A stretch of DNA of 64,000 nucleotides from the NCBI GenBank assembly GCA_030603365.1, contig JAUVXV010000006.1, forward strand, positions 96,001 through 160,000. The letters are read 5' to 3'. This document shows positions 1 through 64,000 of the stretch, piece after piece (within the stretch, counting starts at the first letter, position 1; each line of letters opens with the position of its first letter). This DNA is from Candidatus Heimdallarchaeota archaeon. GTDB lineage: Archaea; Asgardarchaeota; Heimdallarchaeia; Heimdallarchaeales; Heimdallarchaeaceae. Made by a program: the position numbers and the translations under genes. The notes beneath the pieces were generated by a model. That model made no database searches, was not told where the DNA came from, and was given only the letters and a program-made list of their open reading frames with translations.

Positions 1-360
1 AATATTGATGAATTTTTGAAGCTTCTTCTTTTCAGGAACAATTTTTGTAACAGTTTTTACATTTGAAGATCTTTGTGTTTGTGGAATTTGTTGTTCTAAT
101 TGTGATTTTTTCATTTCGTAATCACGAATTTCCTTTAGATTTCTTTCAACTTCTGGAAGTTCTTGTTTGGAAACAAATCTTCTAAAATTTACATCGTAGT
201 AATAATTCGCAATAGCAAATGTTGAAATTCTTTTGTCCACAAAACCCAACTCTTTCATTTTTTTGTCAAGAATTCGATGAACATGTCTTGGTGTAATCGG
301 TTGTTCTGTGTTACTCATTTTTTTGCATAGCTGTTCCATTAATTCCTTTTCTATGTACAT
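1..360 (-). CDS. Hypothetical protein, 5' part only (runs off window); last visible gene of the HTH operon
   Basis: Hand translation from ATG at 360: MYIEKELMEQLCKKMSNTEQPITPRHVHRILDKK... open to base 1; co-oriented just downstream of 392-751. Confidence 0.7.
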   Translation of the reverse strand, partial: MYIEKELMEQLCKKMSNTEQPITPRHVHRILDKKMKELGFVDKRISTFAIANYYYDVNFRRFVSKQELPEVERNLKEIRDYEMKKSQLEQQIPQTQRSSNVKTVTKIVPEKKKLQKFINI

Positions 361-391
361 ATTAAATCACTTAGCCTGCAATCACGTTTTT

Positions 392-751
392 CTATATAGA
401 TATACTAGATATAATTAATAAATCAATTAAGGAATCAATAGAAATTGGATATTTTTCCTTTCCTCTTAATATCCCAAATACAATTTTTTCTGCAACCATT
501 GCTTGAATATGTTCTGAGATTGTTGGTTTGCTCTTCTTCAGTATTTTTGAAATATCAGTATTATTATTTGACCCATTACATAAATCCCAAACAGCTTTTT
601 TTGCTTTACTTGAAGTTGTATTAGTAATTCTATCCGCAATATTTTTTCGGTAATCCATTAAAGAACTTAGCAATAATGCATTTGATATTTTCTCTAGATT
701 TTGAGAAAGAATTTCTAAAATTCTAGAAGTATGTTTCTCTGAATCATTCAA
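392..751 (-). CDS. Winged-helix (ArsR/MarR-like) DNA-binding protein
   Basis: VWDLCNGSNNNTDISKILKKSKPTISEHIQAM HTH pattern; overlaps 744-974. Confidence 0.65.
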   Translation of the reverse strand: MNDSEKHTSRILEILSQNLEKISNALLLSSLMDYRKNIADRITNTTSSKAKKAVWDLCNGSNNNTDISKILKKSKPTISEHIQAMVAEKIVFGILRGKEKYPISIDSLIDLLIISSISI

Positions 752-974
752 TTTCTTCTTCTCCTTTTACTTTGCTTTTGTCTGTCCTCATTCTGGATAT
801 AGTCATCCCTACTGCTGTTTTGGTAGTGTTTAAAATTACTGCTACATCAGTATTTGAAAATCCCATTGCATGTAGTAGCCATATTTTTTGTTTTTTATCT
901 TCTATATCTTTTATAGTAAAAATCGCAAATGTTTTAGCTAAAATGTTTAAACTCTCTGATAGCTCCTCATTCAT
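744..974 (-). CDS. Small HTH protein (sigma70 region 4/LuxR-like)
   Basis: LLHAMGFSNTDVAVILNTTKTAVGMTISRMR HTH. Confidence 0.65.
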   Translation of the reverse strand: MNEELSESLNILAKTFAIFTIKDIEDKKQKIWLLHAMGFSNTDVAVILNTTKTAVGMTISRMRTDKSKVKGEEEIE

Positions 975-1455
975 TCAAATCTTCTCCTTGTCTTTCATTT
1001 TGATAATCTTTCAATTCTAAATTTAGTTTTTCTAAAATATAGTTTAATCCTTCTGTGGTTAATACTATTTTTTCACTTTCAGTTGTTTCTATGTAATCTG
1101 TTCTGTCTCTTATTATGCCGCGTAATGAGCTCTGGCTTATATTATAGCTCCAAATTTCACTTCTGGATGTTTCAAAGGAGTGATTGTTAAATAATATTAA
1201 TAAAACTCTTTCCCATAATGCCCAGGTATTTTCATTATAGTGAATTATCAATTCTTGTGGCAATATAGAATATATTTGCGAAAACTTATCTCTTAACTCA
1301 AAAATAGAATTAATTCTATACAGAAAATCAGCCATTCTATAGAAATCTTCCTGTTCTTTACTTAATTCTTCAAAAGAATCAACTCCAATTTTGATTTCAG
1401 CTGATTTTGTATTAAAGCTAATACTTATTTTTTTTATTTCATTCTCTTCTCTCAC
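967..1455 (-). CDS. Hypothetical protein with probable C-terminal winged helix
   Basis: C-terminal ...IVLTTEGLNYI wing motif; overlaps the next gene. Confidence 0.5.
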   Translation of the reverse strand: MREENEIKKISISFNTKSAEIKIGVDSFEELSKEQEDFYRMADFLYRINSIFELRDKFSQIYSILPQELIIHYNENTWALWERVLLILFNNHSFETSRSEIWSYNISQSSLRGIIRDRTDYIETTESEKIVLTTEGLNYILEKLNLELKDYQNERQGEDLNE

Positions 1456-1689
1456 TTAATTCTCATCCCCTAAACTACTAAAATTGATTTTGTAATCAAT
1501 TCATCCTATAAAGATAATTCTTTATTTTATAAATTCACCTGAATCAATGGTAATTAGATATATCATTGAAATACTATTATGATAAGAGTAAGCAAGATCC
1601 TTTAATAAATGGAATCTTAAAGCATAAATACTAGACATCGATTTTAGATAAAGAAGAATCACTTAAAGGTATTTTCAAAATGAATTAAA

Positions 1690-1718
1690 ATGGTAATAAA
1701 TGTTTGAAATTATACTAT
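1690..1718 (+). promoter_or_regulatory. ATGGT-N19-ACCAT family site upstream of 1791-2402
   Basis: ATGGT-N19-ACTAT; TTTAAG at 1739. Confidence 0.5.
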
Positions 1719-1790
1719 TTTCTTTCAACTAAAGAAAATTTAAGAATGCTTTCTGTAGCTTTTGATTAAATTATTAATAATAAAGTATCA

Positions 1791-2402
1791 TTGAAGGTTG
1801 AAATTATGGATTTAATGCAATTGTTTAAAGGATTTATAAGAAATTATTCTACTTTAATGTTTCATAGAGAAGACAGAACATTGAAGAAATTCACAGAAAG
1901 AGAGCTAGGTTTTTTTGCAAAAGCTGGAGAAATGATGGGATATTACACTTTTCAAGAAGAAAAAGTAGAAATAAAAGGTAAAAAAAGACATGCTGATTTG
2001 GTATGGACCACATATAATCATGAGATAGAAGAATACTCTTTTCTGCTTCATTTGGAGCATGAAAATGATTTATCAGTAAAAGAAACTTTGGAACAAAAAC
2101 TATCAAATAGTCCTAATCTCATAGCAATTAACTGGTCTAAACCTGAAGATTATCCAACAAATATTTTATCAGCAAAAGATAAATTCAAAGAATCAGAAGA
2201 TATTAAAAGAATACTTCTCATTTTACAAACTAAGCTTAGTGAAGTGTTTCTATTGCATGCCATTGAGTTTACAAGAAAAAAGAGAGACATAGAACTCAGA
2301 GAATGTGATGCTCTAATAAAACAAGATGAAGCTGGTTTCTTCTATGGATTATTAAAAACAGAGATAGATACTTCTCAATGGGAAGAATTGATTTCTTTGT
2401 AG
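1791..2402 (+). CDS. PD-(D/E)xK restriction-endonuclease-fold protein
   Basis: E...HADLVW...LHLEHEND motif arrangement. Confidence 0.55.
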   Translation: MKVEIMDLMQLFKGFIRNYSTLMFHREDRTLKKFTERELGFFAKAGEMMGYYTFQEEKVEIKGKKRHADLVWTTYNHEIEEYSFLLHLEHENDLSVKETLEQKLSNSPNLIAINWSKPEDYPTNILSAKDKFKESEDIKRILLILQTKLSEVFLLHAIEFTRKKRDIELRECDALIKQDEAGFFYGLLKTEIDTSQWEELISL

Positions 2403-2403
2403 G

Positions 2404-2726
2404 TTATGGATAAGATCTCAAGTTTTTATATAGCATCCATAAATCTTTTTCTGGCTCATAGTCACTCATTTTCCCGAATAAAGAATATTTTCTGTTGATA
2501 ACATTCCTAGATGTATCAGACATCTTTTGAACGTGAAAACTGTTGAATGAGTTATTGTTTCTCTTAAAACTCTCACTTCTTCACAGATACTCTTTTCGTC
2601 CACCTTCTGATACATTCTCAATACTTCTTCTTTCTTATTCTTTTGACAGAAGAGATTTATGAACAGATTTGGTTTATCTTTACTATTTCTTCTACTAACT
2701 CCTTAAAACTCATCTCTTTCCTTTCC
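2404..2726 (-). pseudogene. Degenerate copy of the 3' end of 6684-7844
   Basis: DNA closely matches 6740-6985 and 4285-4555 with indels; own tail YEPEKDLWMLYKNLRSYP*. Confidence 0.8.
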
Positions 2727-3067
2727 AATAGGATTCCTTTTTTAGGAGGTTGTATTCTTCTAACTTTGAATAAAATGTACCTGAATAAACCATTTTCTTT
2801 CCTGAAATCATTAATATCCTAATCCTATCTATGAATCTAATGATTTTTTCCTTGGTTCCTATGTGATGCTTAATCCTCTTGGTCGTTTCTTTAAGAACTC
2901 TAATGGTTTCATTGAAACAGTCGATCTATTCTAGAAGTAGACCCTTTAGAAGCTCTAGAAGAAGTTGATTGGGGTAGAGAAAAATGCCTAAGTAGAGGAG
3001 GGATTTATGATTGGTAAAAGAAATTGAGTTCTTAGTTCTTTTAGATTAATTTCTTGTTCCTAGTTTT

Positions 3068-3466
3068 CTAACTCAAGAGTATTTTTGTTATTATTTTATA
3101 AATAAATTGGATAGTTCGATATGGGAAATTACTATAAGTTTTATTTTCGAAATTATCTCCTGTTACTTCTTTAGAAATTTTTACACCAAAGGTTGTTACT
3201 TCCCATAATACTTTGTGTACTTCCATTTCCAATTGCTGGATATCTTGAAAATATTCATTAATCCTCTCCTGTAAAGATGGAGCTTTGAAGGAAACTCCAA
3301 TGATTATAGGAGTTTGTTGCAGATGAGGTATTCTCTTTTGTAAGAAGCTGTTCCATCTGTACTTAAAGAAATCAAGTCTTTCAAAACACAATTCTGAATT
3401 TCTTATTTCTTTCAATTCTCTTCTGAATATCATTATCATATTTATTATCTTTTTTTTATTGTTCAT
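3068..3466 (-). CDS. Hypothetical protein
   Basis: 132-aa ORF, no motif recognised. Confidence 0.4.
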   Translation of the reverse strand: MNNKKKIINMIMIFRRELKEIRNSELCFERLDFFKYRWNSFLQKRIPHLQQTPIIIGVSFKAPSLQERINEYFQDIQQLEMEVHKVLWEVTTFGVKISKEVTGDNFENKTYSNFPYRTIQFIYKIITKILLS

Positions 3467-3611
3467 GTGTTCTCAGTAAACTTATAGATAAAAAAGCATA
3501 TAAGGAAATGAATCTTTTTGAATTTCTTAATTAGACATCAAGAAAAGGTCAAAAATGGCAAACTAGAATATCATAAATGTTGAAATATAACTATGTGTGT
3601 AGTTAGAATGG

Positions 3612-4013
3612 GTGTTAAGATTGCCAAGGATAAAGAAAGAAAAGCAAAAAAGAATTATTAATAGTTTTAGAAGATATCTTAAAGGTTATGTGAATTTGGA
3701 TTTTACTCATATAAATGAAGAAATTTCTAAAATAAAACTTAAGTTACATATACCTGGATCGAAAATGATTCTTTGCTTAAGATGTGGAGAGATTGGTACT
3801 GATAAACAGATGTTATTAAAACTCGCAAATAATCATTTCCATCTTTGTAAAGAAAGAGACACAATAATTAATGTTCCATGTTCTATATATGTAAGAACTT
3901 CATTTTTAAGGATTGAAAAAGTTTTAACAAACAAAATTAAGTCAGACGAATATCATTTATTAAAACATGAAAATTTGGATGATGATACTGAAATCTGCGT
4001 ATCACATGAATAA
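3612..4013 (+). CDS. Hypothetical protein with putative Zn-binding motif
   Basis: CLRC...HFHLC...C. Confidence 0.45.
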   Translation: MLRLPRIKKEKQKRIINSFRRYLKGYVNLDFTHINEEISKIKLKLHIPGSKMILCLRCGEIGTDKQMLLKLANNHFHLCKERDTIINVPCSIYVRTSFLRIEKVLTNKIKSDEYHLLKHENLDDDTEICVSHE

Positions 4014-4243
4014 ATAGTTGTGTGAAAAAGAATGAAAATCAAGGAATCATTCAAATAGTTACAAACTAGAAGCGGTGTACAGCTTGATTTTTTTTAGTGA
4101 ATAAATCCATAACTAAGCTTTTGATTTTTTATCATTAACCTCCTTTGAGAAAATTAACTAAGTTTGTATTATTTCTATAACCATTCTTTCTAACTAATTT
4201 TTCGTGTTTGTCATCATTTCTAAAACAACAATTTCTGTTTTGA

Positions 4244-4715
4244 TTACAATGAAGTTTCTAGAAACCATAAATCCTCTTCTAGATCATAGTCACTCATTTT
4301 TCCTGAATGTAGAATATTTTTTGTTGATAATATTCCTAGATGTATCAGATGTTTCTTAAATGTAAAAACTGTTGAATGAGTTATTTTTTCTCTTAAAACT
4401 CTCTCTTCCTCATAGATACTCTTTTCTTCACCCTTTTGATACATTCTCAATACTTCTTCTTTCTTGTTCTTTTGACAGAAAAGATTTATGAACAGATTTG
4501 GTTTATTCTTTACTATTTCTTCTACTAACTCCTTAAAACTCATCTCTTTCCTTTTCTGCTTTTCAAACACTTTCAGTAATTCCATAAACAGCTCATTTTT
4601 GTTATACAATAATTTCAACGTTATAGCTATCTCTGGATACTCTGTCATCAGTGATACTCCCTTCTTTCTACTCATTTCTTTCTTTATCGCTTCCAATTCC
4701 TCTAAACTATCTAAT
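4244..4715 (-). pseudogene. 5'-truncated copy of the C-terminal part of 6684-7844
   Basis: Translation near-identical to residues ~235-386 of the 386-aa protein; nuclease domain absent; different terminal residues. Confidence 0.85.
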
Positions 4716-4840
4716 CCTCTAACTGTAAAGTATTCCTTATAATCTAATATGATATACCCTATAGAATTTGATAGAATCATTGAGTATGTTTAGAAAAATT
4801 AATAATGAGTTTTTAATATATATATTGTAGGTTATTAGAA

Positions 4841-5743
4841 ATGTTTACCAAGAAACAGGTTGATATTGTTAGAAGATTGGAGAATTTTTCGCAGATCTAT
4901 GCTCACTATGCTCTTGAAGGTGAAAAACCAAAAAAAGAGCAATTTGAAGAAGATAATAACTATTTAGCTTTGCTTTTATTTATTAAATATGCTTATGAAA
5001 GGAATATTGATCTTACAAATTATAGAACTTGTGCCTTGGATACATTAGAACAATATAGGAAGAAAATTAACTGGACAAAATCTCTCTATCATAAAGCTGT
5101 GGAAGATATCTGGAAAACTTACCAAGAGATTGCAAAGAAAAAGTATGAAGGATTGAAAGTTAATGAAAAAAATAATCCAATGAATTCTAAAGAAGGGGTA
5201 CTAAATCGTCTCTCAGAAGAATCTATCATAAATTTAACAAAATATGCAAGAAAAAAATTAATTGAACAAAATACTCAAGAAATATATGATTTCATCTGTA
5301 GTATAAGAGGTGTTAAATATAAAATTGCTTCTTTCTATTTACGGGATCTAGCATTTTTCCTTGAAATAGATGAAAATCAAATCAAAGATCTTTACCTCTT
5401 GCAACCTATTGATATATGGTTAGAGAGGGTAGGTAAAATACTTTTTAAGGAATGGAAACCAATTTCATATTCAAAAAAAGTAATTGTTGAAAAACAAAAA
5501 AAAATACTTACTCTTTGTAAACAAGCTGAGGTTTCATCTATTTCTTTCAATCAGGGCACTTGGGAATTTGGAGCAAGAATAGCCAAATCTGAAAGGAAAT
5601 TCGAAAAAGCTCTCAATAATGAAGATTATATGGAAGATCTAGTCAAATATCGAAAGGATGAACTAAGGGACGAAATAACAAGATATGAAGAATGGATGAA
5701 AGATAATGAGAATTATTTAAATTTACTTCAAAAACGAAATTGA
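4841..5743 (+). CDS. HhH-GPD superfamily DNA glycosylase-like protein
   Basis: HhH motif ICSIRGVKYKIASFYLRD followed by QPIDIW (catalytic Asp position). Confidence 0.6.
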   Translation: MFTKKQVDIVRRLENFSQIYAHYALEGEKPKKEQFEEDNNYLALLLFIKYAYERNIDLTNYRTCALDTLEQYRKKINWTKSLYHKAVEDIWKTYQEIAKKKYEGLKVNEKNNPMNSKEGVLNRLSEESIINLTKYARKKLIEQNTQEIYDFICSIRGVKYKIASFYLRDLAFFLEIDENQIKDLYLLQPIDIWLERVGKILFKEWKPISYSKKVIVEKQKKILTLCKQAEVSSISFNQGTWEFGARIAKSERKFEKALNNEDYMEDLVKYRKDELRDEITRYEEWMKDNENYLNLLQKRN

Positions 5744-5807
5744 TTACAAATATCTATGAAACAATATGAAGAAAGTGAATGAGCTCTTCAATGTACCGAT
5801 AAATAAT

Positions 5808-6060
5808 TATCTTACAGTTAATTCTGGATTTTCTTCTGTTTTTCCCTGATTTTTCCAATAGTTTAAGCTCTGGATTGGAATGACATAGTTTATACAGATA
5901 TATTCAACCAATTTTTATAAACGAGAAAATTCATACCACAATAAACACATTCTAAGCCATACTACCTAAAAACAGGTATGCCATAATCTTTTCTTGAAGA
6001 ACCTTTGTAGATAATTTCACCTTATAGTCTTTTTCCTTCATATTTATCAAATGGATTCAT
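5808..6060 (-). pseudogene. Decayed HNH-nuclease-like gene
   Basis: MNPFDKYEGKRL*GEIIYKGSSRKDYGIPVFR*YGLECVYCGMNFLVYKNWLNISV then shifted YVIP; resembles the CxxC...W..LSVDHVIP HNH N-terminus; internal stops. Confidence 0.45.
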
Positions 6061-6077
6061 ATCAAAACCATCTTACA

Positions 6078-6665
6078 TCACTCTTTTAATCTTAAATCCT
6101 CTTGTTCCAATTCTTTGTCTTTGAGTAAATCAATTACTCTTATTTTTTCCCCTAAATATCTTTTCCATCCTACGGCTTCTTTAACGAGTTTTGAATGTTC
6201 TTCTTTTTCTATTACACAAGCAATAACAATCTCAAGCGAAGAAATAACATGTCTACTGTCAGTTGGATTTTTAATAATCTCATTTATTATCTTCTTTTTC
6301 TCATAAACATGTTCGTGTCTTAACCTCTGATATAATTCCTTCCCTCTTTTCCCTTCTTCTAAATTCGTTAAATAGCATTCAATTGCTTCAGTTGTCCAAT
6401 ACCTTTGACCTGAATACTTAGTATCTTTTCTAGGACCAGGAGATTCTGTTATTTTCCATATCCACGTGTCAATTATATCATCTATAACCCAATCAATAAT
6501 AATATCTTGAGGTATATTCTTAGCAAGATAGACTATATTTTTAGTTGCTAAGTCAGTAATAAAACACTTCTTAGCTAAATACTCTTCGTATATTTCTTTT
6601 GTTTTATTAAATAATATTTCTTCCTTCTCATTTCTAATTAGATATTGCTTCATTTTAAGACACAC
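6078..6665 (-). CDS. Hypothetical protein, possible HNH-like nuclease (HEH motif)
   Basis: LRHEHVY...ACVIEKEEH...GWKRY. Confidence 0.4.
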   Translation of the reverse strand: MCLKMKQYLIRNEKEEILFNKTKEIYEEYLAKKCFITDLATKNIVYLAKNIPQDIIIDWVIDDIIDTWIWKITESPGPRKDTKYSGQRYWTTEAIECYLTNLEEGKRGKELYQRLRHEHVYEKKKIINEIIKNPTDSRHVISSLEIVIACVIEKEEHSKLVKEAVGWKRYLGEKIRVIDLLKDKELEQEDLRLKE

Positions 6666-6683
6666 TCTTTATTACTTATTTAC

Positions 6684-7844
6684 TTAAGATAAAATCCACG
6701 AATCTTCATCAGACTTATATTCGATTAGTTTTCCAGAATATATTGTGTTCTCTGTCGATAATATGCCTAGATGTATCAGATGTTTCTTGAACGTGAAAAC
6801 GGTCGAATGAGTTATTTTTTCTCTTAAAACTCTCTCTTCTTCATAGATACTCTTCTCTTCGCCCTTCTGATACATTAGCAGCACTTCTTCTTTCTTATTC
6901 TTTGGACAGAAGAGGCTTATGAACATATTTGGTTTATTCTTTACTATTTCTTCTACTAACTCCTTAAAGCTCATCTCTCTCCTTTTCTGCTTTTCAAATA
7001 CTTTCAGTAATTCCATAAACAGCTCATTTTTGTTATATAGCATTTTCAACGTTATCGCTATTTCTGGATACTCTGTCATCAACGATACTCCCTTCTTTCT
7101 ACTCGTCTCTTTCTTTATCTCTTCTAACTTCTCTAAACTATCTATCTCTTCTAATTGCATGATTTTCTTTAAAACGAACCCTTCATCTGTTATCCTTACC
7201 TCTCCCCCTTGTTCCTTTATCAAACCTATTATTATTGCACCTCTAACTAACTCTGAAGTGTTTTGAATATTGTAATCCTGAAGTTTCTCTTCTACTGTTC
7301 TTTTTTCAACCCAATTCGAATCTATGAACAGTATAGGAGCTAGATAGTTTACTATGTGATTTCTTGTTAAATCTGTTAATCTTTTCTGGGAAGAGACCAT
7401 ATCTTTGCTTAGAATGAATAACTCTCTTCTTGTATCATCTATAAAATGAGCTCTAAATTGTTCTATTGGATCTATCTTCCTTACTTCTTTTTCTGAAACC
7501 AATATTGAACCTATATTCCCTTGTTTTAAAGCTACATCAAATCTAGTCAAAGATTCTTTTTCAGCTGCTAGATAGACGACATTTGAACCCTCTTTGTATG
7601 TTAAAGCTTGTCCTATACCTTTCTGAATATCCTTTGTTCCTTTAGCTTCAATAGCGATTATATCTTCAAACTGATTGAAACCTATCAAATCAGGAATAAA
7701 TCCTTTAATTGTTATATTATGTCTAGGATAGTCTTTAGGATGAAGTTTTGCATAAGCTGGGTGGTTATCTATCCATAACTGATAGTTTGATTCTTCAAAT
7801 AAGAAATCGAATGTTCGTTTAACTACTTCTACTTCTTCCATCAC
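6684..7844 (-). CDS. PD-(D/E)xK nuclease with C-terminal winged-helix region (restriction-like)
   Basis: IPDLIG...IAIEAKG...GIGQALTY; GLIKEQGGEVRITDEG wing. Confidence 0.75.
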   Translation of the reverse strand: MMEEVEVVKRTFDFLFEESNYQLWIDNHPAYAKLHPKDYPRHNITIKGFIPDLIGFNQFEDIIAIEAKGTKDIQKGIGQALTYKEGSNVVYLAAEKESLTRFDVALKQGNIGSILVSEKEVRKIDPIEQFRAHFIDDTRRELFILSKDMVSSQKRLTDLTRNHIVNYLAPILFIDSNWVEKRTVEEKLQDYNIQNTSELVRGAIIIGLIKEQGGEVRITDEGFVLKKIMQLEEIDSLEKLEEIKKETSRKKGVSLMTEYPEIAITLKMLYNKNELFMELLKVFEKQKRREMSFKELVEEIVKNKPNMFISLFCPKNKKEEVLLMYQKGEEKSIYEEERVLREKITHSTVFTFKKHLIHLGILSTENTIYSGKLIEYKSDEDSWILS

Positions 7845-7891
7845 GAATGATAAAAGCAGGCTAATATAAATAATTCTGAAATTGATTGAGA

Positions 7892-7920
7892 ATGGTAATT
7901 TCTTTCATGAAAATTACAAT
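7892..7920 (-). promoter_or_regulatory. ATGGT-N19-ACCAT family site upstream of 6684-7844
   Basis: ATGGT-N19-ACAAT on +; TTTATA on - at 7870-7865. Confidence 0.6.
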
Positions 7921-8078
7921 TTTTATTAAAAATTAAATAGTTTAAATAATTGTTATGAATCACACACTCGTGACTCAGGAAAATTTGTTTCAAGAAGTAA
8001 TTTATAAAATAAAACCTTCAGAAGCTGAAAGAGAAAAAACCAGAGGTCACGCAACTTAAAGATAATGGAGATTATATC

Positions 8079-8957
8079 ATGCAAAATGGACCGAAATGGG
8101 ATCATTACAATATTAGTATTGATTCTAATACAAAAACGAAGAGAATTTCTAGTAGAAAAGAGAAGATTTTAGGATTAGAATTTTTTAGAAGTGATTTAGA
8201 AGAGATTCAAGATTTGAAATTATTACAACATGGTGGAATTTATCTATTAATAAATGTTGATTTTTCAAGTGAAACTAAATACCAGATGTATATAGGTGAA
8301 TGCAGTAGTCTTATGAAAAGAATAAAACAGCATAACTCAAATAAGGCTTTCTGGAATAGAGGGCTTATTTTTACAAAAGATGATGATACCTTAGACAGAG
8401 GTGAAAATAGATATCTTGAAACAAAATTATTTGAATTTCTGAATGAACTTGATAGATTTCAATTTGTGAATAAAATAGATCCTAGTGAAGAACCTAAAGA
8501 TTCGATCATACGCGAGATTTGTGACAGTTATTTAGAAAGTATTGAGGTAATTCTACATTTGTTCAACTATATTGAACCTGCTGATTTTGAAGACACGGAA
8601 AGCAAAACTAATCAAAATGAGAATTACATAGAAATCCAACTAGGTGCTTCCAAAAGTGGAAAAACTCCTAGATGGAAAAGGTATAACTTAATTCCTTTAA
8701 ATACAGAAATAAGAAAATTCTTTCCGAAATATAAAGAGGATTTCATATTTGAAACAGATATTGGAGAGATTTCCTCTTATGTTACAAGTAGATCAGGTAA
8801 ATCAGATTATGACCCTGAAGTTGAAGGAAAATACATTGCAAAAGGAATATTCGAATGGTATAGGGAACATGAAGAATTAGAACCAGGAGATTTCTTAATT
8901 ATCAAGGAATTAATACCAAAAAAACGCTACCACTTGAGTTGTAGAAAGAACAAATAA
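8079..8957 (+). CDS. GIY-YIG nuclease with probable C-terminal B3/EcoRII-N-like DNA-binding domain
   Basis: GIYLL...MYIGE...RIKQH...FW...YLE...N; C-terminal FFP...EWYREH.ELEPGDFLII. Confidence 0.8.
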   Translation: MQNGPKWDHYNISIDSNTKTKRISSRKEKILGLEFFRSDLEEIQDLKLLQHGGIYLLINVDFSSETKYQMYIGECSSLMKRIKQHNSNKAFWNRGLIFTKDDDTLDRGENRYLETKLFEFLNELDRFQFVNKIDPSEEPKDSIIREICDSYLESIEVILHLFNYIEPADFEDTESKTNQNENYIEIQLGASKSGKTPRWKRYNLIPLNTEIRKFFPKYKEDFIFETDIGEISSYVTSRSGKSDYDPEVEGKYIAKGIFEWYREHEELEPGDFLIIKELIPKKRYHLSCRKNK

Positions 8958-9067
8958 TACATTGAGTTAAGAAAAACATATTATGCAAGATAATTTTCAA
9001 TTAATGTCATGATCTTGCATATCTGGATTTCCCTTTATATGAGCTGAAGAACAAAAGAGATGATATT

Positions 9068-9781
9068 ATGGATTTCTCAAAGATATTTAATGACCGTAAA
9101 GATGTAGAATACCTTTATGATTTAGAAGAATTATATATTCTTGCTCTTAAAATATTCAAGCAGTACGAAAATGAATTTTCGAAACCAGTATGTATTATTA
9201 TTAAAGCCAAAGAATCTCAGTTATTTAAACTCAGTAGAATGATACATTCACTTTTTCTTATCAAGAAACAAATTAGTTTAGAAACTTTACTTCCTGTCGA
9301 TTCTATTGGTTCTCTTTCTAATTTTTCTATTGCTGATGAAGAAGGAAAATATGATTATTTGCTCTGTAACATTTCGATTATGTTAGATATTATTTTACTA
9401 GTTGAACTTTCTAAAGACATTCTTCAAGTAGTTATAGAAGCTATGTTGAAGAAACTGTATGAGAAGAATTGCTCAATAATAAATTATGTAACAACTGAAA
9501 GCGAATTAGAGGATAAATTAAGATTCTTTAGAAAAACTGGTTATCAAGTAGAAATTTTTGATACAAATGAAATCAAGGAATATACCAGGGATAAGTACCA
9601 GTCAATTTTACAAGATTTACAGTTTACTCTTACTATACTTACATGGAGAGAAATGATTGAAAACAGTGAAAATCCTAACTACATCAAGGAAATAGCAATG
9701 AAAAGTATAAACATCTTAGACTTAGGATTTACTCTGGAGCAGATAAATTTTGACGAACTATTAGAAAGCAATAAAATCTAG
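9068..9781 (+). CDS. Hypothetical protein
   Basis: 237-aa ORF. Confidence 0.55.
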   Translation: MDFSKIFNDRKDVEYLYDLEELYILALKIFKQYENEFSKPVCIIIKAKESQLFKLSRMIHSLFLIKKQISLETLLPVDSIGSLSNFSIADEEGKYDYLLCNISIMLDIILLVELSKDILQVVIEAMLKKLYEKNCSIINYVTTESELEDKLRFFRKTGYQVEIFDTNEIKEYTRDKYQSILQDLQFTLTILTWREMIENSENPNYIKEIAMKSINILDLGFTLEQINFDELLESNKI

Positions 9782-9821
9782 GAATATTGTAAGAAACGTA
9801 AGAAATTTGCTTTTTTTCGTT

Positions 9822-10262
9822 TCAAAATCGAATACAAAAACTGTTGAATGAGATATCATCCCCTATCCTCTGATCATAGTAACCATAATGCTTACATCTA
9901 TCTACTAGTTCATACTGTATCATTCTGTTCCTATTTGGGAAAGCTTGAACAGCTTCAAGGAAAGGTCTGAGTAATAATCCTCTCTCCATCATCTCATCTA
10001 TGAACTCATTTGCTACATATACTAAAGATTCTGAAGGATTCTGATAGTCTCCTTTGATAAGTATCTTTGATTGCTCCTGGTTCTTCTCTTCTAATAGTCC
10101 AAAATGGTCTAGTATTCCTACCATTCCCTTAATATCTGCTTTCTGTCTTTTGTGACCTAGTTTGAGTAATTTTTGAGATATCAACTCTGTTTCAGAACTT
10201 TGTTCTTTCAGTATTATTTCTAATACTTTGTGTGAGGAAGTTCGATGAATGAAATTGACCAT
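9822..10262 (-). CDS. Hypothetical winged-helix-like protein, possibly truncated
   Basis: GMVGILDHFGLLEE wHTH-like segment; abrupt end. Confidence 0.4.
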   Translation of the reverse strand: MVNFIHRTSSHKVLEIILKEQSSETELISQKLLKLGHKRQKADIKGMVGILDHFGLLEEKNQEQSKILIKGDYQNPSESLVYVANEFIDEMMERGLLLRPFLEAVQAFPNRNRMIQYELVDRCKHYGYYDQRIGDDISFNSFCIRF

Positions 10263-10350
10263 ATAGCTTTACTTTCACTGTGTAACTTATAATTATGTTT
10301 TGCAAAAAGATAAATAGTATAGCAATAAATTTCTCTGGTTGGTGTTATAA

Positions 10351-11442
10351 GTGAAAAGAGAAGATATAGTAAAATACTTTAAACTTGAAAATAATGAAGA
10401 CCTTTTTGAAATCGCAATTAAGCCCCCTTCATGCGGAGGTGGGAGTGAGTTTGATAATCTTGCCTTAGAAGGAGATAGAGTATTAGACCAAGCTTTTGAA
10501 TCTATCTTGAATTCTATGGAAATATTAACCAAAGGAGATAAAGCCAGATATAGAGCTAGTTTTCATAATAGCATCACATTGAGTAATATTGGTAGAACCC
10601 TAGGATTTGATCGCATGTTATCCCCTTTAGATTCCACTTATGTTATCCAGATAAAAGATTTAAAAGAAATGGTTGAAGCACTGTTAGGGGCAAGTTTTCG
10701 AATTAATGGACTTGATTCTTGTATATCTATTGTTAAAAATATATTTGATTTAGCTTTGAAACACAATCTTCTGATAGAAAATTTCAAAGGACTGTTGTTA
10801 CAATTTAATGATCAACAATCGAATTTCACTGATATTGTGATACATGATCCAGTAAGAGTGGGTGGAGAAGATCATGCACTATTATTCAAAGCAACAATAA
10901 GTGGAAAGTTCAAGGGGATTAAATATGAAATTGAGAGTTCAGAAAAACGAACTAAGGGAGGAGCAGAACAAGATGCTGCAAGGAAATATCTAGAATTAGA
11001 ATTTGGAAGTTTACAAGGATCAATCAGTCTTCCTGAAACAGAGCAACCTGTGAAAGTTCAAAAAAGTGTAGTTCAATCTCTTTCTGTAAGAGAGATTTTA
11101 TTCTCAAAAACAGATCTACAACTGAAAGATAAAATTGAACTTGATACTGTGAAAGGTGAGTTACTTACGGAGTATTTTTGGCGTAAAGCTAAGAAAAATC
11201 CGTATGGAGCTTTAATGTTGTTGAACGCTCATCTTCCTGAGATTAAAGGAGCAGCTTGGTATGCAACTATAGACTGTAGAGAACTTTGTCTCTATAATAT
11301 TGAAATAGATGGAGAGAGTTATTTTGAGATTGGATTAGGGCTATCAAAATCCAAAGCAAGAAAACAAGCTGCTCAGAAAATTATTAATTCAAGTCAACTA
11401 GCTTTCTGGTTACAAAAGAATCATGAAAATACGATAATATGA
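10351..11442 (+). CDS. Ribonuclease III family protein with two dsRNA-binding domains
   Basis: DNLALEGDRVLD and EMVEALLGA catalytic motifs; dsRBD1 NFKGLL...GEDHALLF...RTKGGAEQDAA; dsRBD2 NPYGAL...GLGLSKSKARKQAA. Confidence 0.8.
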   Translation: MKREDIVKYFKLENNEDLFEIAIKPPSCGGGSEFDNLALEGDRVLDQAFESILNSMEILTKGDKARYRASFHNSITLSNIGRTLGFDRMLSPLDSTYVIQIKDLKEMVEALLGASFRINGLDSCISIVKNIFDLALKHNLLIENFKGLLLQFNDQQSNFTDIVIHDPVRVGGEDHALLFKATISGKFKGIKYEIESSEKRTKGGAEQDAARKYLELEFGSLQGSISLPETEQPVKVQKSVVQSLSVREILFSKTDLQLKDKIELDTVKGELLTEYFWRKAKKNPYGALMLLNAHLPEIKGAAWYATIDCRELCLYNIEIDGESYFEIGLGLSKSKARKQAAQKIINSSQLAFWLQKNHENTII

Positions 11443-11543
11443 TCTAACAATAGCTTTTCAGGACAAATGTTAGCATTCAATTTAAATATACACTTAAATA
11501 ATCTTATAAAATCTCTTAGAACAATAAAAAGAAGGTAGAGAGT

Positions 11544-11984
11544 TTGAACAATAAAGAAACAGAAGAACCAATTCTTCTTAACGAAGAAGAGATGAACAAA
11601 ATTGAAGTACTTTGTTTAGAGTTGAAATATCAGTTAAAGATCTTAAAAGAGATGATAGTGTCTTCCAATGAGAAGAAGAAGAAAATCTCACTATATGAAC
11701 CTCAGACTTCTCACCTTACTGAACTTACATCACTTGTTTATCCATTGATTAAAAACGAAGTGGAAATAATAGAAACATTACAGCAAATTAGAGGAAACAT
11801 TTCAGCTTTGAAACAGCATTTTAACATGTTTATTCCAATCTTTGGGTCTACTTCTATCTTTTTGAATAGAAGAAAGATTATTTCAAACTATAATCAATTT
11901 ATTGACGAAATAGCAGAAAAAACTATAATTCTAATAAATAAATCACTAGATATTCTGATAAACAGATTTAGCTTAGAGACATAA
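11544..11984 (+). CDS. Hypothetical helical protein
   Basis: 146-aa ORF. Confidence 0.45.
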   Translation: MNNKETEEPILLNEEEMNKIEVLCLELKYQLKILKEMIVSSNEKKKKISLYEPQTSHLTELTSLVYPLIKNEVEIIETLQQIRGNISALKQHFNMFIPIFGSTSIFLNRRKIISNYNQFIDEIAEKTIILINKSLDILINRFSLET

Positions 11985-12086
11985 TTAATTGCTGGTTTTT
12001 TATTGAATTAAATAGAGAAAATTATCGAGAAAATAGTTAGTAAGAAACCATATAACAAGTATGTATCTATATAGAGTAGAGGAAAT

Positions 12087-12638
12087 ATGAAAACTTTAGT
12101 TGCAATAATTGGAGACTCAAATATCTCTCAAGAATCAATCAAATATAAATTATCTTATAGATTAGGAAGATTATTGGTGGATAATAAGTATGTAATAATT
12201 ACAGGAGGTCGAGGGGGAGTTATGAAAGCTGCAAGAAAAGGAGGAAGAAGTTCACATAATTATAAAATTGGATCAATAATCGACATTTTACCTTATTTTG
12301 ATCCAAACAAGGGTGATTCCAGCAGTGATTTAATCATATCTACAGGTCTGGATATATTTAGAAACACAATAGTGGCAAATAGTTATGCAGTAATAGCAAT
12401 AGGTGGTGGAGCAGGAACATTATCTGAAATTGCTTACGCATGGCAATTAAAACGAATGATAATTGCATATAAGGTAGAAGGTTGGAGTGGTAAACTTGCT
12501 AATACTAAAATCGACGAGAGAAAAAGAATTGACTGGGAAGGAGATAAAGTGTTTGGTGTTGAAACCGCTGAGGAAACACTATCTATTTTACTTAATTACA
12601 AAGGATATTATCTGAAATGGCATAAACGTATATCATGA
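12087..12638 (+). CDS. LOG/SLOG superfamily Rossmann-fold nucleotide-binding protein (TIGR00725-like)
   Basis: ITGGRGGVMKA, RNTIV, AIGGGAGTLSEIAYA. Confidence 0.85.
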   Translation: MKTLVAIIGDSNISQESIKYKLSYRLGRLLVDNKYVIITGGRGGVMKAARKGGRSSHNYKIGSIIDILPYFDPNKGDSSSDLIISTGLDIFRNTIVANSYAVIAIGGGAGTLSEIAYAWQLKRMIIAYKVEGWSGKLANTKIDERKRIDWEGDKVFGVETAEETLSILLNYKGYYLKWHKRIS

Positions 12639-12731
12639 TATTTTTAGAAATATTTAGTAATTAAAAATCTGTTGTGTTTAAAATTGAAAAAAAAATAAGT
12701 AAAAGGAATAGTAAGCTAGTTCTTGCAATTC

Positions 12732-12953
12732 TTAATATCTTCTTGGTTTTTGCTGTTGAAAGCACTCTCTACAATAAACTGGTCTTGAACCGTCAGGTTT
12801 GAAAGGAACTTCTGTTTCTTGCTTACATTTAGCACAAGTAGCTTTATGGAGTTCTACTGGTCTCCTTTGACCAAATCCTGAACTTCTACCTCTATTTCCA
12901 CTTCTATTGTTTGACCTACCGCCACTTCTATTTCGATTATCTCTATATGACAT
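12732..12953 (-). CDS. CxxC-x17-CxxC domain protein with RG-rich N-terminus
   Basis: ATCAKCKQETEVPFKPDGSRPVYCREC; likely ATG at 12953. Confidence 0.85.
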   Translation of the reverse strand: MSYRDNRNRSGGRSNNRSGNRGRSSGFGQRRPVELHKATCAKCKQETEVPFKPDGSRPVYCRECFQQQKPRRY

Positions 12954-13244
12954 TGTTTTTACCTTTGTTTCTTTTTTGCAGCTAACCGATAGCAAAATTA
13001 GTTAATCTATGCAAAAAAACTGTCCTACTTTGTTCATTTCAACCAGTTTCTCATAAAATACCTAGTTCTAGCTACTTGAATTCTCTACAATTCATCAAAA
13101 AAATCTCTGCTATTTAAACAATTATATCTGACTGGAGTTTCTCCTTACCATTCTTTGGATGAATTTATCACAAACACTAAGGAGTTTCTTTAGGAGGATT
13201 GAGGAAGAATTAAATAATCAAGTACATTCAATTGTACGAGAAAC

Positions 13245-13787
13245 ATGAAATTAAGAATTCAGAGAAATATGTGGAAAATTTCAGCAAGCGAAAGAGTTAC
13301 AGATAAACCTGCTTTTTGGGAGGAGTTTCGAGACAATAATATTATTGCATTTGGAACCTACGGTGAAGGTGATATCCAGCATTATGATAATGTTAGTGAT
13401 CTTGAAAAGAAAATTTCAGAACTTAAAAATACCAAACATAGTAGCCCAACAGCTAATTTCTGTTTCGAATTTAGAGATGAAGTCGAATCAGGAGACATAG
13501 TGATTGTTTATGCTAGAAAGACAATTTTTGGAATAGGATATGTAATCAGTGGATATTACTACAAAGAGGATGAACTAGGGAAAGGAAAAGGAGAGAAGGA
13601 GGAATTTGGTTACAAAGATGGAATCCCTAATAGAAGAGATGTAAAATGGATTGTAACAAATAGTATAAAGGATGAAAAGTTAGCAATACTAAGTAAACCT
13701 CAAATCACTTTCTTTAAGCTCAACAAAGAACAAGAAAAAACCGTAATAAAGGTATTGAAAAAACAGCAAATCTTAGATAGAGATTAA
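13245..13787 (+). CDS. Stand-alone EVE/PUA-like domain (McrB/Mrr N-terminal type, modified-DNA reader)
   Basis: WKIS...WEEFRDNNIIAFG...GDIVIVY...GIGYV...RRDVKW. Confidence 0.6.
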   Translation: MKLRIQRNMWKISASERVTDKPAFWEEFRDNNIIAFGTYGEGDIQHYDNVSDLEKKISELKNTKHSSPTANFCFEFRDEVESGDIVIVYARKTIFGIGYVISGYYYKEDELGKGKGEKEEFGYKDGIPNRRDVKWIVTNSIKDEKLAILSKPQITFFKLNKEQEKTVIKVLKKQQILDRD

Positions 13788-13860
13788 TTTAGTAGTGGAA
13801 AAAATTAGAAAGAAGTCCTAAAAGTCTTCGTTGAAGAAAATATCTTTGATTTACATAGGA

Positions 13861-15054
13861 TCAGATTAAATCATTATTTATTCCTTTTATCTGCTCAATT
13901 ATTAGCTTAATTGATTTATCTAGTGAATCCATTTCCAACAATTCCGCTTCTTTTCCACCCAGTATTAGCAGTTCTTCTGGATTTTCTTTGAAATAACTCA
14001 ACCATACTCTGAGATAATTGCTCAATCTCCTCTGCATCTTTTTCTCTAGTTCAACTATTTTGTCAGATTTCTTACTATTACATGATTTACATGTTGGGAA
14101 CAGGTTCCAGAATCTATCTACAGGATATTTTGACCAGGGTATAAAATGGTCTAGATCAAATGATTTAATCTCTTTCTCACAATAGATACAGTGCATGGGT
14201 TCAAATATCTGTAAAGCGATCTTTCTCAGTTTATTCATCTTCAGTGTTTCCCTCTCAGGTTCTTTCTTATGAAGATTTAATCCATTAAATAGAGCATATA
14301 TTGCTTTTGAATCATTCTGTAAATAATTCTCAACAGAATATTCTAACCATCTCTTTATTATAGCGTCCTTTATGAAAAATCTTGATTTTGCTAATTCTCT
14401 ATAAGTATAATGTCCCATTTGGATGAATAGTGTTTCTTCTCTCTCCAACTCAAACCAAGACATCTCTCCTCTTTTTCCCTTCCAAGCAGTAGACTTTGAA
14501 CGAATACTCTGATAATCCTCTAATTCTCCTGAAAGTAGAGTATTATTATACAATCCAAACAAAGCAAAAGATTCTTCTTTGAACTTAACACCAGAAGTTA
14601 GTTCTTCCTGAAGATTTCTGTTACTTGCTATTTTGATATACTGTAAAGGTTGATCAATTATCTGATACCTGATTTTAATTAGAAGAGAGGTGAGTTCTTT
14701 ATCCAATATCTCATCAGCTTCGATTTTCTCTTTTATTTTCAAAATTGCTTCTGGAGTTAGATATGAAAAGGATTTATCCTGCTGCTTTTCTACAAATTCC
14801 CTTATTATTTTGTGTAGTGAGATTTGTGCTGGTCCTTGTTTGATTCCTTTTTCTCCATAAATCATTAAAGGGTAGTAATAGTATAACCATTGCTTAGCTA
14901 GATAGACTATGGGTATATTATGAAATCCGTTTTGAGGATATTCATTAGGGTTTTCAATGATATAATCCACCAATGCAGATATCAGTGCAAATTTGTATGT
15001 ACTGGATTTCTTCTCGCTAAATAGAACTGATTCAATTCCTATCAAAACTTCCAT
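13861..15054 (-). CDS. HNH endonuclease (type IV restriction-like)
   Basis: N-terminal SSTYKFALISAL; C-terminal CIYC...DLDHFIPWS...WNLFPTCKSCNSKKSD. Confidence 0.85.
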   Translation of the reverse strand: MEVLIGIESVLFSEKKSSTYKFALISALVDYIIENPNEYPQNGFHNIPIVYLAKQWLYYYYPLMIYGEKGIKQGPAQISLHKIIREFVEKQQDKSFSYLTPEAILKIKEKIEADEILDKELTSLLIKIRYQIIDQPLQYIKIASNRNLQEELTSGVKFKEESFALFGLYNNTLLSGELEDYQSIRSKSTAWKGKRGEMSWFELEREETLFIQMGHYTYRELAKSRFFIKDAIIKRWLEYSVENYLQNDSKAIYALFNGLNLHKKEPERETLKMNKLRKIALQIFEPMHCIYCEKEIKSFDLDHFIPWSKYPVDRFWNLFPTCKSCNSKKSDKIVELEKKMQRRLSNYLRVWLSYFKENPEELLILGGKEAELLEMDSLDKSIKLIIEQIKGINNDLI

Positions 15055-15103
15055 AGATTCAAAGAAGATTCTTTCAATAAAAATCTAGTGTAGTTTTATT
15101 ATA

Positions 15104-15140
15104 TAGGTAAGAATTTAGCAAAATAATACCATTCACAGAC
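15104..15140 (+). promoter_or_regulatory. ATGGT-N19-ACCAT family site upstream of the NYN RNase
   Basis: TAGGT-N19-ACCAT with aligned downstream AGAC; T-run/TTATTA at ~15154. Confidence 0.55.
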
Positions 15141-15179
15141 ATTTTAACCATTTTTTTATTAAGTTAAAAGCAATTTTAT

Positions 15180-15638
15180 GTGTCTCTAATGTCCGATAAT
15201 AGCATTTCCAGAAAGGTTGATATAAGTTGGGGATTTGAGCTCACTATAATAGATACCCCGAACACATTATATAGTTCAGTTTATGAATCTGAAAGAACAG
15301 AAGAAGCTTTATTAGAGATGCTAAAAAATAAGAGAAATAGATATTTCTATATTGTTAGTACTCCGAAAATGCGAATTGAATCAAGATCTTTTATTCAGAA
15401 GTTAATGCAATTAAAGGATAAACTAAGAAATTTTGAATTTGTTTTTGTTAAAGGAAACAAGGATCCTGATGAAGAAATATTAAACTTGGCTTTATCACTA
15501 AAATGTCCAGTTATTTCTAATGATAAATTTAAACAGAGACATTACGATCGGTTTAGAAATAAAAAAATTGAGATATGGAGATTCAAAATTAATAAGAAGA
15601 CAAATTGTTTGAAAATATATGAAAAATGGAGACTATAG
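15180..15638 (+). CDS. PIN-fold NYN/Zc3h12a (Regnase)-like ribonuclease
   Basis: IIDTPN...DPDEEIL...PVISNDKFK. Confidence 0.7.
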   Translation: MSLMSDNSISRKVDISWGFELTIIDTPNTLYSSVYESERTEEALLEMLKNKRNRYFYIVSTPKMRIESRSFIQKLMQLKDKLRNFEFVFVKGNKDPDEEILNLALSLKCPVISNDKFKQRHYDRFRNKKIEIWRFKINKKTNCLKIYEKWRL

Positions 15639-15659
15639 TAATCAAATATGGGTGTTTAG

Positions 15660-16319
15660 ATGGTTTATCAAATAAGAAGGATAGAAGCAGAGGACGATAT
15701 AGCAGGGTTAAGTCTTGGTTTAGCAATTCTCCTACCTGTTTATAGTTATGATTTACTATTTGGTTTTACTATACAAAAATCAGGTTCAGAAACTCTAAGA
15801 ATCTGTAAATATAGACCTATAGAAGAAAAGATAAAGATGTATAGCAACATTGATTTTGCTAAACATGATATCAAAGAAGAACTATTGATCAAGATAACAG
15901 ACTCTCTGGATTATGTTCTTGAAGAATATAGTACTTTAGATGAAATATTTGCATATAGGAAAAATCAAATTTTAGATTCAAGTTTGAAAGGAGGAAATTT
16001 GAGTAACTTAGTGTATTCTGTTTGTTATTATGAGAATAAACGACACTTCGGATTTTGCTTTATGAGAGATGAGAGAGATGAGCCAATATTACGATTCTTT
16101 AGAGTTGATGTTGATTATGGATCAGTATATCCAAGATCTCTTAGAAAAGACTATTATGAAGAACATAGATACTTTGGAATATCTCTAAGAGATTTAAAAT
16201 ACCGAGATTTTATGAAAGCTTTACTTGAAATACTCTTAGAAACACTTGAAATTATCCAAGAAGGAGAACCTAGTTTCAGAGAATTTCATAAGTATGCTGA
16301 TAAATTCACACTCTTTTAA
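15660..16319 (+). CDS. Hypothetical protein (possible internal duplication)
   Basis: Two FGF...E..LR segments; 21 bp downstream of the NYN gene. Confidence 0.5.
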   Translation: MVYQIRRIEAEDDIAGLSLGLAILLPVYSYDLLFGFTIQKSGSETLRICKYRPIEEKIKMYSNIDFAKHDIKEELLIKITDSLDYVLEEYSTLDEIFAYRKNQILDSSLKGGNLSNLVYSVCYYENKRHFGFCFMRDERDEPILRFFRVDVDYGSVYPRSLRKDYYEEHRYFGISLRDLKYRDFMKALLEILLETLEIIQEGEPSFREFHKYADKFTLF

Positions 16320-16327
16320 TTTTTTGT

Positions 16328-16711
16328 TTATAAATTTTCTCTTCTATAATTCACATCATCTTCATGTTGATCATCAAAATCATTTTCTGATAAAAGAACT
16401 AGATCAAATTTAGCTCCAGATTGAAAATCAAGATGAACAACATTGTAATTGCTTCCAGGATAAACATTATCAGCTTTAAAATTTGATTTTAAAACTGAAA
16501 TTAATCTAGGATAAAAAGACTCTTCTGAAGGATTACCTGTAACAGAGAATATTACATCCATATCACTATCTGGTCTGTGTGTCCTAAGAGCTCGTGATCC
16601 AGCTTGAGCTATTCTAGAAATTTTCAGATTTGATTTTGTCATTACATTAACTATACTCTTCCATAGTCTATGATAATGAGCTTCACTATTCTTATTATTA
16701 TTAAATGTCAT
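16328..16711 (-). CDS. Minimal Pol-beta-family nucleotidyltransferase (catalytic lobe only)
   Basis: AGSRALRTHRPDSDMDVIF and FDLV: GS plus three Asp. Confidence 0.75.
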   Translation of the reverse strand: MTFNNNKNSEAHYHRLWKSIVNVMTKSNLKISRIAQAGSRALRTHRPDSDMDVIFSVTGNPSEESFYPRLISVLKSNFKADNVYPGSNYNVVHLDFQSGAKFDLVLLSENDFDDQHEDDVNYRRENL

Positions 16712-16813
16712 GACAAAGTAATTGTTATTAAATTATAAAAAGCTTTAGAATTCCATTGCAGTTATACTGAAAACACATACAACAAAACCAAGTTTTTTAG
16801 ATGCAACAAGATT

Positions 16814-17584
16814 CTATTTGAAAATAAAGGTTTCATCAATTGGATTAGTCTTTATCTTCTTGTATGCGTTTTTCGATTCACTTAAAAGAAATTCTTTTTT
16901 TGGGAAACTGAAATTATATGAAACTAGTGATCTATTCCTAGAATCAAACAATTGCAGATTATCCTTTAGTTCAGAATCTTTAATATATTCAAAAAACAAC
17001 TTCAGAGAATCTGTAAAAGTTTCAGGTTCATTGCTTTTGAAACAACGTACTAGTATTAATTCAATTGCAAAAGAAGGAATATTTCCAGTATTAGGAGAAT
17101 TTTCAGGTAAATCTCTCCAATATTTTAGAATTCTAGCAGATCCTTTAAACAGATCACCATAACCTGCTATTTCAGCAACTTCTTTCATTGATCTTTGTGC
17201 TCTTCCCAGATCATCAGTTAAACCATATTTAGTTGGTAAAACATCCATATGAACTCCTCTTACAGTTATATTTACTGATCTCTTACGTATTATAGATTGT
17301 GTTGTAGAACAGCCTTTGAGAGTTGTTTGAAATCTTTCTAATATTTTTTCCATATCTTGTTTTGGGGAAAGCAGAACTACAGCATCAAGATCACTTTGTC
17401 CTTTGATTCCTGTTCCCTTACCTATGGAACCACATTTCCAAATTTCTACCTTAAGGATATTCTTATTACCATCTAGACATTTGGAAACCGAATTTAAAGC
17501 TGCATTATAATTTCTTATATCAGATATACTAGGTTTCAATTTCTTTGCTAAACTGACTAATCTATCTTCAAAACTCATTTTCAA
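16814..17584 (-). CDS. OAS/cGAS/DncV-like (CD-NTase/SMODS) nucleotidyltransferase
   Basis: CGSIGKGTGIKGQSDLDAVVLLS, MDVLP, ARILKYWR, IPSFAIELIL. Confidence 0.8.
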   Translation of the reverse strand: MKMSFEDRLVSLAKKLKPSISDIRNYNAALNSVSKCLDGNKNILKVEIWKCGSIGKGTGIKGQSDLDAVVLLSPKQDMEKILERFQTTLKGCSTTQSIIRKRSVNITVRGVHMDVLPTKYGLTDDLGRAQRSMKEVAEIAGYGDLFKGSARILKYWRDLPENSPNTGNIPSFAIELILVRCFKSNEPETFTDSLKLFFEYIKDSELKDNLQLFDSRNRSLVSYNFSFPKKEFLLSESKNAYKKIKTNPIDETFIFK

Positions 17585-17588
17585 TTCC

Positions 17589-18518
17589 TCAACTATACTT
17601 CTTTACAATATTCCTTACTAAGGATTCTAGTTCTAATAAATCTTTTTGGACGAATTTTTGTTCACTTTTTTCCTGAGGATGTATAAAAAATGTCAAGACT
17701 TTATTAGATGCTAGCATTGAATCCTTATCAATAAAGTTTACAACATGCTTATCAAATAAATGGTGAATAATACTTCCAAATGTTTTAGTTTTAAACAAGT
17801 CAACAAGGAAATTTGAGTAATTATCTTTTAAAACACTCTCCATAGAATATCTAAAAAGAAATGCTCCAATTGCTAAACCATAGTCATCGTTCCTATTTAT
17901 TTCTTCTATTGCTAAATCAATCATACTGTTTCTTCGTTCTTGTACTAATTGATTTTCTATGAATTTTATCTTGTTCTTTGCTTCGTGTATAAGGTATGGT
18001 GAGGTAAGAATTGCTTTTATCTTTAGTTCGATTTCTCTCAATTTCTTCTTATACCCATTTTTAACAGAATTACTAATTATATTATCTTGTTCAGATTCTT
18101 CATTTAATTCTGTCAAAATATAGAAATCTTCGTATTTTCTATGATATAAAATTGTTTTCCCTTCTTGATTTCTCTTTGAATAACCCCAATCAGTAAAGTA
18201 CCAAGGTTTCTTAACTAGAATCATATTGAAAAGACTTTTTTTATCTGAAGGACTTGTCAATTCTTGAAAAAGCTGATAGAGATAATCTTCTGAATATTTC
18301 TTCAGATATGCTGCTGTAGTTATTTGCCAGTGTATAAACTGTTCAAATAATTTATCACTGAGAAAAATGTCAGAAATTACTGGCTGAATTTTTACATAAT
18401 CAGAATTAGATGATTCATCTCTTGTTGTCAATGTAAGCTTCTTAATACTCTCAATTAGCAAATCATTTATTTCCTGAAATTCCTTAAGCTGTTCCGCAAA
18501 TAGTGTTACAATATCCAT
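17589..18518 (-). CDS. Protein with C-terminal HEPN (DUF4145-like) domain
   Basis: AFLFRYSMESVL...TFGSIIHHL...NKVLTFFIHP; 4 bp upstream of the NTase. Confidence 0.5.
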   Translation of the reverse strand: MDIVTLFAEQLKEFQEINDLLIESIKKLTLTTRDESSNSDYVKIQPVISDIFLSDKLFEQFIHWQITTAAYLKKYSEDYLYQLFQELTSPSDKKSLFNMILVKKPWYFTDWGYSKRNQEGKTILYHRKYEDFYILTELNEESEQDNIISNSVKNGYKKKLREIELKIKAILTSPYLIHEAKNKIKFIENQLVQERRNSMIDLAIEEINRNDDYGLAIGAFLFRYSMESVLKDNYSNFLVDLFKTKTFGSIIHHLFDKHVVNFIDKDSMLASNKVLTFFIHPQEKSEQKFVQKDLLELESLVRNIVKKYS

Positions 18519-18586
18519 CCGTTTTAAGCTCCGTCTTATAATAACTGATGTTAAAATTATACTTACTAGTTCATTAATGTATTTTG

Positions 18587-19006
18587 TTATTTCCTGAAAT
18601 CATCAATTGCTTTGTTAGCTAATTTATCTGCTTCTTTATTTTCTTCTCTCCGAATATGAGAATACGAAACCTTTTCAAAATAAGTTTCTTTCTTTTTTAC
18701 TTCTTCAAAGAGCTCTTTTAGTTTTTCATTTCTTATTCTATATACACCTGTAAGATGATTAACAAGTAATTCAGAATCACTTAGAACATGTACTTTTCCT
18801 CTACAAACGCCTGCACACATGTCAAGCCCATAAATTAATGCGTTGTATTCAGCTTGATTATTTGTTAAACGGTTTCCAAGATATTTTGAACCTTTTTCTA
18901 ATATGTTTCCTGACATATCTTTAATTATAAATCCTCCACCAGCTTTACCAGGATTACCTCTAGAACATCCGTCTACAAATAATCTAACCTCAAAACACTT
19001 CTTCAT
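18587..19006 (-). CDS. rnhA: Ribonuclease HI
   Basis: FVDGCSRGNPG, TNNQAEY, SDSELL, HIRREENKEADKLAN; likely ATG at 19006. Confidence 0.93.
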   Translation of the reverse strand: MKKCFEVRLFVDGCSRGNPGKAGGGFIIKDMSGNILEKGSKYLGNRLTNNQAEYNALIYGLDMCAGVCRGKVHVLSDSELLVNHLTGVYRIRNEKLKELFEEVKKKETYFEKVSYSHIRREENKEADKLANKAIDDFRK

Positions 19007-19061
19007 CTCGAGTATACGTTTTTTAGGAAACAAATTAAAGGTTTTACTAAAATAAATGATA

Positions 19062-19090
19062 ATTGTAAAAAATATCTATAAAATTACCTT
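19062..19090 (-). promoter_or_regulatory. ATGGT-N19-ACCAT family site upstream of rnhA/HEPN/NTase genes
   Basis: AAGGT-N19-ACAAT on -; CTTTAATT on - from 19040. Confidence 0.5.
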
Positions 19091-19201
19091 TTATTCTTCA
19101 AATTCCTAAATGTTTAATTAATAAAGTTCTAAAACTAAATAGGTAAGAAGAACTTAAAATTATGGACTCGGAGAGATCAGTATACCAAATAAAAATTCTA
19201 G

Positions 19202-20236
19202 CTAACGTTCCAGATCTCTTAATTTCTGAAAAATTTTATCAGTCAGAATTTCTCTTTCTTTGCTATGATGAAATCTTTGATGGCAATTTGGACATACAGC
19301 AACAACATTATCGGGAGAATCTGTTCCACCATCACTTAAGGGAACCAAATGATGTATCTCTAAAAAAGGTTCCTCATTTTCAGTTATGAAAGGCGCTGGA
19401 CTATCGCAGCATTCACACTTACCCTTTGATCGTATCTTAGCATACTTGCGGACATTATGATCCCTTAAGTATTGTATAGTTTCAATTGTACTTTTCCTGA
19501 TATTTTCTAGTTTGCTTCTTATGATTTCTAACAGATCACCCAAGTTTTTTTCTTCAACTATTTGTTCGATTAATTTCTCATAACTCTGAAGAATATCAGT
19601 AGAAACGGCACTAGTGTCATATATCATTGATTTATCTTCATTCTCAGCGATATTAACTAACCAAGGATTAACCAATCTTAACAGATTTGTTTTCATTTCT
19701 ATAAAAGTTTCTTCGTTCAGAACAGGATGTAGAAGTTTGATCTCTTGTGGAATGCTTAATTTGTAATAATAGTTTCGACCTCTCTTTCCTTTACTTAGAA
19801 GGCCTTCTTCAATTCTCTTAGTTATCTTATAAACTCTAAAAATAGCTAGATATCCTTGTTCTTGATTCTCAAAATAATTAAATGGAGCAATTGGATCCCA
19901 GACTTGAAAGAATCTGTTGCACAGATTTTCAAACATTTCATAATTAACATTAACCTTTAGATAAGAATCAATGAAGGCAACATATTCCAAAGGGAAAGGT
20001 TCATTCAAGATACTGTTTTCATTTAATGAACCTAAAGAAGATAGTTTGAATGTTGCTTTTGTTAATTTAGTATCAAGTAAGAAAGGACCGATATGAGGAT
20101 TCATTTCCTTTTTACAGAGCAGTATTTGATGGTTTTTATATAAATTCTCAAAACCAAATGTCATAGAAAAGATATTTACAATCTCATCGCGTAATGCATA
20201 TATTAGTTCCATGACATTCACCTTACTTAGTCTCAA
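19202..20236 (-). CDS. HNH endonuclease (McrA-like C-terminal domain)
   Basis: CECC...FLEIHHLVPLSDGGTDSPDNVVAVCPNCHQRFH; 4-bp overlap with the ATPase gene. Confidence 0.88.
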   Translation of the reverse strand: MRLSKVNVMELIYALRDEIVNIFSMTFGFENLYKNHQILLCKKEMNPHIGPFLLDTKLTKATFKLSSLGSLNENSILNEPFPLEYVAFIDSYLKVNVNYEMFENLCNRFFQVWDPIAPFNYFENQEQGYLAIFRVYKITKRIEEGLLSKGKRGRNYYYKLSIPQEIKLLHPVLNEETFIEMKTNLLRLVNPWLVNIAENEDKSMIYDTSAVSTDILQSYEKLIEQIVEEKNLGDLLEIIRSKLENIRKSTIETIQYLRDHNVRKYAKIRSKGKCECCDSPAPFITENEEPFLEIHHLVPLSDGGTDSPDNVVAVCPNCHQRFHHSKEREILTDKIFQKLRDLER

Positions 20237-23200
20237 ACATTCTTTACTGACCTTCCACCATGTGTTGTTGATCGAGGTCTTATTTTTATTTTCTTCATTC
20301 CCATTGTAAAATCTAAGCGGTTTGCTTCTTTAGCCCATATTAGTGCCTCACCTTTCTCAAGATTAGAAAGTTCTTTTATGTCAACATCTTCCATGCTACT
20401 TAGTTTCTTCTTAAGAATTTTCAACCAATCTGGAACAACAGTTTTATGAATTATTACAATTTCAGAAAGCTCAATTATTGTATCAGCTATAGATTTAGGA
20501 TCTTGAGATGATACAACTAGAGAAACTCCTCTATGTCTTACTTCTCTATTTAATGTAACTATTTCTTCTTTCATTGAAGTTGAGAAGTATTTGTGAGCTT
20601 CATCAAACACTATTAATTTATTCCCCTCCCCTCGTTCAGATGCTACTCTAGCAAAAATCAAGAATAAGGACATAGCAGTATTCTTATCCATTAGTTTTTC
20701 TCTAACATCTACAATAACTGTATCACCCTTGTTGATGTACTTAAATGCATGATTTTCTTTAGAGATATATCTCCTGGCAAGATTAATCCTTCGTTTTGCT
20801 AATTTCTTTTGATTTAGACTTAATTCATCATCTTCTTCAACAAGTTTTAGTAAATTGGTAGGTGTAAGTTCACTCTCTCCGTAATATAATTCATTCAGAA
20901 ATTCATGTATAACTTGAATATATAAGGAATCATTTGAATCAGCAAAAAGCAACAGTCTCCAGCCATCAATTCCTAAGTCTTCAGGATGGAAGAAAAGAGG
21001 AAATACATCGATTTTTGATTCATTCTCATATATTTTCTTTTGTTCTTCATAAGATCTAGGAGTAACAAACACCTTGATTTTCTCTAGAGGAACTGCATGT
21101 TGGTTATATTTCAATAACAAAGCATTCAATTCGTCTTCATTATCGTTTTTATCAATTAAGCTTAGATATTCAGGGGCATATGAAGTGTCTTGATGAAAAT
21201 GGAAAATTATGGTCTGGAGTTTAGAATGAATATTATTCAAACCAGGAGGCAAATTTTGAGCAGCTTCTATAATTACTCCTGTTGTATAACTCTTACCACT
21301 TCCTTTAGCTCCCAGTATTACTGTAGTCAGAGGTTCATTCATGTTTACTGCTACTTTCTTATTCTGATATTCTCCAATAATGCCCCATTCTTCAGCAACA
21401 CTATCACCAGTTGTACCAAGCATTATTTCTGGGTCCAAAACTGGTGCAATACTTATTTCCGCTGTAACTTCCTCTAGCTCATCTTTTAATTTTGTTACTG
21501 GTTCTTCAACTTCAATTGGTTTTATTTCCATTACATCTTCTAGTGTTTCATCTTCAATAACTTCAAGTGCAGTAAAACTTTCTTGAGATGTTATTATAGG
21601 AGTTTCTGTTACTGCTTCTAATGCTTCTTTTTCAATTACTTCAATTTCATCCACAATATCAAGTAGAACAGCTATTTTCTCAAGTCCAAATAAGAAAATT
21701 CCATCCAGTTCTAATTCAGGATCTATATCTTCTGCAGAAACATAAGGGTCAAAACCAAACACTTTGCCATACAGCAGTTTATTTTCTGTTTTATAACCAA
21801 AAAATGTCTCATAATTCTGTCTTTGAATTTTTTCAATGACATCTATAAGAAATTCATGTACAATTAATGCTTTATCTGTTTCAAAATATCTAAAGAATCT
21901 TCTAACATTTTTCTCCAATAATTGAGCTAATTCTAGATCTCTCAAACTAGAATTATAATCTCCAAATCTATGAAATCTATGTTTAAGGATGAGATATGCA
22001 GATTCAATTTGTTCCTTAGCACCTGATATTACATCTCTTTTACTTGCACTTTCACCATGCTTAGCTTCAATTGGAATCATAGTTATATTTATTTTCTCAA
22101 GATCTTGTCCATCTCTCTCTATTACGATCTCAAGCAAATCATCACTTAGTTTAGAGAATTTCTCAGAATCATCATTTTTCCAAGCTTCGATATAATGATA
22201 ATTAGAAATCACAATTCGGATTGATTTTATATCTCCATTTTCAATTTTCACTAGAGGTTGATTTTGATTCCCCTTTAGTAGTTCGAATAGTGCTAGTACT
22301 TCTCCTAACTTTCCTGTTAAATTTGGATATTCATCCTTTAGTGCAGATAATGCCCAACTCCCTGCTAGATAGTTAAGAGACGATAGCAACATGTTCATTG
22401 TTTTTTCTTTGTGTATCTCATGTTGACAAAGAAGTTTTAGCTGGTTTTTCATAATGGCCAATATATAATCAATTTGTTCAGTTGTGACTATAACATTGGA
22501 ATGATTAATTTGGCTTTCAAATGGTGGAGAAAAATCTATTAAATATTCAACCTGGTCATTTAAAGCACGATCAAATAACTCAACCCCTAGATCTTGATCA
22601 ATAAAACATGCCCAATCAGTGTTTTGATGTAATGAAGTTATAATATCTTTCATTTTAGGCTCAATCTGTAGCATCAAAGATAATAAATTATTCTCATCAT
22701 AGGTTTGATGAATTGACGCTGAAAAACAAGTCATTGTGTGAAGTAGTTGGTTATATATTACAGTAAAATCAGAATCAGAATTTGGAATTGCTTGAATATT
22801 GTTTGTTGGATATGTAAACATACCTCTATAAAATCGACTATCTGAAGGATCAAATTTGGTATCATAATAGCTAAATATACTCGATTGTGTAGAACTAAAA
22901 CGATTTGCTTTTGGAGTACTAACACGTATTGAATCATGAAAAATACCAGAAATGAATGTCAAATGGGAATACGGAAGATTCTCTATCACTTTTATAGTCT
23001 CACTTAGTTCACTTCTTTTGTCAGGTGAAACATTTGAAATAACGTATGAGATGGAACTCATCATTTGTGCTTCAAAATCATTAGGATTAGGCTTCGAAAA
23101 GAATTCTACAAAACTTCTTCCTAATTCATAACTAGGAACATCTTCTCTTGAAAAAAGACTGATATTATATTTGAGTTCCAAATCACGATATCTTTTCTTT

Positions 23201-25884
23201 CTGTTTAGTTTCAGAAGCGCATCAAGAAGATGTTGTCCACGTGATGGATTAATAAAATTAATACTAATAGTTGTATTTTTTTGAAGTAGATATGGATGAG
23301 ATACAAGATAATTTTCGATTTTATCATGAATAATCTTGGTTAAATCAAGACCTTGTTCTAGAGACGAGAAGTCTAATATTTCATTTATAATGGATTCTCC
23401 TTCAATTCTTTGATTCTGCTCATAACCTTTTCTCTTTTCAGCAAGAGAGATATAAATTCCCCAAGAATCATATTTCGAGGTTAATTTTAAATAAGTAGTA
23501 TCTAGGAGTGTATCTGCTTCAGTATTCTGTCCCAAATTTAGAAGAAGGGGTATAGAGCTTCTCTTAATTTTGTCAACATCATACCTTGAAATCTTACTGA
23601 TTTTATTATCAGTTTCAAACCATGAGTAAAACTGTTTTTGTTTAAGCAATAAATTAAGTAACATCAAAGGATGAAGAGGTGTCATCAGACCTATATAGGG
23701 ATCATTTTCCTTATTCTGAATGAAAATAAAATCAAAGAATAACAGAATAGATCTGTAATCAAATACTTTCTCTTCCTTTTGATAAATATTCTTTTCACTA
23801 GAAAGAAGTGAAAGATATGTAAATGCATATTCATAGATTATATTTTCATAGGGAATCAGGTTAATAGTAAAGATTGGTAGATTCAGAGTTTTAATTCTGT
23901 CCTCGATTTTTTTAAATAATGTTTTTCTACAATTGATGAAACTTTCAAATTCTGTCATTTCTTTAATTGTGTTTATTCTATCTGCTGCCCAACTATGATT
24001 AATCAGATCTAATTCAATTTCAGAATTAGGTATAAAATTAAGTTGTTCTATTCTTTTACATGAAGGAAAGGGGTTCATTTCTTTTTCAGAAAGAATCCAT
24101 TTTTCAAGTTCAAATAGATCCGAAGAATATTCAATTACATATGTTTCATTTGTTTTCTGATTCTTCAATGTGAGAGATTTATTTACATATGATATATAAT
24201 CAATTAAAGGCTCTCCGAATTTCATGAAATCTAGACTATCAATATTAACATTAAAAATATCTCCTAGTTGAATTTGACTAGATTCCTTGTTAAATTGTGA
24301 TTCAAAGAGTATATCGTAAATGGACTCACTTCTTTCTGCATAGTCTTTATCTCTATAAATCTTATAATTCAGATAGACAGATTCATTTTTATATTTTATT
24401 TGAAGAGTTCCTTCATCTTCCAATTCATCAGTTGATATTACAATTTGTTTTCTCTCAGTTATAAATTTGAAACTAACTTCTAAATCCTCAGGAGATTCAT
24501 CTTCATATGCTTCTTTCAATACATTGAAAGAATCTGAGGTTTCTCCTATTATTGCAAGTATTAGGGAATCATTAACATTGTCATCAATATAGAAATTATT
24601 TTTTTCAAGGTTTCCATTAATTTCATAAACTTCCCAATTTCTAAGACCACTATTGTAAATGAAATAGTAATTAATGGGTTCACGAACTTTAGATCTTGCT
24701 GTAGGCTTATAACTAAAAGTGATATAATTCAATCCATCATGCCAATTCTTTTTCTTGATCGAAAAGGTAAAATCAGTTTCATTTTTTGGAACTGGAAGTG
24801 TCTGTTTAGTTGAAGATTCATTAATTGTAAATAGTAATTGTTCTTGACCAGACAAGTATCTGGATATAGTAAACTTTAGACTAAGAGAATCTTCAGTTAC
24901 ATTAAAAATGCTCTGTAATGAGGTTGAAAATATGCACTCACTTGAACTGTGCTTTGTTTTATCCAATTCTATATTCAAAAAAGAGAACTTCTGAGCTACT
25001 TCTGAAGGTTTTTCAAGTTTTGATACTATTTTAGAGAGGAGTAATTCTTCAGGCCAATTTCTGAAAATTTCATTAATTTCTGAAGTAGATTGGTGTCTAA
25101 TCCAAGAATCCACTTCTTGAGCTTTGGAGGGGTCACAATAATCTTCAAGTATGTAAAAAACACTATCTCCCGATTGTATTGCTTCTTTTATATTTCTTGA
25201 GATTTTCATATTAATTTCTAAATATTCATGAGTATTCACAGAAAATTTAGTAAATGAAAGCTCATCATCTCTAATCAGACCAATCAAATGAAGTTTCTTA
25301 GCGAAATCAACTTCAGAATCTGCAGATAATATTTTTTGAATAAAATTAAATAGATCACTGAAATTCTTATAAACAAAATTATCAGATTTGCTTTCTAGAT
25401 AATTTTTCAAAAAATCCAAATATGAACTCATAGGTTTATCATGCAATTTGTCTATTTGATTCATCAAAATTTCTCTTCTAGATAGAAAAGATTTGGAAAT
25501 CATCAAACCAGCTGTAGCTAAAGAGTCTAGATTTAGCATATTTGGAGTAGCAATATAGAGTAGTGTTTTATCTGTTTGTCTTGAAAGATCTCGTATCTTA
25601 ACTGCAAATCCTTGAGAACAATTATACTTTGAGTCAATCAAATCATCTGTAATCAAACAAACTGCGACATCAGAATCTTTTGCCCAACTATTCAAATGAT
25701 TATTTTCCGGAAAAGAGAGTTTTTCGCTTTTCCCTGTATTTGTTAATAGATCATACAAAGATTCCAGAATTTTTCCATCAGTATCAGCAAATAGCAATAT
25801 TGATTTTGAGACAGTTTCTTTATTATCTTCTAAAATTTCCTCAATAGCTTTTGCGATTTCTGTATGTATTTTTTGATATTTCAT
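20233..25884 (-). CDS. Large DptH/MAD8-like protein with C-terminal HerA/FtsK-type ATPase
   Basis: GAKGSGKS Walker A, LIVFDEAH Walker B, REVRHRG, SSQDP, RPRSTTHGG; internal DLL...IEAKHG nuclease-like motif. Confidence 0.75.
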   Translation of the reverse strand: MKYQKIHTEIAKAIEEILEDNKETVSKSILLFADTDGKILESLYDLLTNTGKSEKLSFPENNHLNSWAKDSDVAVCLITDDLIDSKYNCSQGFAVKIRDLSRQTDKTLLYIATPNMLNLDSLATAGLMISKSFLSRREILMNQIDKLHDKPMSSYLDFLKNYLESKSDNFVYKNFSDLFNFIQKILSADSEVDFAKKLHLIGLIRDDELSFTKFSVNTHEYLEINMKISRNIKEAIQSGDSVFYILEDYCDPSKAQEVDSWIRHQSTSEINEIFRNWPEELLLSKIVSKLEKPSEVAQKFSFLNIELDKTKHSSSECIFSTSLQSIFNVTEDSLSLKFTISRYLSGQEQLLFTINESSTKQTLPVPKNETDFTFSIKKKNWHDGLNYITFSYKPTARSKVREPINYYFIYNSGLRNWEVYEINGNLEKNNFYIDDNVNDSLILAIIGETSDSFNVLKEAYEDESPEDLEVSFKFITERKQIVISTDELEDEGTLQIKYKNESVYLNYKIYRDKDYAERSESIYDILFESQFNKESSQIQLGDIFNVNIDSLDFMKFGEPLIDYISYVNKSLTLKNQKTNETYVIEYSSDLFELEKWILSEKEMNPFPSCKRIEQLNFIPNSEIELDLINHSWAADRINTIKEMTEFESFINCRKTLFKKIEDRIKTLNLPIFTINLIPYENIIYEYAFTYLSLLSSEKNIYQKEEKVFDYRSILLFFDFIFIQNKENDPYIGLMTPLHPLMLLNLLLKQKQFYSWFETDNKISKISRYDVDKIKRSSIPLLLNLGQNTEADTLLDTTYLKLTSKYDSWGIYISLAEKRKGYEQNQRIEGESIINEILDFSSLEQGLDLTKIIHDKIENYLVSHPYLLQKNTTISINFINPSRGQHLLDALLKLNRKKRYRDLELKYNISLFSREDVPSYELGRSFVEFFSKPNPNDFEAQMMSSISYVISNVSPDKRSELSETIKVIENLPYSHLTFISGIFHDSIRVSTPKANRFSSTQSSIFSYYDTKFDPSDSRFYRGMFTYPTNNIQAIPNSDSDFTVIYNQLLHTMTCFSASIHQTYDENNLLSLMLQIEPKMKDIITSLHQNTDWACFIDQDLGVELFDRALNDQVEYLIDFSPPFESQINHSNVIVTTEQIDYILAIMKNQLKLLCQHEIHKEKTMNMLLSSLNYLAGSWALSALKDEYPNLTGKLGEVLALFELLKGNQNQPLVKIENGDIKSIRIVISNYHYIEAWKNDDSEKFSKLSDDLLEIVIERDGQDLEKINITMIPIEAKHGESASKRDVISGAKEQIESAYLILKHRFHRFGDYNSSLRDLELAQLLEKNVRRFFRYFETDKALIVHEFLIDVIEKIQRQNYETFFGYKTENKLLYGKVFGFDPYVSAEDIDPELELDGIFLFGLEKIAVLLDIVDEIEVIEKEALEAVTETPIITSQESFTALEVIEDETLEDVMEIKPIEVEEPVTKLKDELEEVTAEISIAPVLDPEIMLGTTGDSVAEEWGIIGEYQNKKVAVNMNEPLTTVILGAKGSGKSYTTGVIIEAAQNLPPGLNNIHSKLQTIIFHFHQDTSYAPEYLSLIDKNDNEDELNALLLKYNQHAVPLEKIKVFVTPRSYEEQKKIYENESKIDVFPLFFHPEDLGIDGWRLLLFADSNDSLYIQVIHEFLNELYYGESELTPTNLLKLVEEDDELSLNQKKLAKRRINLARRYISKENHAFKYINKGDTVIVDVREKLMDKNTAMSLFLIFARVASERGEGNKLIVFDEAHKYFSTSMKEEIVTLNREVRHRGVSLVVSSQDPKSIADTIIELSEIVIIHKTVVPDWLKILKKKLSSMEDVDIKELSNLEKGEALIWAKEANRLDFTMGMKKIKIRPRSTTHGGRSVKNV

Positions 25885-27665
25885 TGTTTCATCGCCAACC
25901 CATAAACAAATTGTGCCTCTTTAGCATCCGAAGCCTCATAAAATAGACCTAACTTACTTAAAGCTGCTTTCAATCCCTTATTCTCTATACTATCTGGATC
26001 TTCAACAAACGATATTATAATTCCTCGATTTTTCAAGAAGTCCTTAAAATCATCAAAAACAATAATATTATTGTTATTCAGAGTTGAGATTTGTGCAAAA
26101 ATCTGAATCAATGTGTCTGATAATGTATAGTAATTACCTACGCCTCTTCTTTTCTGCATGAAACCAGTTCCACCAGAATAAGACATATTTCTGAAGAATG
26201 CAAAGAAATGTTTTCTAGAATCATTTGCTGAGGTTTGCTTATTATAATGTGCCATTATTACATCAAAGAGTCTTTTGATGTTAGTACCTTTATTGAATTC
26301 ATTTTTCTGTAACTCTTGGAAATAATCCTTTTTTCTTTCAACTGTTATATTCTGAAGTTCCAAATATCTAGAAATACATAAACCAAAATAGATTTCAACA
26401 AAATTCCTGAAATCTTCTTCCGATTCATATGATTCATGAAAATCACTAAACGAATAGAATTGATTTGTGCTATAGTACTTGTTCATACAGGATCTGATAT
26501 GATTGAAAATTATTGAATAGGGAGCTAATTTTAGAACTAGATTTGCATCTTCCTTACATTTTTCTAGATAAGCAGTTTTTTTGTGAACTACTGGATCATC
26601 ATCAATTTTAGGATAAATTCTTGGTGTGCATTCACAATTTTGAATGTCATTTCTAGTAAATTGACATTTTGAACAATCTATTACATCTAATTGTCTTCTT
26701 TTTGCTGGAGACATTTTAAAAATCTCACTCATATTCTTTTCAAAAATGTATGATAATCTTAAAATGTATAAAGCTAGATGAGAAGATAAAACAGTATAGA
26801 ACCAGTGTATTATAGTCTCTTTATTAAAGGATTCTCCCATATTCAAGATGTTCAACAGATCAGAGCGTATTTGATCAGTATGTAGTTCGCAAATTGGAGA
26901 TTCTAATGAATCCACAACACCAAGAAGTTTTGTGCGTGATTCTTGCAAGTTCGGTAAGTTTAATTTATTGATTCTTTCCTGAATTGAGTTAATTAGAACT
27001 TTACCTAAAATTCCTAGAGAATCAATATTTTCCTTAGCAAGAAATGAACGTAGTTTTTCCAAAACCTGTATTTTGTTTATACCCTCCTTCTTTTGGTTAG
27101 TCAAAAGCTGTAGTAACAAATTCTTAATTCTGATAGCTTCCTTAACACCCCAAATTATGCTTATTTTAACATTAAATGGAAAGAGAGTTATGAATTTATT
27201 ATCAATTTTAGCAGGTTTATCTTCTCTATACATTGCCCAATTTTCAAAAATCCATTGGTTAAGTATTGTTTTTGCTCTTTCTTGTTTTATTTGAGAGTCT
27301 TTGGATTCATGGAAATCAATTTCTATTATTTCATCTTCATAATCCTTAAAATCTTCGAAATTCATATTTTCTAGCATCAATTCTGAGACAGAAGTAACAT
27401 CCAAAGGATTCTTCGGATTTCGTTTGAAATGCTGACCAGTATGTGACAATTGAACTAACAAAGTAAAAACCTCACACACATTAACACCAAGAGGTGAGGA
27501 AGGTAGAATATCTCTCGAAGTTCTAGCATGAAATTCTCTTTCTGAATATGGAATGCTAATTTCGGTTTTATTCTTCCAGATAAATTCTGTATCATCTTTG
27601 AGATGACTTATTTTATCAACATGTTTTTTGTAATACTTTCTAATCATCAACATTGTAACCTCCAA
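25881..27665 (-). CDS. DptG/MAD7-like protein
   Basis: C-terminal FLKNRGI...LGLFYEASDAKEAQFV resembles the DptG end; position in operon. Confidence 0.65.
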   Translation of the reverse strand: MEVTMLMIRKYYKKHVDKISHLKDDTEFIWKNKTEISIPYSEREFHARTSRDILPSSPLGVNVCEVFTLLVQLSHTGQHFKRNPKNPLDVTSVSELMLENMNFEDFKDYEDEIIEIDFHESKDSQIKQERAKTILNQWIFENWAMYREDKPAKIDNKFITLFPFNVKISIIWGVKEAIRIKNLLLQLLTNQKKEGINKIQVLEKLRSFLAKENIDSLGILGKVLINSIQERINKLNLPNLQESRTKLLGVVDSLESPICELHTDQIRSDLLNILNMGESFNKETIIHWFYTVLSSHLALYILRLSYIFEKNMSEIFKMSPAKRRQLDVIDCSKCQFTRNDIQNCECTPRIYPKIDDDPVVHKKTAYLEKCKEDANLVLKLAPYSIIFNHIRSCMNKYYSTNQFYSFSDFHESYESEEDFRNFVEIYFGLCISRYLELQNITVERKKDYFQELQKNEFNKGTNIKRLFDVIMAHYNKQTSANDSRKHFFAFFRNMSYSGGTGFMQKRRGVGNYYTLSDTLIQIFAQISTLNNNNIIVFDDFKDFLKNRGIIISFVEDPDSIENKGLKAALSKLGLFYEASDAKEAQFVYGLAMKQ

Positions 27666-29566
27666 GAGAAAAATGAACCTTTTTCATCCGTATTAATCTT
27701 TAAAGTACACATGTCTTGTGCAATTAAATCTAATTTATAATCCTTTGAAGAAGCTAAATAGAGTAGTTTTCTTTTAATTAATTCAATTTCTTCATATTTT
27801 CTTTGATCCAGAGTACTTGGACGATAACCGTAAGCCATTTTAAAAAGAAAATAATAGGTTTTGAAATCTAGCTCAAAACTGATAGGTTTATCTCCATTAA
27901 CTCGCAAAATAATTTGGATTCTTATCGGTAACTGTGCAAAAACGTCTCGAAATTCATATGAAAAAGGTATTCTTATTTCTGATTTTCGCATATCTATAGA
28001 TAACCTAACTAAAGATGAAACTGAAGGAATACGGTTTAATCTAAGAATTTTTTTCTGTAAAACTATTTCATTTGGTTCTTTGTTGAACTTTTGTAATGTA
28101 TCAGCGTAAGAGTCACTTAAAGAAAGTGCTCTACAAATTCTTCTGATCAGTCTAAACTTCAGCTTATCAGGGATTTCATTATTAGCTTCATTTTTGTATC
28201 TGACAAGATTTCTAAATTCATCTAAACATTGAGATTTAATGTCTTGATCTTTTATTTGAGTTTCAGGTATAGGAAATTGCTGAAAGAAAAATTGACGTTG
28301 AATTATATACTGAAAGGATTCGCTCTTTAACGATCTTAATTCATTCATAACTGATTTAATATAGCGTTGATTTTGATTTTCTCTACCAATTAGTTCTTCT
28401 TCCATTTCAGCAATATCTTTCTGTAATCTTATGAAAAAGATCTCTTCAAGAGAATCGAAATTTTCCTTCATTCTTCCAATTTCGGAAACTAAACTTGCAA
28501 AACTATAAGACATGTAATTTATCCAATTTTTCGTAGATAGAAAAATCGGACGATAATTTTTGAAGAAATCAAGTGTTTTAAGATCAATTAATTTGTATAG
28601 TGCCTTTTCGTTTAGCAAGAATATCTTATTGTAGAATAAATGATCAAATTGAGATCTGTCTCCGCTTTCATCAAATTCTCTTTTAAATTCAATAATTTCT
28701 TCCTGACATGTTTGAAATTTATACTCACTAAAATGGCCTGCTATTAGATAAGAGATTGTTTCTAAGAATAAACGTAGAGTAATATGTGAGGTTTCTTCGA
28801 TTTCATATTTCATGAATAAATTTTTTATTTGCTCTTTTACTGTATCATTATTATTTATCATTGAAATATTGGAAATTAAATAGCAGTAATTTCTAACAGA
28901 ACATTCTTGACATTGAGAGGATAAAACAACTTTTTCATTTAGATTTGTTATTATTGAATCGAATATCGAATCATTACCAGCAAAAATATCTCTAATAGAC
29001 AAGTCAATAAATGATACATTCCACACAGGTTCTTTTGTTGTTGGTTTTTCTTGTTTAATAGGCAAATTAAGATTCTTTAGTGTAAAATATTCAAGCCATT
29101 TATACTTTTGTACTGTATCTTTCATATTCTTGAAAAAGTGCATTAACATACCAGTGTTAATTGCAATCATCTTTAGTACCTTAGGTTTATTTTGGATAGA
29201 TGAATCACTATACTCTCTAAAGAATATTTTAAGATCATCTAATTGGTTTTTATCTGGTTTATCTGCATGACTTGCATCTAGATTATATTCAATTCTTCTT
29301 CCATTTATCGTATTGCCAATTAATTCTTTAAACTTCGAAAGAAAAACTGTTTTTCCATCACCTGCTGTTCCAGAAATAATTATCAAATCAATTTGATTAG
29401 ATGTATTTTCTTTTTCAGTTATAATTTGAACAAGTTTTTCCTCAAAAGTAGGTACATATAAAAGTTCTTGATCACCTAATAATTCAGTTCCAGCGACAAC
29501 ATTAGATCCACCTTTATTAAAACTACTAATTATCTGTAAATAATTCTTCATTTTCCCCACCAGCAT
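27647..29566 (-). CDS. DptF-like P-loop NTPase
   Basis: IIISGTAGDGKT, NLDAS, IAINTGML, CxxC...C. Confidence 0.7.
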   Translation of the reverse strand: MLVGKMKNYLQIISSFNKGGSNVVAGTELLGDQELLYVPTFEEKLVQIITEKENTSNQIDLIIISGTAGDGKTVFLSKFKELIGNTINGRRIEYNLDASHADKPDKNQLDDLKIFFREYSDSSIQNKPKVLKMIAINTGMLMHFFKNMKDTVQKYKWLEYFTLKNLNLPIKQEKPTTKEPVWNVSFIDLSIRDIFAGNDSIFDSIITNLNEKVVLSSQCQECSVRNYCYLISNISMINNNDTVKEQIKNLFMKYEIEETSHITLRLFLETISYLIAGHFSEYKFQTCQEEIIEFKREFDESGDRSQFDHLFYNKIFLLNEKALYKLIDLKTLDFFKNYRPIFLSTKNWINYMSYSFASLVSEIGRMKENFDSLEEIFFIRLQKDIAEMEEELIGRENQNQRYIKSVMNELRSLKSESFQYIIQRQFFFQQFPIPETQIKDQDIKSQCLDEFRNLVRYKNEANNEIPDKLKFRLIRRICRALSLSDSYADTLQKFNKEPNEIVLQKKILRLNRIPSVSSLVRLSIDMRKSEIRIPFSYEFRDVFAQLPIRIQIILRVNGDKPISFELDFKTYYFLFKMAYGYRPSTLDQRKYEEIELIKRKLLYLASSKDYKLDLIAQDMCTLKINTDEKGSFFSWRLQC

Positions 29567-29655
29567 TTATGAGTTTATTTCTAAGGCAAATTCAAGCCTT
29601 GTATACTAAAAAGAAATGATTGTTAATTAATAAGTTTAATTGAGAGTAGATAGAT

Positions 29656-29684
29656 ATGGTATTTTTTTAAATAATTATAACCAT
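29656..29684 (-). promoter_or_regulatory. Perfect ATGGT-N19-ACCAT site upstream of the DptFGH-like operon
   Basis: atggtatttttttaaataattataaccat; CTTATTAA on - from ~29634. Confidence 0.65.
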
Positions 29685-30556
29685 TAAGTTTGCAAATCAA
29701 AAACCATTGTTCTTGAATCTTTTGCTGATTTTGCTTTTCCAAGTACATCTAGTATGTAAAAGGCATTTTGAAACGCAAATCCTTTATCTCTGTCTTCAAC
29801 ATCAGGAAAATATCTATTTGCTTCATCCAATCTGGTTGAGACTCTATCAATAACATCATTTTTGTAATCTTTGTAGATGGATTCTACTAATTTTATTGGT
29901 ATTTTACTTGTTTCTAAGTTTAATCTTGAACCACTGAAAAGATAGTGATATTTATTTGAAGAATAAAGATGAAAGAAGCTTCTAGTTCTGAAACCTTTGG
30001 TTGTTCCAACATATTTTATGTCTTCTTTTTTCTTTGAAAAAGAAAGATCCTCTGGCATAAAAAAAGAGGTAACTTCAATGATAAGACCATGTCCTTCTCT
30101 AGTTATAACAGCATAATCTGAAGATGCTAAGAAAAGAAACACATTTTGTAATGCATATCCCCCTTTTATTGAATTCAAATTAGGGAAGTAATTTTTTGCT
30201 ATCTTTTTTCTAATAGTTGCATACTGCATTTTCTTTCCTAGAAAATCCTTAGCTACTTCAAAAATCAAACTCTTATCTATTATTCCAGATTTTATATCCA
30301 AGATCTTATTACATAAGCAGTGAATAGTTTCTTTTGTGTGATAGAATTCATATACGCTTCTGAAGCCATAAATATCCGATATTCTATCCAAAGTAAAACT
30401 ACTAGGCAAAAATTCTAATATATTCTTAACAGATTCTTTTTCTCTATATTCACTTGATGTTCTAGGAATAATATCACTTTTCTTCTTATTTCCACATTTA
30501 CATCTTTGAGGAAGATAACCACATTCTGGACAGAAAATAAATGGATCTTCGGACAT
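29684..30556 (-). CDS. Hypothetical protein: N-terminal Zn knuckle plus two tandem homologous domains
   Basis: CPECGYLPQRCKC; YFP...GYALQNVF and YFP...GFAFQNAF repeats. Confidence 0.6.
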   Translation of the reverse strand: MSEDPFIFCPECGYLPQRCKCGNKKKSDIIPRTSSEYREKESVKNILEFLPSSFTLDRISDIYGFRSVYEFYHTKETIHCLCNKILDIKSGIIDKSLIFEVAKDFLGKKMQYATIRKKIAKNYFPNLNSIKGGYALQNVFLFLASSDYAVITREGHGLIIEVTSFFMPEDLSFSKKKEDIKYVGTTKGFRTRSFFHLYSSNKYHYLFSGSRLNLETSKIPIKLVESIYKDYKNDVIDRVSTRLDEANRYFPDVEDRDKGFAFQNAFYILDVLGKAKSAKDSRTMVFDLQT

Positions 30557-30618
30557 AACAATCAGCTTTGATCATCTATTATCCTAAGAATTTTAAAATG
30601 TAGCTTAAAATTATAAGT

Positions 30619-30647
30619 ATTGTAAAAACTGGAAAGAGAAATACCAT
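30619..30647 (-). promoter_or_regulatory. ATGGT-N19-ACCAT family site upstream of 29684-30556
   Basis: ATGGT-N19-ACAAT on -; TTTTAAAA at 30591-30598. Confidence 0.6.
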
Positions 30648-30711
30648 TTTCTGATACCATTCCAATCCTCTATATCTTACTTAAACAAAAGGAACTCTTT
30701 ATCTTATTAAT

Positions 30712-32181
30712 TCATAATCCTCTTAATCTTGCATGGATGTAGTCATCTTTTTCATTGACTGAATAAAGAAATTCAGCTCTACCTTTTTCTGTTTGTTTTA
30801 TATTTACTAAATTTTTCCTATTTAGATCTGCAAGTGGTTTTGGAGGTTTTCTCTTCAGTTCATTTTCAGTAATTAAATTCTGATTTATTCTTTTTTGTAT
30901 CAGCCATTTTTTAATTTCAATTCGAATTCCGTATGCACTCATAGAACCTAAAGGTTTTGGAGTTTGTAGCTTTAAACCAGATATTCCTTTATTAACAACA
31001 TCTTCTTTATATTTATCAAGAAGAAAATCAAGAATAACCTTTTCTTTTTGAGTTAAAATTGGTTCAGTAATTTGGTTTCTTTCTAAATCATAGTTCTTTC
31101 TTATTTTATTTATAATAGTATTTCCGCGTGACAGAAACATTACCTGTTCTCTTAGTTCCCAAGTTTTAATCTTACTAATGATTATCTCTTGTATCTTATC
31201 ACTGTATTTTTGATAGGCTAATATTTCTGCTGATTTCTTAAATAATACCCTTTGATAATGCTTTGGTAAAATTTTCAAATTTTCGAGAGATGAATAATAA
31301 ATGACATCGAACACAGCTAGTGAGTACTCAAAAAATTCGAACTTTTTTTCAATCGGTTTTTCATTAATTTCTTCCTTATTCAAAATGTCTATCGTTCTAT
31401 CTGCTAAAACACGTAACATGAAAATAAGATTAATAGCATGTTTTATCCTTTCAAGGAATAATTTACTGTAGTTCTTCTCACGAATTAATAGAATTTTATT
31501 AAAATCCAGAAAAACTATATTTACATCATTTATTTTGATTTTTTTCTTGTTTCTTAAATCAAAATTAAGTTTCTTTAGATTTTTAGAATTTACTTCAATC
31601 ATAGTATGAGTATTTGATTCCATAACATGAAACTTACTAAAATCAGTGAAAACAGCTGATAAAATATCCATTTTTTCTGAAGTTTTTTCTCTGTTGCAAA
31701 TTTTTGCGATTTTATCTAACTTTTCTTGTATCTTTTTTGTTTCAGTATTTACTTCTAGTGATACTTTTTTTGTTATAGTTCCAATAAGAGAAGGAAAAAT
31801 CTCAACTCGTTTTCTAGGTTTCAATAATTCTAAGTCATTTTCATTAATAATCCATTTAATATAGTTAGAAACAAAAGCAATAAGTGGTCGAATTGGTTCT
31901 TTGTCACAAATATAACCTCTTGTATTTCTATAATAATTGTATGATTCAGTTGTTAACCCAATTTTGACTTTCCCCATCTTAGGAACGAAAAAATCGTGAT
32001 TTTTATCTTTATAATTATCTTCTTTTGTTTTGTTTTTCTTTGCAAAATAAAGTTGTTCAAGTTTTTGGCAGAACTTTTCACTGGTTTTAAGAAACTCTAG
32101 AGGTTTTCTAACATTTTCTTCATAAATTATCTCTAATAATGGAACAAAAAAACTGAAAGTCAAATCAATTTTATTTTTCAT
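30712..32181 (-). CDS. Hypothetical protein with C-terminal winged helix
   Basis: LTQKEKVILDFL...LADLNRKNLV...GRAEFLYSV; 4-bp overlap with the regulator. Confidence 0.55.
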   Translation of the reverse strand: MKNKIDLTFSFFVPLLEIIYEENVRKPLEFLKTSEKFCQKLEQLYFAKKNKTKEDNYKDKNHDFFVPKMGKVKIGLTTESYNYYRNTRGYICDKEPIRPLIAFVSNYIKWIINENDLELLKPRKRVEIFPSLIGTITKKVSLEVNTETKKIQEKLDKIAKICNREKTSEKMDILSAVFTDFSKFHVMESNTHTMIEVNSKNLKKLNFDLRNKKKIKINDVNIVFLDFNKILLIREKNYSKLFLERIKHAINLIFMLRVLADRTIDILNKEEINEKPIEKKFEFFEYSLAVFDVIYYSSLENLKILPKHYQRVLFKKSAEILAYQKYSDKIQEIIISKIKTWELREQVMFLSRGNTIINKIRKNYDLERNQITEPILTQKEKVILDFLLDKYKEDVVNKGISGLKLQTPKPLGSMSAYGIRIEIKKWLIQKRINQNLITENELKRKPPKPLADLNRKNLVNIKQTEKGRAEFLYSVNEKDDYIHARLRGL

Positions 32182-33668
32182 TCTCTATCACCCAGAATAT
32201 CATTTGAGTTATATTTCCACTCTTGGAATACTGTTTCATATCTTTCTGTAGGTAACTTCCATCTTCTACTATACATCTGATTGATAACAAACATTTCCTT
32301 TACATCTTTTTTGAAAAACATATTAAACAGGCTCATACAATCAAATATCATTTCGGTTGGAATCCTTACAATAAAATGCAATCCTTGATCTGTCTCATTA
32401 ACATACTTTTGGCTATACAATTCTGGAAAAATTGACAACTGTTTATGAATTGTTAGCTGTTCTGAAGGATCTTTTGATAGAAACAGTACTAGATTTGATA
32501 AACCAAAAACATAGTTTGGATTGATTTTTGATCTGAAGTATTGATGTTTTTGTAAATTTTCAACTTGTTTTCGTGCTTCTTTCTCACTTATTCCAAAGTC
32601 ATTTTTTATGGCATTTATTGACATTTCGTTTTTCATCAGCATATGATTGAGAATTTCTATTCCTGTTTTATGCAGATTCAAGACATGTTCCTGATTTTCC
32701 TTAAATTCAGGAACAATAATTGGTAGATTCTTACTATCACTCAATTCTTCCCAGTCTAGAGCTGATGCAATCTTATAGTATGGTAAATCCCATTTTCCGT
32801 ATCTATAGTCATAATTGGCAAAATTGAACGACTTCAACCTGCTGTTCATTTCAAATTTGAATATATTGGAAGAAACAATTTCATTTCTCTCGTTAATAAT
32901 ATCACATAATTTCTGTAAATCATTCTTAACTTGATTATTATCGGGAGTTATATAATTGATCATCACTGATTGTGAATTAGAGTAACTAGTATAAATAGAA
33001 TGCAAAAATGAACTATCTGGTAGTTCCTTGAAGAAGTCAATCTTAGAGGATAAGGGAACATTATAGACAATACCATAAATAGCTAAATTCAGTACTGAAT
33101 AGTTCAGAGATAAACCTGTATAAATGAGCTGTCGTTCCCTTAATTTCCTTTTATATTTTGAGAGGTTTGATGAATCCATTTTTATCTTATCTAACAATTC
33201 ATTATTGCTCATTGTCTGTTCCTTAAGTATGACCTGAAAAACTTCAAATTCCTTTGTATTAAACTTGGGCATAATTTTGGAGCGATAATCAAAGAATATT
33301 TGTAGAAAAGTATTCCAGGATAGTGGGATTTTCTTCTTTTTGAAATAATCTAAAATATTAAAAAAGTGTTTTGATGATTCATCGGAACAACAAAAATTTA
33401 GATAAGAGAAAGGAACTATATAACTGAAATTCTCAAATTTAATTGTTTTTCGATTCTTTGACCAAAAACTGTACCATTCATCGAATTTCTGCTTCTTCTT
33501 TGTTAATTTAGTTCGAATATAGAAGCAAATTATATCCCATTCAGGTGAATCTAATCTAGCTTCATATTTAATAACTAATCTTTCAAAATCTTTGAAAAGA
33601 TCCTGCAGAATTTCTTCTGCTAGTTCCATTCTTTTCTTCTGTTCTGGATTCTGAATGAAAGTCATCAA
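32178..33668 (-). CDS. Multi-domain Lrp/AsnC-like transcriptional regulator (two wHTH plus ferredoxin-like units)
   Basis: FNTKEFEVFQVIL...MDSSNLSKYKRKL...LNYSVLNL; second HTH GIEILNH...FGISEKEARKQVENL...NPNYVFGL. Confidence 0.65.
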   Translation of the reverse strand: MMTFIQNPEQKKRMELAEEILQDLFKDFERLVIKYEARLDSPEWDIICFYIRTKLTKKKQKFDEWYSFWSKNRKTIKFENFSYIVPFSYLNFCCSDESSKHFFNILDYFKKKKIPLSWNTFLQIFFDYRSKIMPKFNTKEFEVFQVILKEQTMSNNELLDKIKMDSSNLSKYKRKLRERQLIYTGLSLNYSVLNLAIYGIVYNVPLSSKIDFFKELPDSSFLHSIYTSYSNSQSVMINYITPDNNQVKNDLQKLCDIINERNEIVSSNIFKFEMNSRLKSFNFANYDYRYGKWDLPYYKIASALDWEELSDSKNLPIIVPEFKENQEHVLNLHKTGIEILNHMLMKNEMSINAIKNDFGISEKEARKQVENLQKHQYFRSKINPNYVFGLSNLVLFLSKDPSEQLTIHKQLSIFPELYSQKYVNETDQGLHFIVRIPTEMIFDCMSLFNMFFKKDVKEMFVINQMYSRRWKLPTERYETVFQEWKYNSNDILGDRE

Positions 33669-33727
33669 TTCTTAAATTTATTAGGTTTATTAATCTCTTT
33701 TGTTTGATTGTTAAGATTCATTAAAGT

Positions 33728-33747
33728 ATCGGGTAAAATTACCCAAT
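33728..33747. promoter_or_regulatory. Palindrome GGGTAA-AA-TTACCC between the regulator and the peptide gene; candidate operator
   Basis: atcgggtaaaattacccaat. Confidence 0.45.
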
Positions 33748-33867
33748 AGTTATTTTCTAATTTTAAGCGCTGAAACCTAGTAATTTTACACTTTTAACCT
33801 CTTTGTCTGCAGAAATATAGCTCATACTATCGGACGCGAATGTTAAACCAAGGAGGTGAAAAGGAAA

Positions 33868-33921
33868 ATGAAAGGACCAATAGAATTTCCACCAGACGAC
33901 CCAGAACCCTGGCCTCCATAA
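33868..33921 (+). CDS. Unannotated 17-aa peptide MKGPIEFPPDDPEPWPP
   Basis: AGGAGGTGA SD at 33851-33859, ATG at 33868, TAA at 33919-33921, followed by a hairpin. Confidence 0.6.
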   Translation: MKGPIEFPPDDPEPWPP

Positions 33922-33931
33922 GGTCAGGTGA

Positions 33932-33972
33932 TAGGGACAAGAGAGGAGCATTAAATCTCCTCTTAGTTCCTA
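33932..33972 (+). terminator. Stem-loop after the peptide ORF
   Basis: AGAGGAG/CTCCTCT core stem with outer TAGGGAC/GTTCCTA pairing. Confidence 0.45.
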
Positions 33973-34089
33973 GGAGATATACGAATATTCTGGGAATACT
34001 CGCGTGTTCCCTTGAATCGTAAAACACAGGAACTTTCCCAAGATAACTAAATCTAACCCTATTTATTTCTTTTTTCTTTGTAGTGTAAG

Positions 34090-34130
34090 ATGGTGAATTT
34101 TCCAATCTTTCCTACCATTTTGAGACTTTT
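34090..34130 (+). promoter_or_regulatory. Perfect ATGGT-N19-ACCAT site plus TGAGACTTTT
   Basis: TTTAAAA at ~34139. Confidence 0.7.
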
Positions 34131-34185
34131 TTTTTAGCTTTAAAAATACTTGAGTATATCTTTGTATTAGTTTGGATCTGATAAA

Positions 34186-34494
34186 ATGGACAAGATATTT
34201 CAATTCAAATGTCTCGAATGTGAATTAGATTTCAAACTAAGGATAGGAGCGGGAGGGAGTTCCAATCTTCCTAAAGTATATTTTTACTGCGAAAGATGTA
34301 AAATCATAACATTGGAACATAAGTGTGAGAATTGTAAAAGACCCCTGAGAAGAATAATTTATCCTCTCAAGGAAAATATACTTGAATTTTATGAAGAAAA
34401 TGGAGAAATCAAAGCTCCATGCCCTCATTGTCATTCAATCTACACGATCCTTATTCCTTTAGACAAGTGGATAACGGACTTTCAACTATGGTAA
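34186..34494 (+). CDS. Multi-CxxC zinc-ribbon protein
   Basis: CLEC, CERC, CENC, CPHC. Confidence 0.75.
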   Translation: MDKIFQFKCLECELDFKLRIGAGGSSNLPKVYFYCERCKIITLEHKCENCKRPLRRIIYPLKENILEFYEENGEIKAPCPHCHSIYTILIPLDKWITDFQLW

Positions 34495-34535
34495 TAGTGT
34501 GAAAAAGTATAACAAAGGATTAATCTCTAGAACAG

Positions 34536-34572
34536 ATGGTATTTTTCCTCCAAATCTTTACAAATTTGAGAC
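34536..34572 (+). promoter_or_regulatory. Motif site upstream of 34647
   Basis: ATGGT-N19-ACAAA, TGAGAC at +31, TTTAAA at 34585. Confidence 0.65.
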
Positions 34573-34646
34573 AAAAGAACCCCATTTAAAACAACTCATT
34601 AACATAATAATCTTGCTCAATTGTATTACTTGGAAAACGGATTAAG

Positions 34647-34958
34647 ATGTTAATGAAAGGGAATGTTACAGAAACTAGTTACCAATTCGAATGTAATTGT
34701 TGTAAGCTGAATCTAATTCTGTACAAAGGAATTGGAGAGAAAAACAACAAATCTTCACTAAATTTTTATTGTTTTAATTGTCATAAAATAAACTACCAAA
34801 ATCAATGCATAGATTGCGGAGATAAACTCTATTATGCAGTCGAAGTGCCGGAAACAAAGAAATATGAATTATTAGAAAAAGAAAATTTAATTGATATAAA
34901 ATTACAGTGTATGAGATGCAAATCGAAAGACACCACACTCACTTCAATTGGAGTTTAA
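34647..34958 (+). CDS. Multi-CxxC zinc-ribbon protein, paralog of 34186
   Basis: CNCC, CFNC, CIDC, CMRC with similar spacing. Confidence 0.7.
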   Translation: MLMKGNVTETSYQFECNCCKLNLILYKGIGEKNNKSSLNFYCFNCHKINYQNQCIDCGDKLYYAVEVPETKKYELLEKENLIDIKLQCMRCKSKDTTLTSIGV

Positions 34959-34994
34959 AAGATGGAATATAACACAAATTGAATCTACTGGAAA

Positions 34995-35035
34995 ATGGTA
35001 TTATTCTTTCTATTTTTTACAAGATTGAGACTTTT
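34995..35035 (+). promoter_or_regulatory. Motif site upstream of the 901-aa surface protein
   Basis: ATGGT-N19-ACAAG, TGAGACTTTT at +31. Confidence 0.65.
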
Positions 35036-35094
35036 TGACAATGATTTTTATTCTGGGGGCTAAATTCAATTAGTTTCTTAAATTAGAGAGGAAA

Positions 35095-37800
35095 TTGAAA
35101 ATGAGAAAGAAAATTATTGTTAGTTTATTAATAGTGCTATTTGCAGTTTCACTGATTCCTTCTAATGCTATTTCAATAGATAGTAATCAAACCCAAGATA
35201 AAACTAACTCTATTGAAACACCAACTAAACAAATTATTAACAAAAACATGAAAGAACAGAAGGAATATAATGGTGATTTGAATTTAGATTCTAGTGTCAA
35301 TCTGCTAGAAACATCCAGTCCTGAGATTTGTTCTCTTGACTATGAACCTGAAAATGAACTTAAGCTTGTCGAAAAACAATCTGTGGTTCCTAATATTGCT
35401 TCAAGAATAAAACTTGCTGTTAATGACACTTCAGATGTAATCAATATTTATTATCAACGTTTAACTGAAGAAATTGTTACACATGGATTACCTGATGAAA
35501 CCTTAGAAATTCATGTAATAGTCAAGGGCTTGATACTAACAGGAGATAGGCTAAATATCCAATTTAGAAGAGATGTAGTTAACTGGCCTGATTCTGATCT
35601 TTATAATGGTTACTATGAATTCGGTTTCGATCTGCTAGGTGATGAAACGTTCCATGTTTATGCAACTGTAACCTTAGATCCTAACCTATCAGACTTCGGT
35701 TATGGAACAGGAGATATTCGATCATATTTTCTTATTATCTACTTAGATTCAGGACCTACTTTATTTGATGGAAGTAACATGAATGAATTATACAGATTGT
35801 GGATGTATGGACATTTAGAGTTGCACAGAGTACAGTACTATAATTATACAACTATCGCTGGAAATGTCGAAACATCCTACGCTGTTCCTGGATGGCAAAT
35901 ATTTGTAAGATTTTATTTTGCTGTCGCTGATGGTCCTGTTTGGGATTTTGATATACAAGGAACAATTAAAGCAGATAAAAAGTGGGCTATTGATGAAACA
36001 CTTTATTCTGATGATGAAAAATTAATCGACTGGATTTTAGAACCTGGATTGTATTATTATGATTGGAGTGATTCTCTTTGGAATGACATGAATTTTACTG
36101 TTCCCGTTAGGTCTTATGGTAATCTTCCAGGAGATACTAGAGCTTTATTTGGAGTCTTGTTTGAAGATGGCTATCAGGTTGATTCAATTAATCCAGATGA
36201 TACTAGAGATGAACTAAATATTATCCCTAATACAGTTGAACAACCACCTCAGGTGCAAATTGAATTGCCACTTGATGGTTATGTAACCTATAATACCACT
36301 TTGTCTCTAAATGTAGAAATTACAGACCCTAATAGCAACTATGATATTGTTTCAGTTGAAGTTTTAGTAGAGGGTTCTTGGTTAGATGGGACAGGTTTAT
36401 ACAATCCAACGATGGGTAGGTTTGATGTTTATGTGACAAACGCATTTACATCATCTGGAATAAAAAATATAACAGTAAAAGCAGAAGATTCAGTTGGAAA
36501 TGTTGGTTATGATTCTGTAGTCTTACAGTATCTAGAATACGGGTTCTTCTTTCCACCCTCCTACAGTGTTTTCAACAAGAAAGAGAGTTTAATCCTATTT
36601 GACGAACTTCAATACTATTCAACAGATTTCATGTGGGGAGATGAAAACAGTAATGTGACAATAACTCCATTTTTCATGCTTTCCGTTGAAGCATCACTGG
36701 AGTATGAATTTCTGTTAGCGTATCCTAATGATGTAAAACCAGGAAGTAATTTCAATACTTACCTGAAGGTAGTAAACCCTGAATTGACTTTAACAATCCA
36801 ATTTCAATTAGGAGTGGATTACACTTTCATTTCAGAGGAGAGCTACTATGAAGGTGGGGTTACAGTCTTTGATGAAAATGAGAAGAAATCACTTCCTATA
36901 AGTTTCGGAATCTTCAGAATAGATCTCCGAGATATTTCAGAACAGATAGAAACACTGTGTCATTATGAAATTGAAACAAGTGACATATTTCCATCATTAA
37001 TTTCATGGTTGGCTAATTTCAAGTTTGAATTAGATTTCATACCTATTGTAAAAATCATGAATTTACTAACTTTTGATATCTCAGGAACCAATTGTGTTTC
37101 AGAATTCGCTTCCCTAACAGTAACAACAGATTCTATGTACGTTATTCCTTGTACAGCTTCTTCAACAGCAACAGGATTAGATGATGCAACAATTATATTA
37201 GACAATTTTAGAATAGAGTCAGCTGTTGGCTTTGAATTATATTGCCAAATGACTTTTTCAGGGAAAATATTAGGATTTACAATAGGTCCTGTGGATGTAA
37301 ACAGATGGCTATACGATTACTTTGGAATACTAATTCCCTACGTAGATATTTGGTTGTTGTCCACAACTCTACATATAGCTGGAACTGAGAATATAGCTGT
37401 ACCTCTGAATCCGTTGGGATTGTCAGCAAAAATAGCAAGCATGTTCTATTCTCTAGATAACATAACATATGTATTTGAAGTAAGAGATTCTAATGGAAAT
37501 TTAGTTTCGGGAGCTTCAGTACAAGTAGTTGATCATTCACAAACATATTATGGGAGTGAACAAAGTCCAGGCTTATATGAAGTTGTTATGGATTACTATG
37601 ATTTACCAGAGATAATAGGTGTAACAGTTACAAAGGCAGGATATATAACTTTAGCAACTAGTTTCAGCTTATATGTAGATCCTCCAGCAGTTACTAAAGG
37701 ACCAATTTGGGAATACACAGCAATTTCGATTGGAGTTATTGCAGTTGTTGCTACTGTCATCACTACACTGATTCTAAAGCTTAGAAGGAGGAATGTATAA
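35095..37800 (+). CDS. Large membrane-anchored surface protein with Ig-like domains
   Basis: Signal peptide, PPQVQIELP..ITVKAEDSVGN Ig motif, C-terminal TM and basic tail. Confidence 0.75.
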   Translation: MKMRKKIIVSLLIVLFAVSLIPSNAISIDSNQTQDKTNSIETPTKQIINKNMKEQKEYNGDLNLDSSVNLLETSSPEICSLDYEPENELKLVEKQSVVPNIASRIKLAVNDTSDVINIYYQRLTEEIVTHGLPDETLEIHVIVKGLILTGDRLNIQFRRDVVNWPDSDLYNGYYEFGFDLLGDETFHVYATVTLDPNLSDFGYGTGDIRSYFLIIYLDSGPTLFDGSNMNELYRLWMYGHLELHRVQYYNYTTIAGNVETSYAVPGWQIFVRFYFAVADGPVWDFDIQGTIKADKKWAIDETLYSDDEKLIDWILEPGLYYYDWSDSLWNDMNFTVPVRSYGNLPGDTRALFGVLFEDGYQVDSINPDDTRDELNIIPNTVEQPPQVQIELPLDGYVTYNTTLSLNVEITDPNSNYDIVSVEVLVEGSWLDGTGLYNPTMGRFDVYVTNAFTSSGIKNITVKAEDSVGNVGYDSVVLQYLEYGFFFPPSYSVFNKKESLILFDELQYYSTDFMWGDENSNVTITPFFMLSVEASLEYEFLLAYPNDVKPGSNFNTYLKVVNPELTLTIQFQLGVDYTFISEESYYEGGVTVFDENEKKSLPISFGIFRIDLRDISEQIETLCHYEIETSDIFPSLISWLANFKFELDFIPIVKIMNLLTFDISGTNCVSEFASLTVTTDSMYVIPCTASSTATGLDDATIILDNFRIESAVGFELYCQMTFSGKILGFTIGPVDVNRWLYDYFGILIPYVDIWLLSTTLHIAGTENIAVPLNPLGLSAKIASMFYSLDNITYVFEVRDSNGNLVSGASVQVVDHSQTYYGSEQSPGLYEVVMDYYDLPEIIGVTVTKAGYITLATSFSLYVDPPAVTKGPIWEYTAISIGVIAVVATVITTLILKLRRRNV

Positions 37801-37802
37801 TC

Positions 37803-38930
37803 ATGAAATCATTGAAATTCGCGTACATAATCTTAATTCTTCTATCTTTTGGTCTATTAGCTCAAACACCTATATTTGAATCCACATATGCTACAACATA
37901 TACTACAAATAAAATCTCTTCAGGTGGTTCAAGTTATACCTTATATTTAGATATAGACTCAACCACCTGGATTCGAGGTGAAGACAATTACTTCTACGTA
38001 GGTTTAATTGTGAATAGTTTTGGGTCTGGGATCTATGATTTTCACGAGATAAACCTATGGGCAATGTTTGACGATGGTGATGGATTCAACATAGTAGATG
38101 AATCAGAATGGGGGTCTATTGAGACTGAAGGTGGATATTATGAGAAAGGATGGTTCTATACTCCTAGTGGGTCTACTCCAGATAGCTTTTCTATTTACAT
38201 TGGGTCTGATTTCTGGGAAGATGTTGGCATAGGAGATCCTTATACAGCTGATGGATGGACTTGGATGGTCGACATAACAGTCATTGACACCGAACCTCCA
38301 GAGATTAATCAACCTAGTGACATTACTTTTGAAGAAGGAGAGACAGGACAACAACTTGCTTGGGTACCAACTAGCAATTCCCCAGATGATTACTATATCT
38401 TTCAAGATGGTCTTCTAGTCGAGTCAGGTTATTGGTTATCAGGATATCAAATTATATACCCAATTAGCTATCTACTGAAGGGAGATTATACATTTCTTAT
38501 TCATGTATATGATACATTTGACCAAATGATTTCTGATACGGTATTGGTTCATGTACAAGACACTACACCGCCAGTGATTAGCTCTCCAGTCGATATTGTC
38601 TTTGAAGAATCTATAACAGGACGAATTATAGAATGGACAGCTTCTGATGCTTATCCAGAAAGCTATGAATTAGAAAGAAATGGAGAGTTAATAGATTCAG
38701 GTTCATGGGAAGTAAATACTCAGCTCCATTTTTCATTAGATGGTCTAGAACCAGGAACTTATTCCTACTGCTTAACTGTATTCGATGATTCTGGTTTATC
38801 TTCTTCTGATTGTGTAGAAGTAGAAGTTGTAGGAACTGAAACAAGTGGTTATAATTCCATCATAACTACCATTCTATCAATAGTCACACTACTTTCAATA
38901 GCATCGATATTCAAAAGAAAATTCAGTTGA
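37803..38930 (+). CDS. Surface protein with two DTxPP Ig-like repeats
   Basis: DTEPPEINQPSDITFEEG / DTTPPVISSPVDIVFEES; signal peptide and C-terminal TM. Confidence 0.75.
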   Translation: MKSLKFAYIILILLSFGLLAQTPIFESTYATTYTTNKISSGGSSYTLYLDIDSTTWIRGEDNYFYVGLIVNSFGSGIYDFHEINLWAMFDDGDGFNIVDESEWGSIETEGGYYEKGWFYTPSGSTPDSFSIYIGSDFWEDVGIGDPYTADGWTWMVDITVIDTEPPEINQPSDITFEEGETGQQLAWVPTSNSPDDYYIFQDGLLVESGYWLSGYQIIYPISYLLKGDYTFLIHVYDTFDQMISDTVLVHVQDTTPPVISSPVDIVFEESITGRIIEWTASDAYPESYELERNGELIDSGSWEVNTQLHFSLDGLEPGTYSYCLTVFDDSGLSSSDCVEVEVVGTETSGYNSIITTILSIVTLLSIASIFKRKFS

Positions 38931-39024
38931 GTAAGTAGATAGAAAAGAAAATCAAACCAGTTTCTTCTTTTCTTATTTTTTTCATTATATCCTGAGGTTA
39001 AGAAAAATATTAGTAGATATAAAA

Positions 39025-39065
39025 ATGGTATTTTTCTCTAGATTTTTTATAAAACATAGACTTTT
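39025..39065 (+). promoter_or_regulatory. Motif site upstream of 39131
   Basis: ATGGTATTTTTC...AGACTTTT aligned; right arm degenerate. Confidence 0.5.
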
Positions 39066-39130
39066 CAATAAGCATTTTTTATAGCATTGGTTTCTTTTCA
39101 TCTACTGATTTAATAGGTTAGAAGGATATA

Positions 39131-39697
39131 ATGAACCACACAGAAAATAAAGAACATAATGTAGCTCTAGAGAGGAAAAGATTAACCAGACTAATGGAAG
39201 AGCGTGCTACCATAGAAGAGATGATGAGAGAGAACGAAGATTATACTGCGCTAAGAGAAGAGTTAGCTGAAACTGATAATAGAAAGATTCTCAAGCCAAT
39301 TCGTGGAGGAAGCAGTAAAACAAACTATACTGCAGATGGCAGATCTTATTTTGACAATAAGAGACTGAGTTTAGATACAACTTATCTTGGTCCCAGATAT
39401 GATGTTAGTGAAATGTTAGATTCAGAAAAACTGGTTCTCAAGATGATGAAAGAGCTTGATGAGAGAAAGAAGCTGATGCAGACTCCTCTAGCAGAGGTTT
39501 ACAAAGAAATTATCAAAGAAGACGCTCCCCCCAACAAGTACTTTGCTATCAGAAAAATGGGAGAGTTTCTAGAAGAGGAAGAATTCACAGCAGAAGAAAT
39601 TGCTTTGATGAGGACACTGATGAAAAGGATAGTTAAGAAGCATAGGGGGTCAAGAGAAGAGTTACTATTGTCGCTGTATATAGAAGAAAAACTATAG
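39131..39697 (+). CDS. Hypothetical protein (copy 1)
   Basis: Near-identical paralog at 46269-46832. Confidence 0.75.
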   Translation: MNHTENKEHNVALERKRLTRLMEERATIEEMMRENEDYTALREELAETDNRKILKPIRGGSSKTNYTADGRSYFDNKRLSLDTTYLGPRYDVSEMLDSEKLVLKMMKELDERKKLMQTPLAEVYKEIIKEDAPPNKYFAIRKMGEFLEEEEFTAEEIALMRTLMKRIVKKHRGSREELLLSLYIEEKL

Positions 39698-39794
39698 AAG
39701 ATGATTTTACTCCTATTTCTTTATTTTGTTTCATCTCCTAGATGTATTTATTTTGCTCCCAAAAGTTCATAATATACAGTTATAACTATTTGCG

Positions 39795-40019
39795 ATGAAT
39801 AGCGAGATTAATACGAGAAGAAAGAATGTAGTAGAGTATCTAGAAGGAGAAGATGTAACCGAAGAATCTGATAGAGAATTAATGTTTAAAATGTACGATT
39901 ATCAAAAGAATCGTCTAAAAAACAAGCTCACTAATATACAAGGTTTTGCTGCTCTAAGTGTATTATTGAGTTTAATTACATTAATTATAATAATAGTTGT
40001 TCTTGTTAAATTGAGTTAG
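39795..40019 (+). CDS. Small tail-anchored membrane protein
   Basis: C-terminal hydrophobic helix. Confidence 0.55.
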   Translation: MNSEINTRRKNVVEYLEGEDVTEESDRELMFKMYDYQKNRLKNKLTNIQGFAALSVLLSLITLIIIIVVLVKLS

Positions 40020-40051
40020 ACATTCTTCTTTTACTAATTCAAAGAATTTTC

Positions 40052-40645
40052 TCATTTAAACCAGCTTTTTATTTGCTCGGGGTTAATTCCAGTGATTTGC
40101 ATTTCACCTTCAACAAATATTATTTCTGCATTTGGAACCTTAAGCAGATCTTGTTCAAAATATTTCTTAGTAAAGAAGATGTACTCTTGATTTGATGATC
40201 CTCTTAGCCCTTCAGGTTTATGAAATTTCTCAATATAGGGACCAACTATTATTAAATCTACTAGCTTCGACAATTTTTCTAATAGCAACATCTCTTCTAT
40301 TTCAGTTCTAGTATAACCTGTCCACATAACGACAGATAGCTGAGTCTTATCTTTGATACATTTCAGTAATTCTAGTAACTCTTCACTTTGATCTAAAGGT
40401 TCTCCCCCACTTATCGATATACCTTCTATTTCCTTCTCACTTTCCAAAATTATAGAGAGAAGTTCAGCTGGTTGCATTTTTTCACCTATACTGGCGTCGT
40501 GAGTCTCAGGATTACTACAACCAGGGCAATTCCTAGTGCACCCTTGAACCCATATTGCCAATCGTACTCCTGGGCCATTAGCTCTTGTTCGTTCAATTAT
40601 CTGATGAATACGCAGATTAATCCCTCTAGTTAGTTTCATCTGCAT
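40052..40645 (-). CDS. Radical SAM protein, NrdG/PFL-activase-like
   Basis: NGPGVR, WVQGCTRNCPGC, ISGGEP. Confidence 0.85.
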   Translation of the reverse strand: MQMKLTRGINLRIHQIIERTRANGPGVRLAIWVQGCTRNCPGCSNPETHDASIGEKMQPAELLSIILESEKEIEGISISGGEPLDQSEELLELLKCIKDKTQLSVVMWTGYTRTEIEEMLLLEKLSKLVDLIIVGPYIEKFHKPEGLRGSSNQEYIFFTKKYFEQDLLKVPNAEIIFVEGEMQITGINPEQIKSWFK

Positions 40646-41199
40646 ATTGGTATTTCTAGCAATCGTCTTTCTTGTAATCGTCTATTATTTGTTGCTGCTT
40701 CTGGTTTCATCTCTCTATGAATCACTTGTCCTATGTCTTCTTCAAAACTCTTTGTTGCATGCAGACAATTCTTTCCTCTGAAATTCTTTGTTTCTACATT
40801 CAGTCCATAAATTCCTTTAATTCTAAGTACTATTTGTTCAGGAATATATTGTCCATCCAGTCTAATATTTCTTTCAAAAATCAAGACCTCTTCTTGGGTA
40901 TTTCTCTTTTCTTCTTTGAGCTTGAATCCTTTTATACCAAAATCTTCTGTTGCTAGTAGTCTAGTATATGTTGGCAAAATTATTTCAACAACCTTTTCCA
41001 GTTCGTTCTTAAGAGACTCTTCCATTTTTAGTTTATCACCTTCTCTTTCAGATAAAATAGCATGAAGCTGATATTTGTCTCCCTCCTTGATTATAGTAAT
41101 TCCCGATAATAAATTGTGCATTTCTAAAGCTTCTTCTAAGCATTCTTTACTTGCAAATCCTTGTTCATGTGTAATTCTTATTCTTATCATTTGAGACAT
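40636..41199 (-). CDS. DUF1257/DUF2997-like fusion protein
   Basis: C-terminal VETKNFRGKNCLHATKSFEEDIG...MKPE. Confidence 0.55.
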   Translation of the reverse strand: MSQMIRIRITHEQGFASKECLEEALEMHNLLSGITIIKEGDKYQLHAILSEREGDKLKMEESLKNELEKVVEIILPTYTRLLATEDFGIKGFKLKEEKRNTQEEVLIFERNIRLDGQYIPEQIVLRIKGIYGLNVETKNFRGKNCLHATKSFEEDIGQVIHREMKPEAATNNRRLQERRLLEIPICR

Positions 41200-41338
41200 T
41201 TATTCAACTCCTTTTTAGTAATATTATAATTCGAAGATTCTATTTAATCACCTATGAAGATAAGAAAGAAAAAAAGTGACAAACATCATTAAAACAAAAA
41301 CGAAAAAAAAGTAAGCATTTGAAAAAAGAGAAAGAAGA

Positions 41339-43708
41339 TTAGATCTTCTTTTGTTTCTTCTTCTTCAAAACTATTGGTACCAGTGCTATTGGTATTATGA
41401 GAATTGATATTATTCCTATCGTTTCCCCAAATTCTGGTACGTCTGGCGGATTTTCTAGCAGCATCAAGTATACTTCTGGTCTTCCTGCTACATCTCTAGT
41501 ATAGATATAAACATCAACACCTTCTCCATCTGGTATTGTGAATGTGAAATAGTAATCATCGTTCGAGATATGTGTTACCGATGGATAACTTATGCTTGTA
41601 TCTTCATAATGCACTTCAGGTGTTATATCCCAAATTGCCAGATTATCTCTAATAGTTGCATCTATCCTGTAGGTTTCTCCACTCACGTGTGATGGCCAAA
41701 TACCGATCATCGTTGGGTTCACTGCATCCACAATTGAAGTAGTTTTCAGCTCATCTTCCTTTAATATTACTGGGAATAATGGATCATTCAATACTGGGAA
41801 GGTTATTGGACTGAACAATCCAGTATCTCCTACCACCTCATAGTTGATATCTATACTTGGATCAGTTACCCAGGTGTCTATTTGTCCTTGCACAGTCAGG
41901 TTCATCTGTTTTATTCTGAAATAGAGGTTGTTGAATTGTAAAGTTGTATTAGTATTTGCGTCAATTAATGCTCCATCTGCTGCACCGCTAGAGACTGTAT
42001 CCCAAAGAATAACCTCTTCTCCACCATCAGCTATAGTATAACTTTCTGGACTTCCATCATCTACATCACCTGAAAACCAGATAGTATTGTTGACCTCAAG
42101 GTAAATTCCTACTTCAAATAGCACATCTATACCAGCAGTAATGTCTATACTGAAAAGATCCTCATCTTTAGTAAGATTACCAAGTGGGAAGTTGTAAGTA
42201 AATTCATACAAAGTCAGATCGCCAAATGGAGTGATGAAATTGTAGAAGTAGCTAATAGGGTCAAACAGCTGAAGCTTGTATCCATAGACTTCAACCTCTC
42301 CTATAACTTCAGTTCCAGCAAATCCTTCTTCAGGAGTGATAGTTACATCTGTATTGATACTATTTCCAGGGATAACATATCGTGGTGTCTTTTGCTCGAA
42401 GAGTAAAGGAACATACAATCCTGAGAACAAACCTATAGTGAAATTTACAAAACTTATTCCACCAGTCAAATCCTGATAATAGTATTCCTTTATTCCCAAA
42501 TTCTTCGTTATCTTGTTACAGATTGGTAAATCAGTTATCGTCTCAAACATATAGAGAGATCCACCGTTATCATCCACGTAGACTTCACCATCTACGTTAA
42601 GAGTCTCAATCAAGAAGTAATATGTGGAATTCTCAGTAAGACCTCCAATACTCGCACTGTGACTAGTTCTAAAACCTATCATGTTCAAAGTTTGATCCAA
42701 AGATCCTTGAGATGTTCCATAACGAACAGTAATCTGAGCATCTCTAGTAGTATCAAAATGGATTGTTGCTTCATCTCTCAAACCTATGATTCTATAATGA
42801 CCGGGAACAGCTGGATAAGTAACATCTATCCGCACTGTGAAAGTGACATCAGCGATAGGAATCACCATAGTGTAGCTGTTTGTTCTATTTGCTCTCCACC
42901 ATTCAGCATTAAAGACTGGATAGTTGTAGACTATTCCACCCAAAGCATCATCTGCATCGATATCTGCTTCTAGACAGTGTATATCAAAATAGAATTCGTC
43001 ATCTAGTAATACTCCTTTATAGAGTTCTAGATTGGCGTTTATCGTCTCTCCATCAGTTATATCTTTGTATTCATAGGTGCTTCTTCTGGTTTCATAAATC
43101 TGATAACTGAAGTAAATCTCTCCATCTCCTTTACCAGTTATCTCATGTTTGTCATGAATAACTGCACTAACCAAAGTAACAGTTATGTAGGCAGTTTCAT
43201 CAACTTCAGGAGGAAGGATGACATTATCTTCAGCTATCACTTCTAGATAGAAGGTAGCATCAGTACCTGTATGCTCAAACACTTCATAGTTACCGTAGGT
43301 GGCAACAAATGTAGCTAAATCAAGTGACAACATTGTGAAGTTAAAGTCTCCTATAAAATCGTCATCATCTAAATCATCGTAGTCCCAGCAGTCAATATAG
43401 ATGTAAAGATTGCTTGCATCTTCTATTAAACTGTCAAAGAGAACGAAATTGAACGTTACATTATTACCAGTGTCTGTTTCTATCTGTGCGGTTTCAAATT
43501 CTGAACCATTAACATCAAAATTGAAATAGAGCTCTCCTGCACCTAGTAATGCTCCGTCGTGGTCGTCAATAATATAGACATCTAAAAGAGTAATCTTAAC
43601 GTAACCTACAGCATTGGCTGCTTGAGCAGGTAGGAACGGAAAACTACTGACGAACAGAATAGATAATAATATAGTTGATAGTAATTTTTTATTCATTAAT
43701 TTTCTCAC
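41339..43708 (-). CDS. Surface protein with two C2-like domains, an FN3-like domain and a PEF(G)-type C-terminal sorting signal
   Basis: IDCWDYDDLDDDDFIG and IHCLEADIDADDALG; HSASIGGLTENSTYYF; VPEFG plus TM plus KKKKQKK. Confidence 0.7.
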   Translation of the reverse strand: MRKLMNKKLLSTILLSILFVSSFPFLPAQAANAVGYVKITLLDVYIIDDHDGALLGAGELYFNFDVNGSEFETAQIETDTGNNVTFNFVLFDSLIEDASNLYIYIDCWDYDDLDDDDFIGDFNFTMLSLDLATFVATYGNYEVFEHTGTDATFYLEVIAEDNVILPPEVDETAYITVTLVSAVIHDKHEITGKGDGEIYFSYQIYETRRSTYEYKDITDGETINANLELYKGVLLDDEFYFDIHCLEADIDADDALGGIVYNYPVFNAEWWRANRTNSYTMVIPIADVTFTVRIDVTYPAVPGHYRIIGLRDEATIHFDTTRDAQITVRYGTSQGSLDQTLNMIGFRTSHSASIGGLTENSTYYFLIETLNVDGEVYVDDNGGSLYMFETITDLPICNKITKNLGIKEYYYQDLTGGISFVNFTIGLFSGLYVPLLFEQKTPRYVIPGNSINTDVTITPEEGFAGTEVIGEVEVYGYKLQLFDPISYFYNFITPFGDLTLYEFTYNFPLGNLTKDEDLFSIDITAGIDVLFEVGIYLEVNNTIWFSGDVDDGSPESYTIADGGEEVILWDTVSSGAADGALIDANTNTTLQFNNLYFRIKQMNLTVQGQIDTWVTDPSIDINYEVVGDTGLFSPITFPVLNDPLFPVILKEDELKTTSIVDAVNPTMIGIWPSHVSGETYRIDATIRDNLAIWDITPEVHYEDTSISYPSVTHISNDDYYFTFTIPDGEGVDVYIYTRDVAGRPEVYLMLLENPPDVPEFGETIGIISILIIPIALVPIVLKKKKQKKI

Positions 43709-43770
43709 CCTAAATTAACTGCTTAAAAATAGAAATAAGAGGTATTTAAACTTGTGGTGAAAGTTTCTAA

Positions 43771-43799
43771 TTGGTAAAAATCAAGGTTATTTTTACATA
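43771..43799 (-). promoter_or_regulatory. Degenerate motif site upstream of 41339-43708
   Basis: TTGGT-N19-ACATA on +; TTTAAATA on - at 43750-43743. Confidence 0.45.
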
Positions 43800-43844
43800 A
43801 ATTTTCGAGAAAAAACTTAAATATTCAAATAAACTTAAACCGCT

Positions 43845-44111
43845 ATGCAATGCAATATGAAATGTCCTAAATGCCAAGAAATACATGAAGTCAACAGTAG
43901 ATACTGCATAAGTTGCGGTTTCGATCTTGAACCTTACATCATCAGATTCAAAGATAAGCACTTACCAATTCATTTTGATGGGGGTATAATTGATGCTATT
44001 GTTGGAGAAGAGGAAGAAGACACTTGTTGTGACTGTTGTGGATGTTGTTGTGGAGGAAGCAGTAAGAAAAAAGACCAAGGGTGCTGCATGAGTCTATTAG
44101 ATTGTCTATAA
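43845..44111 (+). CDS. Zinc-ribbon protein with cysteine-string tail
   Basis: CPKC...CISC; CCDCCGCCCGG...GCC...DCL. Confidence 0.65.
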   Translation: MQCNMKCPKCQEIHEVNSRYCISCGFDLEPYIIRFKDKHLPIHFDGGIIDAIVGEEEEDTCCDCCGCCCGGSSKKKDQGCCMSLLDCL

Positions 44112-44236
44112 TCCAATTATCTCTTACAAGAGAAAGATCATAATGGTTTCATATTTTCTCAAGAACTACACTACAACAGAATATGTTAAAACTATTCATT
44201 TTGCAAGGATAAATCAATAACAAAATAGTTAGAATG

Positions 44237-45734
44237 CTAGATTTCATTTCCTAAGATATCAGCTGAATCATATTTCCATTCTTGGAATACTGTTTCATAT
44301 CTCTCTGTTGGTAATAGCCATCTTCTACTATACATTTGATTGATAACAAACATCTCCTTTACTTCTTTTTGGAAATATTTATTGAACAAGCTCATACTAT
44401 CAAAAATCATCTCATTGGGAATTCTAATTATAAATTGTAATCCTTCCTCTTCTTCAGAGATGTATTTCTGACTATACAATTCTGGGAATACAGACAACTG
44501 TTTGTGCAATTGCATCTGTTCTGCAGGATCTCTTGAAAGAAAGAGTACTAGGTTTGATAATCCAAAAACATAGTTGGGATTAGTACGGGTTTTGAAATAG
44601 TTCAACTTACGAAAATTTTCTACTTGCTTTCTCGCTTCTTTTTCACTTATACCAAGATCGTTTTTTATTGCACTTATTGACAACTTATTTTTTAGAAGTA
44701 TATTATTGAGTATCTCAATCCCAGTCTTATGCAAGTTTAGAATTTTTTCCTTTACCTCATGAAACTCTGATAAGATGAAGGGGATTTTCTTATTATCTCT
44801 AGCTTTCGTTGAGGAGATAGCTGAGGATATTTTATAGAAGGGTAAATCCCATTTTCCTAAACGATAATCATAATAAGAGAAATTGAATGATTTTAACCGT
44901 GATAGCATGTCAAATTGATAAAAATTTGAAGAAATTAGAGTGTGTTTATCTTCTAAATCTTGTTTAAGTTTTCGCAAATCTTCTTTTACTTGAGGATTAT
45001 CAGGAGTCACATAATTTACCATTACCTATTGTGAGTTAGAATAACTTGTATAAATAGAATGTAGGAATGCACTCTCTGGCAATTCCTTAAAGAAATCTAG
45101 TTTGGAATCCAAAGCAACAGTAAATACCAGACCATAGATGGCTAAATTTAAAGCAGAGTAATTGAGAGAGTCCTTCAAAAATGAGAGTTCGTTCCAGTAA
45201 CCGTCTCTTATATTTTGAAAGATTGGATGGATCCATCGAGAGTTTTTCTAATAGTGTTTTGTTATCCATTGTCTGCTCTTTGAGGATTGTTTCAAAGACA
45301 AGAAATTCATTCTTATTGAATTTGGGCATAATCTTAGATCTATAGTCAAAAAATATCTGTAAGTAAATATCCCAAGAGAGTTTAAGATTAGCATTTGAAA
45401 AATATTCTAGAATATCTAGAAGATAGGAAGAAGATTCATCAGAACTATGAAGGTTATAGTAAGTAGAAGGAACTAGATAACTGAAATTCTCGAATATAAT
45501 GGATTTTCTATTAGTAGACCAAAAAATATTCTAGTCATCAAATTGTTTGTTAGTTCTAGCTAACTTTGTTCTAATATAAAAACAGATAATGTCCCATGCA
45601 GGAGTGTCTAACTTAGCTTCAAAGGTTACCACTAATTGCTCAAAATCAGAGTAGAGCTCTTGAAGAATTTTCTTAGCTAACTCCATTCTCTGCTTCTGCT
45701 CGGGATTCTTAGTGAAAGGCATCAGATTTAACAT
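44237..45734 (-). pseudogene. Pseudogenised paralog of regulator 32178-33668
   Basis: Three ORF fragments collinear with the 496-aa regulator, split by stops and frameshifts (~45531, ~45165, ~45026). Confidence 0.85.
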
Positions 45735-45771
45735 AGTTCTAACTTACATAATCTTTACCATATGACTGCAA

Positions 45772-45812
45772 ATGGTTTTTTTAGAAGTCATTATTACCAT
45801 TTTTAGACTTTT
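45772..45812 (+). promoter_or_regulatory. Perfect ATGGT-N19-ACCAT site plus TAGACTTTT
   Basis: TTTAAA at 45821. Confidence 0.7.
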
Positions 45813-45861
45813 TTTGAACTTTTAAATCTATGGAATAAGAGAGGTGTTAGGAGAAAGAGAA

Positions 45862-46170
45862 ATGGATGAGGTATATCTATTCAAATGCCTTGAATGTGAA
45901 CTAGAATTTAAGTTGAGGAAGGGAGTGGGAGGGAGCTCTACATCTCCAAGAACAAGATTCTATTGTCAAGAATATGGGAAGATATCAATAGAATCACAAT
46001 GCAGGCAGTGTAGTCAATATTTGAAGAGGGTTATTTTTCCTTTAGAGGGAAATACAATAAAGCTGGAAGAAGCAGGAGAAGAATTAAAGGTTAAATGTCC
46101 TCATTGCTCTTCAAATCAAACTATTCTTACACTTTTAGATAAGTGGGTGATAGATTATCAAATGTGGTAA
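45862..46170 (+). CDS. Zinc-ribbon protein, paralog of 34186
   Basis: FKCLECELEFKLR...CPHC...LDKW; second CxxC degenerate (CQEY). Confidence 0.7.
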   Translation: MDEVYLFKCLECELEFKLRKGVGGSSTSPRTRFYCQEYGKISIESQCRQCSQYLKRVIFPLEGNTIKLEEAGEELKVKCPHCSSNQTILTLLDKWVIDYQMW

Positions 46171-46268
46171 ATTTCAATGCATACACCCCGTTCTAGTCGT
46201 TCAGAAAATTTTTTAAACGCAATTGTGCGTTTTCTTGCACAACCGAAACAAATAGGCTATGAGTAATA

Positions 46269-46832
46269 ATGAATTATACCAATAAGGAACATAATGTAGC
46301 TCTGGAGAGAGAAAGACTAACCAGACTGATGGAAGAACGTGCTGTCATTGAAGAGATGATGAGGAATGATGAAGACCACACTGCTCTAAGAGAAGAGTTA
46401 GCTGAAACTGACAATAGAAAGGTTCTCAAGCCAATTCGTGGAGGAAGTAGTAAAACAAACTATACTGCAGATGGCAGATCTTATTTTGACAATAAGAGAC
46501 TAAGTTTAGACACAACCTATCTTGGACCTAGATACGATGTCAGTGAAATGCTAGATTCAGAAAAACTAGTTCTTAGGAGAATGAAAGAACTTGATGAGAG
46601 AAAGAAATTGATGCAAACTCCAATAGCTGATGTTTACAAAGAGATAATCAAAGAAGACGCTCCCCCCAACAAATACTTTGCAATCAGAAAAATGGGGGAG
46701 TTTCTAGAAGAGGAGGAATTCACAGCAGAAGAAATTGCTTTGATGAGGACACTGATGAAAAGGATAGTTAAGAAGCATAGGGGGTCAAGAGAAGAGTTAC
46801 TATTGTCGCTGTATATAGAAGAAAAACTATGA
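46269..46832 (+). CDS. Hypothetical protein (copy 2)
   Basis: Near-identical to 39131-39697. Confidence 0.75.
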   Translation: MNYTNKEHNVALERERLTRLMEERAVIEEMMRNDEDHTALREELAETDNRKVLKPIRGGSSKTNYTADGRSYFDNKRLSLDTTYLGPRYDVSEMLDSEKLVLRRMKELDERKKLMQTPIADVYKEIIKEDAPPNKYFAIRKMGEFLEEEEFTAEEIALMRTLMKRIVKKHRGSREELLLSLYIEEKL

Positions 46833-46964
46833 AACAAGAGTTTACAAAGTTATAGAGTGAAGCTAAATACATTGTATTACCAAAGAAATTTTTTAAACCT
46901 TCTAAAAATGACTATGGATAAGAACGAAAGAACAGTCTCTTAAATCACTTAATTCGAATAGTTG

Positions 46965-47906
46965 CTAATCTAATTTATTTTTCCTTCCTTCTCTGTTTTT
47001 CTTTTGCTTTTCGTTTTTCTTATATTTCTTCAGCATTAGTTTATCCAGTTGTTCATCTGTTAAATCGGGGGGAGTTAGTAGTGGTTCAGGATTTTCTATT
47101 AATTTCCTCACAAAATCAATCGTTGGTCCAGTGTAACTTCCTGATGCAATACGATCATCAATAGATACCTTCATTTCCATCACCTTACGAATATCAACTT
47201 TATCTGTTTCTTGATCAACAACTTGAGCTTTGAGCATTTTTCCAAATGTTATCAGAATCCCTGTTGTTCCATATTCAAAGAGATGGTGATAGACCGCTGG
47301 AATGTTTATTGATCCCAAGTGAGCTAAAAACACTGTTGACCACATGGGTACATCTTTAGTAAGAAAGTGCATAGGCATATTGTGTTCGTCTGTCCATCTC
47401 ATAAGCCAGAAGATAAATCTTATTAGAAATCTTGGCAAGCGTTTCATTAATTCTACATCTTGCTCATTTTTGTTTACACCATGTCGTGCTTCGTAGAGAT
47501 GTTCGTTAACATTTCCTTGAACAGTTGCTAAAGTGTCATAAGGATCAAACTCAATCATGGCATTGATTTCCTCTCCATCCTCAGTCTTCTCCTTCTTAAC
47601 AACAAAGGAAATAATAATTCTATTACGTTGCCATAATCTTCGTCCTGAAACGAATCTGTTGATTTTCGGTCGTAATGTTATGGCTCTAACAGCTGCTGTG
47701 AGATAGATTTGAAATAAAGTTATCTTATCTTCTTCTGCTTTATCTTGATTGAACTTTTCTAGAAATTCTAAAGTGCGAGTAAGATCTACCTGAGTTTTGT
47801 AGTGTATTTCACTCTGTGTTTTCTTTCGCATAATAAGGAATTCTATTTCATGAAACTTGGTTGTCTTTACTAATTCAGCATCAGGTCTTCTTGGCATGTT
47901 TGTCAC
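46965..47906 (-). CDS. 2-oxoacid dehydrogenase acyltransferase catalytic-domain protein
   Basis: RPKINRFV, HLGSINIPAVYHHL, SIDDRIASG. Confidence 0.8.
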   Translation of the reverse strand: MTNMPRRPDAELVKTTKFHEIEFLIMRKKTQSEIHYKTQVDLTRTLEFLEKFNQDKAEEDKITLFQIYLTAAVRAITLRPKINRFVSGRRLWQRNRIIISFVVKKEKTEDGEEINAMIEFDPYDTLATVQGNVNEHLYEARHGVNKNEQDVELMKRLPRFLIRFIFWLMRWTDEHNMPMHFLTKDVPMWSTVFLAHLGSINIPAVYHHLFEYGTTGILITFGKMLKAQVVDQETDKVDIRKVMEMKVSIDDRIASGSYTGPTIDFVRKLIENPEPLLTPPDLTDEQLDKLMLKKYKKNEKQKKNREGRKNKLD

Positions 47907-48057
47907 TTCTAATGTTAGATTTTATAGATTCTTCTCATAGTTAGATATGGTTATTCTTAACTTTTTCTGGATATAATTAAGTTCAAATTGTCAGTTTTTT
48001 GAAAGAAAGTCTAACTAATATAAATAAGTAGTTGAAATAAGAATTTGAGTAAGGAGA

Positions 48058-48321
48058 TTAATCATAAACTGTTTTGTAATTTTTCCTTCGTTCATGAAAG
48101 AATAGTAATAAGAACACTAATCCTAGAAATAAGAATCCACTTCCAGCTCCTATAACTATGTATGGAGCAGCGTAAGTACTATTGAAGAGTATGAAAAGAA
48201 CTTCCTTTACAAAATTGGTTAACAATTCTAAGAGGATGAAACATAATGACCCCAGTATAGTAAAAATCAAACAAACAACAATGAAAGTTATTAATTTTCT
48301 TCTCTTTTTGGATTCAGGCAT
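48058..48321 (-). CDS. Small two-TM membrane protein
   Basis: Two hydrophobic segments. Confidence 0.55.
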   Translation of the reverse strand: MPESKKRRKLITFIVVCLIFTILGSLCFILLELLTNFVKEVLFILFNSTYAAPYIVIGAGSGFLFLGLVFLLLFFHERRKNYKTVYD

Positions 48322-48752
48322 CGAATACAGAAAGAAAATAAAATCATAAAAAGATATCGTTTTTATTTGTTCAACTTAATGTAGATTATTATGCTATATT
48401 CCAATTTCTCCAAGCTTTTTCTCTTACTTATTCCGTTCATCGTGAATACAAAGAAACTCAGATGTCACAATATAATCAATCTACTAACCAAACAAATCTT
48501 GAACCTTTATGTAGTTTATTACTACTAGCTCTTCTTTTGATCTCCTTCATCTCATAATTTTTTTTTATCATTGTTGCTTTCATTTTAGTAAACTAAAAAT
48601 CACACTTTTGCTGGTTCTCTTTGCTATATAGAAATTTCACAAAATGAAGAAAAAATCTAAACTAAATTACCAAATTAGCCCTTTTTTACTCATTTTCTGA
48701 ACAAAGTTTATCTTTTACTTAAGGTATACTAGTATAATTTTCGAAAATTAAA

Positions 48753-50510
48753 GTGATAAAAATGAATAAAAAAAAGTTTTTTGTTTTAATTAGTGTAAGT
48801 CTTTTCCTCTTAGGTTTTATTTGGAGTAATGGTTTCAAAGATAATGGTGTTATAGCTATAGATTATTCTGATAGTGTATTTAAAGAGAATCTAGATTCTT
48901 TAGATATGTCCAATAGAAAGTGGACACCAATACAAGTGGTGTCGACAGAGAGCACAGAGCCTTCTCGTTATCCTTCTGTTGCAGTGGATCAAGCTGGGAA
49001 CATCCATGTAGCCTGGGAAGATGGAACTGATTATAATGGGGCTGGACCACTTGCAGACATCTTCTATAAATCATGGGATGCTACTTCGCAAACATGGTCG
49101 ATAACTGAGGTAGTTTCAACAGAAAGTACAGGTGGTTCTACCTATCCTTCTCTTGCTGTGGATGCTGCAGGAAATGTGCACATAGCATGGTTAGATTGGA
49201 CTGATTATGCTGGGAGTGGACCAGATGATGATATCTTCTATAAATCAAGGGATGCTACTTCGCAGACATGGTCGATAACTGAAGTCGTTTCCACAGAAAG
49301 TACAGATACTTCTTCTTATCCTTCTCTTGTAGCAGATGTTGGAGGGAATATCCACGTGGTTTGGCATGATCAGACAGATTATGCGGGGGCTGGAACAGAT
49401 TCGGATATTTTCTATAAATCAAGGGATACTACTTCGCAAACATGGTCAATAACTGAGATAGTATCGACAGAAAGTCCAGTTGGTTCTGAACATCCTTCTC
49501 TTGTTGTTGGTTCTACTGGTAATCTACATATTGCTTGGTACGATGGAACTGATTATGATGGGGCTGGAACAGACTGGGATATTTTCTATAAATCAAGGGA
49601 TGCTACTTCGCAGACATGGTCAATAATTGAGGTAGTATCCACAGCAAGTACAGATTTTTCATATCATCCTTCTATTGCAGTGGATCAAGCAGAGAATGTA
49701 CATATAACATGGTTTGATAGGACAGATTATACTGGAGCGGGAACAGATTGGGATATTTTCCATAATTTCAGGGACACCTCATCTCAATCTTGGAGGATAA
49801 CACAAGTAGTATCATCAGAAAGCACGGGAGATTCTATGTATCCTTCTGTAGCAGTGGATCAAGCAGGGAATGTCCATGTGTTATGGGATGATAATACTGA
49901 CTTAGGTTGTGGAACAGACTATGATATATTTTATAATACATGGGATGCTTCTTTGCAAATTTGGCTAACAACACAGTTGGTGTCAACAGAAAGCACAGAA
50001 TATTCTCGTGAACCTTCTGTTGCAGTGGATCAAGCTAGAAATATCCATATGGTGTGGTATGATCAAACCAATTATACTGGGAGTGGAACGGATAATGATA
50101 TTTTCTATAGACAGCTCATTGCTGCTCCTCCAGCTCCAGATTTAGCATTTATTCTTCCCAACCCTAGCTCTACTGGTGAAATTCATTTAGATTGGAATGA
50201 TATAGCTAGTGTTTCAGAATACTATGTTTATCGTTCCTCCGCGTACATCTGGACAACAGAAGGTCTTTCACCCATAGATATAACTTCAGAGAATGATTAT
50301 ATCGATAATATAGATACTAATGGTTTCTATTACTATACTATTGTTGCTAGTAATTTTGCTGGAAACAGCTCCCACTCTAATTGCCAATATGTTGAAGTCC
50401 AACTAGCTGTTCTTGATACTACTGAAGAGACTACTTTTACTACTGGTCTGATAGTATCTGTAACTCTGTTATTCATTGTCAAGTGGAGATTTCACACAAG
50501 GAAGAAATAA
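48753..50510 (+). CDS. Surface protein: seven ~58-aa repeats (predicted beta-propeller), FN3 domain, TM anchor
   Basis: 7x W..TEVVSTES...PS.AVD..GN.H..W.D.TDY.G.G.D.DIFY. Confidence 0.8.
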   Translation: MIKMNKKKFFVLISVSLFLLGFIWSNGFKDNGVIAIDYSDSVFKENLDSLDMSNRKWTPIQVVSTESTEPSRYPSVAVDQAGNIHVAWEDGTDYNGAGPLADIFYKSWDATSQTWSITEVVSTESTGGSTYPSLAVDAAGNVHIAWLDWTDYAGSGPDDDIFYKSRDATSQTWSITEVVSTESTDTSSYPSLVADVGGNIHVVWHDQTDYAGAGTDSDIFYKSRDTTSQTWSITEIVSTESPVGSEHPSLVVGSTGNLHIAWYDGTDYDGAGTDWDIFYKSRDATSQTWSIIEVVSTASTDFSYHPSIAVDQAENVHITWFDRTDYTGAGTDWDIFHNFRDTSSQSWRITQVVSSESTGDSMYPSVAVDQAGNVHVLWDDNTDLGCGTDYDIFYNTWDASLQIWLTTQLVSTESTEYSREPSVAVDQARNIHMVWYDQTNYTGSGTDNDIFYRQLIAAPPAPDLAFILPNPSSTGEIHLDWNDIASVSEYYVYRSSAYIWTTEGLSPIDITSENDYIDNIDTNGFYYYTIVASNFAGNSSHSNCQYVEVQLAVLDTTEETTFTTGLIVSVTLLFIVKWRFHTRKK

Positions 50511-50516
50511 TCTAAA

Positions 50517-50768
50517 CTAGCTTACCAAGCTAGTACTCTTTTTTCCCCTTTCAATCTGACTATTTAATATCTCTATACCATAGGTTTTGTAACCTTCACG
50601 ATGGAAAATCGCTAAAGGAGGAATTCCTCCACCTGCTCCACAGTCAAGTATCTTTTTGGGTAAGGGACTCTTATTGCATTCATTCAAGAAATCAAACAAT
50701 GGTGTATCTCTTCGATGTAGGGTCATATTATTCACTAGTCTGGTATTTACTAGCCAATCGAATCTCAA
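50517..50768 (-). pseudogene. Truncated class I SAM-dependent methyltransferase
   Basis: ILDCGAGGG...YGIE then premature end. Confidence 0.6.
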
Positions 50769-50828
50769 ACCTGTATTTACTTTATGCAGTTAATTGTTGA
50801 TTTGAAAAAAAGAACTATAAGAAGAACA

Positions 50829-51851
50829 TTATTCTTCGCTCTTCTTCTTTGCTAGATTTTCATCCACTATTGATACTATTCTTTTCTTGAAGAGTTCTTT
50901 AGCTTTTATCTGTTCTTCTTCGGTTAGAAACTTCTCCTCTATTCTTTGAGCATATTTCTTCAAGATATTAGCTATTAACTTTTCCCTTACCTTAGCAAAG
51001 TCAGCTACCTTTGGTTCTACTGCTTCCTCTACTGGTTGTTCTATAACTTGTTCAACCACTTCTGGGGACTTTACAATCTCTTCAACTGGTTCCTCAACAA
51101 CCTCTTCTGAAACTTCTTTTGCAGTCTCAAGAATCTCATAAGCACCGACTACTTTAGATTCTACTTCCACTTCTTTAACTACCTCAATCACTTCCTCAAC
51201 TGGGTCCTCAACGACTTCTACTGGTTCTTCAGTTATCTCTGCAATTTCTTCTGCTGCTTCAACTTCTGCTGCTTCTTTCTCTTCTACAAGAACCTTAGCG
51301 ATTAAAATACCTATTTGTGCATCAATTCTTCCAACTGCTTCATCAACTAGTTTGGCAATAGCTTTTTTTGCTAATCCCATTGCTTTTTCCTTTACAATTT
51401 CTTGATCTGGTAGAACAGATTCAATCTTTGGACCTACAGAATGCATAATGAAATTAATGATAGGTTCTTCAATTTTATCTAGACCTAATTCTTTGATAGT
51501 CTCAAGATTTAGATTAACTGGCTCAAGTTCTACTAGTTTCAGCTTGATTTCTGCTTCTAGTTCCTCAATTTCCTTTTGTAACTTTTCTTTTTTCTCGTCC
51601 TCAGTTTCTTCATCGTCTATTTTCTTTTGTTTCTTGTCTTGTCTCCATTTGTTCTTGACCATAGTTTTGTTTTTCTTCTTGGTCAGTTCCTTCAGTTTGT
51701 CTGAATATCTTTCTACAAAAGGAGGGATATAGTCTTCGATGAGTTTCTTTATCTCGATAACCATCTCGTCATCAACAGGATTCTTAGGAACCTCAACCTT
51801 TGGGATATCTTTAGGAATATCTTTGGCTTTATCTTTCATTTTCTTAAACAA
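50829..51851 (-). CDS. Charged coiled-coil protein with E/V/P-rich low-complexity region
   Basis: EEPVE-type repeats. Confidence 0.6.
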   Translation of the reverse strand: MFKKMKDKAKDIPKDIPKVEVPKNPVDDEMVIEIKKLIEDYIPPFVERYSDKLKELTKKKNKTMVKNKWRQDKKQKKIDDEETEDEKKEKLQKEIEELEAEIKLKLVELEPVNLNLETIKELGLDKIEEPIINFIMHSVGPKIESVLPDQEIVKEKAMGLAKKAIAKLVDEAVGRIDAQIGILIAKVLVEEKEAAEVEAAEEIAEITEEPVEVVEDPVEEVIEVVKEVEVESKVVGAYEILETAKEVSEEVVEEPVEEIVKSPEVVEQVIEQPVEEAVEPKVADFAKVREKLIANILKKYAQRIEEKFLTEEEQIKAKELFKKRIVSIVDENLAKKKSEE

Positions 51852-52036
51852 ACTTATTCACCTCTTAATTTTTCTCATGAAATTAAATTAATTATTAATC
51901 AAATATTAAATAAGACCACCTCGATAATAACTGTTTTGGATACAATCAAATCCGAACAAAATAATATACAACTACAAGAAAATTAGATTTGAAGTGAAAA
52001 AAGAAAAAGAAAAAAGAAAGAGAAGGTTTAATCCTT

Positions 52037-52417
52037 TTATTCAATAATTATGGGTTCTTTAATTGTGGTATCCTTTTCAAAAGTTGCTAAGAAGAAATAA
52101 GTTGTCAATGTAATTGCACCTTTTGGACACACATCTTCGCACAACGCACAGAAACAACATTTTCCCAGATCCACTTGTGGATAAGTTTTGGGATATTTCT
52201 CTTTGAGCTCTGGAGGGACTTCAACCATCATTATTGCTCTATTTGGGCAAATTCTTGCACAAGCTCCACAAGATATACATTCATCTATATCTAGATGGTG
52301 CTCCCCTCGATTCCTTTCTGGAATCTCTACTACTTCCTGCGGAAACATTACAGTCATTGGCTTCTTGAAAAGGTTCTTGAAAACTTCTTTAACTGGACCT
52401 ATTTTCATTTTCATCAT
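52037..52417 (-). CDS. nuoI: NuoI/MbxN-like 2x[4Fe-4S] subunit
   Basis: CISCGACARICP and CCFCALCEDVCP. Confidence 0.85.
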   Translation of the reverse strand: MMKMKIGPVKEVFKNLFKKPMTVMFPQEVVEIPERNRGEHHLDIDECISCGACARICPNRAIMMVEVPPELKEKYPKTYPQVDLGKCCFCALCEDVCPKGAITLTTYFFLATFEKDTTIKEPIIIE

Positions 52418-52418
52418 C

Positions 52419-53537
52419 TCACCTATCTACATCAGCTGGGCACTGATACAAACTCCAATAAATAGCAGGAAGATCTGCGTAGTCTACACCTGTTAACAGT
52501 CGCTCTAAAATTGGTATCATATGAGAAAATGATGGACCACGTATTTTTACTCTGTAAGGCGTTTTTTCACCAGTTGCTACCATATAGAAGGCCCCTTCAC
52601 CACGAGACAGTTCATTGCGAACGTAGGTTTCACCTTTTGCTTTTCGAAATTGTACTGTTGGTTTGAGGTTAGGAGTCCTCACTTCTCCTTTTGGTAATCT
52701 GTCTACTGCTTGAGTTATAATTTTCATGCTCTCCTCTATTTCTTCTAAACCAATACGGAATCGATGAAAAGCATCACCTTCGTCATACACTGGAATATTA
52801 AAGTCTAGCTGATCATATATCTCATAGGGGTCATCTCGTCTGACATCTGCAGCAACTCCACATCCACGTAAAATTGGACCAGTAGCTCCATACTTAATGG
52901 CTTCTTCCTTTGTTAAAACCCCGATATCCTTAAATCGTGCCATCCAAGCAAGGTTTTCTGTTGAAGCAAATTTTCTCATATAGTCTACTTTGTCTAGTAC
53001 AGCTAAAATTTTCTTTTCAGCTTTTTCAGGTAAATCTTTTCTAACTCCTCCTGGACAAATGTAACCAGCTGGATATACTCTTCCACCTGTTATCATGTTG
53101 AAAACATCCAAGATATAATCTCTGTACCCCATAGCAACGTTGAAACCGGTCATAAATCCTGTTCCTAATGACATCACCGCATACCAAATAAAATGAGACT
53201 GAATTCTTGAGAGTTCAGCTAGAATAACTCGTATGTATTTAGCTCTTTCTGGAACATCATACTCCATCAGATTATCAACTGCTTCAGCATGAACTAAGTT
53301 CCATTGTAAAGGTTCTAAAACACACACTCTATCAGATAAAACAGAGTTCTGCATCGGATCACGGTATTCCATCAGTTTTTCAAAACCACGATGAAGGTAT
53401 CCGGGATCAGCTGTAGCTTTTAGTACTCTCTCACCACGCATTTCAACTTTAACAGAAAAGTTTCCAGACCCTGGATGAGCAGGACCAAAAAACATGGCAA
53501 AGTCGCCTACATCGTATTTCTGCTGTTTGTTGGTCAT
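52419..53537 (-). CDS. nuoD: NuoD/MbxL(MbsL)-like catalytic subunit lacking a NiFe site
   Basis: GPAHP, GYLHRGFEK, DRVCVLE, C-terminal QCPADVDR. Confidence 0.85.
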   Translation of the reverse strand: MTNKQQKYDVGDFAMFFGPAHPGSGNFSVKVEMRGERVLKATADPGYLHRGFEKLMEYRDPMQNSVLSDRVCVLEPLQWNLVHAEAVDNLMEYDVPERAKYIRVILAELSRIQSHFIWYAVMSLGTGFMTGFNVAMGYRDYILDVFNMITGGRVYPAGYICPGGVRKDLPEKAEKKILAVLDKVDYMRKFASTENLAWMARFKDIGVLTKEEAIKYGATGPILRGCGVAADVRRDDPYEIYDQLDFNIPVYDEGDAFHRFRIGLEEIEESMKIITQAVDRLPKGEVRTPNLKPTVQFRKAKGETYVRNELSRGEGAFYMVATGEKTPYRVKIRGPSFSHMIPILERLLTGVDYADLPAIYWSLYQCPADVDR

Positions 53538-54067
53538 TTTTTCACCTCAAAATAAGCTTTTTCTCTTGGGTTTTCCTCATCATAAAGTTCCTTCAGAGTA
53601 TATTCCCGCCAATTGAAATCTTTCAGAAATGGTGGTGGTCCTTTCCAATCCTCTAGGAACAAGGGAGTAAGATTAGAATTACCCTTAAAATCTATTCCAA
53701 ATAGTTCGTGGCATTCCCGTTCACATGTTTCAGCATATGTATCCCAGATGGAGTTAATAGAGGAGATGGAAGGTTTGTTTCTATCAATCTTGGTTTTAAT
53801 GCTAAGTAAGGAATTATATTTGTAAGACCAAAGATGATATACTAGTTCAAACCTTCCTTCCTCTAACCAATCTACTGCAGAAATAGTAGAAAGGTGTTCA
53901 AATCCCATCTGTTGTGCTTTCAGACAAGTGTCAACTACTTTTGATGAGTCAATTGTAACCCATAGTCTACGATCAGTCTTGAGTACAACAGAAGCGTCAA
54001 GTTCAGAGCTCAATTTCTCCACAATATCGGTCTTTTTTTCTTGTTCTATCGCTGTCATTTTTCTCAC
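53534..54067 (-). CDS. nuoC: NuoC/MbxK-like subunit
   Basis: ISAVDW, ERECHELFGIDFKG, PPFLKDF. Confidence 0.85.
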   Translation of the reverse strand: MRKMTAIEQEKKTDIVEKLSSELDASVVLKTDRRLWVTIDSSKVVDTCLKAQQMGFEHLSTISAVDWLEEGRFELVYHLWSYKYNSLLSIKTKIDRNKPSISSINSIWDTYAETCERECHELFGIDFKGNSNLTPLFLEDWKGPPPFLKDFNWREYTLKELYDEENPREKAYFEVKK

Positions 54068-54549
54068 TTATCCGGAAGTTCTTCTACATGCTCAAAAACT
54101 TTAAAAACCGCATCATAAATCGCCTCAGGTCTTGGAGGACACCCTGGAATGTACATAAAGACGGGTAAATAGTCCTCTAGCCTTTTAATTGTATTATAAG
54201 AATCCCAATACATTCCTCCGGTTATAGTGCATGAACCCAATGCAAAAACAAATTTTGGATTACCCATCTGTTCATAAATTTGTTGAGCTCTTTTGATCGA
54301 TTTAGGAGTCTGATATCCTGCTATAAACAAGGCATCAGCTTTCCTTGGAGAGTTTACTGCTTTCATTCCAAAACGTTCCATATCCCATCTGGATCCTACA
54401 ACTGGACATAGTTCAGTAAAACCACAAGAATTGAACCAGTTAAAGACCCAAACGGCCCTAACAAATTTTCTCATTACCTTCTTCTTAGTTATCATGCAAT
54501 CACTTGCTTTGAATAAAAACCTATTGAGAACTAGCGTTATTTTTCTCAA
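54064..54549 (-). CDS. nuoB: NuoB/MbxJ-like Fe-S subunit
   Basis: SCGFTE, DMERFG, SPRKAD, GSCTITGG, IPGCPPRPE. Confidence 0.85.
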   Translation of the reverse strand: MRKITLVLNRFLFKASDCMITKKKVMRKFVRAVWVFNWFNSCGFTELCPVVGSRWDMERFGMKAVNSPRKADALFIAGYQTPKSIKRAQQIYEQMGNPKFVFALGSCTITGGMYWDSYNTIKRLEDYLPVFMYIPGCPPRPEAIYDAVFKVFEHVEELPDK

Positions 54550-54789
54550 TAAATGTTTAAAAAATCTCTATTCAACATATAATTATATGGGTCAAATCAT
54601 ATACCAAAAACGATAAGTATAAGCCCCCAGTGATAAATATAGAAGAATGATGATAACTATAAATATCAGCTTTTAATTATAGTCGACCGTCTAGTTGTAT
54701 GAATAATTATTCATAGAATATTTCTAATAGTGGACCCATATATATGTAAAACAGTAAAGTTTTTACTATTTAGATATAGAAATAGAAAG

Positions 54790-54984
54790 GTGACAAGTTT
54801 GAGTTCTAATTACGACAAAGAAAGACCTGTTAGGGGTAATGGACAACAGATAGGAAGGCCTGGTTTAGGACCTAATGGAATGTGCAAATGTTCTTCTTGC
54901 AAGCACACAATTCCGCACCAGAGAGGCACTCCATGCACTAAAAATCCATGCCCTAAATGTGGTGCAATAATGTATAGAGAATGA
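54790..54984 (+). CDS. Small Cys-rich Zn/Fe-binding protein
   Basis: GPNGMCKCSSCKHTIPHQRGTPCTKNPCPKCG; start uncertain. Confidence 0.65.
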   Translation: MTSLSSNYDKERPVRGNGQQIGRPGLGPNGMCKCSSCKHTIPHQRGTPCTKNPCPKCGAIMYRE

Positions 54985-55133
54985 TATCGCTTTTGATCTG
55001 AGTATCTTCTCTAAACAAATTTAAATCCATGAAATCGAAGTGAAATGTTTTGGAATTGTTATTAATCCTTCTAACCATAGGTTTTAAGCCTTTAGGCAAA
55101 AAATAGATATACAACTTCAGATTAATATAATTC

Positions 55134-56081
55134 ATGCACATAGGTTTACACATAGGTAAATTTCACTGGCCTGGAAGTCCAGAGAATATTTCGGATAAGC
55201 TTAAAGAAATTGCTAAAGTAGCTGATGAAGCTGGTTTCTATAGTATCTGGGTTATGGATCATGTTTTTCAATTAGGTGCTCAATTTGGTTCAGTCCATGG
55301 TCCTGAAGAAGAAGAGATGTTAGAAGCTTATTCAACTATTGCTTACTTAGCTGGTGTTACCAAGAAAATCAAAGTGGGTGTACAAGTAAGTTGTAATTTC
55401 TTTAGGAATCCTGCCCTTCTTATCAAGATGATGACAACTATTGATGTTCTATCTAAGGGAAGAACATATTTTGGTATAGGTGCAGGTTGGTTTGAAAGAG
55501 AAACAGTAGGATATGGTTATGATTTTCCGTCTTTAAAAGAGCGTTTTGAAAGGCTAGAAGAGATACTAAAAATAGCCAAACACATGTGGTCTGGAAACAC
55601 AGACCCTTTTGAAGGAAAGTATTTCAGTCTCAAAGAACCTTTAAACAATCCTCCCCCAGTTAGTAAACCTCATCCCCCTATTTTAATTGGAGGATCAGGA
55701 GAGAAGAAAACTCTAAGATTTGTTGCTAAGTATGCTGATGCTTGTAATATTGTTCTTGGTACTACCATTAAGAATGCAGGACGTTTAACTGGAGAGGATA
55801 TAACATGGGAGAGTAATGTGGAACGCTTAAAGCACAAATATGCTGTTCTCAAACAACACTGTGAAGATGTAGGAAGACCATATGATGAGATAGAAAAAAC
55901 TGTTACTACTTACATTCAAATATCTCCTGATGCAATGACTGCTCAAGATGTTATTGAAATATGCAAGAAATTGAATGATGCTGGATGTGAGCACGTTGTC
56001 TTTAATATGCCTAATGTTCATGAGATAAAGCCGCTCAAAATAATGGGCAAAGAAGTCATTCCAAAGGTGCTGAATCTTTAA
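55134..56081 (+). CDS. LLM-class F420-dependent oxidoreductase
   Basis: WVMDH, RNPALL, GIGAGW, PPILIGGSGEKKTL. Confidence 0.88.
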   Translation: MHIGLHIGKFHWPGSPENISDKLKEIAKVADEAGFYSIWVMDHVFQLGAQFGSVHGPEEEEMLEAYSTIAYLAGVTKKIKVGVQVSCNFFRNPALLIKMMTTIDVLSKGRTYFGIGAGWFERETVGYGYDFPSLKERFERLEEILKIAKHMWSGNTDPFEGKYFSLKEPLNNPPPVSKPHPPILIGGSGEKKTLRFVAKYADACNIVLGTTIKNAGRLTGEDITWESNVERLKHKYAVLKQHCEDVGRPYDEIEKTVTTYIQISPDAMTAQDVIEICKKLNDAGCEHVVFNMPNVHEIKPLKIMGKEVIPKVLNL

Positions 56082-56111
56082 GATAGATTTTAATCATTTA
56101 GAAGAAAACTT

Positions 56112-56594
56112 CTATTTCTTCTTCTTTGAATGAATCTCTTTTTCTTTCTTTCTCAAGAAAGCTAACGATATCATTGTTCTATGATTACTAATATTGGTCA
56201 CAACAGACCAAGCGTTGTGAACACCTTTAGCTTTAATTCTATTTGGTAATCCTTCTACAGTGAAATTGGCGTAGATTGCTGGTATCCCCTCCCCTGGATA
56301 TTCACACATATCTAAATATTCATCTTCTTGAATTAATCGAATTTCTGAGAGAAGGTCTCCTGTTTTGTCAAAATCATCTGCTGCAACAAATTCAGCATAG
56401 GGGTAACCATCAATAAAAACGACTATTCTCTTTCTGTTCAAACCATATGTTTCTCTTTCTGTGTGACCAATCTCAACATCATGCTTTCCACTATCATCTA
56501 GTGCAATATATTGGATTAAAGTATAGTTCTCTTTATGGTCAAACCATTGATATTCGAAATTCTCCTTAACACCTAAAAAGCTTATAATTTTCAT
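56112..56594 (-). CDS. Hypothetical protein
   Basis: 160-aa ORF. Confidence 0.55.
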   Translation of the reverse strand: MKIISFLGVKENFEYQWFDHKENYTLIQYIALDDSGKHDVEIGHTERETYGLNRKRIVVFIDGYPYAEFVAADDFDKTGDLLSEIRLIQEDEYLDMCEYPGEGIPAIYANFTVEGLPNRIKAKGVHNAWSVVTNISNHRTMISLAFLRKKEKEIHSKKKK

Positions 56595-56795
56595 TTTTTC
56601 ACCATTTAATACTAAACATTAGAATCTAATACTTAAAATTCTTTGGAATAACGGAACTGAAGAAGATTTTTCCTTGAAGGAAAAAAATCTAGAAATGAAA
56701 CGTACTTCAACTATCAATCTAATTTCTGCCCACACACGTTATGAAACTTGGTTAAACTTGCCAGAAGGCGTATAACCGTCGTTTAAGTGGATCCC

Positions 56796-58733
56796 CTACA
56801 CGTGTGTTGAGGGGAAGAGATCGTAAGGAAGGGATGTACCTTGGAGGGAAGCGATGTTTAATGCAGCATTCTTATGAGTATTAACTTGTTGACCGCATTT
56901 AGTACAAGGAGCAACATCATGATGGTGTTTATCACGAGCAATTGTTCCTCCACAACCATAATGCTTGGAACTGGTATGATAAGGGGGAACAGCTTCTAAT
57001 TCCACATCAAAACCTAACTCTAGAGAAGCTAACCAGACAGCTTTCTTGTAAATGTACAAACTGTCTGGCATGGTGTAAATAGCTTTAGCTAACGCTCCTT
57101 TAGTACCTGCAGGGTCAGTAGTTAGTTCTTCAATCTTTAGAGTTTGACACTGCTTCTTCACCATTACTGCAGCTAAGAAGTGTGGGAGAAGACGGGTGAT
57201 CTCACGGAGGAGACGGTGACGACGTCTATACACTCGGTTGAGCTCACCTTTGAGCTTGCAACTACCAAGATTGTCGTAAGTTTTACGTTTGCGAAGGTAA
57301 CCACGATTGAGCTCGTCTAGAACTTTCTTATCTAGACGTTTGTAACGCTTAGCTAGAAGCAGTAAGTCTGGGAGTAAAGGCACAGGGGTGTTAAACACCA
57401 CCATAAACTCTCCCAAACGGTTGATATCTACACCTAGCACTTTCTTCCTCCCTCCTGGAATTGTGGGGAGATAACTGTGGAGAAGGGTAGAGGAGCGGAA
57501 ACAGTTATGGGTGCCTTCTAGCACTACATCTACTCGAGGTTTGAACCTAGGAGCTCCTCCACTACTCACTTGGAAAACCTTAATTTCTGCACCGTTCTGG
57601 ATATATTCCACCACTTTTGGAGGAAACAGCACTTGAGCGGTGAGTCTCTTCTTTCCCATTTGTGGGAATCCTAAAGTGGTTCTTCCTTGCTTCTTTACTT
57701 GTCTGGTCAATTCGCTTGCATTCCCTTGTCGGGTGATAACATACTCTCTTTTCATTAACAATTTTATCGGTAATCTTCCTTGCTTTTTACGTTTAAATGG
57801 TAAGGGAACAAGCCTGTCTACAGGTAAACCTTGTAGTAACTGAGGGACACTCTGCATGAATTGGTCAAAGAGTGTGAAAACCACTATCTGCCTGACAGCA
57901 GAAAAGAGTTTTCGAGTAGGTTTGCCTATGATTTTGGCTAGTTCCTTGGATAATTTTTTGAGACTTTTCCAACGAGAGGATTGATAACTATTGATCCATG
58001 AGGTGAGGAAAGGTACAACGATCTGTTGTTCTTGTTTGAGGAGATGGAGTTTATTTAGAAATGCTTGTTGGTTCTTCGAGAGGGTAGGTAACTGTGCGAA
58101 CGTGGTGGTTTGGTAAGCTAGAGTATCGTCGATTCCTTGCACAACATCTTGTTGGGTGTAAGTAGGTAAAGCTCCGTTATACACCAAACTGTTGGAGAAA
58201 TAGTAAGCTCTTTTTTTCTTTCTACTATACGAATCCAGTTGCAGTCTAGAGTTTGCTAACAGATTAACAACGTACCTTCTTTGCAGCTTCCAGTATTTTC
58301 CCAAACTGTTTTCAGTATAGGGTGAACGACCAAAAATTATCCACTCCACTAATTGTTGAGGGTTCTTCTGCAGAAAGTTTAACATCCCTTGCACTTTCTT
58401 TTCTTTATCTACTTTCCCTTTCACTGCTATCTGGAGCCAGTGGTAAGCACTTTCAGCTATGTTAGGATTCTTGCCTACCGCTTTCCCTACTTGACGCACA
58501 AAGAACCGTTCTTTAGGATTAGCGCGATAGAGCTCAACTGCTTGCTTAACCACATCTTGGGTAAGGAGGTGGTGTTGTCTCTCTTCTAACCTTCGTATGC
58601 GTTGGTTGATTTCTTCTCGTTGGACGGGTGAGTCACACTTCAACGCCACCTGGTAACTCCTCATCACTGTATCTAGTACAATCGGATGAGAGATCTGGGA
58701 GGTGCTAGTTGCTTGTGTGCCCATCTGTTTCAT
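56796..58733 (-). CDS. tnpB: Large TnpB-like RuvC protein (~645 aa)
   Basis: VLGVDIN, KIEEL, PYHTSS, CTKCG, NAALNIA; likely ATG at 58733. Confidence 0.75.
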   Translation of the reverse strand: MKQMGTQATSTSQISHPIVLDTVMRSYQVALKCDSPVQREEINQRIRRLEERQHHLLTQDVVKQAVELYRANPKERFFVRQVGKAVGKNPNIAESAYHWLQIAVKGKVDKEKKVQGMLNFLQKNPQQLVEWIIFGRSPYTENSLGKYWKLQRRYVVNLLANSRLQLDSYSRKKKRAYYFSNSLVYNGALPTYTQQDVVQGIDDTLAYQTTTFAQLPTLSKNQQAFLNKLHLLKQEQQIVVPFLTSWINSYQSSRWKSLKKLSKELAKIIGKPTRKLFSAVRQIVVFTLFDQFMQSVPQLLQGLPVDRLVPLPFKRKKQGRLPIKLLMKREYVITRQGNASELTRQVKKQGRTTLGFPQMGKKRLTAQVLFPPKVVEYIQNGAEIKVFQVSSGGAPRFKPRVDVVLEGTHNCFRSSTLLHSYLPTIPGGRKKVLGVDINRLGEFMVVFNTPVPLLPDLLLLAKRYKRLDKKVLDELNRGYLRKRKTYDNLGSCKLKGELNRVYRRRHRLLREITRLLPHFLAAVMVKKQCQTLKIEELTTDPAGTKGALAKAIYTMPDSLYIYKKAVWLASLELGFDVELEAVPPYHTSSKHYGCGGTIARDKHHHDVAPCTKCGQQVNTHKNAALNIASLQGTSLPYDLFPSTHV

Positions 58734-58773
58734 AAATATAATGAGAAGATTGGTATTTAAACCCGGGAAAATC

Positions 58774-59367
58774 TCACTGGTTTGGTGGTGCTTTTCCTCT
58801 CCGTTGTCGGTGTAATCTCCCAGCAAAGGAGGTCACGAGAGCTATCATGTCTTCCACCAGTTTGCTCTTTGCTGCTTGTTCCTTTGGTCTGTATAGCGAG
58901 ATCACCTTTGTTTCAAATGTTTGACAAAACTGGTTAATCACTTTCGTTCCAAACCTTGCTATCCGGTCTTCATAAGTGCAGATAACCGCGTAAGGGTGTG
59001 TGGTTGCTACTGCCTTCAGTAATGAGTGTAACCCTTTTTCCTGGTCATTCATCCCCGAAGCAATGTCAGTAAAGATCTTCCCTACTTTCCACCCTTGTTG
59101 TTTTGCAAAAGTTCGTAAGTGTGCTTGTTGGGTCACTAATTCCTTCTTCTGTTTTGCTCCACTCACTCGTGCATAACCCAACACCACTTGCTTGTGCCGA
59201 GGGTCATTTTGTTCCTGTTCTTCTCCTAGCATTTGTGCGAGTTTATATCTTCTATGCCCTCCCTTAGTTCTCCCAAAAGGTAATAGTTTCTCTTCTTTTT
59301 CCCACCTTCTCAATGTGCTAGCTGACACTCCTTGTATGGTTGCTGTTATACCTATTCTTACTAACAT
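58774..59367 (-). CDS. tnpA: IS607 transposase (MerR-like HTH plus serine recombinase)
   Basis: GVSASTLRRWE, RTKGGHRRY, GYARVS, DIASG, DRIARFG, SFAGRLH. Confidence 0.92.
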   Translation of the reverse strand: MLVRIGITATIQGVSASTLRRWEKEEKLLPFGRTKGGHRRYKLAQMLGEEQEQNDPRHKQVVLGYARVSGAKQKKELVTQQAHLRTFAKQQGWKVGKIFTDIASGMNDQEKGLHSLLKAVATTHPYAVICTYEDRIARFGTKVINQFCQTFETKVISLYRPKEQAAKSKLVEDMIALVTSFAGRLHRQRRGKAPPNQ

Positions 59368-59425
59368 ACTTGTGTTTTTGTTGTTTATTCAGATAATGTT
59401 TGTGCTTTTCTGGCAAGATTGAGTA

Positions 59426-59791
59426 GATTTTCACTCAGCAGTTGGTCACAGTAATTGCAAAATATTGCTTTATCACTTATTTTCTTGATGAATTTCTTTG
59501 TGGGATGAAATCTCTTTGTTCTATCTCTTGAGTGCTGTCATGATAGGCTCTATAATCTTTGTCTGTTCTAATTTCATGACTCCTAGAAAGTTTATTTATT
59601 CGTGATCTTGGAATCAGCATAATACCGGATAAGACTAGAACAACAGCACCTCCCACTATTGCGACCAATACCCAGGGGAAAGATTCATCAAAAAGGCCAC
59701 TTTGAAAAGCGAAATAGAATCCTAGCCCTAACAGCAAAATTAAACCAGCTGAAACACCTTTGATTATGTTCGTTTGTCTGTTATTGTTCAT
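59426..59791 (-). pseudogene. Two-TM membrane protein gene whose C-terminal zinc ribbon is frameshifted and IS-interrupted
   Basis: Alternate frame FCNYCDQLLSENL continues across the IS into TKFHNVCGQKLD*. Confidence 0.5.
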
Positions 59792-59879
59792 GCCTAATTA
59801 CTTAGAGTTTGGACACTTATAATCCTTCATTTGTTTCATTACCAGTTTATAGAATTCTTGACAATTTGCATATTGAGTC

Positions 59880-61013
59880 TTATACTTTTCTTCTTTTCTT
59901 TAAACTAACTAAGGTTATTATACAACTTAGAACTAGTGAGACCCCGATGGTTATCATCACACTCCAAATCTTCTGATTATCATTCAATGGGTAAGGTGTT
60001 GAATTAATATACCAAGATTTCAAAACTTCTTCAGCCAACTTCTCTTGAGGTGTGAAGTTCTTCAGATCATGTTCTGTATATATCGCTTCCCAATTCCACC
60101 AATAGAACCCTTTTAACCAAGAGATTTCATTAAAAACCTCAAGAGTAGCTTCATAACATAGAGCTTGTTCATTTTCATCTAACCTTCCTTTTTTCTGCCA
60201 ATTCCAAGGATAAATATTACAGCCGTCTATACTTCTATAACCTAGTTCGGTGAAAATAATATCTTTCCCTAAAGAAGAAGAATAGTCTTCTAATTCAGGC
60301 AGATATTTTTGCCAGCCTTTCTTCAATTCATTTAATGTTGGAACTGTAGAATATGTAAGAGTGTAGTAAGCATTCACTCCTATGTAATCTAACTCATCCC
60401 AGAACGCTATTTGCTGATAACTATCATAAGTGGCTGAATATGTTAAAGGACCAGAATAAATAGCCTTTACTTCACCAATTATATCTACCCATTCTTCCAG
60501 ATAGCTCTCTGTACTTCTCAGCTCGCATCCAATGACAAACAATTCAACACTTTTTTGATCTGCAACATCTGCCCAATAAGTGATATAAGTTGTGTATTCG
60601 TCAAACCATTCCTCTGAAGGTTCGATAAGTGCTCTCCATTCTCCAGTCCTTATATCTACCATTGGTTTTAGAATCACTTTCAAACCTAGAGAGTGTGCTT
60701 CATCAATAAACGTCAAAACGTCAGTTGTATTTACAGAATAGAGATCATAAGCAGGTTGAATTGCTGTAGATGATGGAGTTTCTTGGAACCAGAAGATGCA
60801 GAAAACTACCCACTCAGTACCTGTTGATTTTAACCGCTGTAATGATTCTAAGGCTTTTTCATCTCTAAATTCTGACTCTCCCCAACCTATGAAAGAAAAA
60901 CCTTTCTGGAAATCCAGTTGCTGATAAATTGATTCATGTATATTTCCATTAATCTGGGGAGAACAACCTAAAGGTAATAGCAAAGAAAGCATTAACCAAG
61001 ATCTATAGTTCAC
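59880..61013 (-). CDS. Membrane-anchored glycoside hydrolase family 113
   Basis: LKVILKP, IGCEL, DYIGVNAYY, FTELGYRS, KGFYWWNW; C-terminal TM. Confidence 0.8.
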   Translation of the reverse strand: MNYRSWLMLSLLLPLGCSPQINGNIHESIYQQLDFQKGFSFIGWGESEFRDEKALESLQRLKSTGTEWVVFCIFWFQETPSSTAIQPAYDLYSVNTTDVLTFIDEAHSLGLKVILKPMVDIRTGEWRALIEPSEEWFDEYTTYITYWADVADQKSVELFVIGCELRSTESYLEEWVDIIGEVKAIYSGPLTYSATYDSYQQIAFWDELDYIGVNAYYTLTYSTVPTLNELKKGWQKYLPELEDYSSSLGKDIIFTELGYRSIDGCNIYPWNWQKKGRLDENEQALCYEATLEVFNEISWLKGFYWWNWEAIYTEHDLKNFTPQEKLAEEVLKSWYINSTPYPLNDNQKIWSVMITIGVSLVLSCIITLVSLKKRRKV

Positions 61014-61371
61014 ACTTCTACTATTCTTAGGAGTTATTTAAATATTCATCAGTAAGAAAAAGGAAGATCTGTTAATTTTTTGAAATTTATGTTCTAGAGG
61101 AAATTTCAGTTATTATCAGAAGCTGGTTTTCCACACATTCTCCACCTCGTTTTTAGATATTCAGTGAGTCTAGCTGGTTCTAGTTTAGACAGAAATTATA
61201 TCCAAAACCTACATTTTACTATAAAATTGCTATTTTTGTTTCTATATCGATTTTACCTTGCAAAGATGAAGGTAAGAGTATGGGGAAATGCTTTTATTCG
61301 TCACTCTTAGTGTTAACAATTCGAAAAATCTTGCTATGTTTCGAAAATATAGCAAAATAGAGGTCGATATT

Positions 61372-62829
61372 ATGAAAATAAAGAATAATCAATTTAAAAT
61401 TGGTTTAACTATTCTTATTATTAGTTTCTTACTATATTCTTATGAACCGTCTCAAATAACGGCAAATCTGAATAACAATTTCAACTGGGAATGGGGTACA
61501 ATAGAAGTTGTTTCAACAGAGAGCTCAGATTATTGCGCGGACCCATGCGTTGCAGTTGATGATTTTGGTAACATTCATGTGGTTTGGGAAGAAAATACAA
61601 ACTATGGTGGAAGTGGAACTGACTATGACATTTTCTATAAACAATGGGATGCAACATCTTCAACTTGGGGTACAACAGAGGTTGTGTCCACAGAAAGCTG
61701 GGATAGCTCAAAAGATCCTTCTTTAGCAGTTGATGCTTCTGGAAATGTACATGTAGTTTGGGAAGACAATACTGACATTGGGGGGGCAGGAGACGAGTAT
61801 GATATTTTTTATAAAATTAGGATAGCCTCTCTCTCTACATGGACAGTAACTGAAGAGATTAGTATATTTAGTTTATATACATCATTGGATCCTTCTATAG
61901 CTATTGATTCTATTGTGAATATACATATAGTGTGGAGAGATAGTTCAACTTGGTCAGGATCAGGTTTGGATACGGATATTTATTATAAATTTTGGAATTC
62001 TTCCTCTAGTTCTTGGAACATCTCATCACTAGTTTCAACTGAAAGTACAGGTGCTTCATACGACCCTTCTATAACTATTGATTCCTCAGATAATCGGCAT
62101 TTAGTTTGGTATGATGAGACAGATTATGATAGTAATGGTAACGATTTTGATATCTTCTATAAAGTTTCAAACGAGGCAACTTTTACGTGGTCATCACCTC
62201 AAATAGTAACTAGTGAAAGTGGTCTTGATTCCTACGCCCCGTCTAGTGTTGTTGATGTGAATGGAAACATTCATGTAGTTTGGATAGAGAACCAGGGTAC
62301 TATTTCTTATCCAGAATCTAATATTTTCTACAAAGTTTGGATTTCATCTGTCTCTTCTTGGTCAATTGCGCAGGATCTATCAGCAGAGTTCAATATCCTT
62401 TGTAACCGACCTTCTGTCTTGGTCGATTCAGCAGAAAATGTGCATGTTTTTTGGGATGAAGCATTTTACTTTATGGAAGAACCTTATGAAGTTAAGTATA
62501 AACGTTGGGAAACTTCTAGTTCCTCCTGGACTACCAAAGAAATTGTTTCTTCAGGTATTGGTGGTGGTGATAGAACCGCAATCAGTGCTTCACCAGCAAT
62601 TGACTCACTAAATAAAATCCATTTAGTCTGGATGGACAACAATGATTACGATGGTAGTGGATTAGATGCTGACATTCTCTACAGAATGTTACTTGAAGCC
62701 CCTATTGTTCCTGAGTTAGAAATCAATGTTTTAAATTTCCTCGAATACTTGATAATCTCAGGCCTAATATCAGGTTTTATTGTTCTACCAATCTTAGTTT
62801 CTAGAATTCGCAAGAGAAATTTCAATTGA
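61372..62829 (+). CDS. Seven-repeat beta-propeller surface protein, paralog of 48753
   Basis: Same repeat unit; VPEL plus TM plus basic tail; likely ATG at 61372. Confidence 0.78.
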   Translation: MKIKNNQFKIGLTILIISFLLYSYEPSQITANLNNNFNWEWGTIEVVSTESSDYCADPCVAVDDFGNIHVVWEENTNYGGSGTDYDIFYKQWDATSSTWGTTEVVSTESWDSSKDPSLAVDASGNVHVVWEDNTDIGGAGDEYDIFYKIRIASLSTWTVTEEISIFSLYTSLDPSIAIDSIVNIHIVWRDSSTWSGSGLDTDIYYKFWNSSSSSWNISSLVSTESTGASYDPSITIDSSDNRHLVWYDETDYDSNGNDFDIFYKVSNEATFTWSSPQIVTSESGLDSYAPSSVVDVNGNIHVVWIENQGTISYPESNIFYKVWISSVSSWSIAQDLSAEFNILCNRPSVLVDSAENVHVFWDEAFYFMEEPYEVKYKRWETSSSSWTTKEIVSSGIGGGDRTAISASPAIDSLNKIHLVWMDNNDYDGSGLDADILYRMLLEAPIVPELEINVLNFLEYLIISGLISGFIVLPILVSRIRKRNFN

Positions 62830-62934
62830 GCTAGTATATACTAGTTCATACTTTTTCTCAATGTCATACCATTAGTTAAGGAAAGAGAACGTGCTATTCA
62901 GTAATAGAAGTAATGGAGAAAAAAAAGAAAAGAA

Positions 62935-64000
62935 TTAGGTAAGATAGAAAAGATTACTTCCGTCTTCATCCCATTCTTGAGGTCTGTCATTTTTCCCTTT
63001 GATGGGATAGATAGAGTAAGCCCAATCAAAGTTTCCTTCCATGTCTGTATGATCACTTCCTCCTTGAATTAATCCTACATCTAGGAACCAATAAGTCCAT
63101 GCTCCGTTTTCATACGATGGTTCATCATAACCATAACCTTTCGCAGTACAAGTTGTAGTAACATACATTATACCTACTGGATTATCTGCTTGTAATTCAG
63201 GAATGAATCCTCCTGAACTACAACTATCAAAGAACATGAAAATCTTACCAGCAGCAGTATTGCCAATTATAGAAGAGATTTCATAATCAAAGATGTCATA
63301 ATCCCAAATAGTAGTGCTTGTATCCCATGAACAAATTGTGTGTTGAACTCTATCATATGCAGCACCATGACCAGAGAATATGAAGGCTATTGTATCTTCA
63401 GGGCCTTTACTTGCCACAAGGTTTTGTAATTCAGAGAGTATATTTGCTTTAGTTGCTAAACCATCATACTTAGGATAATCAGAGGTGTGACCATCCCCTA
63501 GTACAACTATATTGTCATAGCCTATTCCATACAAGTAATTGTACCAATCACTTGCATCGTCATCGCAATAATCTAAATCGCTTAGATAGCCATAATCACT
63601 TATTCCTACAATAAGAGCAAAGTAATTCCCAGAAGGAGGAGGAGAAGGACTTCCATTATCTACATTAACAGTTATAGTATCTGATCCTCTCTTGTTTGCA
63701 CTGTCATAAGCTTTAGCTGATATTATATGAATTCTATCAGTGTAAGTTGTTGTATCCCAAGTATAGCTATTAGCATGAATCATGAAAATGCCATCAATAT
63801 AAATATCTGCAATTAAGGGAGTGTCTTCTTTGTCACTCGCTTCGACAGTAATCAAAACTGAACCAGTAACAGTTGCTCCTTTAGAAGGATTAATTATCGA
63901 AACATTTGGTGTCTGTTTATTTCCTAGAGGTACAGGTAATTTTACTCTTGTATTTGGATTACTAGTAGCTTCAACACAAATCAAGAATGATGATAGTAAA
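62935..64000 (-). CDS. Caspase-family (C14) peptidase with N-terminal Ig-like domain, 5' end outside window
   Basis: ALIVGISDY, FSGHG, FDSCSSGG His-Cys dyad; frame continues upstream as hydrophobic LLSSFLICVEA. Confidence 0.82.
   Translation of the reverse strand, partial: LLSSFLICVEATSNPNTRVKLPVPLGNKQTPNVSIINPSKGATVTGSVLITVEASDKEDTPLIADIYIDGIFMIHANSYTWDTTTYTDRIHIISAKAYDSANKRGSDTITVNVDNGSPSPPPSGNYFALIVGISDYGYLSDLDYCDDDASDWYNYLYGIGYDNIVVLGDGHTSDYPKYDGLATKANILSELQNLVASKGPEDTIAFIFSGHGAAYDRVQHTICSWDTSTTIWDYDIFDYEISSIIGNTAAGKIFMFFDSCSSGGFIPELQADNPVGIMYVTTTCTAKGYGYDEPSYENGAWTYWFLDVGLIQGGSDHTDMEGNFDWAYSIYPIKGKNDRPQEWDEDGSNLFYLT

Follow-up and report, generated by a model that had tools for sequence, protein, structure and literature searches.

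In a Heimdall (Asgard) archaeon, about ten genes that lie together in one genomic island, some of them for antiviral systems or secreted proteins, have a 60-base promoter element in common. It consists of (A/T)TGGTA-N17-TAC(C/A)AT, which is an imperfect inverted repeat, then as a rule a GAC box, and finally a TATA box. The sites in the window (the whole stretch of 64,000 nucleotides that was analysed) are best explained as copies of one composite archaeal promoter module, and we lean towards a joint reading in which a locus-encoded protein of 496 amino acids (aa) docks on this module and probably activates a local regulon. A preliminary description of this DNA had listed an ATGGT-N19-ACCAT palindrome at 12 promoters. 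All 12 sites are intergenic and read as described, and 6/12 carry an aligned AGAC. What was called a palindrome is indeed a promoter-linked, conserved element, but the simple palindrome was rejected in favour of an asymmetric pseudo-palindrome with a third box. The sites are listed below with their E-values from a covariance model and their ranks according to two position weight matrices (PWMs). The foreign PWM was trained on 15 sites from nine other genomes only and ranks 29 genome-wide hits scoring >8; the second is a 33-nt repeat-only PWM, with sites 29656, 19062, 1690 and 15104 outside its training.

34090..34148, plus strand: strong site with perfect ATGGT/ACCAT arms, a TGAGAC box and a TATA box at 34139 (E = 3e-12; foreign PWM rank 1); the target is a 102-aa double Zn-ribbon gene (34186-34494).
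34536..34594, plus strand: strong site with ATGGT..ACAAA, TGAGAC and a TATA box at 34585 (E = 4.7e-11; foreign PWM rank 3); the target is a 103-aa Zn-ribbon paralogue (34647-34958).
34995..35053, plus strand: strong site with a T-rich TATA-like box at about 35044 (E = 3e-9; foreign PWM rank 5); the targets encode a 901-aa signal-peptide protein and a 375-aa PKD-domain protein (35095-38930).
39025..39083, plus strand: strong site with ATGGT..ATAAA, ATAGAC and a TATA box at about 39074 (E = 6e-8; foreign PWM rank 4); the target is a 188-aa gene (39131-39697).
45772..45830, plus strand: strong site with perfect arms, TTAGAC and a TATA box at 45820 (E = 6e-10; foreign PWM rank 2); the targets are a 108-aa Zn-ribbon gene and a 187-aa gene.
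30589..30647, minus strand: strong site (site 30619) just 3' of the 489-aa partner gene and followed at 20 bp by a TATA box (E = 4e-8; foreign PWM rank 6); the target is a 290-aa gene (29684-30556).
29656..29684, minus strand: good repeat, a perfect palindrome without GAC box that abuts the stop codon of the 290-aa gene (untrained rank 5, 33-nt PWM; E = 2e-4); it lies 89 bp upstream of a DndF/SspF-like 639-aa gene heading an operon (19202-29566) with 594-aa, 1883-aa mad8/HerA-like and HNH genes.
19062..19090, minus strand: good repeat, AAGGT..ACAAT as read on the minus strand, without GAC box and with TTTAATTT 22 bp on (untrained rank 7, 33-nt PWM; E = 0.011); the targets are RNase H-like, 309-aa, CD-NTase-like and minimal NTase genes (16328-19033).
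1690..1718, no strand assigned: weaker site, ATGGT..ACTAT (rank 10, 33-nt PWM; rank 13, foreign PWM; E = 0.008), with a TATA-like TTTAAG 20 bp away on the plus side, toward a 203-aa gene (1791-2402).
15104..15132, no strand assigned: weaker site, TAGGT..ACCAT with an aligned ACAGAC (rank 12, 33-nt PWM; rank 15, foreign PWM; E = 0.0085-0.03), between an HNH 397-aa gene (minus) and a 152-aa gene (plus), with TATA-like boxes 18-20 bp off on both sides.
7892..7920, no strand assigned: marginal site whose arms are good (ATGGTA/TACAAT) and whose spacer is atypical (rank 20, foreign PWM; rank 22/24, 33-nt PWM; E = 0.29), between a 386-aa gene (minus) and a GIY-YIG-like gene (plus), with TATA-like boxes 20 bp off on both sides.
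43771..43799, minus strand: degenerate site reduced to its proximal arm TTTTTACCAA with a TATA box at +20 (foreign PWM rank 27); it faces a 789-aa secreted protein gene (41339-43708), not the 88-aa gene.

Sites 1690, 7892 and 15104 each have modest scores; a composite test of arms plus TATA arrangement was run on site 15104 and is passed by site 7892. The gene behind site 19062 likely starts at the ATG near 19009. The half-site form of 43771 recurs in the orthologous promoters of G009 and G013, and the position of site 30619 is also occupied by a site, in either orientation, in G009, G003, G030 and a 38%-identity clade. Site 45772 is a duplicated copy of the 34090 module, and part of the similarity between the two is due to this segmental duplication. 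Regarding the targets, the Zn-ribbon genes, secreted-protein genes and defence operons named in the preliminary description stand; the PD-(D/E)xK and NYN labels of some genes found no confirmation, and site 43771 faces the other way.

The geometry of the element is strict. T-tracts flank both arms of the inverted repeat, and the GGTA and TACC cores lie 21 bp apart from centre to centre, or about two helical turns. The GAC box usually sits 10 bp beyond the proximal core and the TATA box starts 20-21 bp past the proximal arm; placed from the TATA position, the three boxes upstream of it fall at roughly -75, -53 and -43 relative to the transcription start. In most of the 12 window sites, a TATA-like hexamer starts 19-22 bp past the proximal arm; measured from the distal edge this is about 50 bp, as first described. 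Among 54 sites from about 20 genomes the offset is +20 in 23 and +21 in 14, with few elsewhere. TTTAWA acts as a TATA box genome-wide, with a peak at about -30 from the ATG. Start codons lie about 74-118 bp from the sites, close to the earlier range of 75-120 bp, except at 7892 (187 bp from the annotated start). Like an upstream activating site, the element is located wholly upstream of BRE/TATA at a fixed phase (TATA start at +19 to +22). When 21 sites from 10 genomes are aligned, which takes no gaps, GGT, A28 and A39 are invariant and the spacers vary, conservation being confined to the GGT, AC, GAC and TATA columns. No conserved purine-rich BRE precedes the TATA boxes in this alignment, which suggests promoters that need help. 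The element is seen in either orientation at an unchanged TATA distance, which fits a two-armed binder.

By itself, the bare palindrome is weak evidence. Exact copies of ATGGT-N19-ACCAT occur in the window at 29656, 34090 and 45772, the three sites given as perfect, where shuffles lead one to expect 0.02; with at most one mismatch there are 8 matches (1.6 expected) and with at most two 46 (25 expected). Genome-wide, however, the ten bases are at background frequency, with 9 exact N19 copies compared to 1-11 for spacers of 5-35, and the 6 copies outside the window look unrelated. The genome-wide enrichment by which the motif was to be judged is thus absent for the bare palindrome, whereas the composite element tops the PWM rankings. 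With the foreign PWM, the window sites rank 1-6, 13, 15, 19, 20 and 27 in the 3.65-Mb genome, and ranks 1-6 are the six strong sites. With the 33-nt PWM, the genome-wide top 8 all lie in the window, as do 10 of the 12 hits scoring >=19, and the four untrained sites fall within the genome's top 12. The composite test yields 7 hits in the window for the real arrangement and 0-2 for control spacers or control TATA offsets. Over the whole 3.65-Mb genome, no convincing copy was found outside the window. In the 47-64 kb region, described earlier as free of sites, the covariance model run over the window without filters indeed gives no hit with E<1, but 13 of the 46 matches to the bare palindrome at <=2 mismatches lie there. 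The composite element is real and local to the island.

About 16 genomes of a single Heimdallarchaeia family have kept the element. When 83 genomes from across the class were scanned with the covariance model, no genome outside the window's own family gave a hit with E<=1.4e-4. As it adjoins the same double-Lrp regulator gene in about 15 related genomes, the element is probably the docking site of that regulator. Among the other 30 genomes of the family, 15 have both regulator and element and 10 have neither; in G010 the element lies at a contig edge beside a fragment of the partner gene, and four genomes with regulators at <=37% identity gave no covariance-model hit. Element and 496-aa orthologue share a contig in 13 genomes, G000 included. 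In the window the element precedes the DndF-like and RNase H/CD-NTase operons, and in relatives strong copies precede an OLD-family ATPase (G009, G003), a pAgo (G030) and a type III-A cas10-csm2-csm3 operon (G003), a placement expected of a defence operator.

The regulator gene and its surroundings are composed as follows.

32178..33668, minus strand: 496-aa candidate binder gene; in the protein, a helical domain at the N-terminus is followed by a tandem of two Lrp/AsnC-like HTH+RAM modules.
30712..32181, minus strand: 489-aa partner gene, translationally coupled to the regulator gene and matching no known family.
33731..33744, no strand assigned: short palindrome GGGTAAAATTACCC, between the regulator gene and a leader-peptide gene.
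44237..45725, minus strand: second, decayed copy of the regulator gene, interrupted by in-frame TAG stops.

In the AlphaFold model of the 496-aa protein (pLDDT 87, pTM 0.84), the modules occupy residues 138-281 and 334-467, each with the winged HTH followed by RAM (beta-alpha-beta-beta-alpha-beta) that defines the Lrp/AsnC (FFRP) fold. Foldseek relates this model to many Lrp/FFRP regulators, with a probability of 0.99-1.0 for PH0061, LrpC, FL11, AsnC and ST1022, and the PDB profile matches are LrpA and PH0140, HTH matches elsewhere being weak. The protein has no CARF or WYL domain, as the PADLOC matches to CasR, Csa3 and CARF3 span only residues 132-184 and 323-383 (the HTH parts), and no TPR domain is present in the model. 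A peptide-regulator pair of the RRNPP/arbitrium type was rejected on the latter ground and because the 17-aa leader peptide lacks a signal sequence for export. Both proteins encoded at 30712-33668 had been put forward as binders. The 496-aa gene is linked to the element by position and co-occurrence, but the 489-aa partner, which possibly has a C-terminal winged helix, is an unlikely binder, since it was not found in G013 or G016 and both keep the element. The GGTA/TACC half-sites of GGGTAAAATTACCC match the arms of the long element. This short palindrome is conserved in both regulator clades, and in G013 and G016 the long element occupies its position instead.

Taken together, we consider it somewhat probable that the element is the operator of the 496-aa regulator and defines a local regulon of defence and secreted-protein genes. 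The inverted repeat would then be the docking site of a locus-encoded factor, most likely this tandem Lrp/AsnC-like protein, whose two HTH domains differ from each other, as do the arms of the site that they would fit, and whose RAM domains may sense a small ligand. The factor would activate, probably by aiding TBP/TFB binding; the activator role proposed from the outset is suggested by the position of the site, wholly upstream of BRE/TATA. Predicted members are the genes for Zn-ribbon and large secreted proteins, those of 188 aa and 290 aa, and the defence operons on the flanks (Dnd/Dpt-like, RNase H/CD-NTase). An ordinary Lrp dimer covers 13-16 bp; this suits the GGGTAAAATTACCC palindrome better than the 29-bp element, whose binding would take two molecules or an unusual geometry. 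A classical 13-17-bp, one-dimer A/T-rich palindrome was rejected as the operator because the element is 29 bp long and its arm cores lie 21 bp apart.

Several observations point away from the 496-aa protein as binder. Its best Foldseek match is an enzyme with the same tandem Lrp-like fold, the siroheme decarboxylase NirDL. The recognition helix of HTH1 is invariant even in distant homologues from genomes without a covariance-model hit. The co-occurrence of Zn-ribbon genes with the element is about as good as that of the regulator, and the related genomes are kin, so co-occurrence counts overstate independence. As to the best explanation as a whole, the RNase H promoter site at 19062 is not clearly conserved, its orthologue in G002 being only motif-like and that in G015 lacking the element.

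The same element and binder could also exert negative control, with costly defence and envelope genes kept silent by oligomers along T-rich DNA or by looping and released on ligand binding. Lrp-family proteins repress as well as activate and form higher oligomers, the defence-system regulators BrxR, CapW and Csa3b act as repressors, and the G013 element lies about 40 bp from the regulator's own start codon. Yet archaeal repressors usually overlap TATA/BRE or the start site, whereas all boxes here are upstream of BRE/TATA at a fixed phase, and the lack of a conserved purine-rich BRE likewise argues against silencing; we regard this reading as rather unlikely. Less likely still is another binder for the same element, which would be an operator autoregulating the ~100-aa double Zn-ribbon proteins, or one of the 489-aa partner or another factor, with the tandem Lrp binding only GGGTAAAATTACCC. 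The Zn-ribbon gene is the most constant target of the element, and the sole one in the 38%-identity clade, and GGGTAAAATTACCC has the size of a classical Lrp site and is kept in both regulator clades. However, where Zn-ribbon paralogues lie at a distance from the regulator (on contig C6 of G000, and in G017, which yielded no regulator), they carry a different repeat and no element, the Zn-ribbon proteins match no DNA-binding family, and the genomes in which no partner was found have the element at the position of the short palindrome.

A mobile promoter cassette or recombination hot spot, in which the repeat marks insertion or exchange slots for foreign defence genes and the promoter role is secondary, appears improbable. 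Behind the site next to the partner gene, the cargo does differ from genome to genome (here the 290-aa gene and Dnd-like operon, in G009 and G003 the OLD ATPase, and in G030 a 550-aa gene), and the orientation of that site is also reversed between genomes; pAgo is present in 1/31 family genomes and the Dnd-like operon likewise in 1/31, both with the element, and one G009 copy abuts a tRNA-like fragment. The copies are nevertheless alike at specific positions only, the scan of island proteins revealed no integrase, transposase or recombinase, and no true copies were found on viral contigs; moreover, strict +20 TATA phasing and orthologous positions across genomes indicate selection for promoter function. 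A MITE-like or attC-like repeat was rejected, given that only the GGT, AC, GAC and TATA columns are conserved and the scanned island proteins include no recombinase family. Chance matches in AT-rich intergenic DNA, together with leftovers of one local duplication, are scarcely credible: the background frequency of the bare palindrome and the duplicated segment holding 34090 and 45772 would agree with them, but they are already contradicted by the foreign-trained ranking, the conservation in about 16 genomes and the control spacers and offsets.

Among known systems, the favoured docking of the 496-aa protein resembles Ptr2 of Methanocaldococcus jannaschii, an Lrp-family activator that recruits TBP via upstream activating sites. 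Both have a palindromic site for an Lrp-type factor wholly upstream of BRE/TATA and a (candidate) binder with the HTH+RAM fold. Unlike at Ptr2 sites, the 29-bp site here has its arms 21 bp apart and is joined by GAC as a third box; the candidate binder carries both Lrp modules on one chain, together with an additional N-terminal domain; the genes behind the site encode defence and secreted proteins, and activation is putative. Classical archaeal Lrp/FFRP operators (FL11/PH1519, LrpA, Ss-LrpB, BarR) share the A/T-rich inverted repeats, an autoregulated, divergently transcribed regulator gene and likely RAM ligand sensing, but span 13-17 bp, a size that only the 33731-33744 palindrome has here. 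As for Csa3a/Csa3b of Sulfolobales and bacterial BrxR/CapW, an HTH protein is encoded at the locus and a palindromic operator precedes neighbouring immune genes; in contrast, the 496-aa protein has neither their CARF nor their WYL domain, and a single element stands before several unrelated systems (Dnd-like, CD-NTase, OLD, pAgo, type III CRISPR) and also before genes outside defence. In Thermococcales, the TGM motif of TrmB/TrmBL1 is also a conserved inverted repeat that defines a regulon, and its position relative to TATA decides its effect; protein fold and motif differ, and here the TATA distance is fixed and the regulon confined to one island. The AimR operator of arbitrium phages has half-sites about 25 bp apart, and AimR shares with the present locus widely spaced half-sites for a large sensor-regulator and a tiny peptide gene beside the regulator gene, but not the TPR sensor domain, an export signal on the peptide (17 aa here) or the phage context.

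A broader, tentative and still doubtful view is that, among the archaea closest to eukaryotes, the element acts as a portable 'immune promoter'. Defences of unrelated kinds would, once newly acquired, be set behind one element, and a single ligand-sensing tandem-Lrp factor would switch them on together with envelope and secreted proteins. If true, this would cover Dnd/Dpt-like, CD-NTase, OLD, pAgo and type III CRISPR systems, and any unknown gene behind the element would be a candidate new defence gene.

The window is C16:96001-160000 of an assembly of 3.65 Mb (33% GC, 89% complete) in which TTTAWA hexamers peak 26-35 nt (around 30 nt) upstream of the ATG across 1693 long ORFs genome-wide. Predicted TATA-type promoters are therefore the norm in this Heimdall archaeon, and the short distance suggests many leaderless transcripts. 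The preliminary description had listed twelve ATGGT-N19-ACCAT palindromes in the window, all of which read as stated and lie between genes. Ten specified bases alone are poor evidence. The window has three exact palindromes where 0.02 would be expected, and eight where 1.6 would be if one mismatch is allowed. With two mismatches, 46 matches stand against 25 expected and 13 of the 46 fall in the housekeeping part; a tolerance of up to two mismatches was dropped as too noisy. Genome-wide, nine exact copies at spacer 19 compare with 1-11 at other spacers, i.e., no enrichment, and the six exact copies outside the window have neither a T-rich spacer nor a downstream box. Genome-wide, the bare palindrome does not rise above background, while a longer element, of which it is part, does, as its window sites top the genome ranking.

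A gap-free alignment of about 60 nt can be made of the five plus-strand sites at 34-46 kb, and 15 more sites from nine other genomes fit into it as well (alignment A2). The consensus starts distally with (A/T)TGGT(A/T), followed by two T-tracts with about seven free bases between them, continues with AC(C/A)AT and TTTn(A/C)GAC (the GAC box), and ends proximally with a T or A run, six free bases and TTTAAA. No substitution is seen in GGT, in the A of the proximal arm or in that of GAC, while the spacers between the conserved boxes vary freely, and we therefore read the pattern as a footprint, not as recent copying. The arms are unequal: the distal G never varies, and its counterpart on the other side is split about evenly between C and A.

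A 62-nt matrix trained on 15 foreign sites only yields 29 matches above the score cut-off of 8 in the whole genome, ranks 1-6 being the six strong window sites; sites 1690, 15104, 19062, 7892 and 43771 (named after their window start positions) rank 13, 15, 19, 20 and 27. For a 33-nt matrix covering the repeat only, the genome top eight are eight window sites, including two that were not in the training set, 29656 (rank 5) and 19062 (rank 7), and at scores of 19 or more, 10 of the 12 genome matches fall inside the window, which represents 1.75% of the genome. When relaxed arms, spacer 19 and a TATA box at +19 to +21 are combined in a loose composite pattern, the genome has 20 matches, seven of them in the window, versus 8-16 and 0-2 for control spacers or offsets. 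Finally, a filter-free window scan with R1, a covariance model of the element, places all six strong sites at E ≤ 6e-8, followed by 29656 (2e-4) and by 1690, 15104 and 19062 (about 0.01). Nothing with E < 1 appears beyond 46 kb, in agreement with the earlier claim that the 47-64 kb region is free of sites. The grades below are based on the matrix ranks, the composite pattern and the R1 scores.

Element sites in the window, by grade
30619, 34090, 34536, 34995, 39025, 45772: strong sites (n = 6)
29656, 19062: good repeats without GAC box (n = 2)
1690, 15104: weaker sites (n = 2)
7892: marginal site (n = 1)
43771: conserved half-site promoter, facing the 789-aa gene

The fixed distance to the TATA box was borne out as well. 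Sites were selected with a repeat-only matrix blind to the TATA region, some loci having been retrieved with a model that includes TATA columns. Of the 54 from the window and some 20 genomes, 23 have a TATA-like hexamer starting at +20 and 14 have one at +21, with few at other offsets. The rule is independent of which arm faces the gene: in G009 and G003, the site 3' of the partner gene has the opposite orientation to that in the window, and its TATA box still lies 20-21 bp past the proximal arm.

Conservation of the element was compared with that of two neighbouring genes.

32178-33668, minus strand: regulator gene (496 aa)
30712-32181, minus strand: partner gene (489 aa)

Of the family's 30 other genomes, 19 have a homologue of the 496-aa gene and 16 an R1 match with an E value near 1e-4 or lower; among the 83 genomes scanned, no other family of the class has a match at that level. 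Both are present in 15 of the 30 genomes and neither in 10, counts that are descriptive and carry no statistical test because the genomes are kin. In 13 genomes, including the window's own, the element sits on the regulator's contig; in G010, it lies at a contig edge beside a partner-gene fragment. Four genomes with a regulator of at most 37% identity have no R1 match. In one of them, G002, AAGGT-N19-ACCAT with a TATA box at +20 was nevertheless found by hand. The module is minimal in the regulator clade of 38-42% identity: besides the regulator and its partner, it has a single site, a 200-nt leader and a Zn-ribbon gene. A conserved leader of about 200 nt between the site and the Zn-ribbon gene (loci L047/L048/L046 of G026, G028 and G010) holds a GTCAC..GTGAC hairpin and a GGGAGGGAG stretch, and could be either a short ORF or a regulatory RNA. 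A metagenome scan added four loci, three from the G030 lineage and one with a more distant regulator homologue. None of 16 single IMG/VR matches to a 17-base pattern scores as a true site, and an Rfam scan of 28-47 kb gave no matches. Taken together, this is a genuine, hitherto undescribed promoter element of one Heimdallarchaeia family; a literature search found no prior description.

The preliminary description proposed the wHTH proteins of this locus as binders, which is probable for the 496-aa protein and unlikely for its partner. The AlphaFold model of the former is confident (pLDDT 87, pTM 0.84): after a helical N-terminal domain come two HTH-plus-RAM modules. Its Foldseek matches are NirDL, a fused Lrp-like enzyme, and numerous Lrp/AsnC regulators, and a profile search retrieves LrpA and PH0140. 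Two unlike HTH domains in one modelled chain would suit a site with two unlike arms, and together with the linkage this makes the tandem Lrp-like factor the probable reader of the element. For the 489-aa partner, searches gave neither a family nor a PDB sequence match, and no clear fold match; it was not found in G013 and G016, which keep the element. Most genomes keep a short palindrome, GGGTAAAATTACCC (window 33731-33744), between the regulator gene and a peptide gene. Since the long N19 element takes its position in G013 and G016, where the partner was not found, the sequences hint that the partner reads this short palindrome. Zn-ribbon paralogues away from the regulator are preceded not by the element but by a different repeat, a direct repeat of GTTGCAA-type words (G000 contig C6, about 19000-19270; L045 on G017:C93, a genome in which no regulator was found).

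Relative to the expected start, the boxes are near -75, -53 and -43, 5' of BRE/TATA, and no conserved BRE was seen before the TATA boxes of the aligned sites. By analogy with known archaeal activators, the factor would activate by recruiting TBP/TFB, gated by a ligand of its RAM domains. The same factor could instead repress from the same element, which we regard as doubtful, though not far-fetched. That another protein binds the element is unlikely. A role in cargo exchange, as part of a mobile cassette or in recombination, seems very improbable. The 32.2-34.5 kb segment has a decayed copy at 44.2-46.8 kb, with a regulator pseudogene (44237-45725, in-frame TAG stops), a site, a Zn-ribbon gene and a 187-aa gene, of which the adjoining promoter and the Zn-ribbon gene are intact. 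This duplication accounts for one site pair (34090 and 45772) and no more. No tRNA genes were found at the island borders.

A second, one-mismatch palindrome (45733-45761, R1 score near noise) lies 10 bp 5' of the 45772 site, at the pseudogene start. In L094 (G009:C134, about 4126-4158), a good copy of the inverted repeat with a GAC box and without a TATA box continues into a tRNA fragment (GGTTCGAACCCC-like) near an LmuB-like ATPase gene; it may be the scar of an integration event. The 17-aa ORF at 33868-33921 has a strong ribosome-binding site (GGAGGTGA) and a Pro/Asp/Trp-rich core (DP.PWPP-like), and is followed 3' by a conserved hairpin-forming RNA, structured to about 34060. All orthologous loci examined, from either regulator clade, keep both, and the Pro-rich string is reminiscent of ribosome-stalling leaders. 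A radical SAM/4Fe-4S gene (197 aa) and a DUF2997 gene (187 aa) lie inside the module at 40052-41199, with the same placement in G031.

Window targets include three double Zn-ribbon genes, genes for signal-peptide proteins of 901, 375 and 789 aa, the 188/187-aa genes, a 290-aa gene, a DndF/SspF-like operon with mad8/HerA-like and HNH genes, and an RNase H-like/CD-NTase-like operon; genes beside an HNH nuclease and a GIY-YIG-like nuclease are less sure. The proposed mix of defence and surface targets is retained for the Dnd-like, CD-NTase-like, Zn-ribbon and secreted genes, but not the labels of the 203-aa, 152-aa and 290-aa proteins, for which no family was found. Elsewhere, strong copies precede an OLD-family ATPase gene (G009, G003), further secreted-protein genes and the following systems.

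Defence genes behind strong element copies in relatives
L080 (G030:C94), 3486-5929: PAZ-Piwi Argonaute, 782 aa; strong copy 5'; in 1/31 family genomes
L100 (G003:C82), 64-4151: type III-A cas10-csm2-csm3 operon behind a strong copy

At L100, a Cas3-like helicase gene lies 5' of cas10-csm2-csm3. The Dnd-like operon is likewise present in 1/31 genomes, and both it and the Argonaute therefore appear to be recently gained defence genes now behind the element. For the same single occurrence, orthologues of pAgo and the DndF-like gene with and without the element cannot be compared; RNase H orthologue promoters are only motif-like in G002 and lack the element in G015. The element marks a putative local regulon mixing defence and secreted-protein genes.

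To our knowledge, Asgard archaeal gene regulation is almost unexplored. Most described defence regulators in other prokaryotes control one system each; the targets found here suggest several unrelated antiviral systems under one control point. The cis element and its candidate factor form a concrete, directly testable pair. The element also serves as a search handle, by which downstream Heimdallarchaeia genes, many of unknown function, become candidate defence or surface genes.

Follow-up and report, generated by a model that had tools for sequence, protein, structure and literature searches.

The small open reading frame (ORF) at positions 33868-33921 of the window, the 64,000-nucleotide stretch of heimdallarchaeal DNA analyzed here, is very probably a real coding gene and not a chance frame. 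Comparison with its relatives suggests a regulator-linked micropeptide gene carried by an RNA with two distinct features, and we give this explanation as a whole a probability of about 0.55. The micro-gene is invisible to gene callers and was previously unannotated. Its core elements are:

33868-33921, plus strand: small ORF of 17 codons followed by TAA, encoding MKGPIEFPPDDPEPWPP.
33851-33859, plus strand: Shine-Dalgarno (SD) sequence AGGAGGTGA, a 9-nt perfect complement of the 16S rRNA 3' end, 8 nt before the ATG at 33868.

An earlier, sequence-only reading of this DNA had pointed to this SD sequence 8 nt 5' of the ATG and to a 17-aa frame, and both are present as described. It had also proposed a hairpin downstream of the frame, a palindrome upstream of it, and a head-to-head arrangement with an Lrp-like regulator gene. 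The hairpin (AGAGGAG/CTCCTCT) is found at 33942-33963, 3' of the small ORF, and the palindrome (GGGTAAAATTACCC) at 33731-33744. The small ORF does diverge from a gene for a 495/496-aa protein (32178-33665, minus strand), whose predicted fold, with two tandem wHTH + RAM modules, agrees with the Lrp-like assignment.

Twenty instances of the small ORF were collected, from 12 of 25 genomes searched within the genus (G000, G001, G004, G005, G007, G011, G012, G013, G014, G016, G017, and G020) and from 8 metagenome or assembly contigs. Among them are 17 different peptides, 15-19 aa in length, and the core is represented by 19 different DNA sequences. A loose scan of genome and metagenome contigs (GGAGGT-N(8-38)-GAYGAYCCNNNNCCNTGG) was too unspecific for collections so large: nearly all of its 240 loci are chance matches in high-GC bacteria, only L167, L175, and L242 being real. 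In viral contigs, a tighter pattern gave no match.

The 16S rRNA of the host genome ends in GGATCACCTCCT. The sequence GGAGGTGA occurs only 27 times in the whole genome, and SD-like 4-mers precede 27% of long ORFs, compared with 6.6% in a control window. Judging from such counts, SD-led initiation is evidently in use in the host organism. GGAGGTG or GAGGTG stands ahead of 19 of the 20 small-ORF instances, the one in G014 having GGAGGTA, and the SD region is 95% identical across subgroup A. The SD sequence and the ATG are invariant, and the spacing between them varies by 1 nt.

The substitutions in the ORF are those of a coding sequence. The distance from the ATG to the core of the peptide is 44 or 47 nt, the differences being multiples of three only, and the orthologous ORFs hold frame through indels (7 sequences). 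The core has the consensus P-[D/N]-[D/E]-P-x-[P/F]-W-P. Within its eight codons, variable sites in the 20 instances number 3, 2, and 7 at the first, second, and third codon positions, respectively; all seven third positions open to silent change do vary, and variation at first or second positions is confined to three codons. The ratio of synonymous to nonsynonymous codon differences is 380:288 in frame vs. 42:615 and 110:528 out of frame for the 20 instances, and 44:41 in frame vs. 5:83 and 14:57 out of frame for a 10-codon core in seven sequences. Over the whole small ORF, pN/pS is 0.50. This pattern indicates that the reading frame is under purifying selection. A chance frame is very unlikely since each genome of the genus in which the ortholog of the 495/496-aa gene could be assessed has one copy of the small ORF with its SD sequence next to that gene, and since the substitutions are of coding type. 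GC content reaches 0.40-0.49 across 33800-34000, compared with about 0.28 around it. On the opposite strand, no ORF is conserved across relatives, and the antisense ORFs at 33763-33951 and 33827-34105 were rejected as genes because stops interrupt both of them in relatives.

All 17 peptide variants are acidic and proline-rich, with a net charge of about -3, and their only invariant residues are Pro, Asp/Glu, and Trp. None of the 17 has a signal sequence or a hydrophobic segment, and they share no conserved Cys, Ser, Thr, or Tyr. Mimicry of a host protein motif was considered and rejected, as the strict peptide motif is found nowhere else in a six-frame translation of the 3.65-Mb genome. A loose motif search returned two FrhB/FdhB-like Fe-S proteins that end in LFG.F.PDDP.EFI[ML], a frequency about that expected by chance. 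The Pfam models of GYF, WW, and profilin domains gave no match in the genome, though the controls were equally silent.

The protein genes that accompany the small ORF are encoded on the opposite strand:

32178-33665, minus strand: 495/496-aa protein with an N-terminal helical domain and two tandem wHTH + RAM (Lrp/AsnC-like) modules, the constant partner of the small ORF.
30712-32181, minus strand: 489-aa protein, a conserved co-partner; its start and the stop codon of the 496-aa gene overlap.

A conserved small ORF beside regulator homologs had been set beforehand as a test of the proposal. Such an ORF was found: wherever an ortholog of the 496-aa gene could be assessed in the genus, it is adjoined by the small ORF, at protein identities as low as 38%, and the same holds for the ortholog on seven further contigs with enough upstream DNA. 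In all assessable loci, the two genes are divergent and the small ORF lies about 200-380 nt from the start of the 495/496-aa gene. Regulator identity across the conserved pairs is 38-72%. The gene 3' of the small ORF depends on the lineage: subgroup A has a Zn-ribbon gene there, G016 another gene, of 451 aa or more, and subgroup B others again. It should be noted that all instances belong to one genus, so that the conserved synteny is partly due to relatedness. No proline-rich, SD-led small ORF was found upstream of those homologs of the 496-aa gene that belong to the family's other genera or are more distant. Across the genomes compared, the cassette is confined to a single genus of Heimdallarchaeaceae. 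A paralogous cassette in G013 (C8) has its own palindrome and a different proline-rich small ORF. The window itself holds a second, decayed copy of the module, with a regulator pseudogene interrupted by TAG stops at 44246-45725. The 137-nt intergenic region of this copy contains neither small ORF nor palindrome, in keeping with the earlier remark that the peptide gene is absent there.

The AlphaFold model of the 496-aa protein (pLDDT 77.5) contains a wHTH followed by a RAM fold (beta-alpha-beta-beta-alpha-beta) twice, at residues ~138-281 and ~334-467. Its best Foldseek match is the tandem Lrp-like protein NirDL (4ch7, E 8e-8), and many Lrp/AsnC regulators follow with a probability of ~1.0. 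At the sequence level, wHTH matches are weak (residues ~133-184 and ~321-383). The model contains no TPR-type peptide receptor domain. We infer that the protein is a regulator, a role to be read with the caution that an enzyme, the siroheme decarboxylase NirDL, has a tandem Lrp-like fold as well. The pair formed by the 489- and 496-aa genes recurs in relatives. For the 489-aa protein (model pLDDT 83), a search of the PDB gave weak matches of winged-helix type only, nothing significant, and a C-terminal winged helix is probable. This protein is not a paralog of the 496-aa protein, as there is no sequence similarity between them, and the idea that it is an enzyme was dropped since there was no significant fold match. 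Complex prediction for the 17-aa peptide and the 496-aa protein gave a score of 0.02 with a tool that is uncalibrated for chains of less than 30 aa, a value that speaks neither way on binding.

Between the two divergent genes lie two further conserved elements:

33730-33747, no strand assigned: 7-4-7 palindrome TCGGGTA-AAAT-TACCCAA, which contains GGGTAAAATTACCC.
33798-33820, plus strand: conserved box CCTCTTTGTCTGCAGAAATATAG with A/T-rich ACTTTTAA before it, kept in subgroup A.

The palindrome reads TCGGGTA-AAAW-TACCCGA in both peptide subgroups. Its arms change in concert, to TCATGTA-AAAT-TACATGA in L338 and to TCAGGCA-AAAT-TACCTGA in L335, and the paralogous cassette of G013 has TTGTCCA-TTCT-TGGACAA in the same place. 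This symmetry suggests that the palindrome is probably the operator of the tandem Lrp-like protein. The conserved box, for which subgroup B carries a similar one (CCTCCTTGTTGTCTTCCAGA), is the putative promoter/initiator region of a small RNA. Transcription would start inside 33815-33845.

The putative transcript is structured around the end of the ORF and 3' of it:

33908-33928, plus strand: hairpin P1, CCTGGCCT/AGGTCAGG, predicted to fold with the stop codon in its loop.
33942-33963, plus strand: hairpin P2, AGAGGAG-CATTAAAT-CTCCTCT.
33965-34034, plus strand: multi-helix 3' domain with P3 (AGTTCCT/AGGAACT), P4 (TACGA/TCGTA), and P5 (GGGAATAC/GTGTTCCC).
34060-34080, plus strand: T-rich tract TATTTATTTCTTTTTTCTTTG.

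P2 is almost invariant and 100% paired in eight sequences, and its counterpart in subgroup B is GGGAGAGG/CCTCCCC. Double-sided changes affect two pairs of P1 (79% of cells paired) and one pair in each of P3, P4, and P5. P1 is weakly conserved outside subgroup A, its equivalents elsewhere having just 3-4 bp. For the structure as a whole, 91.3% of cells are paired, vs. 35-53% with slid partners, and compensatory change is seen in five pairs, distributed over four of the five helices, vs. 2.8 +/- 1.0 in shuffles. The folding energy z-score at the locus is -3.9. Within subgroup A, the RNA domain of ~100 nt has a mean pairwise identity of 90.2%, vs. 64.7% for the ORF and 43-49% for flanking non-coding DNA. 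As the 3' domain is there more conserved than the ORF, the RNA may carry the main function in this subgroup. This domain has diverged in G005, G012, L339, and L340 despite an intact ORF.

The RNA domain is single-copy in the genome, which argues against a repeat or the end of a mobile element. Neither the window nor four related loci had an Rfam match at the gathering score, no family with E<=1 overlapped the locus, and a search for tRNA and tmRNA returned none. A pairing of the SD sequence with the U-rich 3' end, proposed by RNAalifold, was set aside because it joins purine-rich to U-rich runs by A-U and G-U pairs. The T-rich tract is 78% identical across subgroup A, where TATTTAT and a run of five to seven T are kept, and a T-run also follows the RNA domain in subgroup B. 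Archaeal transcription terminates at oligo-T. By analogy, the tract is probably an archaeal transcription terminator.

Taken together, these features can be arranged in a proposed mechanism. The fixed cassette consists of the tandem Lrp/AsnC-like gene with its coupled 489-aa partner, the 7-4-7 palindrome, and the putative small RNA, which, at roughly 230-280 nt, would have its own promoter region, a near-perfect SD sequence, and an end at the T-tract. The tandem Lrp-like protein would bind the palindrome and thereby set the output of both divergent promoters. The RNA would be translated efficiently and the peptide would remain intracellular, where it could act as a small, extended protein ligand of polyproline-II type. 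Its most plausible target would be the regulator pair that is always beside it, and the 3' domain would either stabilize the RNA or bring a second function at the RNA level. A role of the peptide as ligand or modulator of the regulator is thus possible, and micropeptide and tandem-Lrp receptor may form a co-evolving pair. That the free peptide, and not the act of translation, is the functional product is a tentative proposal, which we hold with less than even confidence.

Indeed, since the peptide is largely made of ribosome-slowing motifs, selection could act on the nascent chain and not on the free product. The locus would then specify a cis-acting stalling or leader peptide, and the act of translation itself would be the signal, by way of aIF5A or prolyl-tRNA supply. 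A ribosome slowed at the last codons would open P1 and so alter the fold, stability, or availability of the 3' domain. We consider this unlikely on balance, although several features are in its favor. Proline accounts for 7-8 of the 15-19 codons of each ORF, within an invariant PPD/DDP/DP.PWPP string that often ends in Pro-Pro-stop. Candidate pause motifs are PPD, DDP, and WPP in subgroup A and DP, EP, and WPP in subgroup B, and most variants end in Pro-(Pro)-stop. A peptide of 15-19 aa would still be fully within the ribosome exit tunnel at termination. The stop codon falls within the loop of P1, two pairs of which covary, and strongly conserved structured RNA follows directly 3' on the same putative transcript. 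PPD, PPW, DPP, EPP, and GPP rank among the strong pause motifs that depend on EF-P/eIF5A, DDP is enriched in proteins dependent on eIF5A, and proline before a stop codon slows termination (PMC5499558). Moreover, leader ORFs with proline codons, mgtP and mgtL, exist in Salmonella (PMC3641672, PMC5299641).

However, no conserved coding region that such a leader could control lies 3' of the small ORF: the unit ends at the T-tract, and the genes beyond it vary by lineage. The C-terminus of the peptide and hence the stop context are not fixed, the last residues being WP, WPP, WPPM, WPPF, or WPPIKL. The hairpin around the stop codon is weak or missing outside subgroup A, the ORF stays intact in the four sequences in which the 3' domain has diverged, and the N-terminal M-x-[G/D]-P is fairly conserved too. 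A more specific version, an archaeal translation-arrest sensor in which the invariant P-D-D-P-x-P-W-P(-P)-stop string would make passage and release of the ribosome depend on aIF5A (hypusine, polyamine) or on proline supply, and in which ribosome dwell time would determine how the attached, highly conserved riboregulator domain folds or what becomes of it, appears about as unlikely. To our knowledge, no arrest peptide has been described in Archaea.

The sequence-only reading had suggested a peptide signal. In its full form, this would be an exported cell-cell signaling peptide sensed by the adjacent regulator, an archaeal analog of Rgg/SHP, ComR/XIP, or RRNPP systems. The short ORF divergent from the gene of a DNA-binding protein has the layout of Rgg/SHP, the pair persists over 38-72% regulator identity, and the paralogous cassette of G013, as noted above, has a palindrome and a small ORF of its own. 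Nevertheless, the suggestion fits poorly with an acidic peptide devoid of signal peptide and hydrophobic stretch, and with a partner whose fold is Lrp/AsnC-like and not that of an HTH+TPR receptor. In addition, no exporter, processing protease, or oligopeptide importer was recognized among the neighbors, and we regard such a signal as very improbable. The same reading had also mentioned a RiPP-like precursor. That the ORF specifies the precursor of a ribosomally made and modified peptide, or of a peptide-derived cofactor, would agree with the very short peptide, its invariant Trp, Asp, and Pro, and the presence of several conserved neighbor proteins of unknown function. It is scarcely credible, as searches of the eight flanking proteins with Pfam, NCBIfam, and PADLOC recognized no family of radical-SAM, YcaO, lanthipeptide, ATP-grasp, peptidase, or transporter type, the 489-aa partner matches no enzyme fold, the sole always-linked gene has a DNA-binding-type fold, and the 15-19 residues show no leader/core division and none of the conserved Cys, Ser, Thr, or Tyr residues.

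Finally, a non-coding structured small RNA with a fortuitous or untranslated frame could account for the folding score, for a GC peak of the kind that structured RNAs show in A+T-rich genomes, and for a 3' domain that is 90% identical with compensatory changes, but it is hardly tenable in view of the third-position variation, the frame-keeping indels, the invariant SD sequence and ATG, the much poorer synonymous ratios out of frame, the ORF kept where the 3' domain diverged, and the lack of an Rfam match. The sequence-only reading had held that a structured ncRNA in this region would speak against a peptide gene; a structured RNA is indeed present, yet it coexists with coding and does not replace it.

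The regulator-linked micropeptide gene is of interest in several respects. Annotation overlooks almost all proteins of less than 20 aa, and Archaea have yielded very few; in a literature search, none was found reported for Asgard archaea. With 17 peptide variants and textbook third-position variation, the locus is an unusually clean comparative case. The parts of the cassette, namely the tandem Lrp-like protein, the symmetric operator, and the structured RNA, can be synthesized and tested in vitro without culturing the organism. Because the peptide consists almost wholly of motifs that require eIF5A/EF-P to be translated efficiently, the locus can also serve to test whether translation speed is sensed through nascent peptides in archaeal relatives of eukaryotes. 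If the peptide acted by arrest, it would be the first arrest peptide in Archaea, in the lineage closest to eukaryotes, and a counterpart of the eukaryotic PPW-type uORF polyamine sensors. If instead peptide and regulator formed a ligand-receptor pair, the latter would be the first peptide-sensing regulator of Lrp type. The partner family reaches sister genera in which the ORF is absent, and the locus may be a dated example of how a micropeptide gene arises in intergenic DNA close to a promoter.

The cassette can be compared with several known systems. The 496-aa protein resembles NirDL (4ch7; NirDL/AhbAB siroheme decarboxylase) in having the wHTH+RAM module twice per chain, and its single modules match the Lrp/AsnC feast/famine regulators PH1519, LrpA, LrpC, and AsnC. 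It differs from all of them by an extra N-terminal helical domain of ~130 aa, and the identity to them is just 10-17%, with TM-scores of 0.34-0.63. We know of no Lrp-type protein that senses a peptide. As in Rgg/SHP, ComR/XIP, and RRNPP systems, the small ORF adjoins and diverges from the gene of a DNA-binding protein, and paralogous cassettes own their peptide variant. Unlike in those systems, the regulator has a tandem Lrp/AsnC fold instead of HTH+TPR, and the peptide is acidic, not hydrophobic, with no export signal and no linked transporter.

SgrS/SgrT, RNAIII/delta-haemolysin, and SR1/SR1P are dual-function RNAs, and archaeal small-protein RNAs exist in Methanosarcina mazei. With these the locus shares a small ORF and a conserved structured part on one short transcript, as predicted here. 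In contrast to the dual-function RNAs, no base-pairing target is known for the present RNA, and its peptide, which has no relatives, is much shorter than most. The conserved eukaryotic uORFs of PPW type (AZIN1) are polyamine/eIF5A sensors; they too are short ORFs, with a proline-rich motif that makes ribosome speed eIF5A-dependent. A short ORF with proline motifs in a structured RNA is also found in mgtP and mgtL of Salmonella mgtCBR and mgtA, in which these motifs tie ribosome speed to EF-P or prolyl-tRNA (PMC3641672, PMC5299641). In all these cases, the ORF sits in the 5' leader of the controlled coding region, whereas here a T-tract follows and no downstream gene is conserved, Asp and Trp are kept along with Pro, and the setting is archaeal.

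A further parallel may be drawn with rreB and rreR, small mRNAs of alpha-proteobacteria, the former of 165 nt (PMC5711450). In rreB, an SD sequence of 17 nt and a GTG start impede translation (PMC5711450), whereas the SD sequence described here has 8-9 nt, canonical spacing, and an ATG start. There is no sequence similarity between the two; the present gene is archaeal and proline-rich, its RNA has an extensive structured 3' domain, and the gene is tied to a palindrome and a divergent regulator gene. Nevertheless, both cases are lineage-restricted genes that were missed by annotation and whose peptide has an unclear role, and both appear as very short conserved mRNAs with an unusually strong SD sequence, the rreB/rreR products being unstructured polypeptides of 14-18 aa (PMC5711450).

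[quoted passage not shown]

33731-33744: palindrome GGGTAAAATTACCC, read from the sequence
33851-33859 (+): SD motif reading AGGAGGTGA, with an 8-nt spacer before the ATG
33868-33921 (+): sORF, ATG at 33868, TAA at 33919-33921, product MKGPIEFPPDDPEPWPP
33942-33963 (+): hairpin AGAGGAG-CATTAAAT-CTCCTCT, read from the sequence

The GC content of the sORF region is 0.40-0.49, as compared to about 0.28 around it, and the region folds far better than shuffled sequence (z = -3.9). Rfam, tRNA and tmRNA searches of this region gave no match. The RNA element is present in single copy in the genome (assembly of 3.65 Mb, 33% GC). The same locus occurs in the records of two relatives, named 'Candidatus Heimdallarchaeota archaeon C4.bin.14' and 'uncultured archaeon', and the neighbouring genes have database homologs labelled 'Candidatus Heimdallarchaeaceae archaeon', which places the organism among the Asgard archaea.

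Because the 3' end of the 16S rRNA of this genome reads GGATCACCTCCT, the SD of the sORF is a 9-nt complement of this extremity. The GGAGGTGA sequence is counted only 27 times in the whole genome. SD-like 4-mers precede long ORFs at a frequency of 27%, vs. 6.6% in a control window; together with the 16S match, this indicates that SD-led initiation is used in the organism. At the presumed 16S 3' end (contig C8, minus strand, near 80195 of the reverse complement), CCTGCGG is separated from GGATCACCTCCT by an additional stretch of about 30 nt (AAGTATGTAGGTAGTAGCTTACATACCGCATGT). CCTGCGG and GGATCACCTCC are nearly adjacent in other 16S rRNAs, and the stretch of about 30 nt may be an insertion or reflect a misjudged context.

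Among 40 relatives searched at the DNA level, five genomes, all of the same genus, carry the locus (79-92% identity), with indels that leave the sORF in frame. Of the 25 genomes searched in the genus, 6 contain exactly one copy of a pattern combining the SD and the core motif, which is absent from all 22 genomes taken from other genera of the order. The distance from the ATG to the core is either 44 or 47 nt, and the SD-to-ATG spacing differs by one base; the frame is therefore held relative to the start codon. As the proposal of a peptide gene divergent from a regulator implied, a conserved small ORF is found beside orthologs, down to 38-42% identity, of the neighbouring 496-aa gene (32178-33665, minus strand). 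These distant orthologs accompany a second subgroup (B, the window copy belonging to A), whose sORFs (encoding MF.P..DPDEPEFWPP and MYGPDGNPDDPEFWPP) each have an SD and lie, divergently, about 200 nt upstream of the ortholog. Eleven further contigs were reached through database homologs of the 496-aa protein, and the sORF is present on all 7 of those with at least about 210 nt of upstream DNA. Locus L338, where the ortholog is 39% identical, carries a peptide of intermediate form, MGPDQWPPNDPDPWPP. L337 has no sORF, its upstream region resembling that of a genome from another genus (G041); L332 and L341 (upstream DNA too short) and P0012 were kept outside the count.

In total, 20 instances, all from one genus, represent 17 distinct peptides (15-19 aa) and 19 distinct core DNA sequences. 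The peptide core is P-[D/N]-[D/E]-P-x-[P/F]-W-P. Variable sites in this 8-codon core number 3, 2 and 7 at the first, second and third codon positions, respectively. All 7 third positions able to change silently do vary, and variation at first and second positions is confined to the 'x', D/N and P/F codons. Synonymous to non-synonymous codon differences are 380:288 in frame vs. 42:615 and 110:528 in the other two frames, with a whole-ORF pN/pS of 0.50. The antisense frames contain no conserved ORF and many stops in relatives. Judged from these alignments, the substitution pattern is of the coding type, and we give a probability of about 90% to the sORF being a real coding gene. Elsewhere in the genome, two paralogous 327/328-aa FrhB/FdhB-like 4Fe-4S proteins (C3:5011-5997 and C4:27643-28626; L330, L331) end in ...LFG.F.PDDP.EFI[ML]. 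The likeness of these tails to the peptide (MFGP..FPPDDP.PW..) is faint, and chance alone would produce so loose a pattern at roughly this frequency.

The model of the 496-aa protein (pLDDT 77.5) shows two wHTH+RAM modules preceded by a helical N-terminal domain. Its sequence-level matches are weak; in the structure search the tandem Lrp-like NirDL ranks first, ahead of many Lrp/AsnC regulators (probability ~1.0), which supports the earlier assignment of an Lrp-like neighbour. The 489-aa gene overlaps the stop of the 496-aa gene and is conserved together with it; its product has no recognisable fold apart from a probable C-terminal winged helix. Downstream of the sORF, a 102-aa Zn-ribbon gene is usual in subgroup A, a different gene (at least 451 aa) is found in genome G016, and yet others in subgroup B. 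Thus, the constant partner of the sORF is the tandem Lrp-like gene. In four other genera of the family, the homologs lack such an sORF, which is thus restricted to one genus. In G043, from another genus of the family, tandem Lrp-like genes are multi-copy (six matches), three full-length ones standing in tandem at C37:353-5039; the DNA examined upstream of the third has no Pro-rich sORF.

The decayed second copy of the module was said to lack the sORF, and this holds. It comprises a tandem Lrp-like pseudogene (44246-45725, minus strand) with TAG stops, in two pieces at 69% and 63% identity, next to an intact Zn-ribbon paralog (45862-46167, plus strand; 50% identity), and its 137-nt spacer contains neither sORF, RNA domain nor palindrome. 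The 102/103-aa Cys-rich Zn-ribbon family (34186-34494, 34647-34958 and 45862-46167, plus C6:19269-19547) has 4 matches in this genome and at most 3 in relatives; none of these proteins matches a Pfam family above its cut-off. Short inverted repeats, ATGGT(N19)ACCAT and ACCAT(N10)ATGGT, are located at 34090-34118 and 45757-45776, immediately before the promoter-like elements (TTTAAAAAT/TTTTAAAT) of both Zn-ribbon genes. ATGGT is kept at the same place in relatives, and the repeats may be an operator of these genes.

Between the divergent genes, both subgroups have a 7-4-7 palindrome, TCGGGTA-AAAW-TACCCGA. Its two arms change in concert in three cases:

L338: TCATGTA-AAAT-TACATGA
L335: TCAGGCA-AAAT-TACCTGA
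Paralogous cassette G013:C8: TTGTCCA-TTCT-TGGACAA

Symmetric change of both arms is a mark of a dimeric-protein binding site, and we infer that the adjacent tandem Lrp-like protein binds the palindrome. The G013:C8 cassette (L327/L062) contains a paralogous 486-aa gene (27-28% protein identity) and, about 200 nt upstream, a different 23-aa Pro-rich candidate sORF, MKSDNWICPPNGDPNDPEPLPVP, with a weak GGTGA ahead (single instance).

Conservation along the locus is uneven.

Mean pairwise identity of segments among five subgroup-A sequences
5' stretch before SD: 43.5%
SD: 95%
Spacer and ORF: 64.7%
Domain 33942-34040: 90.2%
Spacer behind domain: 49%
T-tract: 78%

In the RNAalifold prediction, the alignment forms five local helices (P1-P5). 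In eight sequences, 91.3% of the cells are paired vs. 35-53% with slid partners. Double-sided changes affect five pairs vs. 2.8 +/- 1.0 in shuffles (19/500 shuffles reach five), and every helix but P2 has at least one. In subgroup B the sequence differs, but a comparable row of hairpins is present, and it likewise ends in ...ACTTCC and a T-run. In G005, G012, L339 and L340, the RNA domain has diverged and the sORF is intact. The transcript limits are putative. The 3' domain also contains two loop-less DNA palindromes, TCCTAGGA (33968-33975) and GAATATTC (33983-33990), the latter replaced by CGAATATTCG in several relatives. Since loop-less palindromes are more in keeping with DNA sites bound by proteins than with RNA hairpins, some of the domain conservation could be at the DNA level.

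At the sequence level, these comparisons establish selection on both a coding frame and an RNA domain, together with an operator-like site with symmetric arms and an Lrp-like gene as the constant partner. In the reading that we prefer, the tandem Lrp-like protein would control both divergent promoters via the palindrome, and the RNA would give an intracellular acidic polyproline-type peptide serving as a small ligand of proteins, with the regulator pair as the most plausible target. The main rival is that the act of translation itself may be the signal. The peptide consists almost wholly of motifs requiring EF-P/eIF5A (PPD, DPP/EPP-type, PPW-like and DDP; PMC5499558), release is slowed by a proline before the stop (PMC5499558), and the stop codon lies within the loop of hairpin P1. 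However, there is no conserved ORF downstream, the C-terminal context of the peptide is variable, P1 is weak outside subgroup A, and the sORF is retained where the RNA domain diverged. An exported peptide signal and the RiPP-like precursor first envisaged both lack support, the peptide having no export features and the partner no TPR receptor, with no modifying enzyme recognised and no conserved modifiable residues.

To our knowledge, the type of regulator found here is unlike that of every known peptide-sensing system, and no arrest peptide is known from Archaea. No sequence relatives of the sORF were found outside the genus. Among described systems, the rreB/rreR small mRNAs of alpha-proteobacteria come nearest; they encode 14-18-aa peptides of unclear function behind an extended SD (PMC5711450). 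Proline-codon leader ORFs such as mgtP offer a second comparison, and dual-function RNAs together with archaeal small-protein RNAs a third. The locus belongs to none of these groups and is classed as a small-protein or dual-feature RNA gene.
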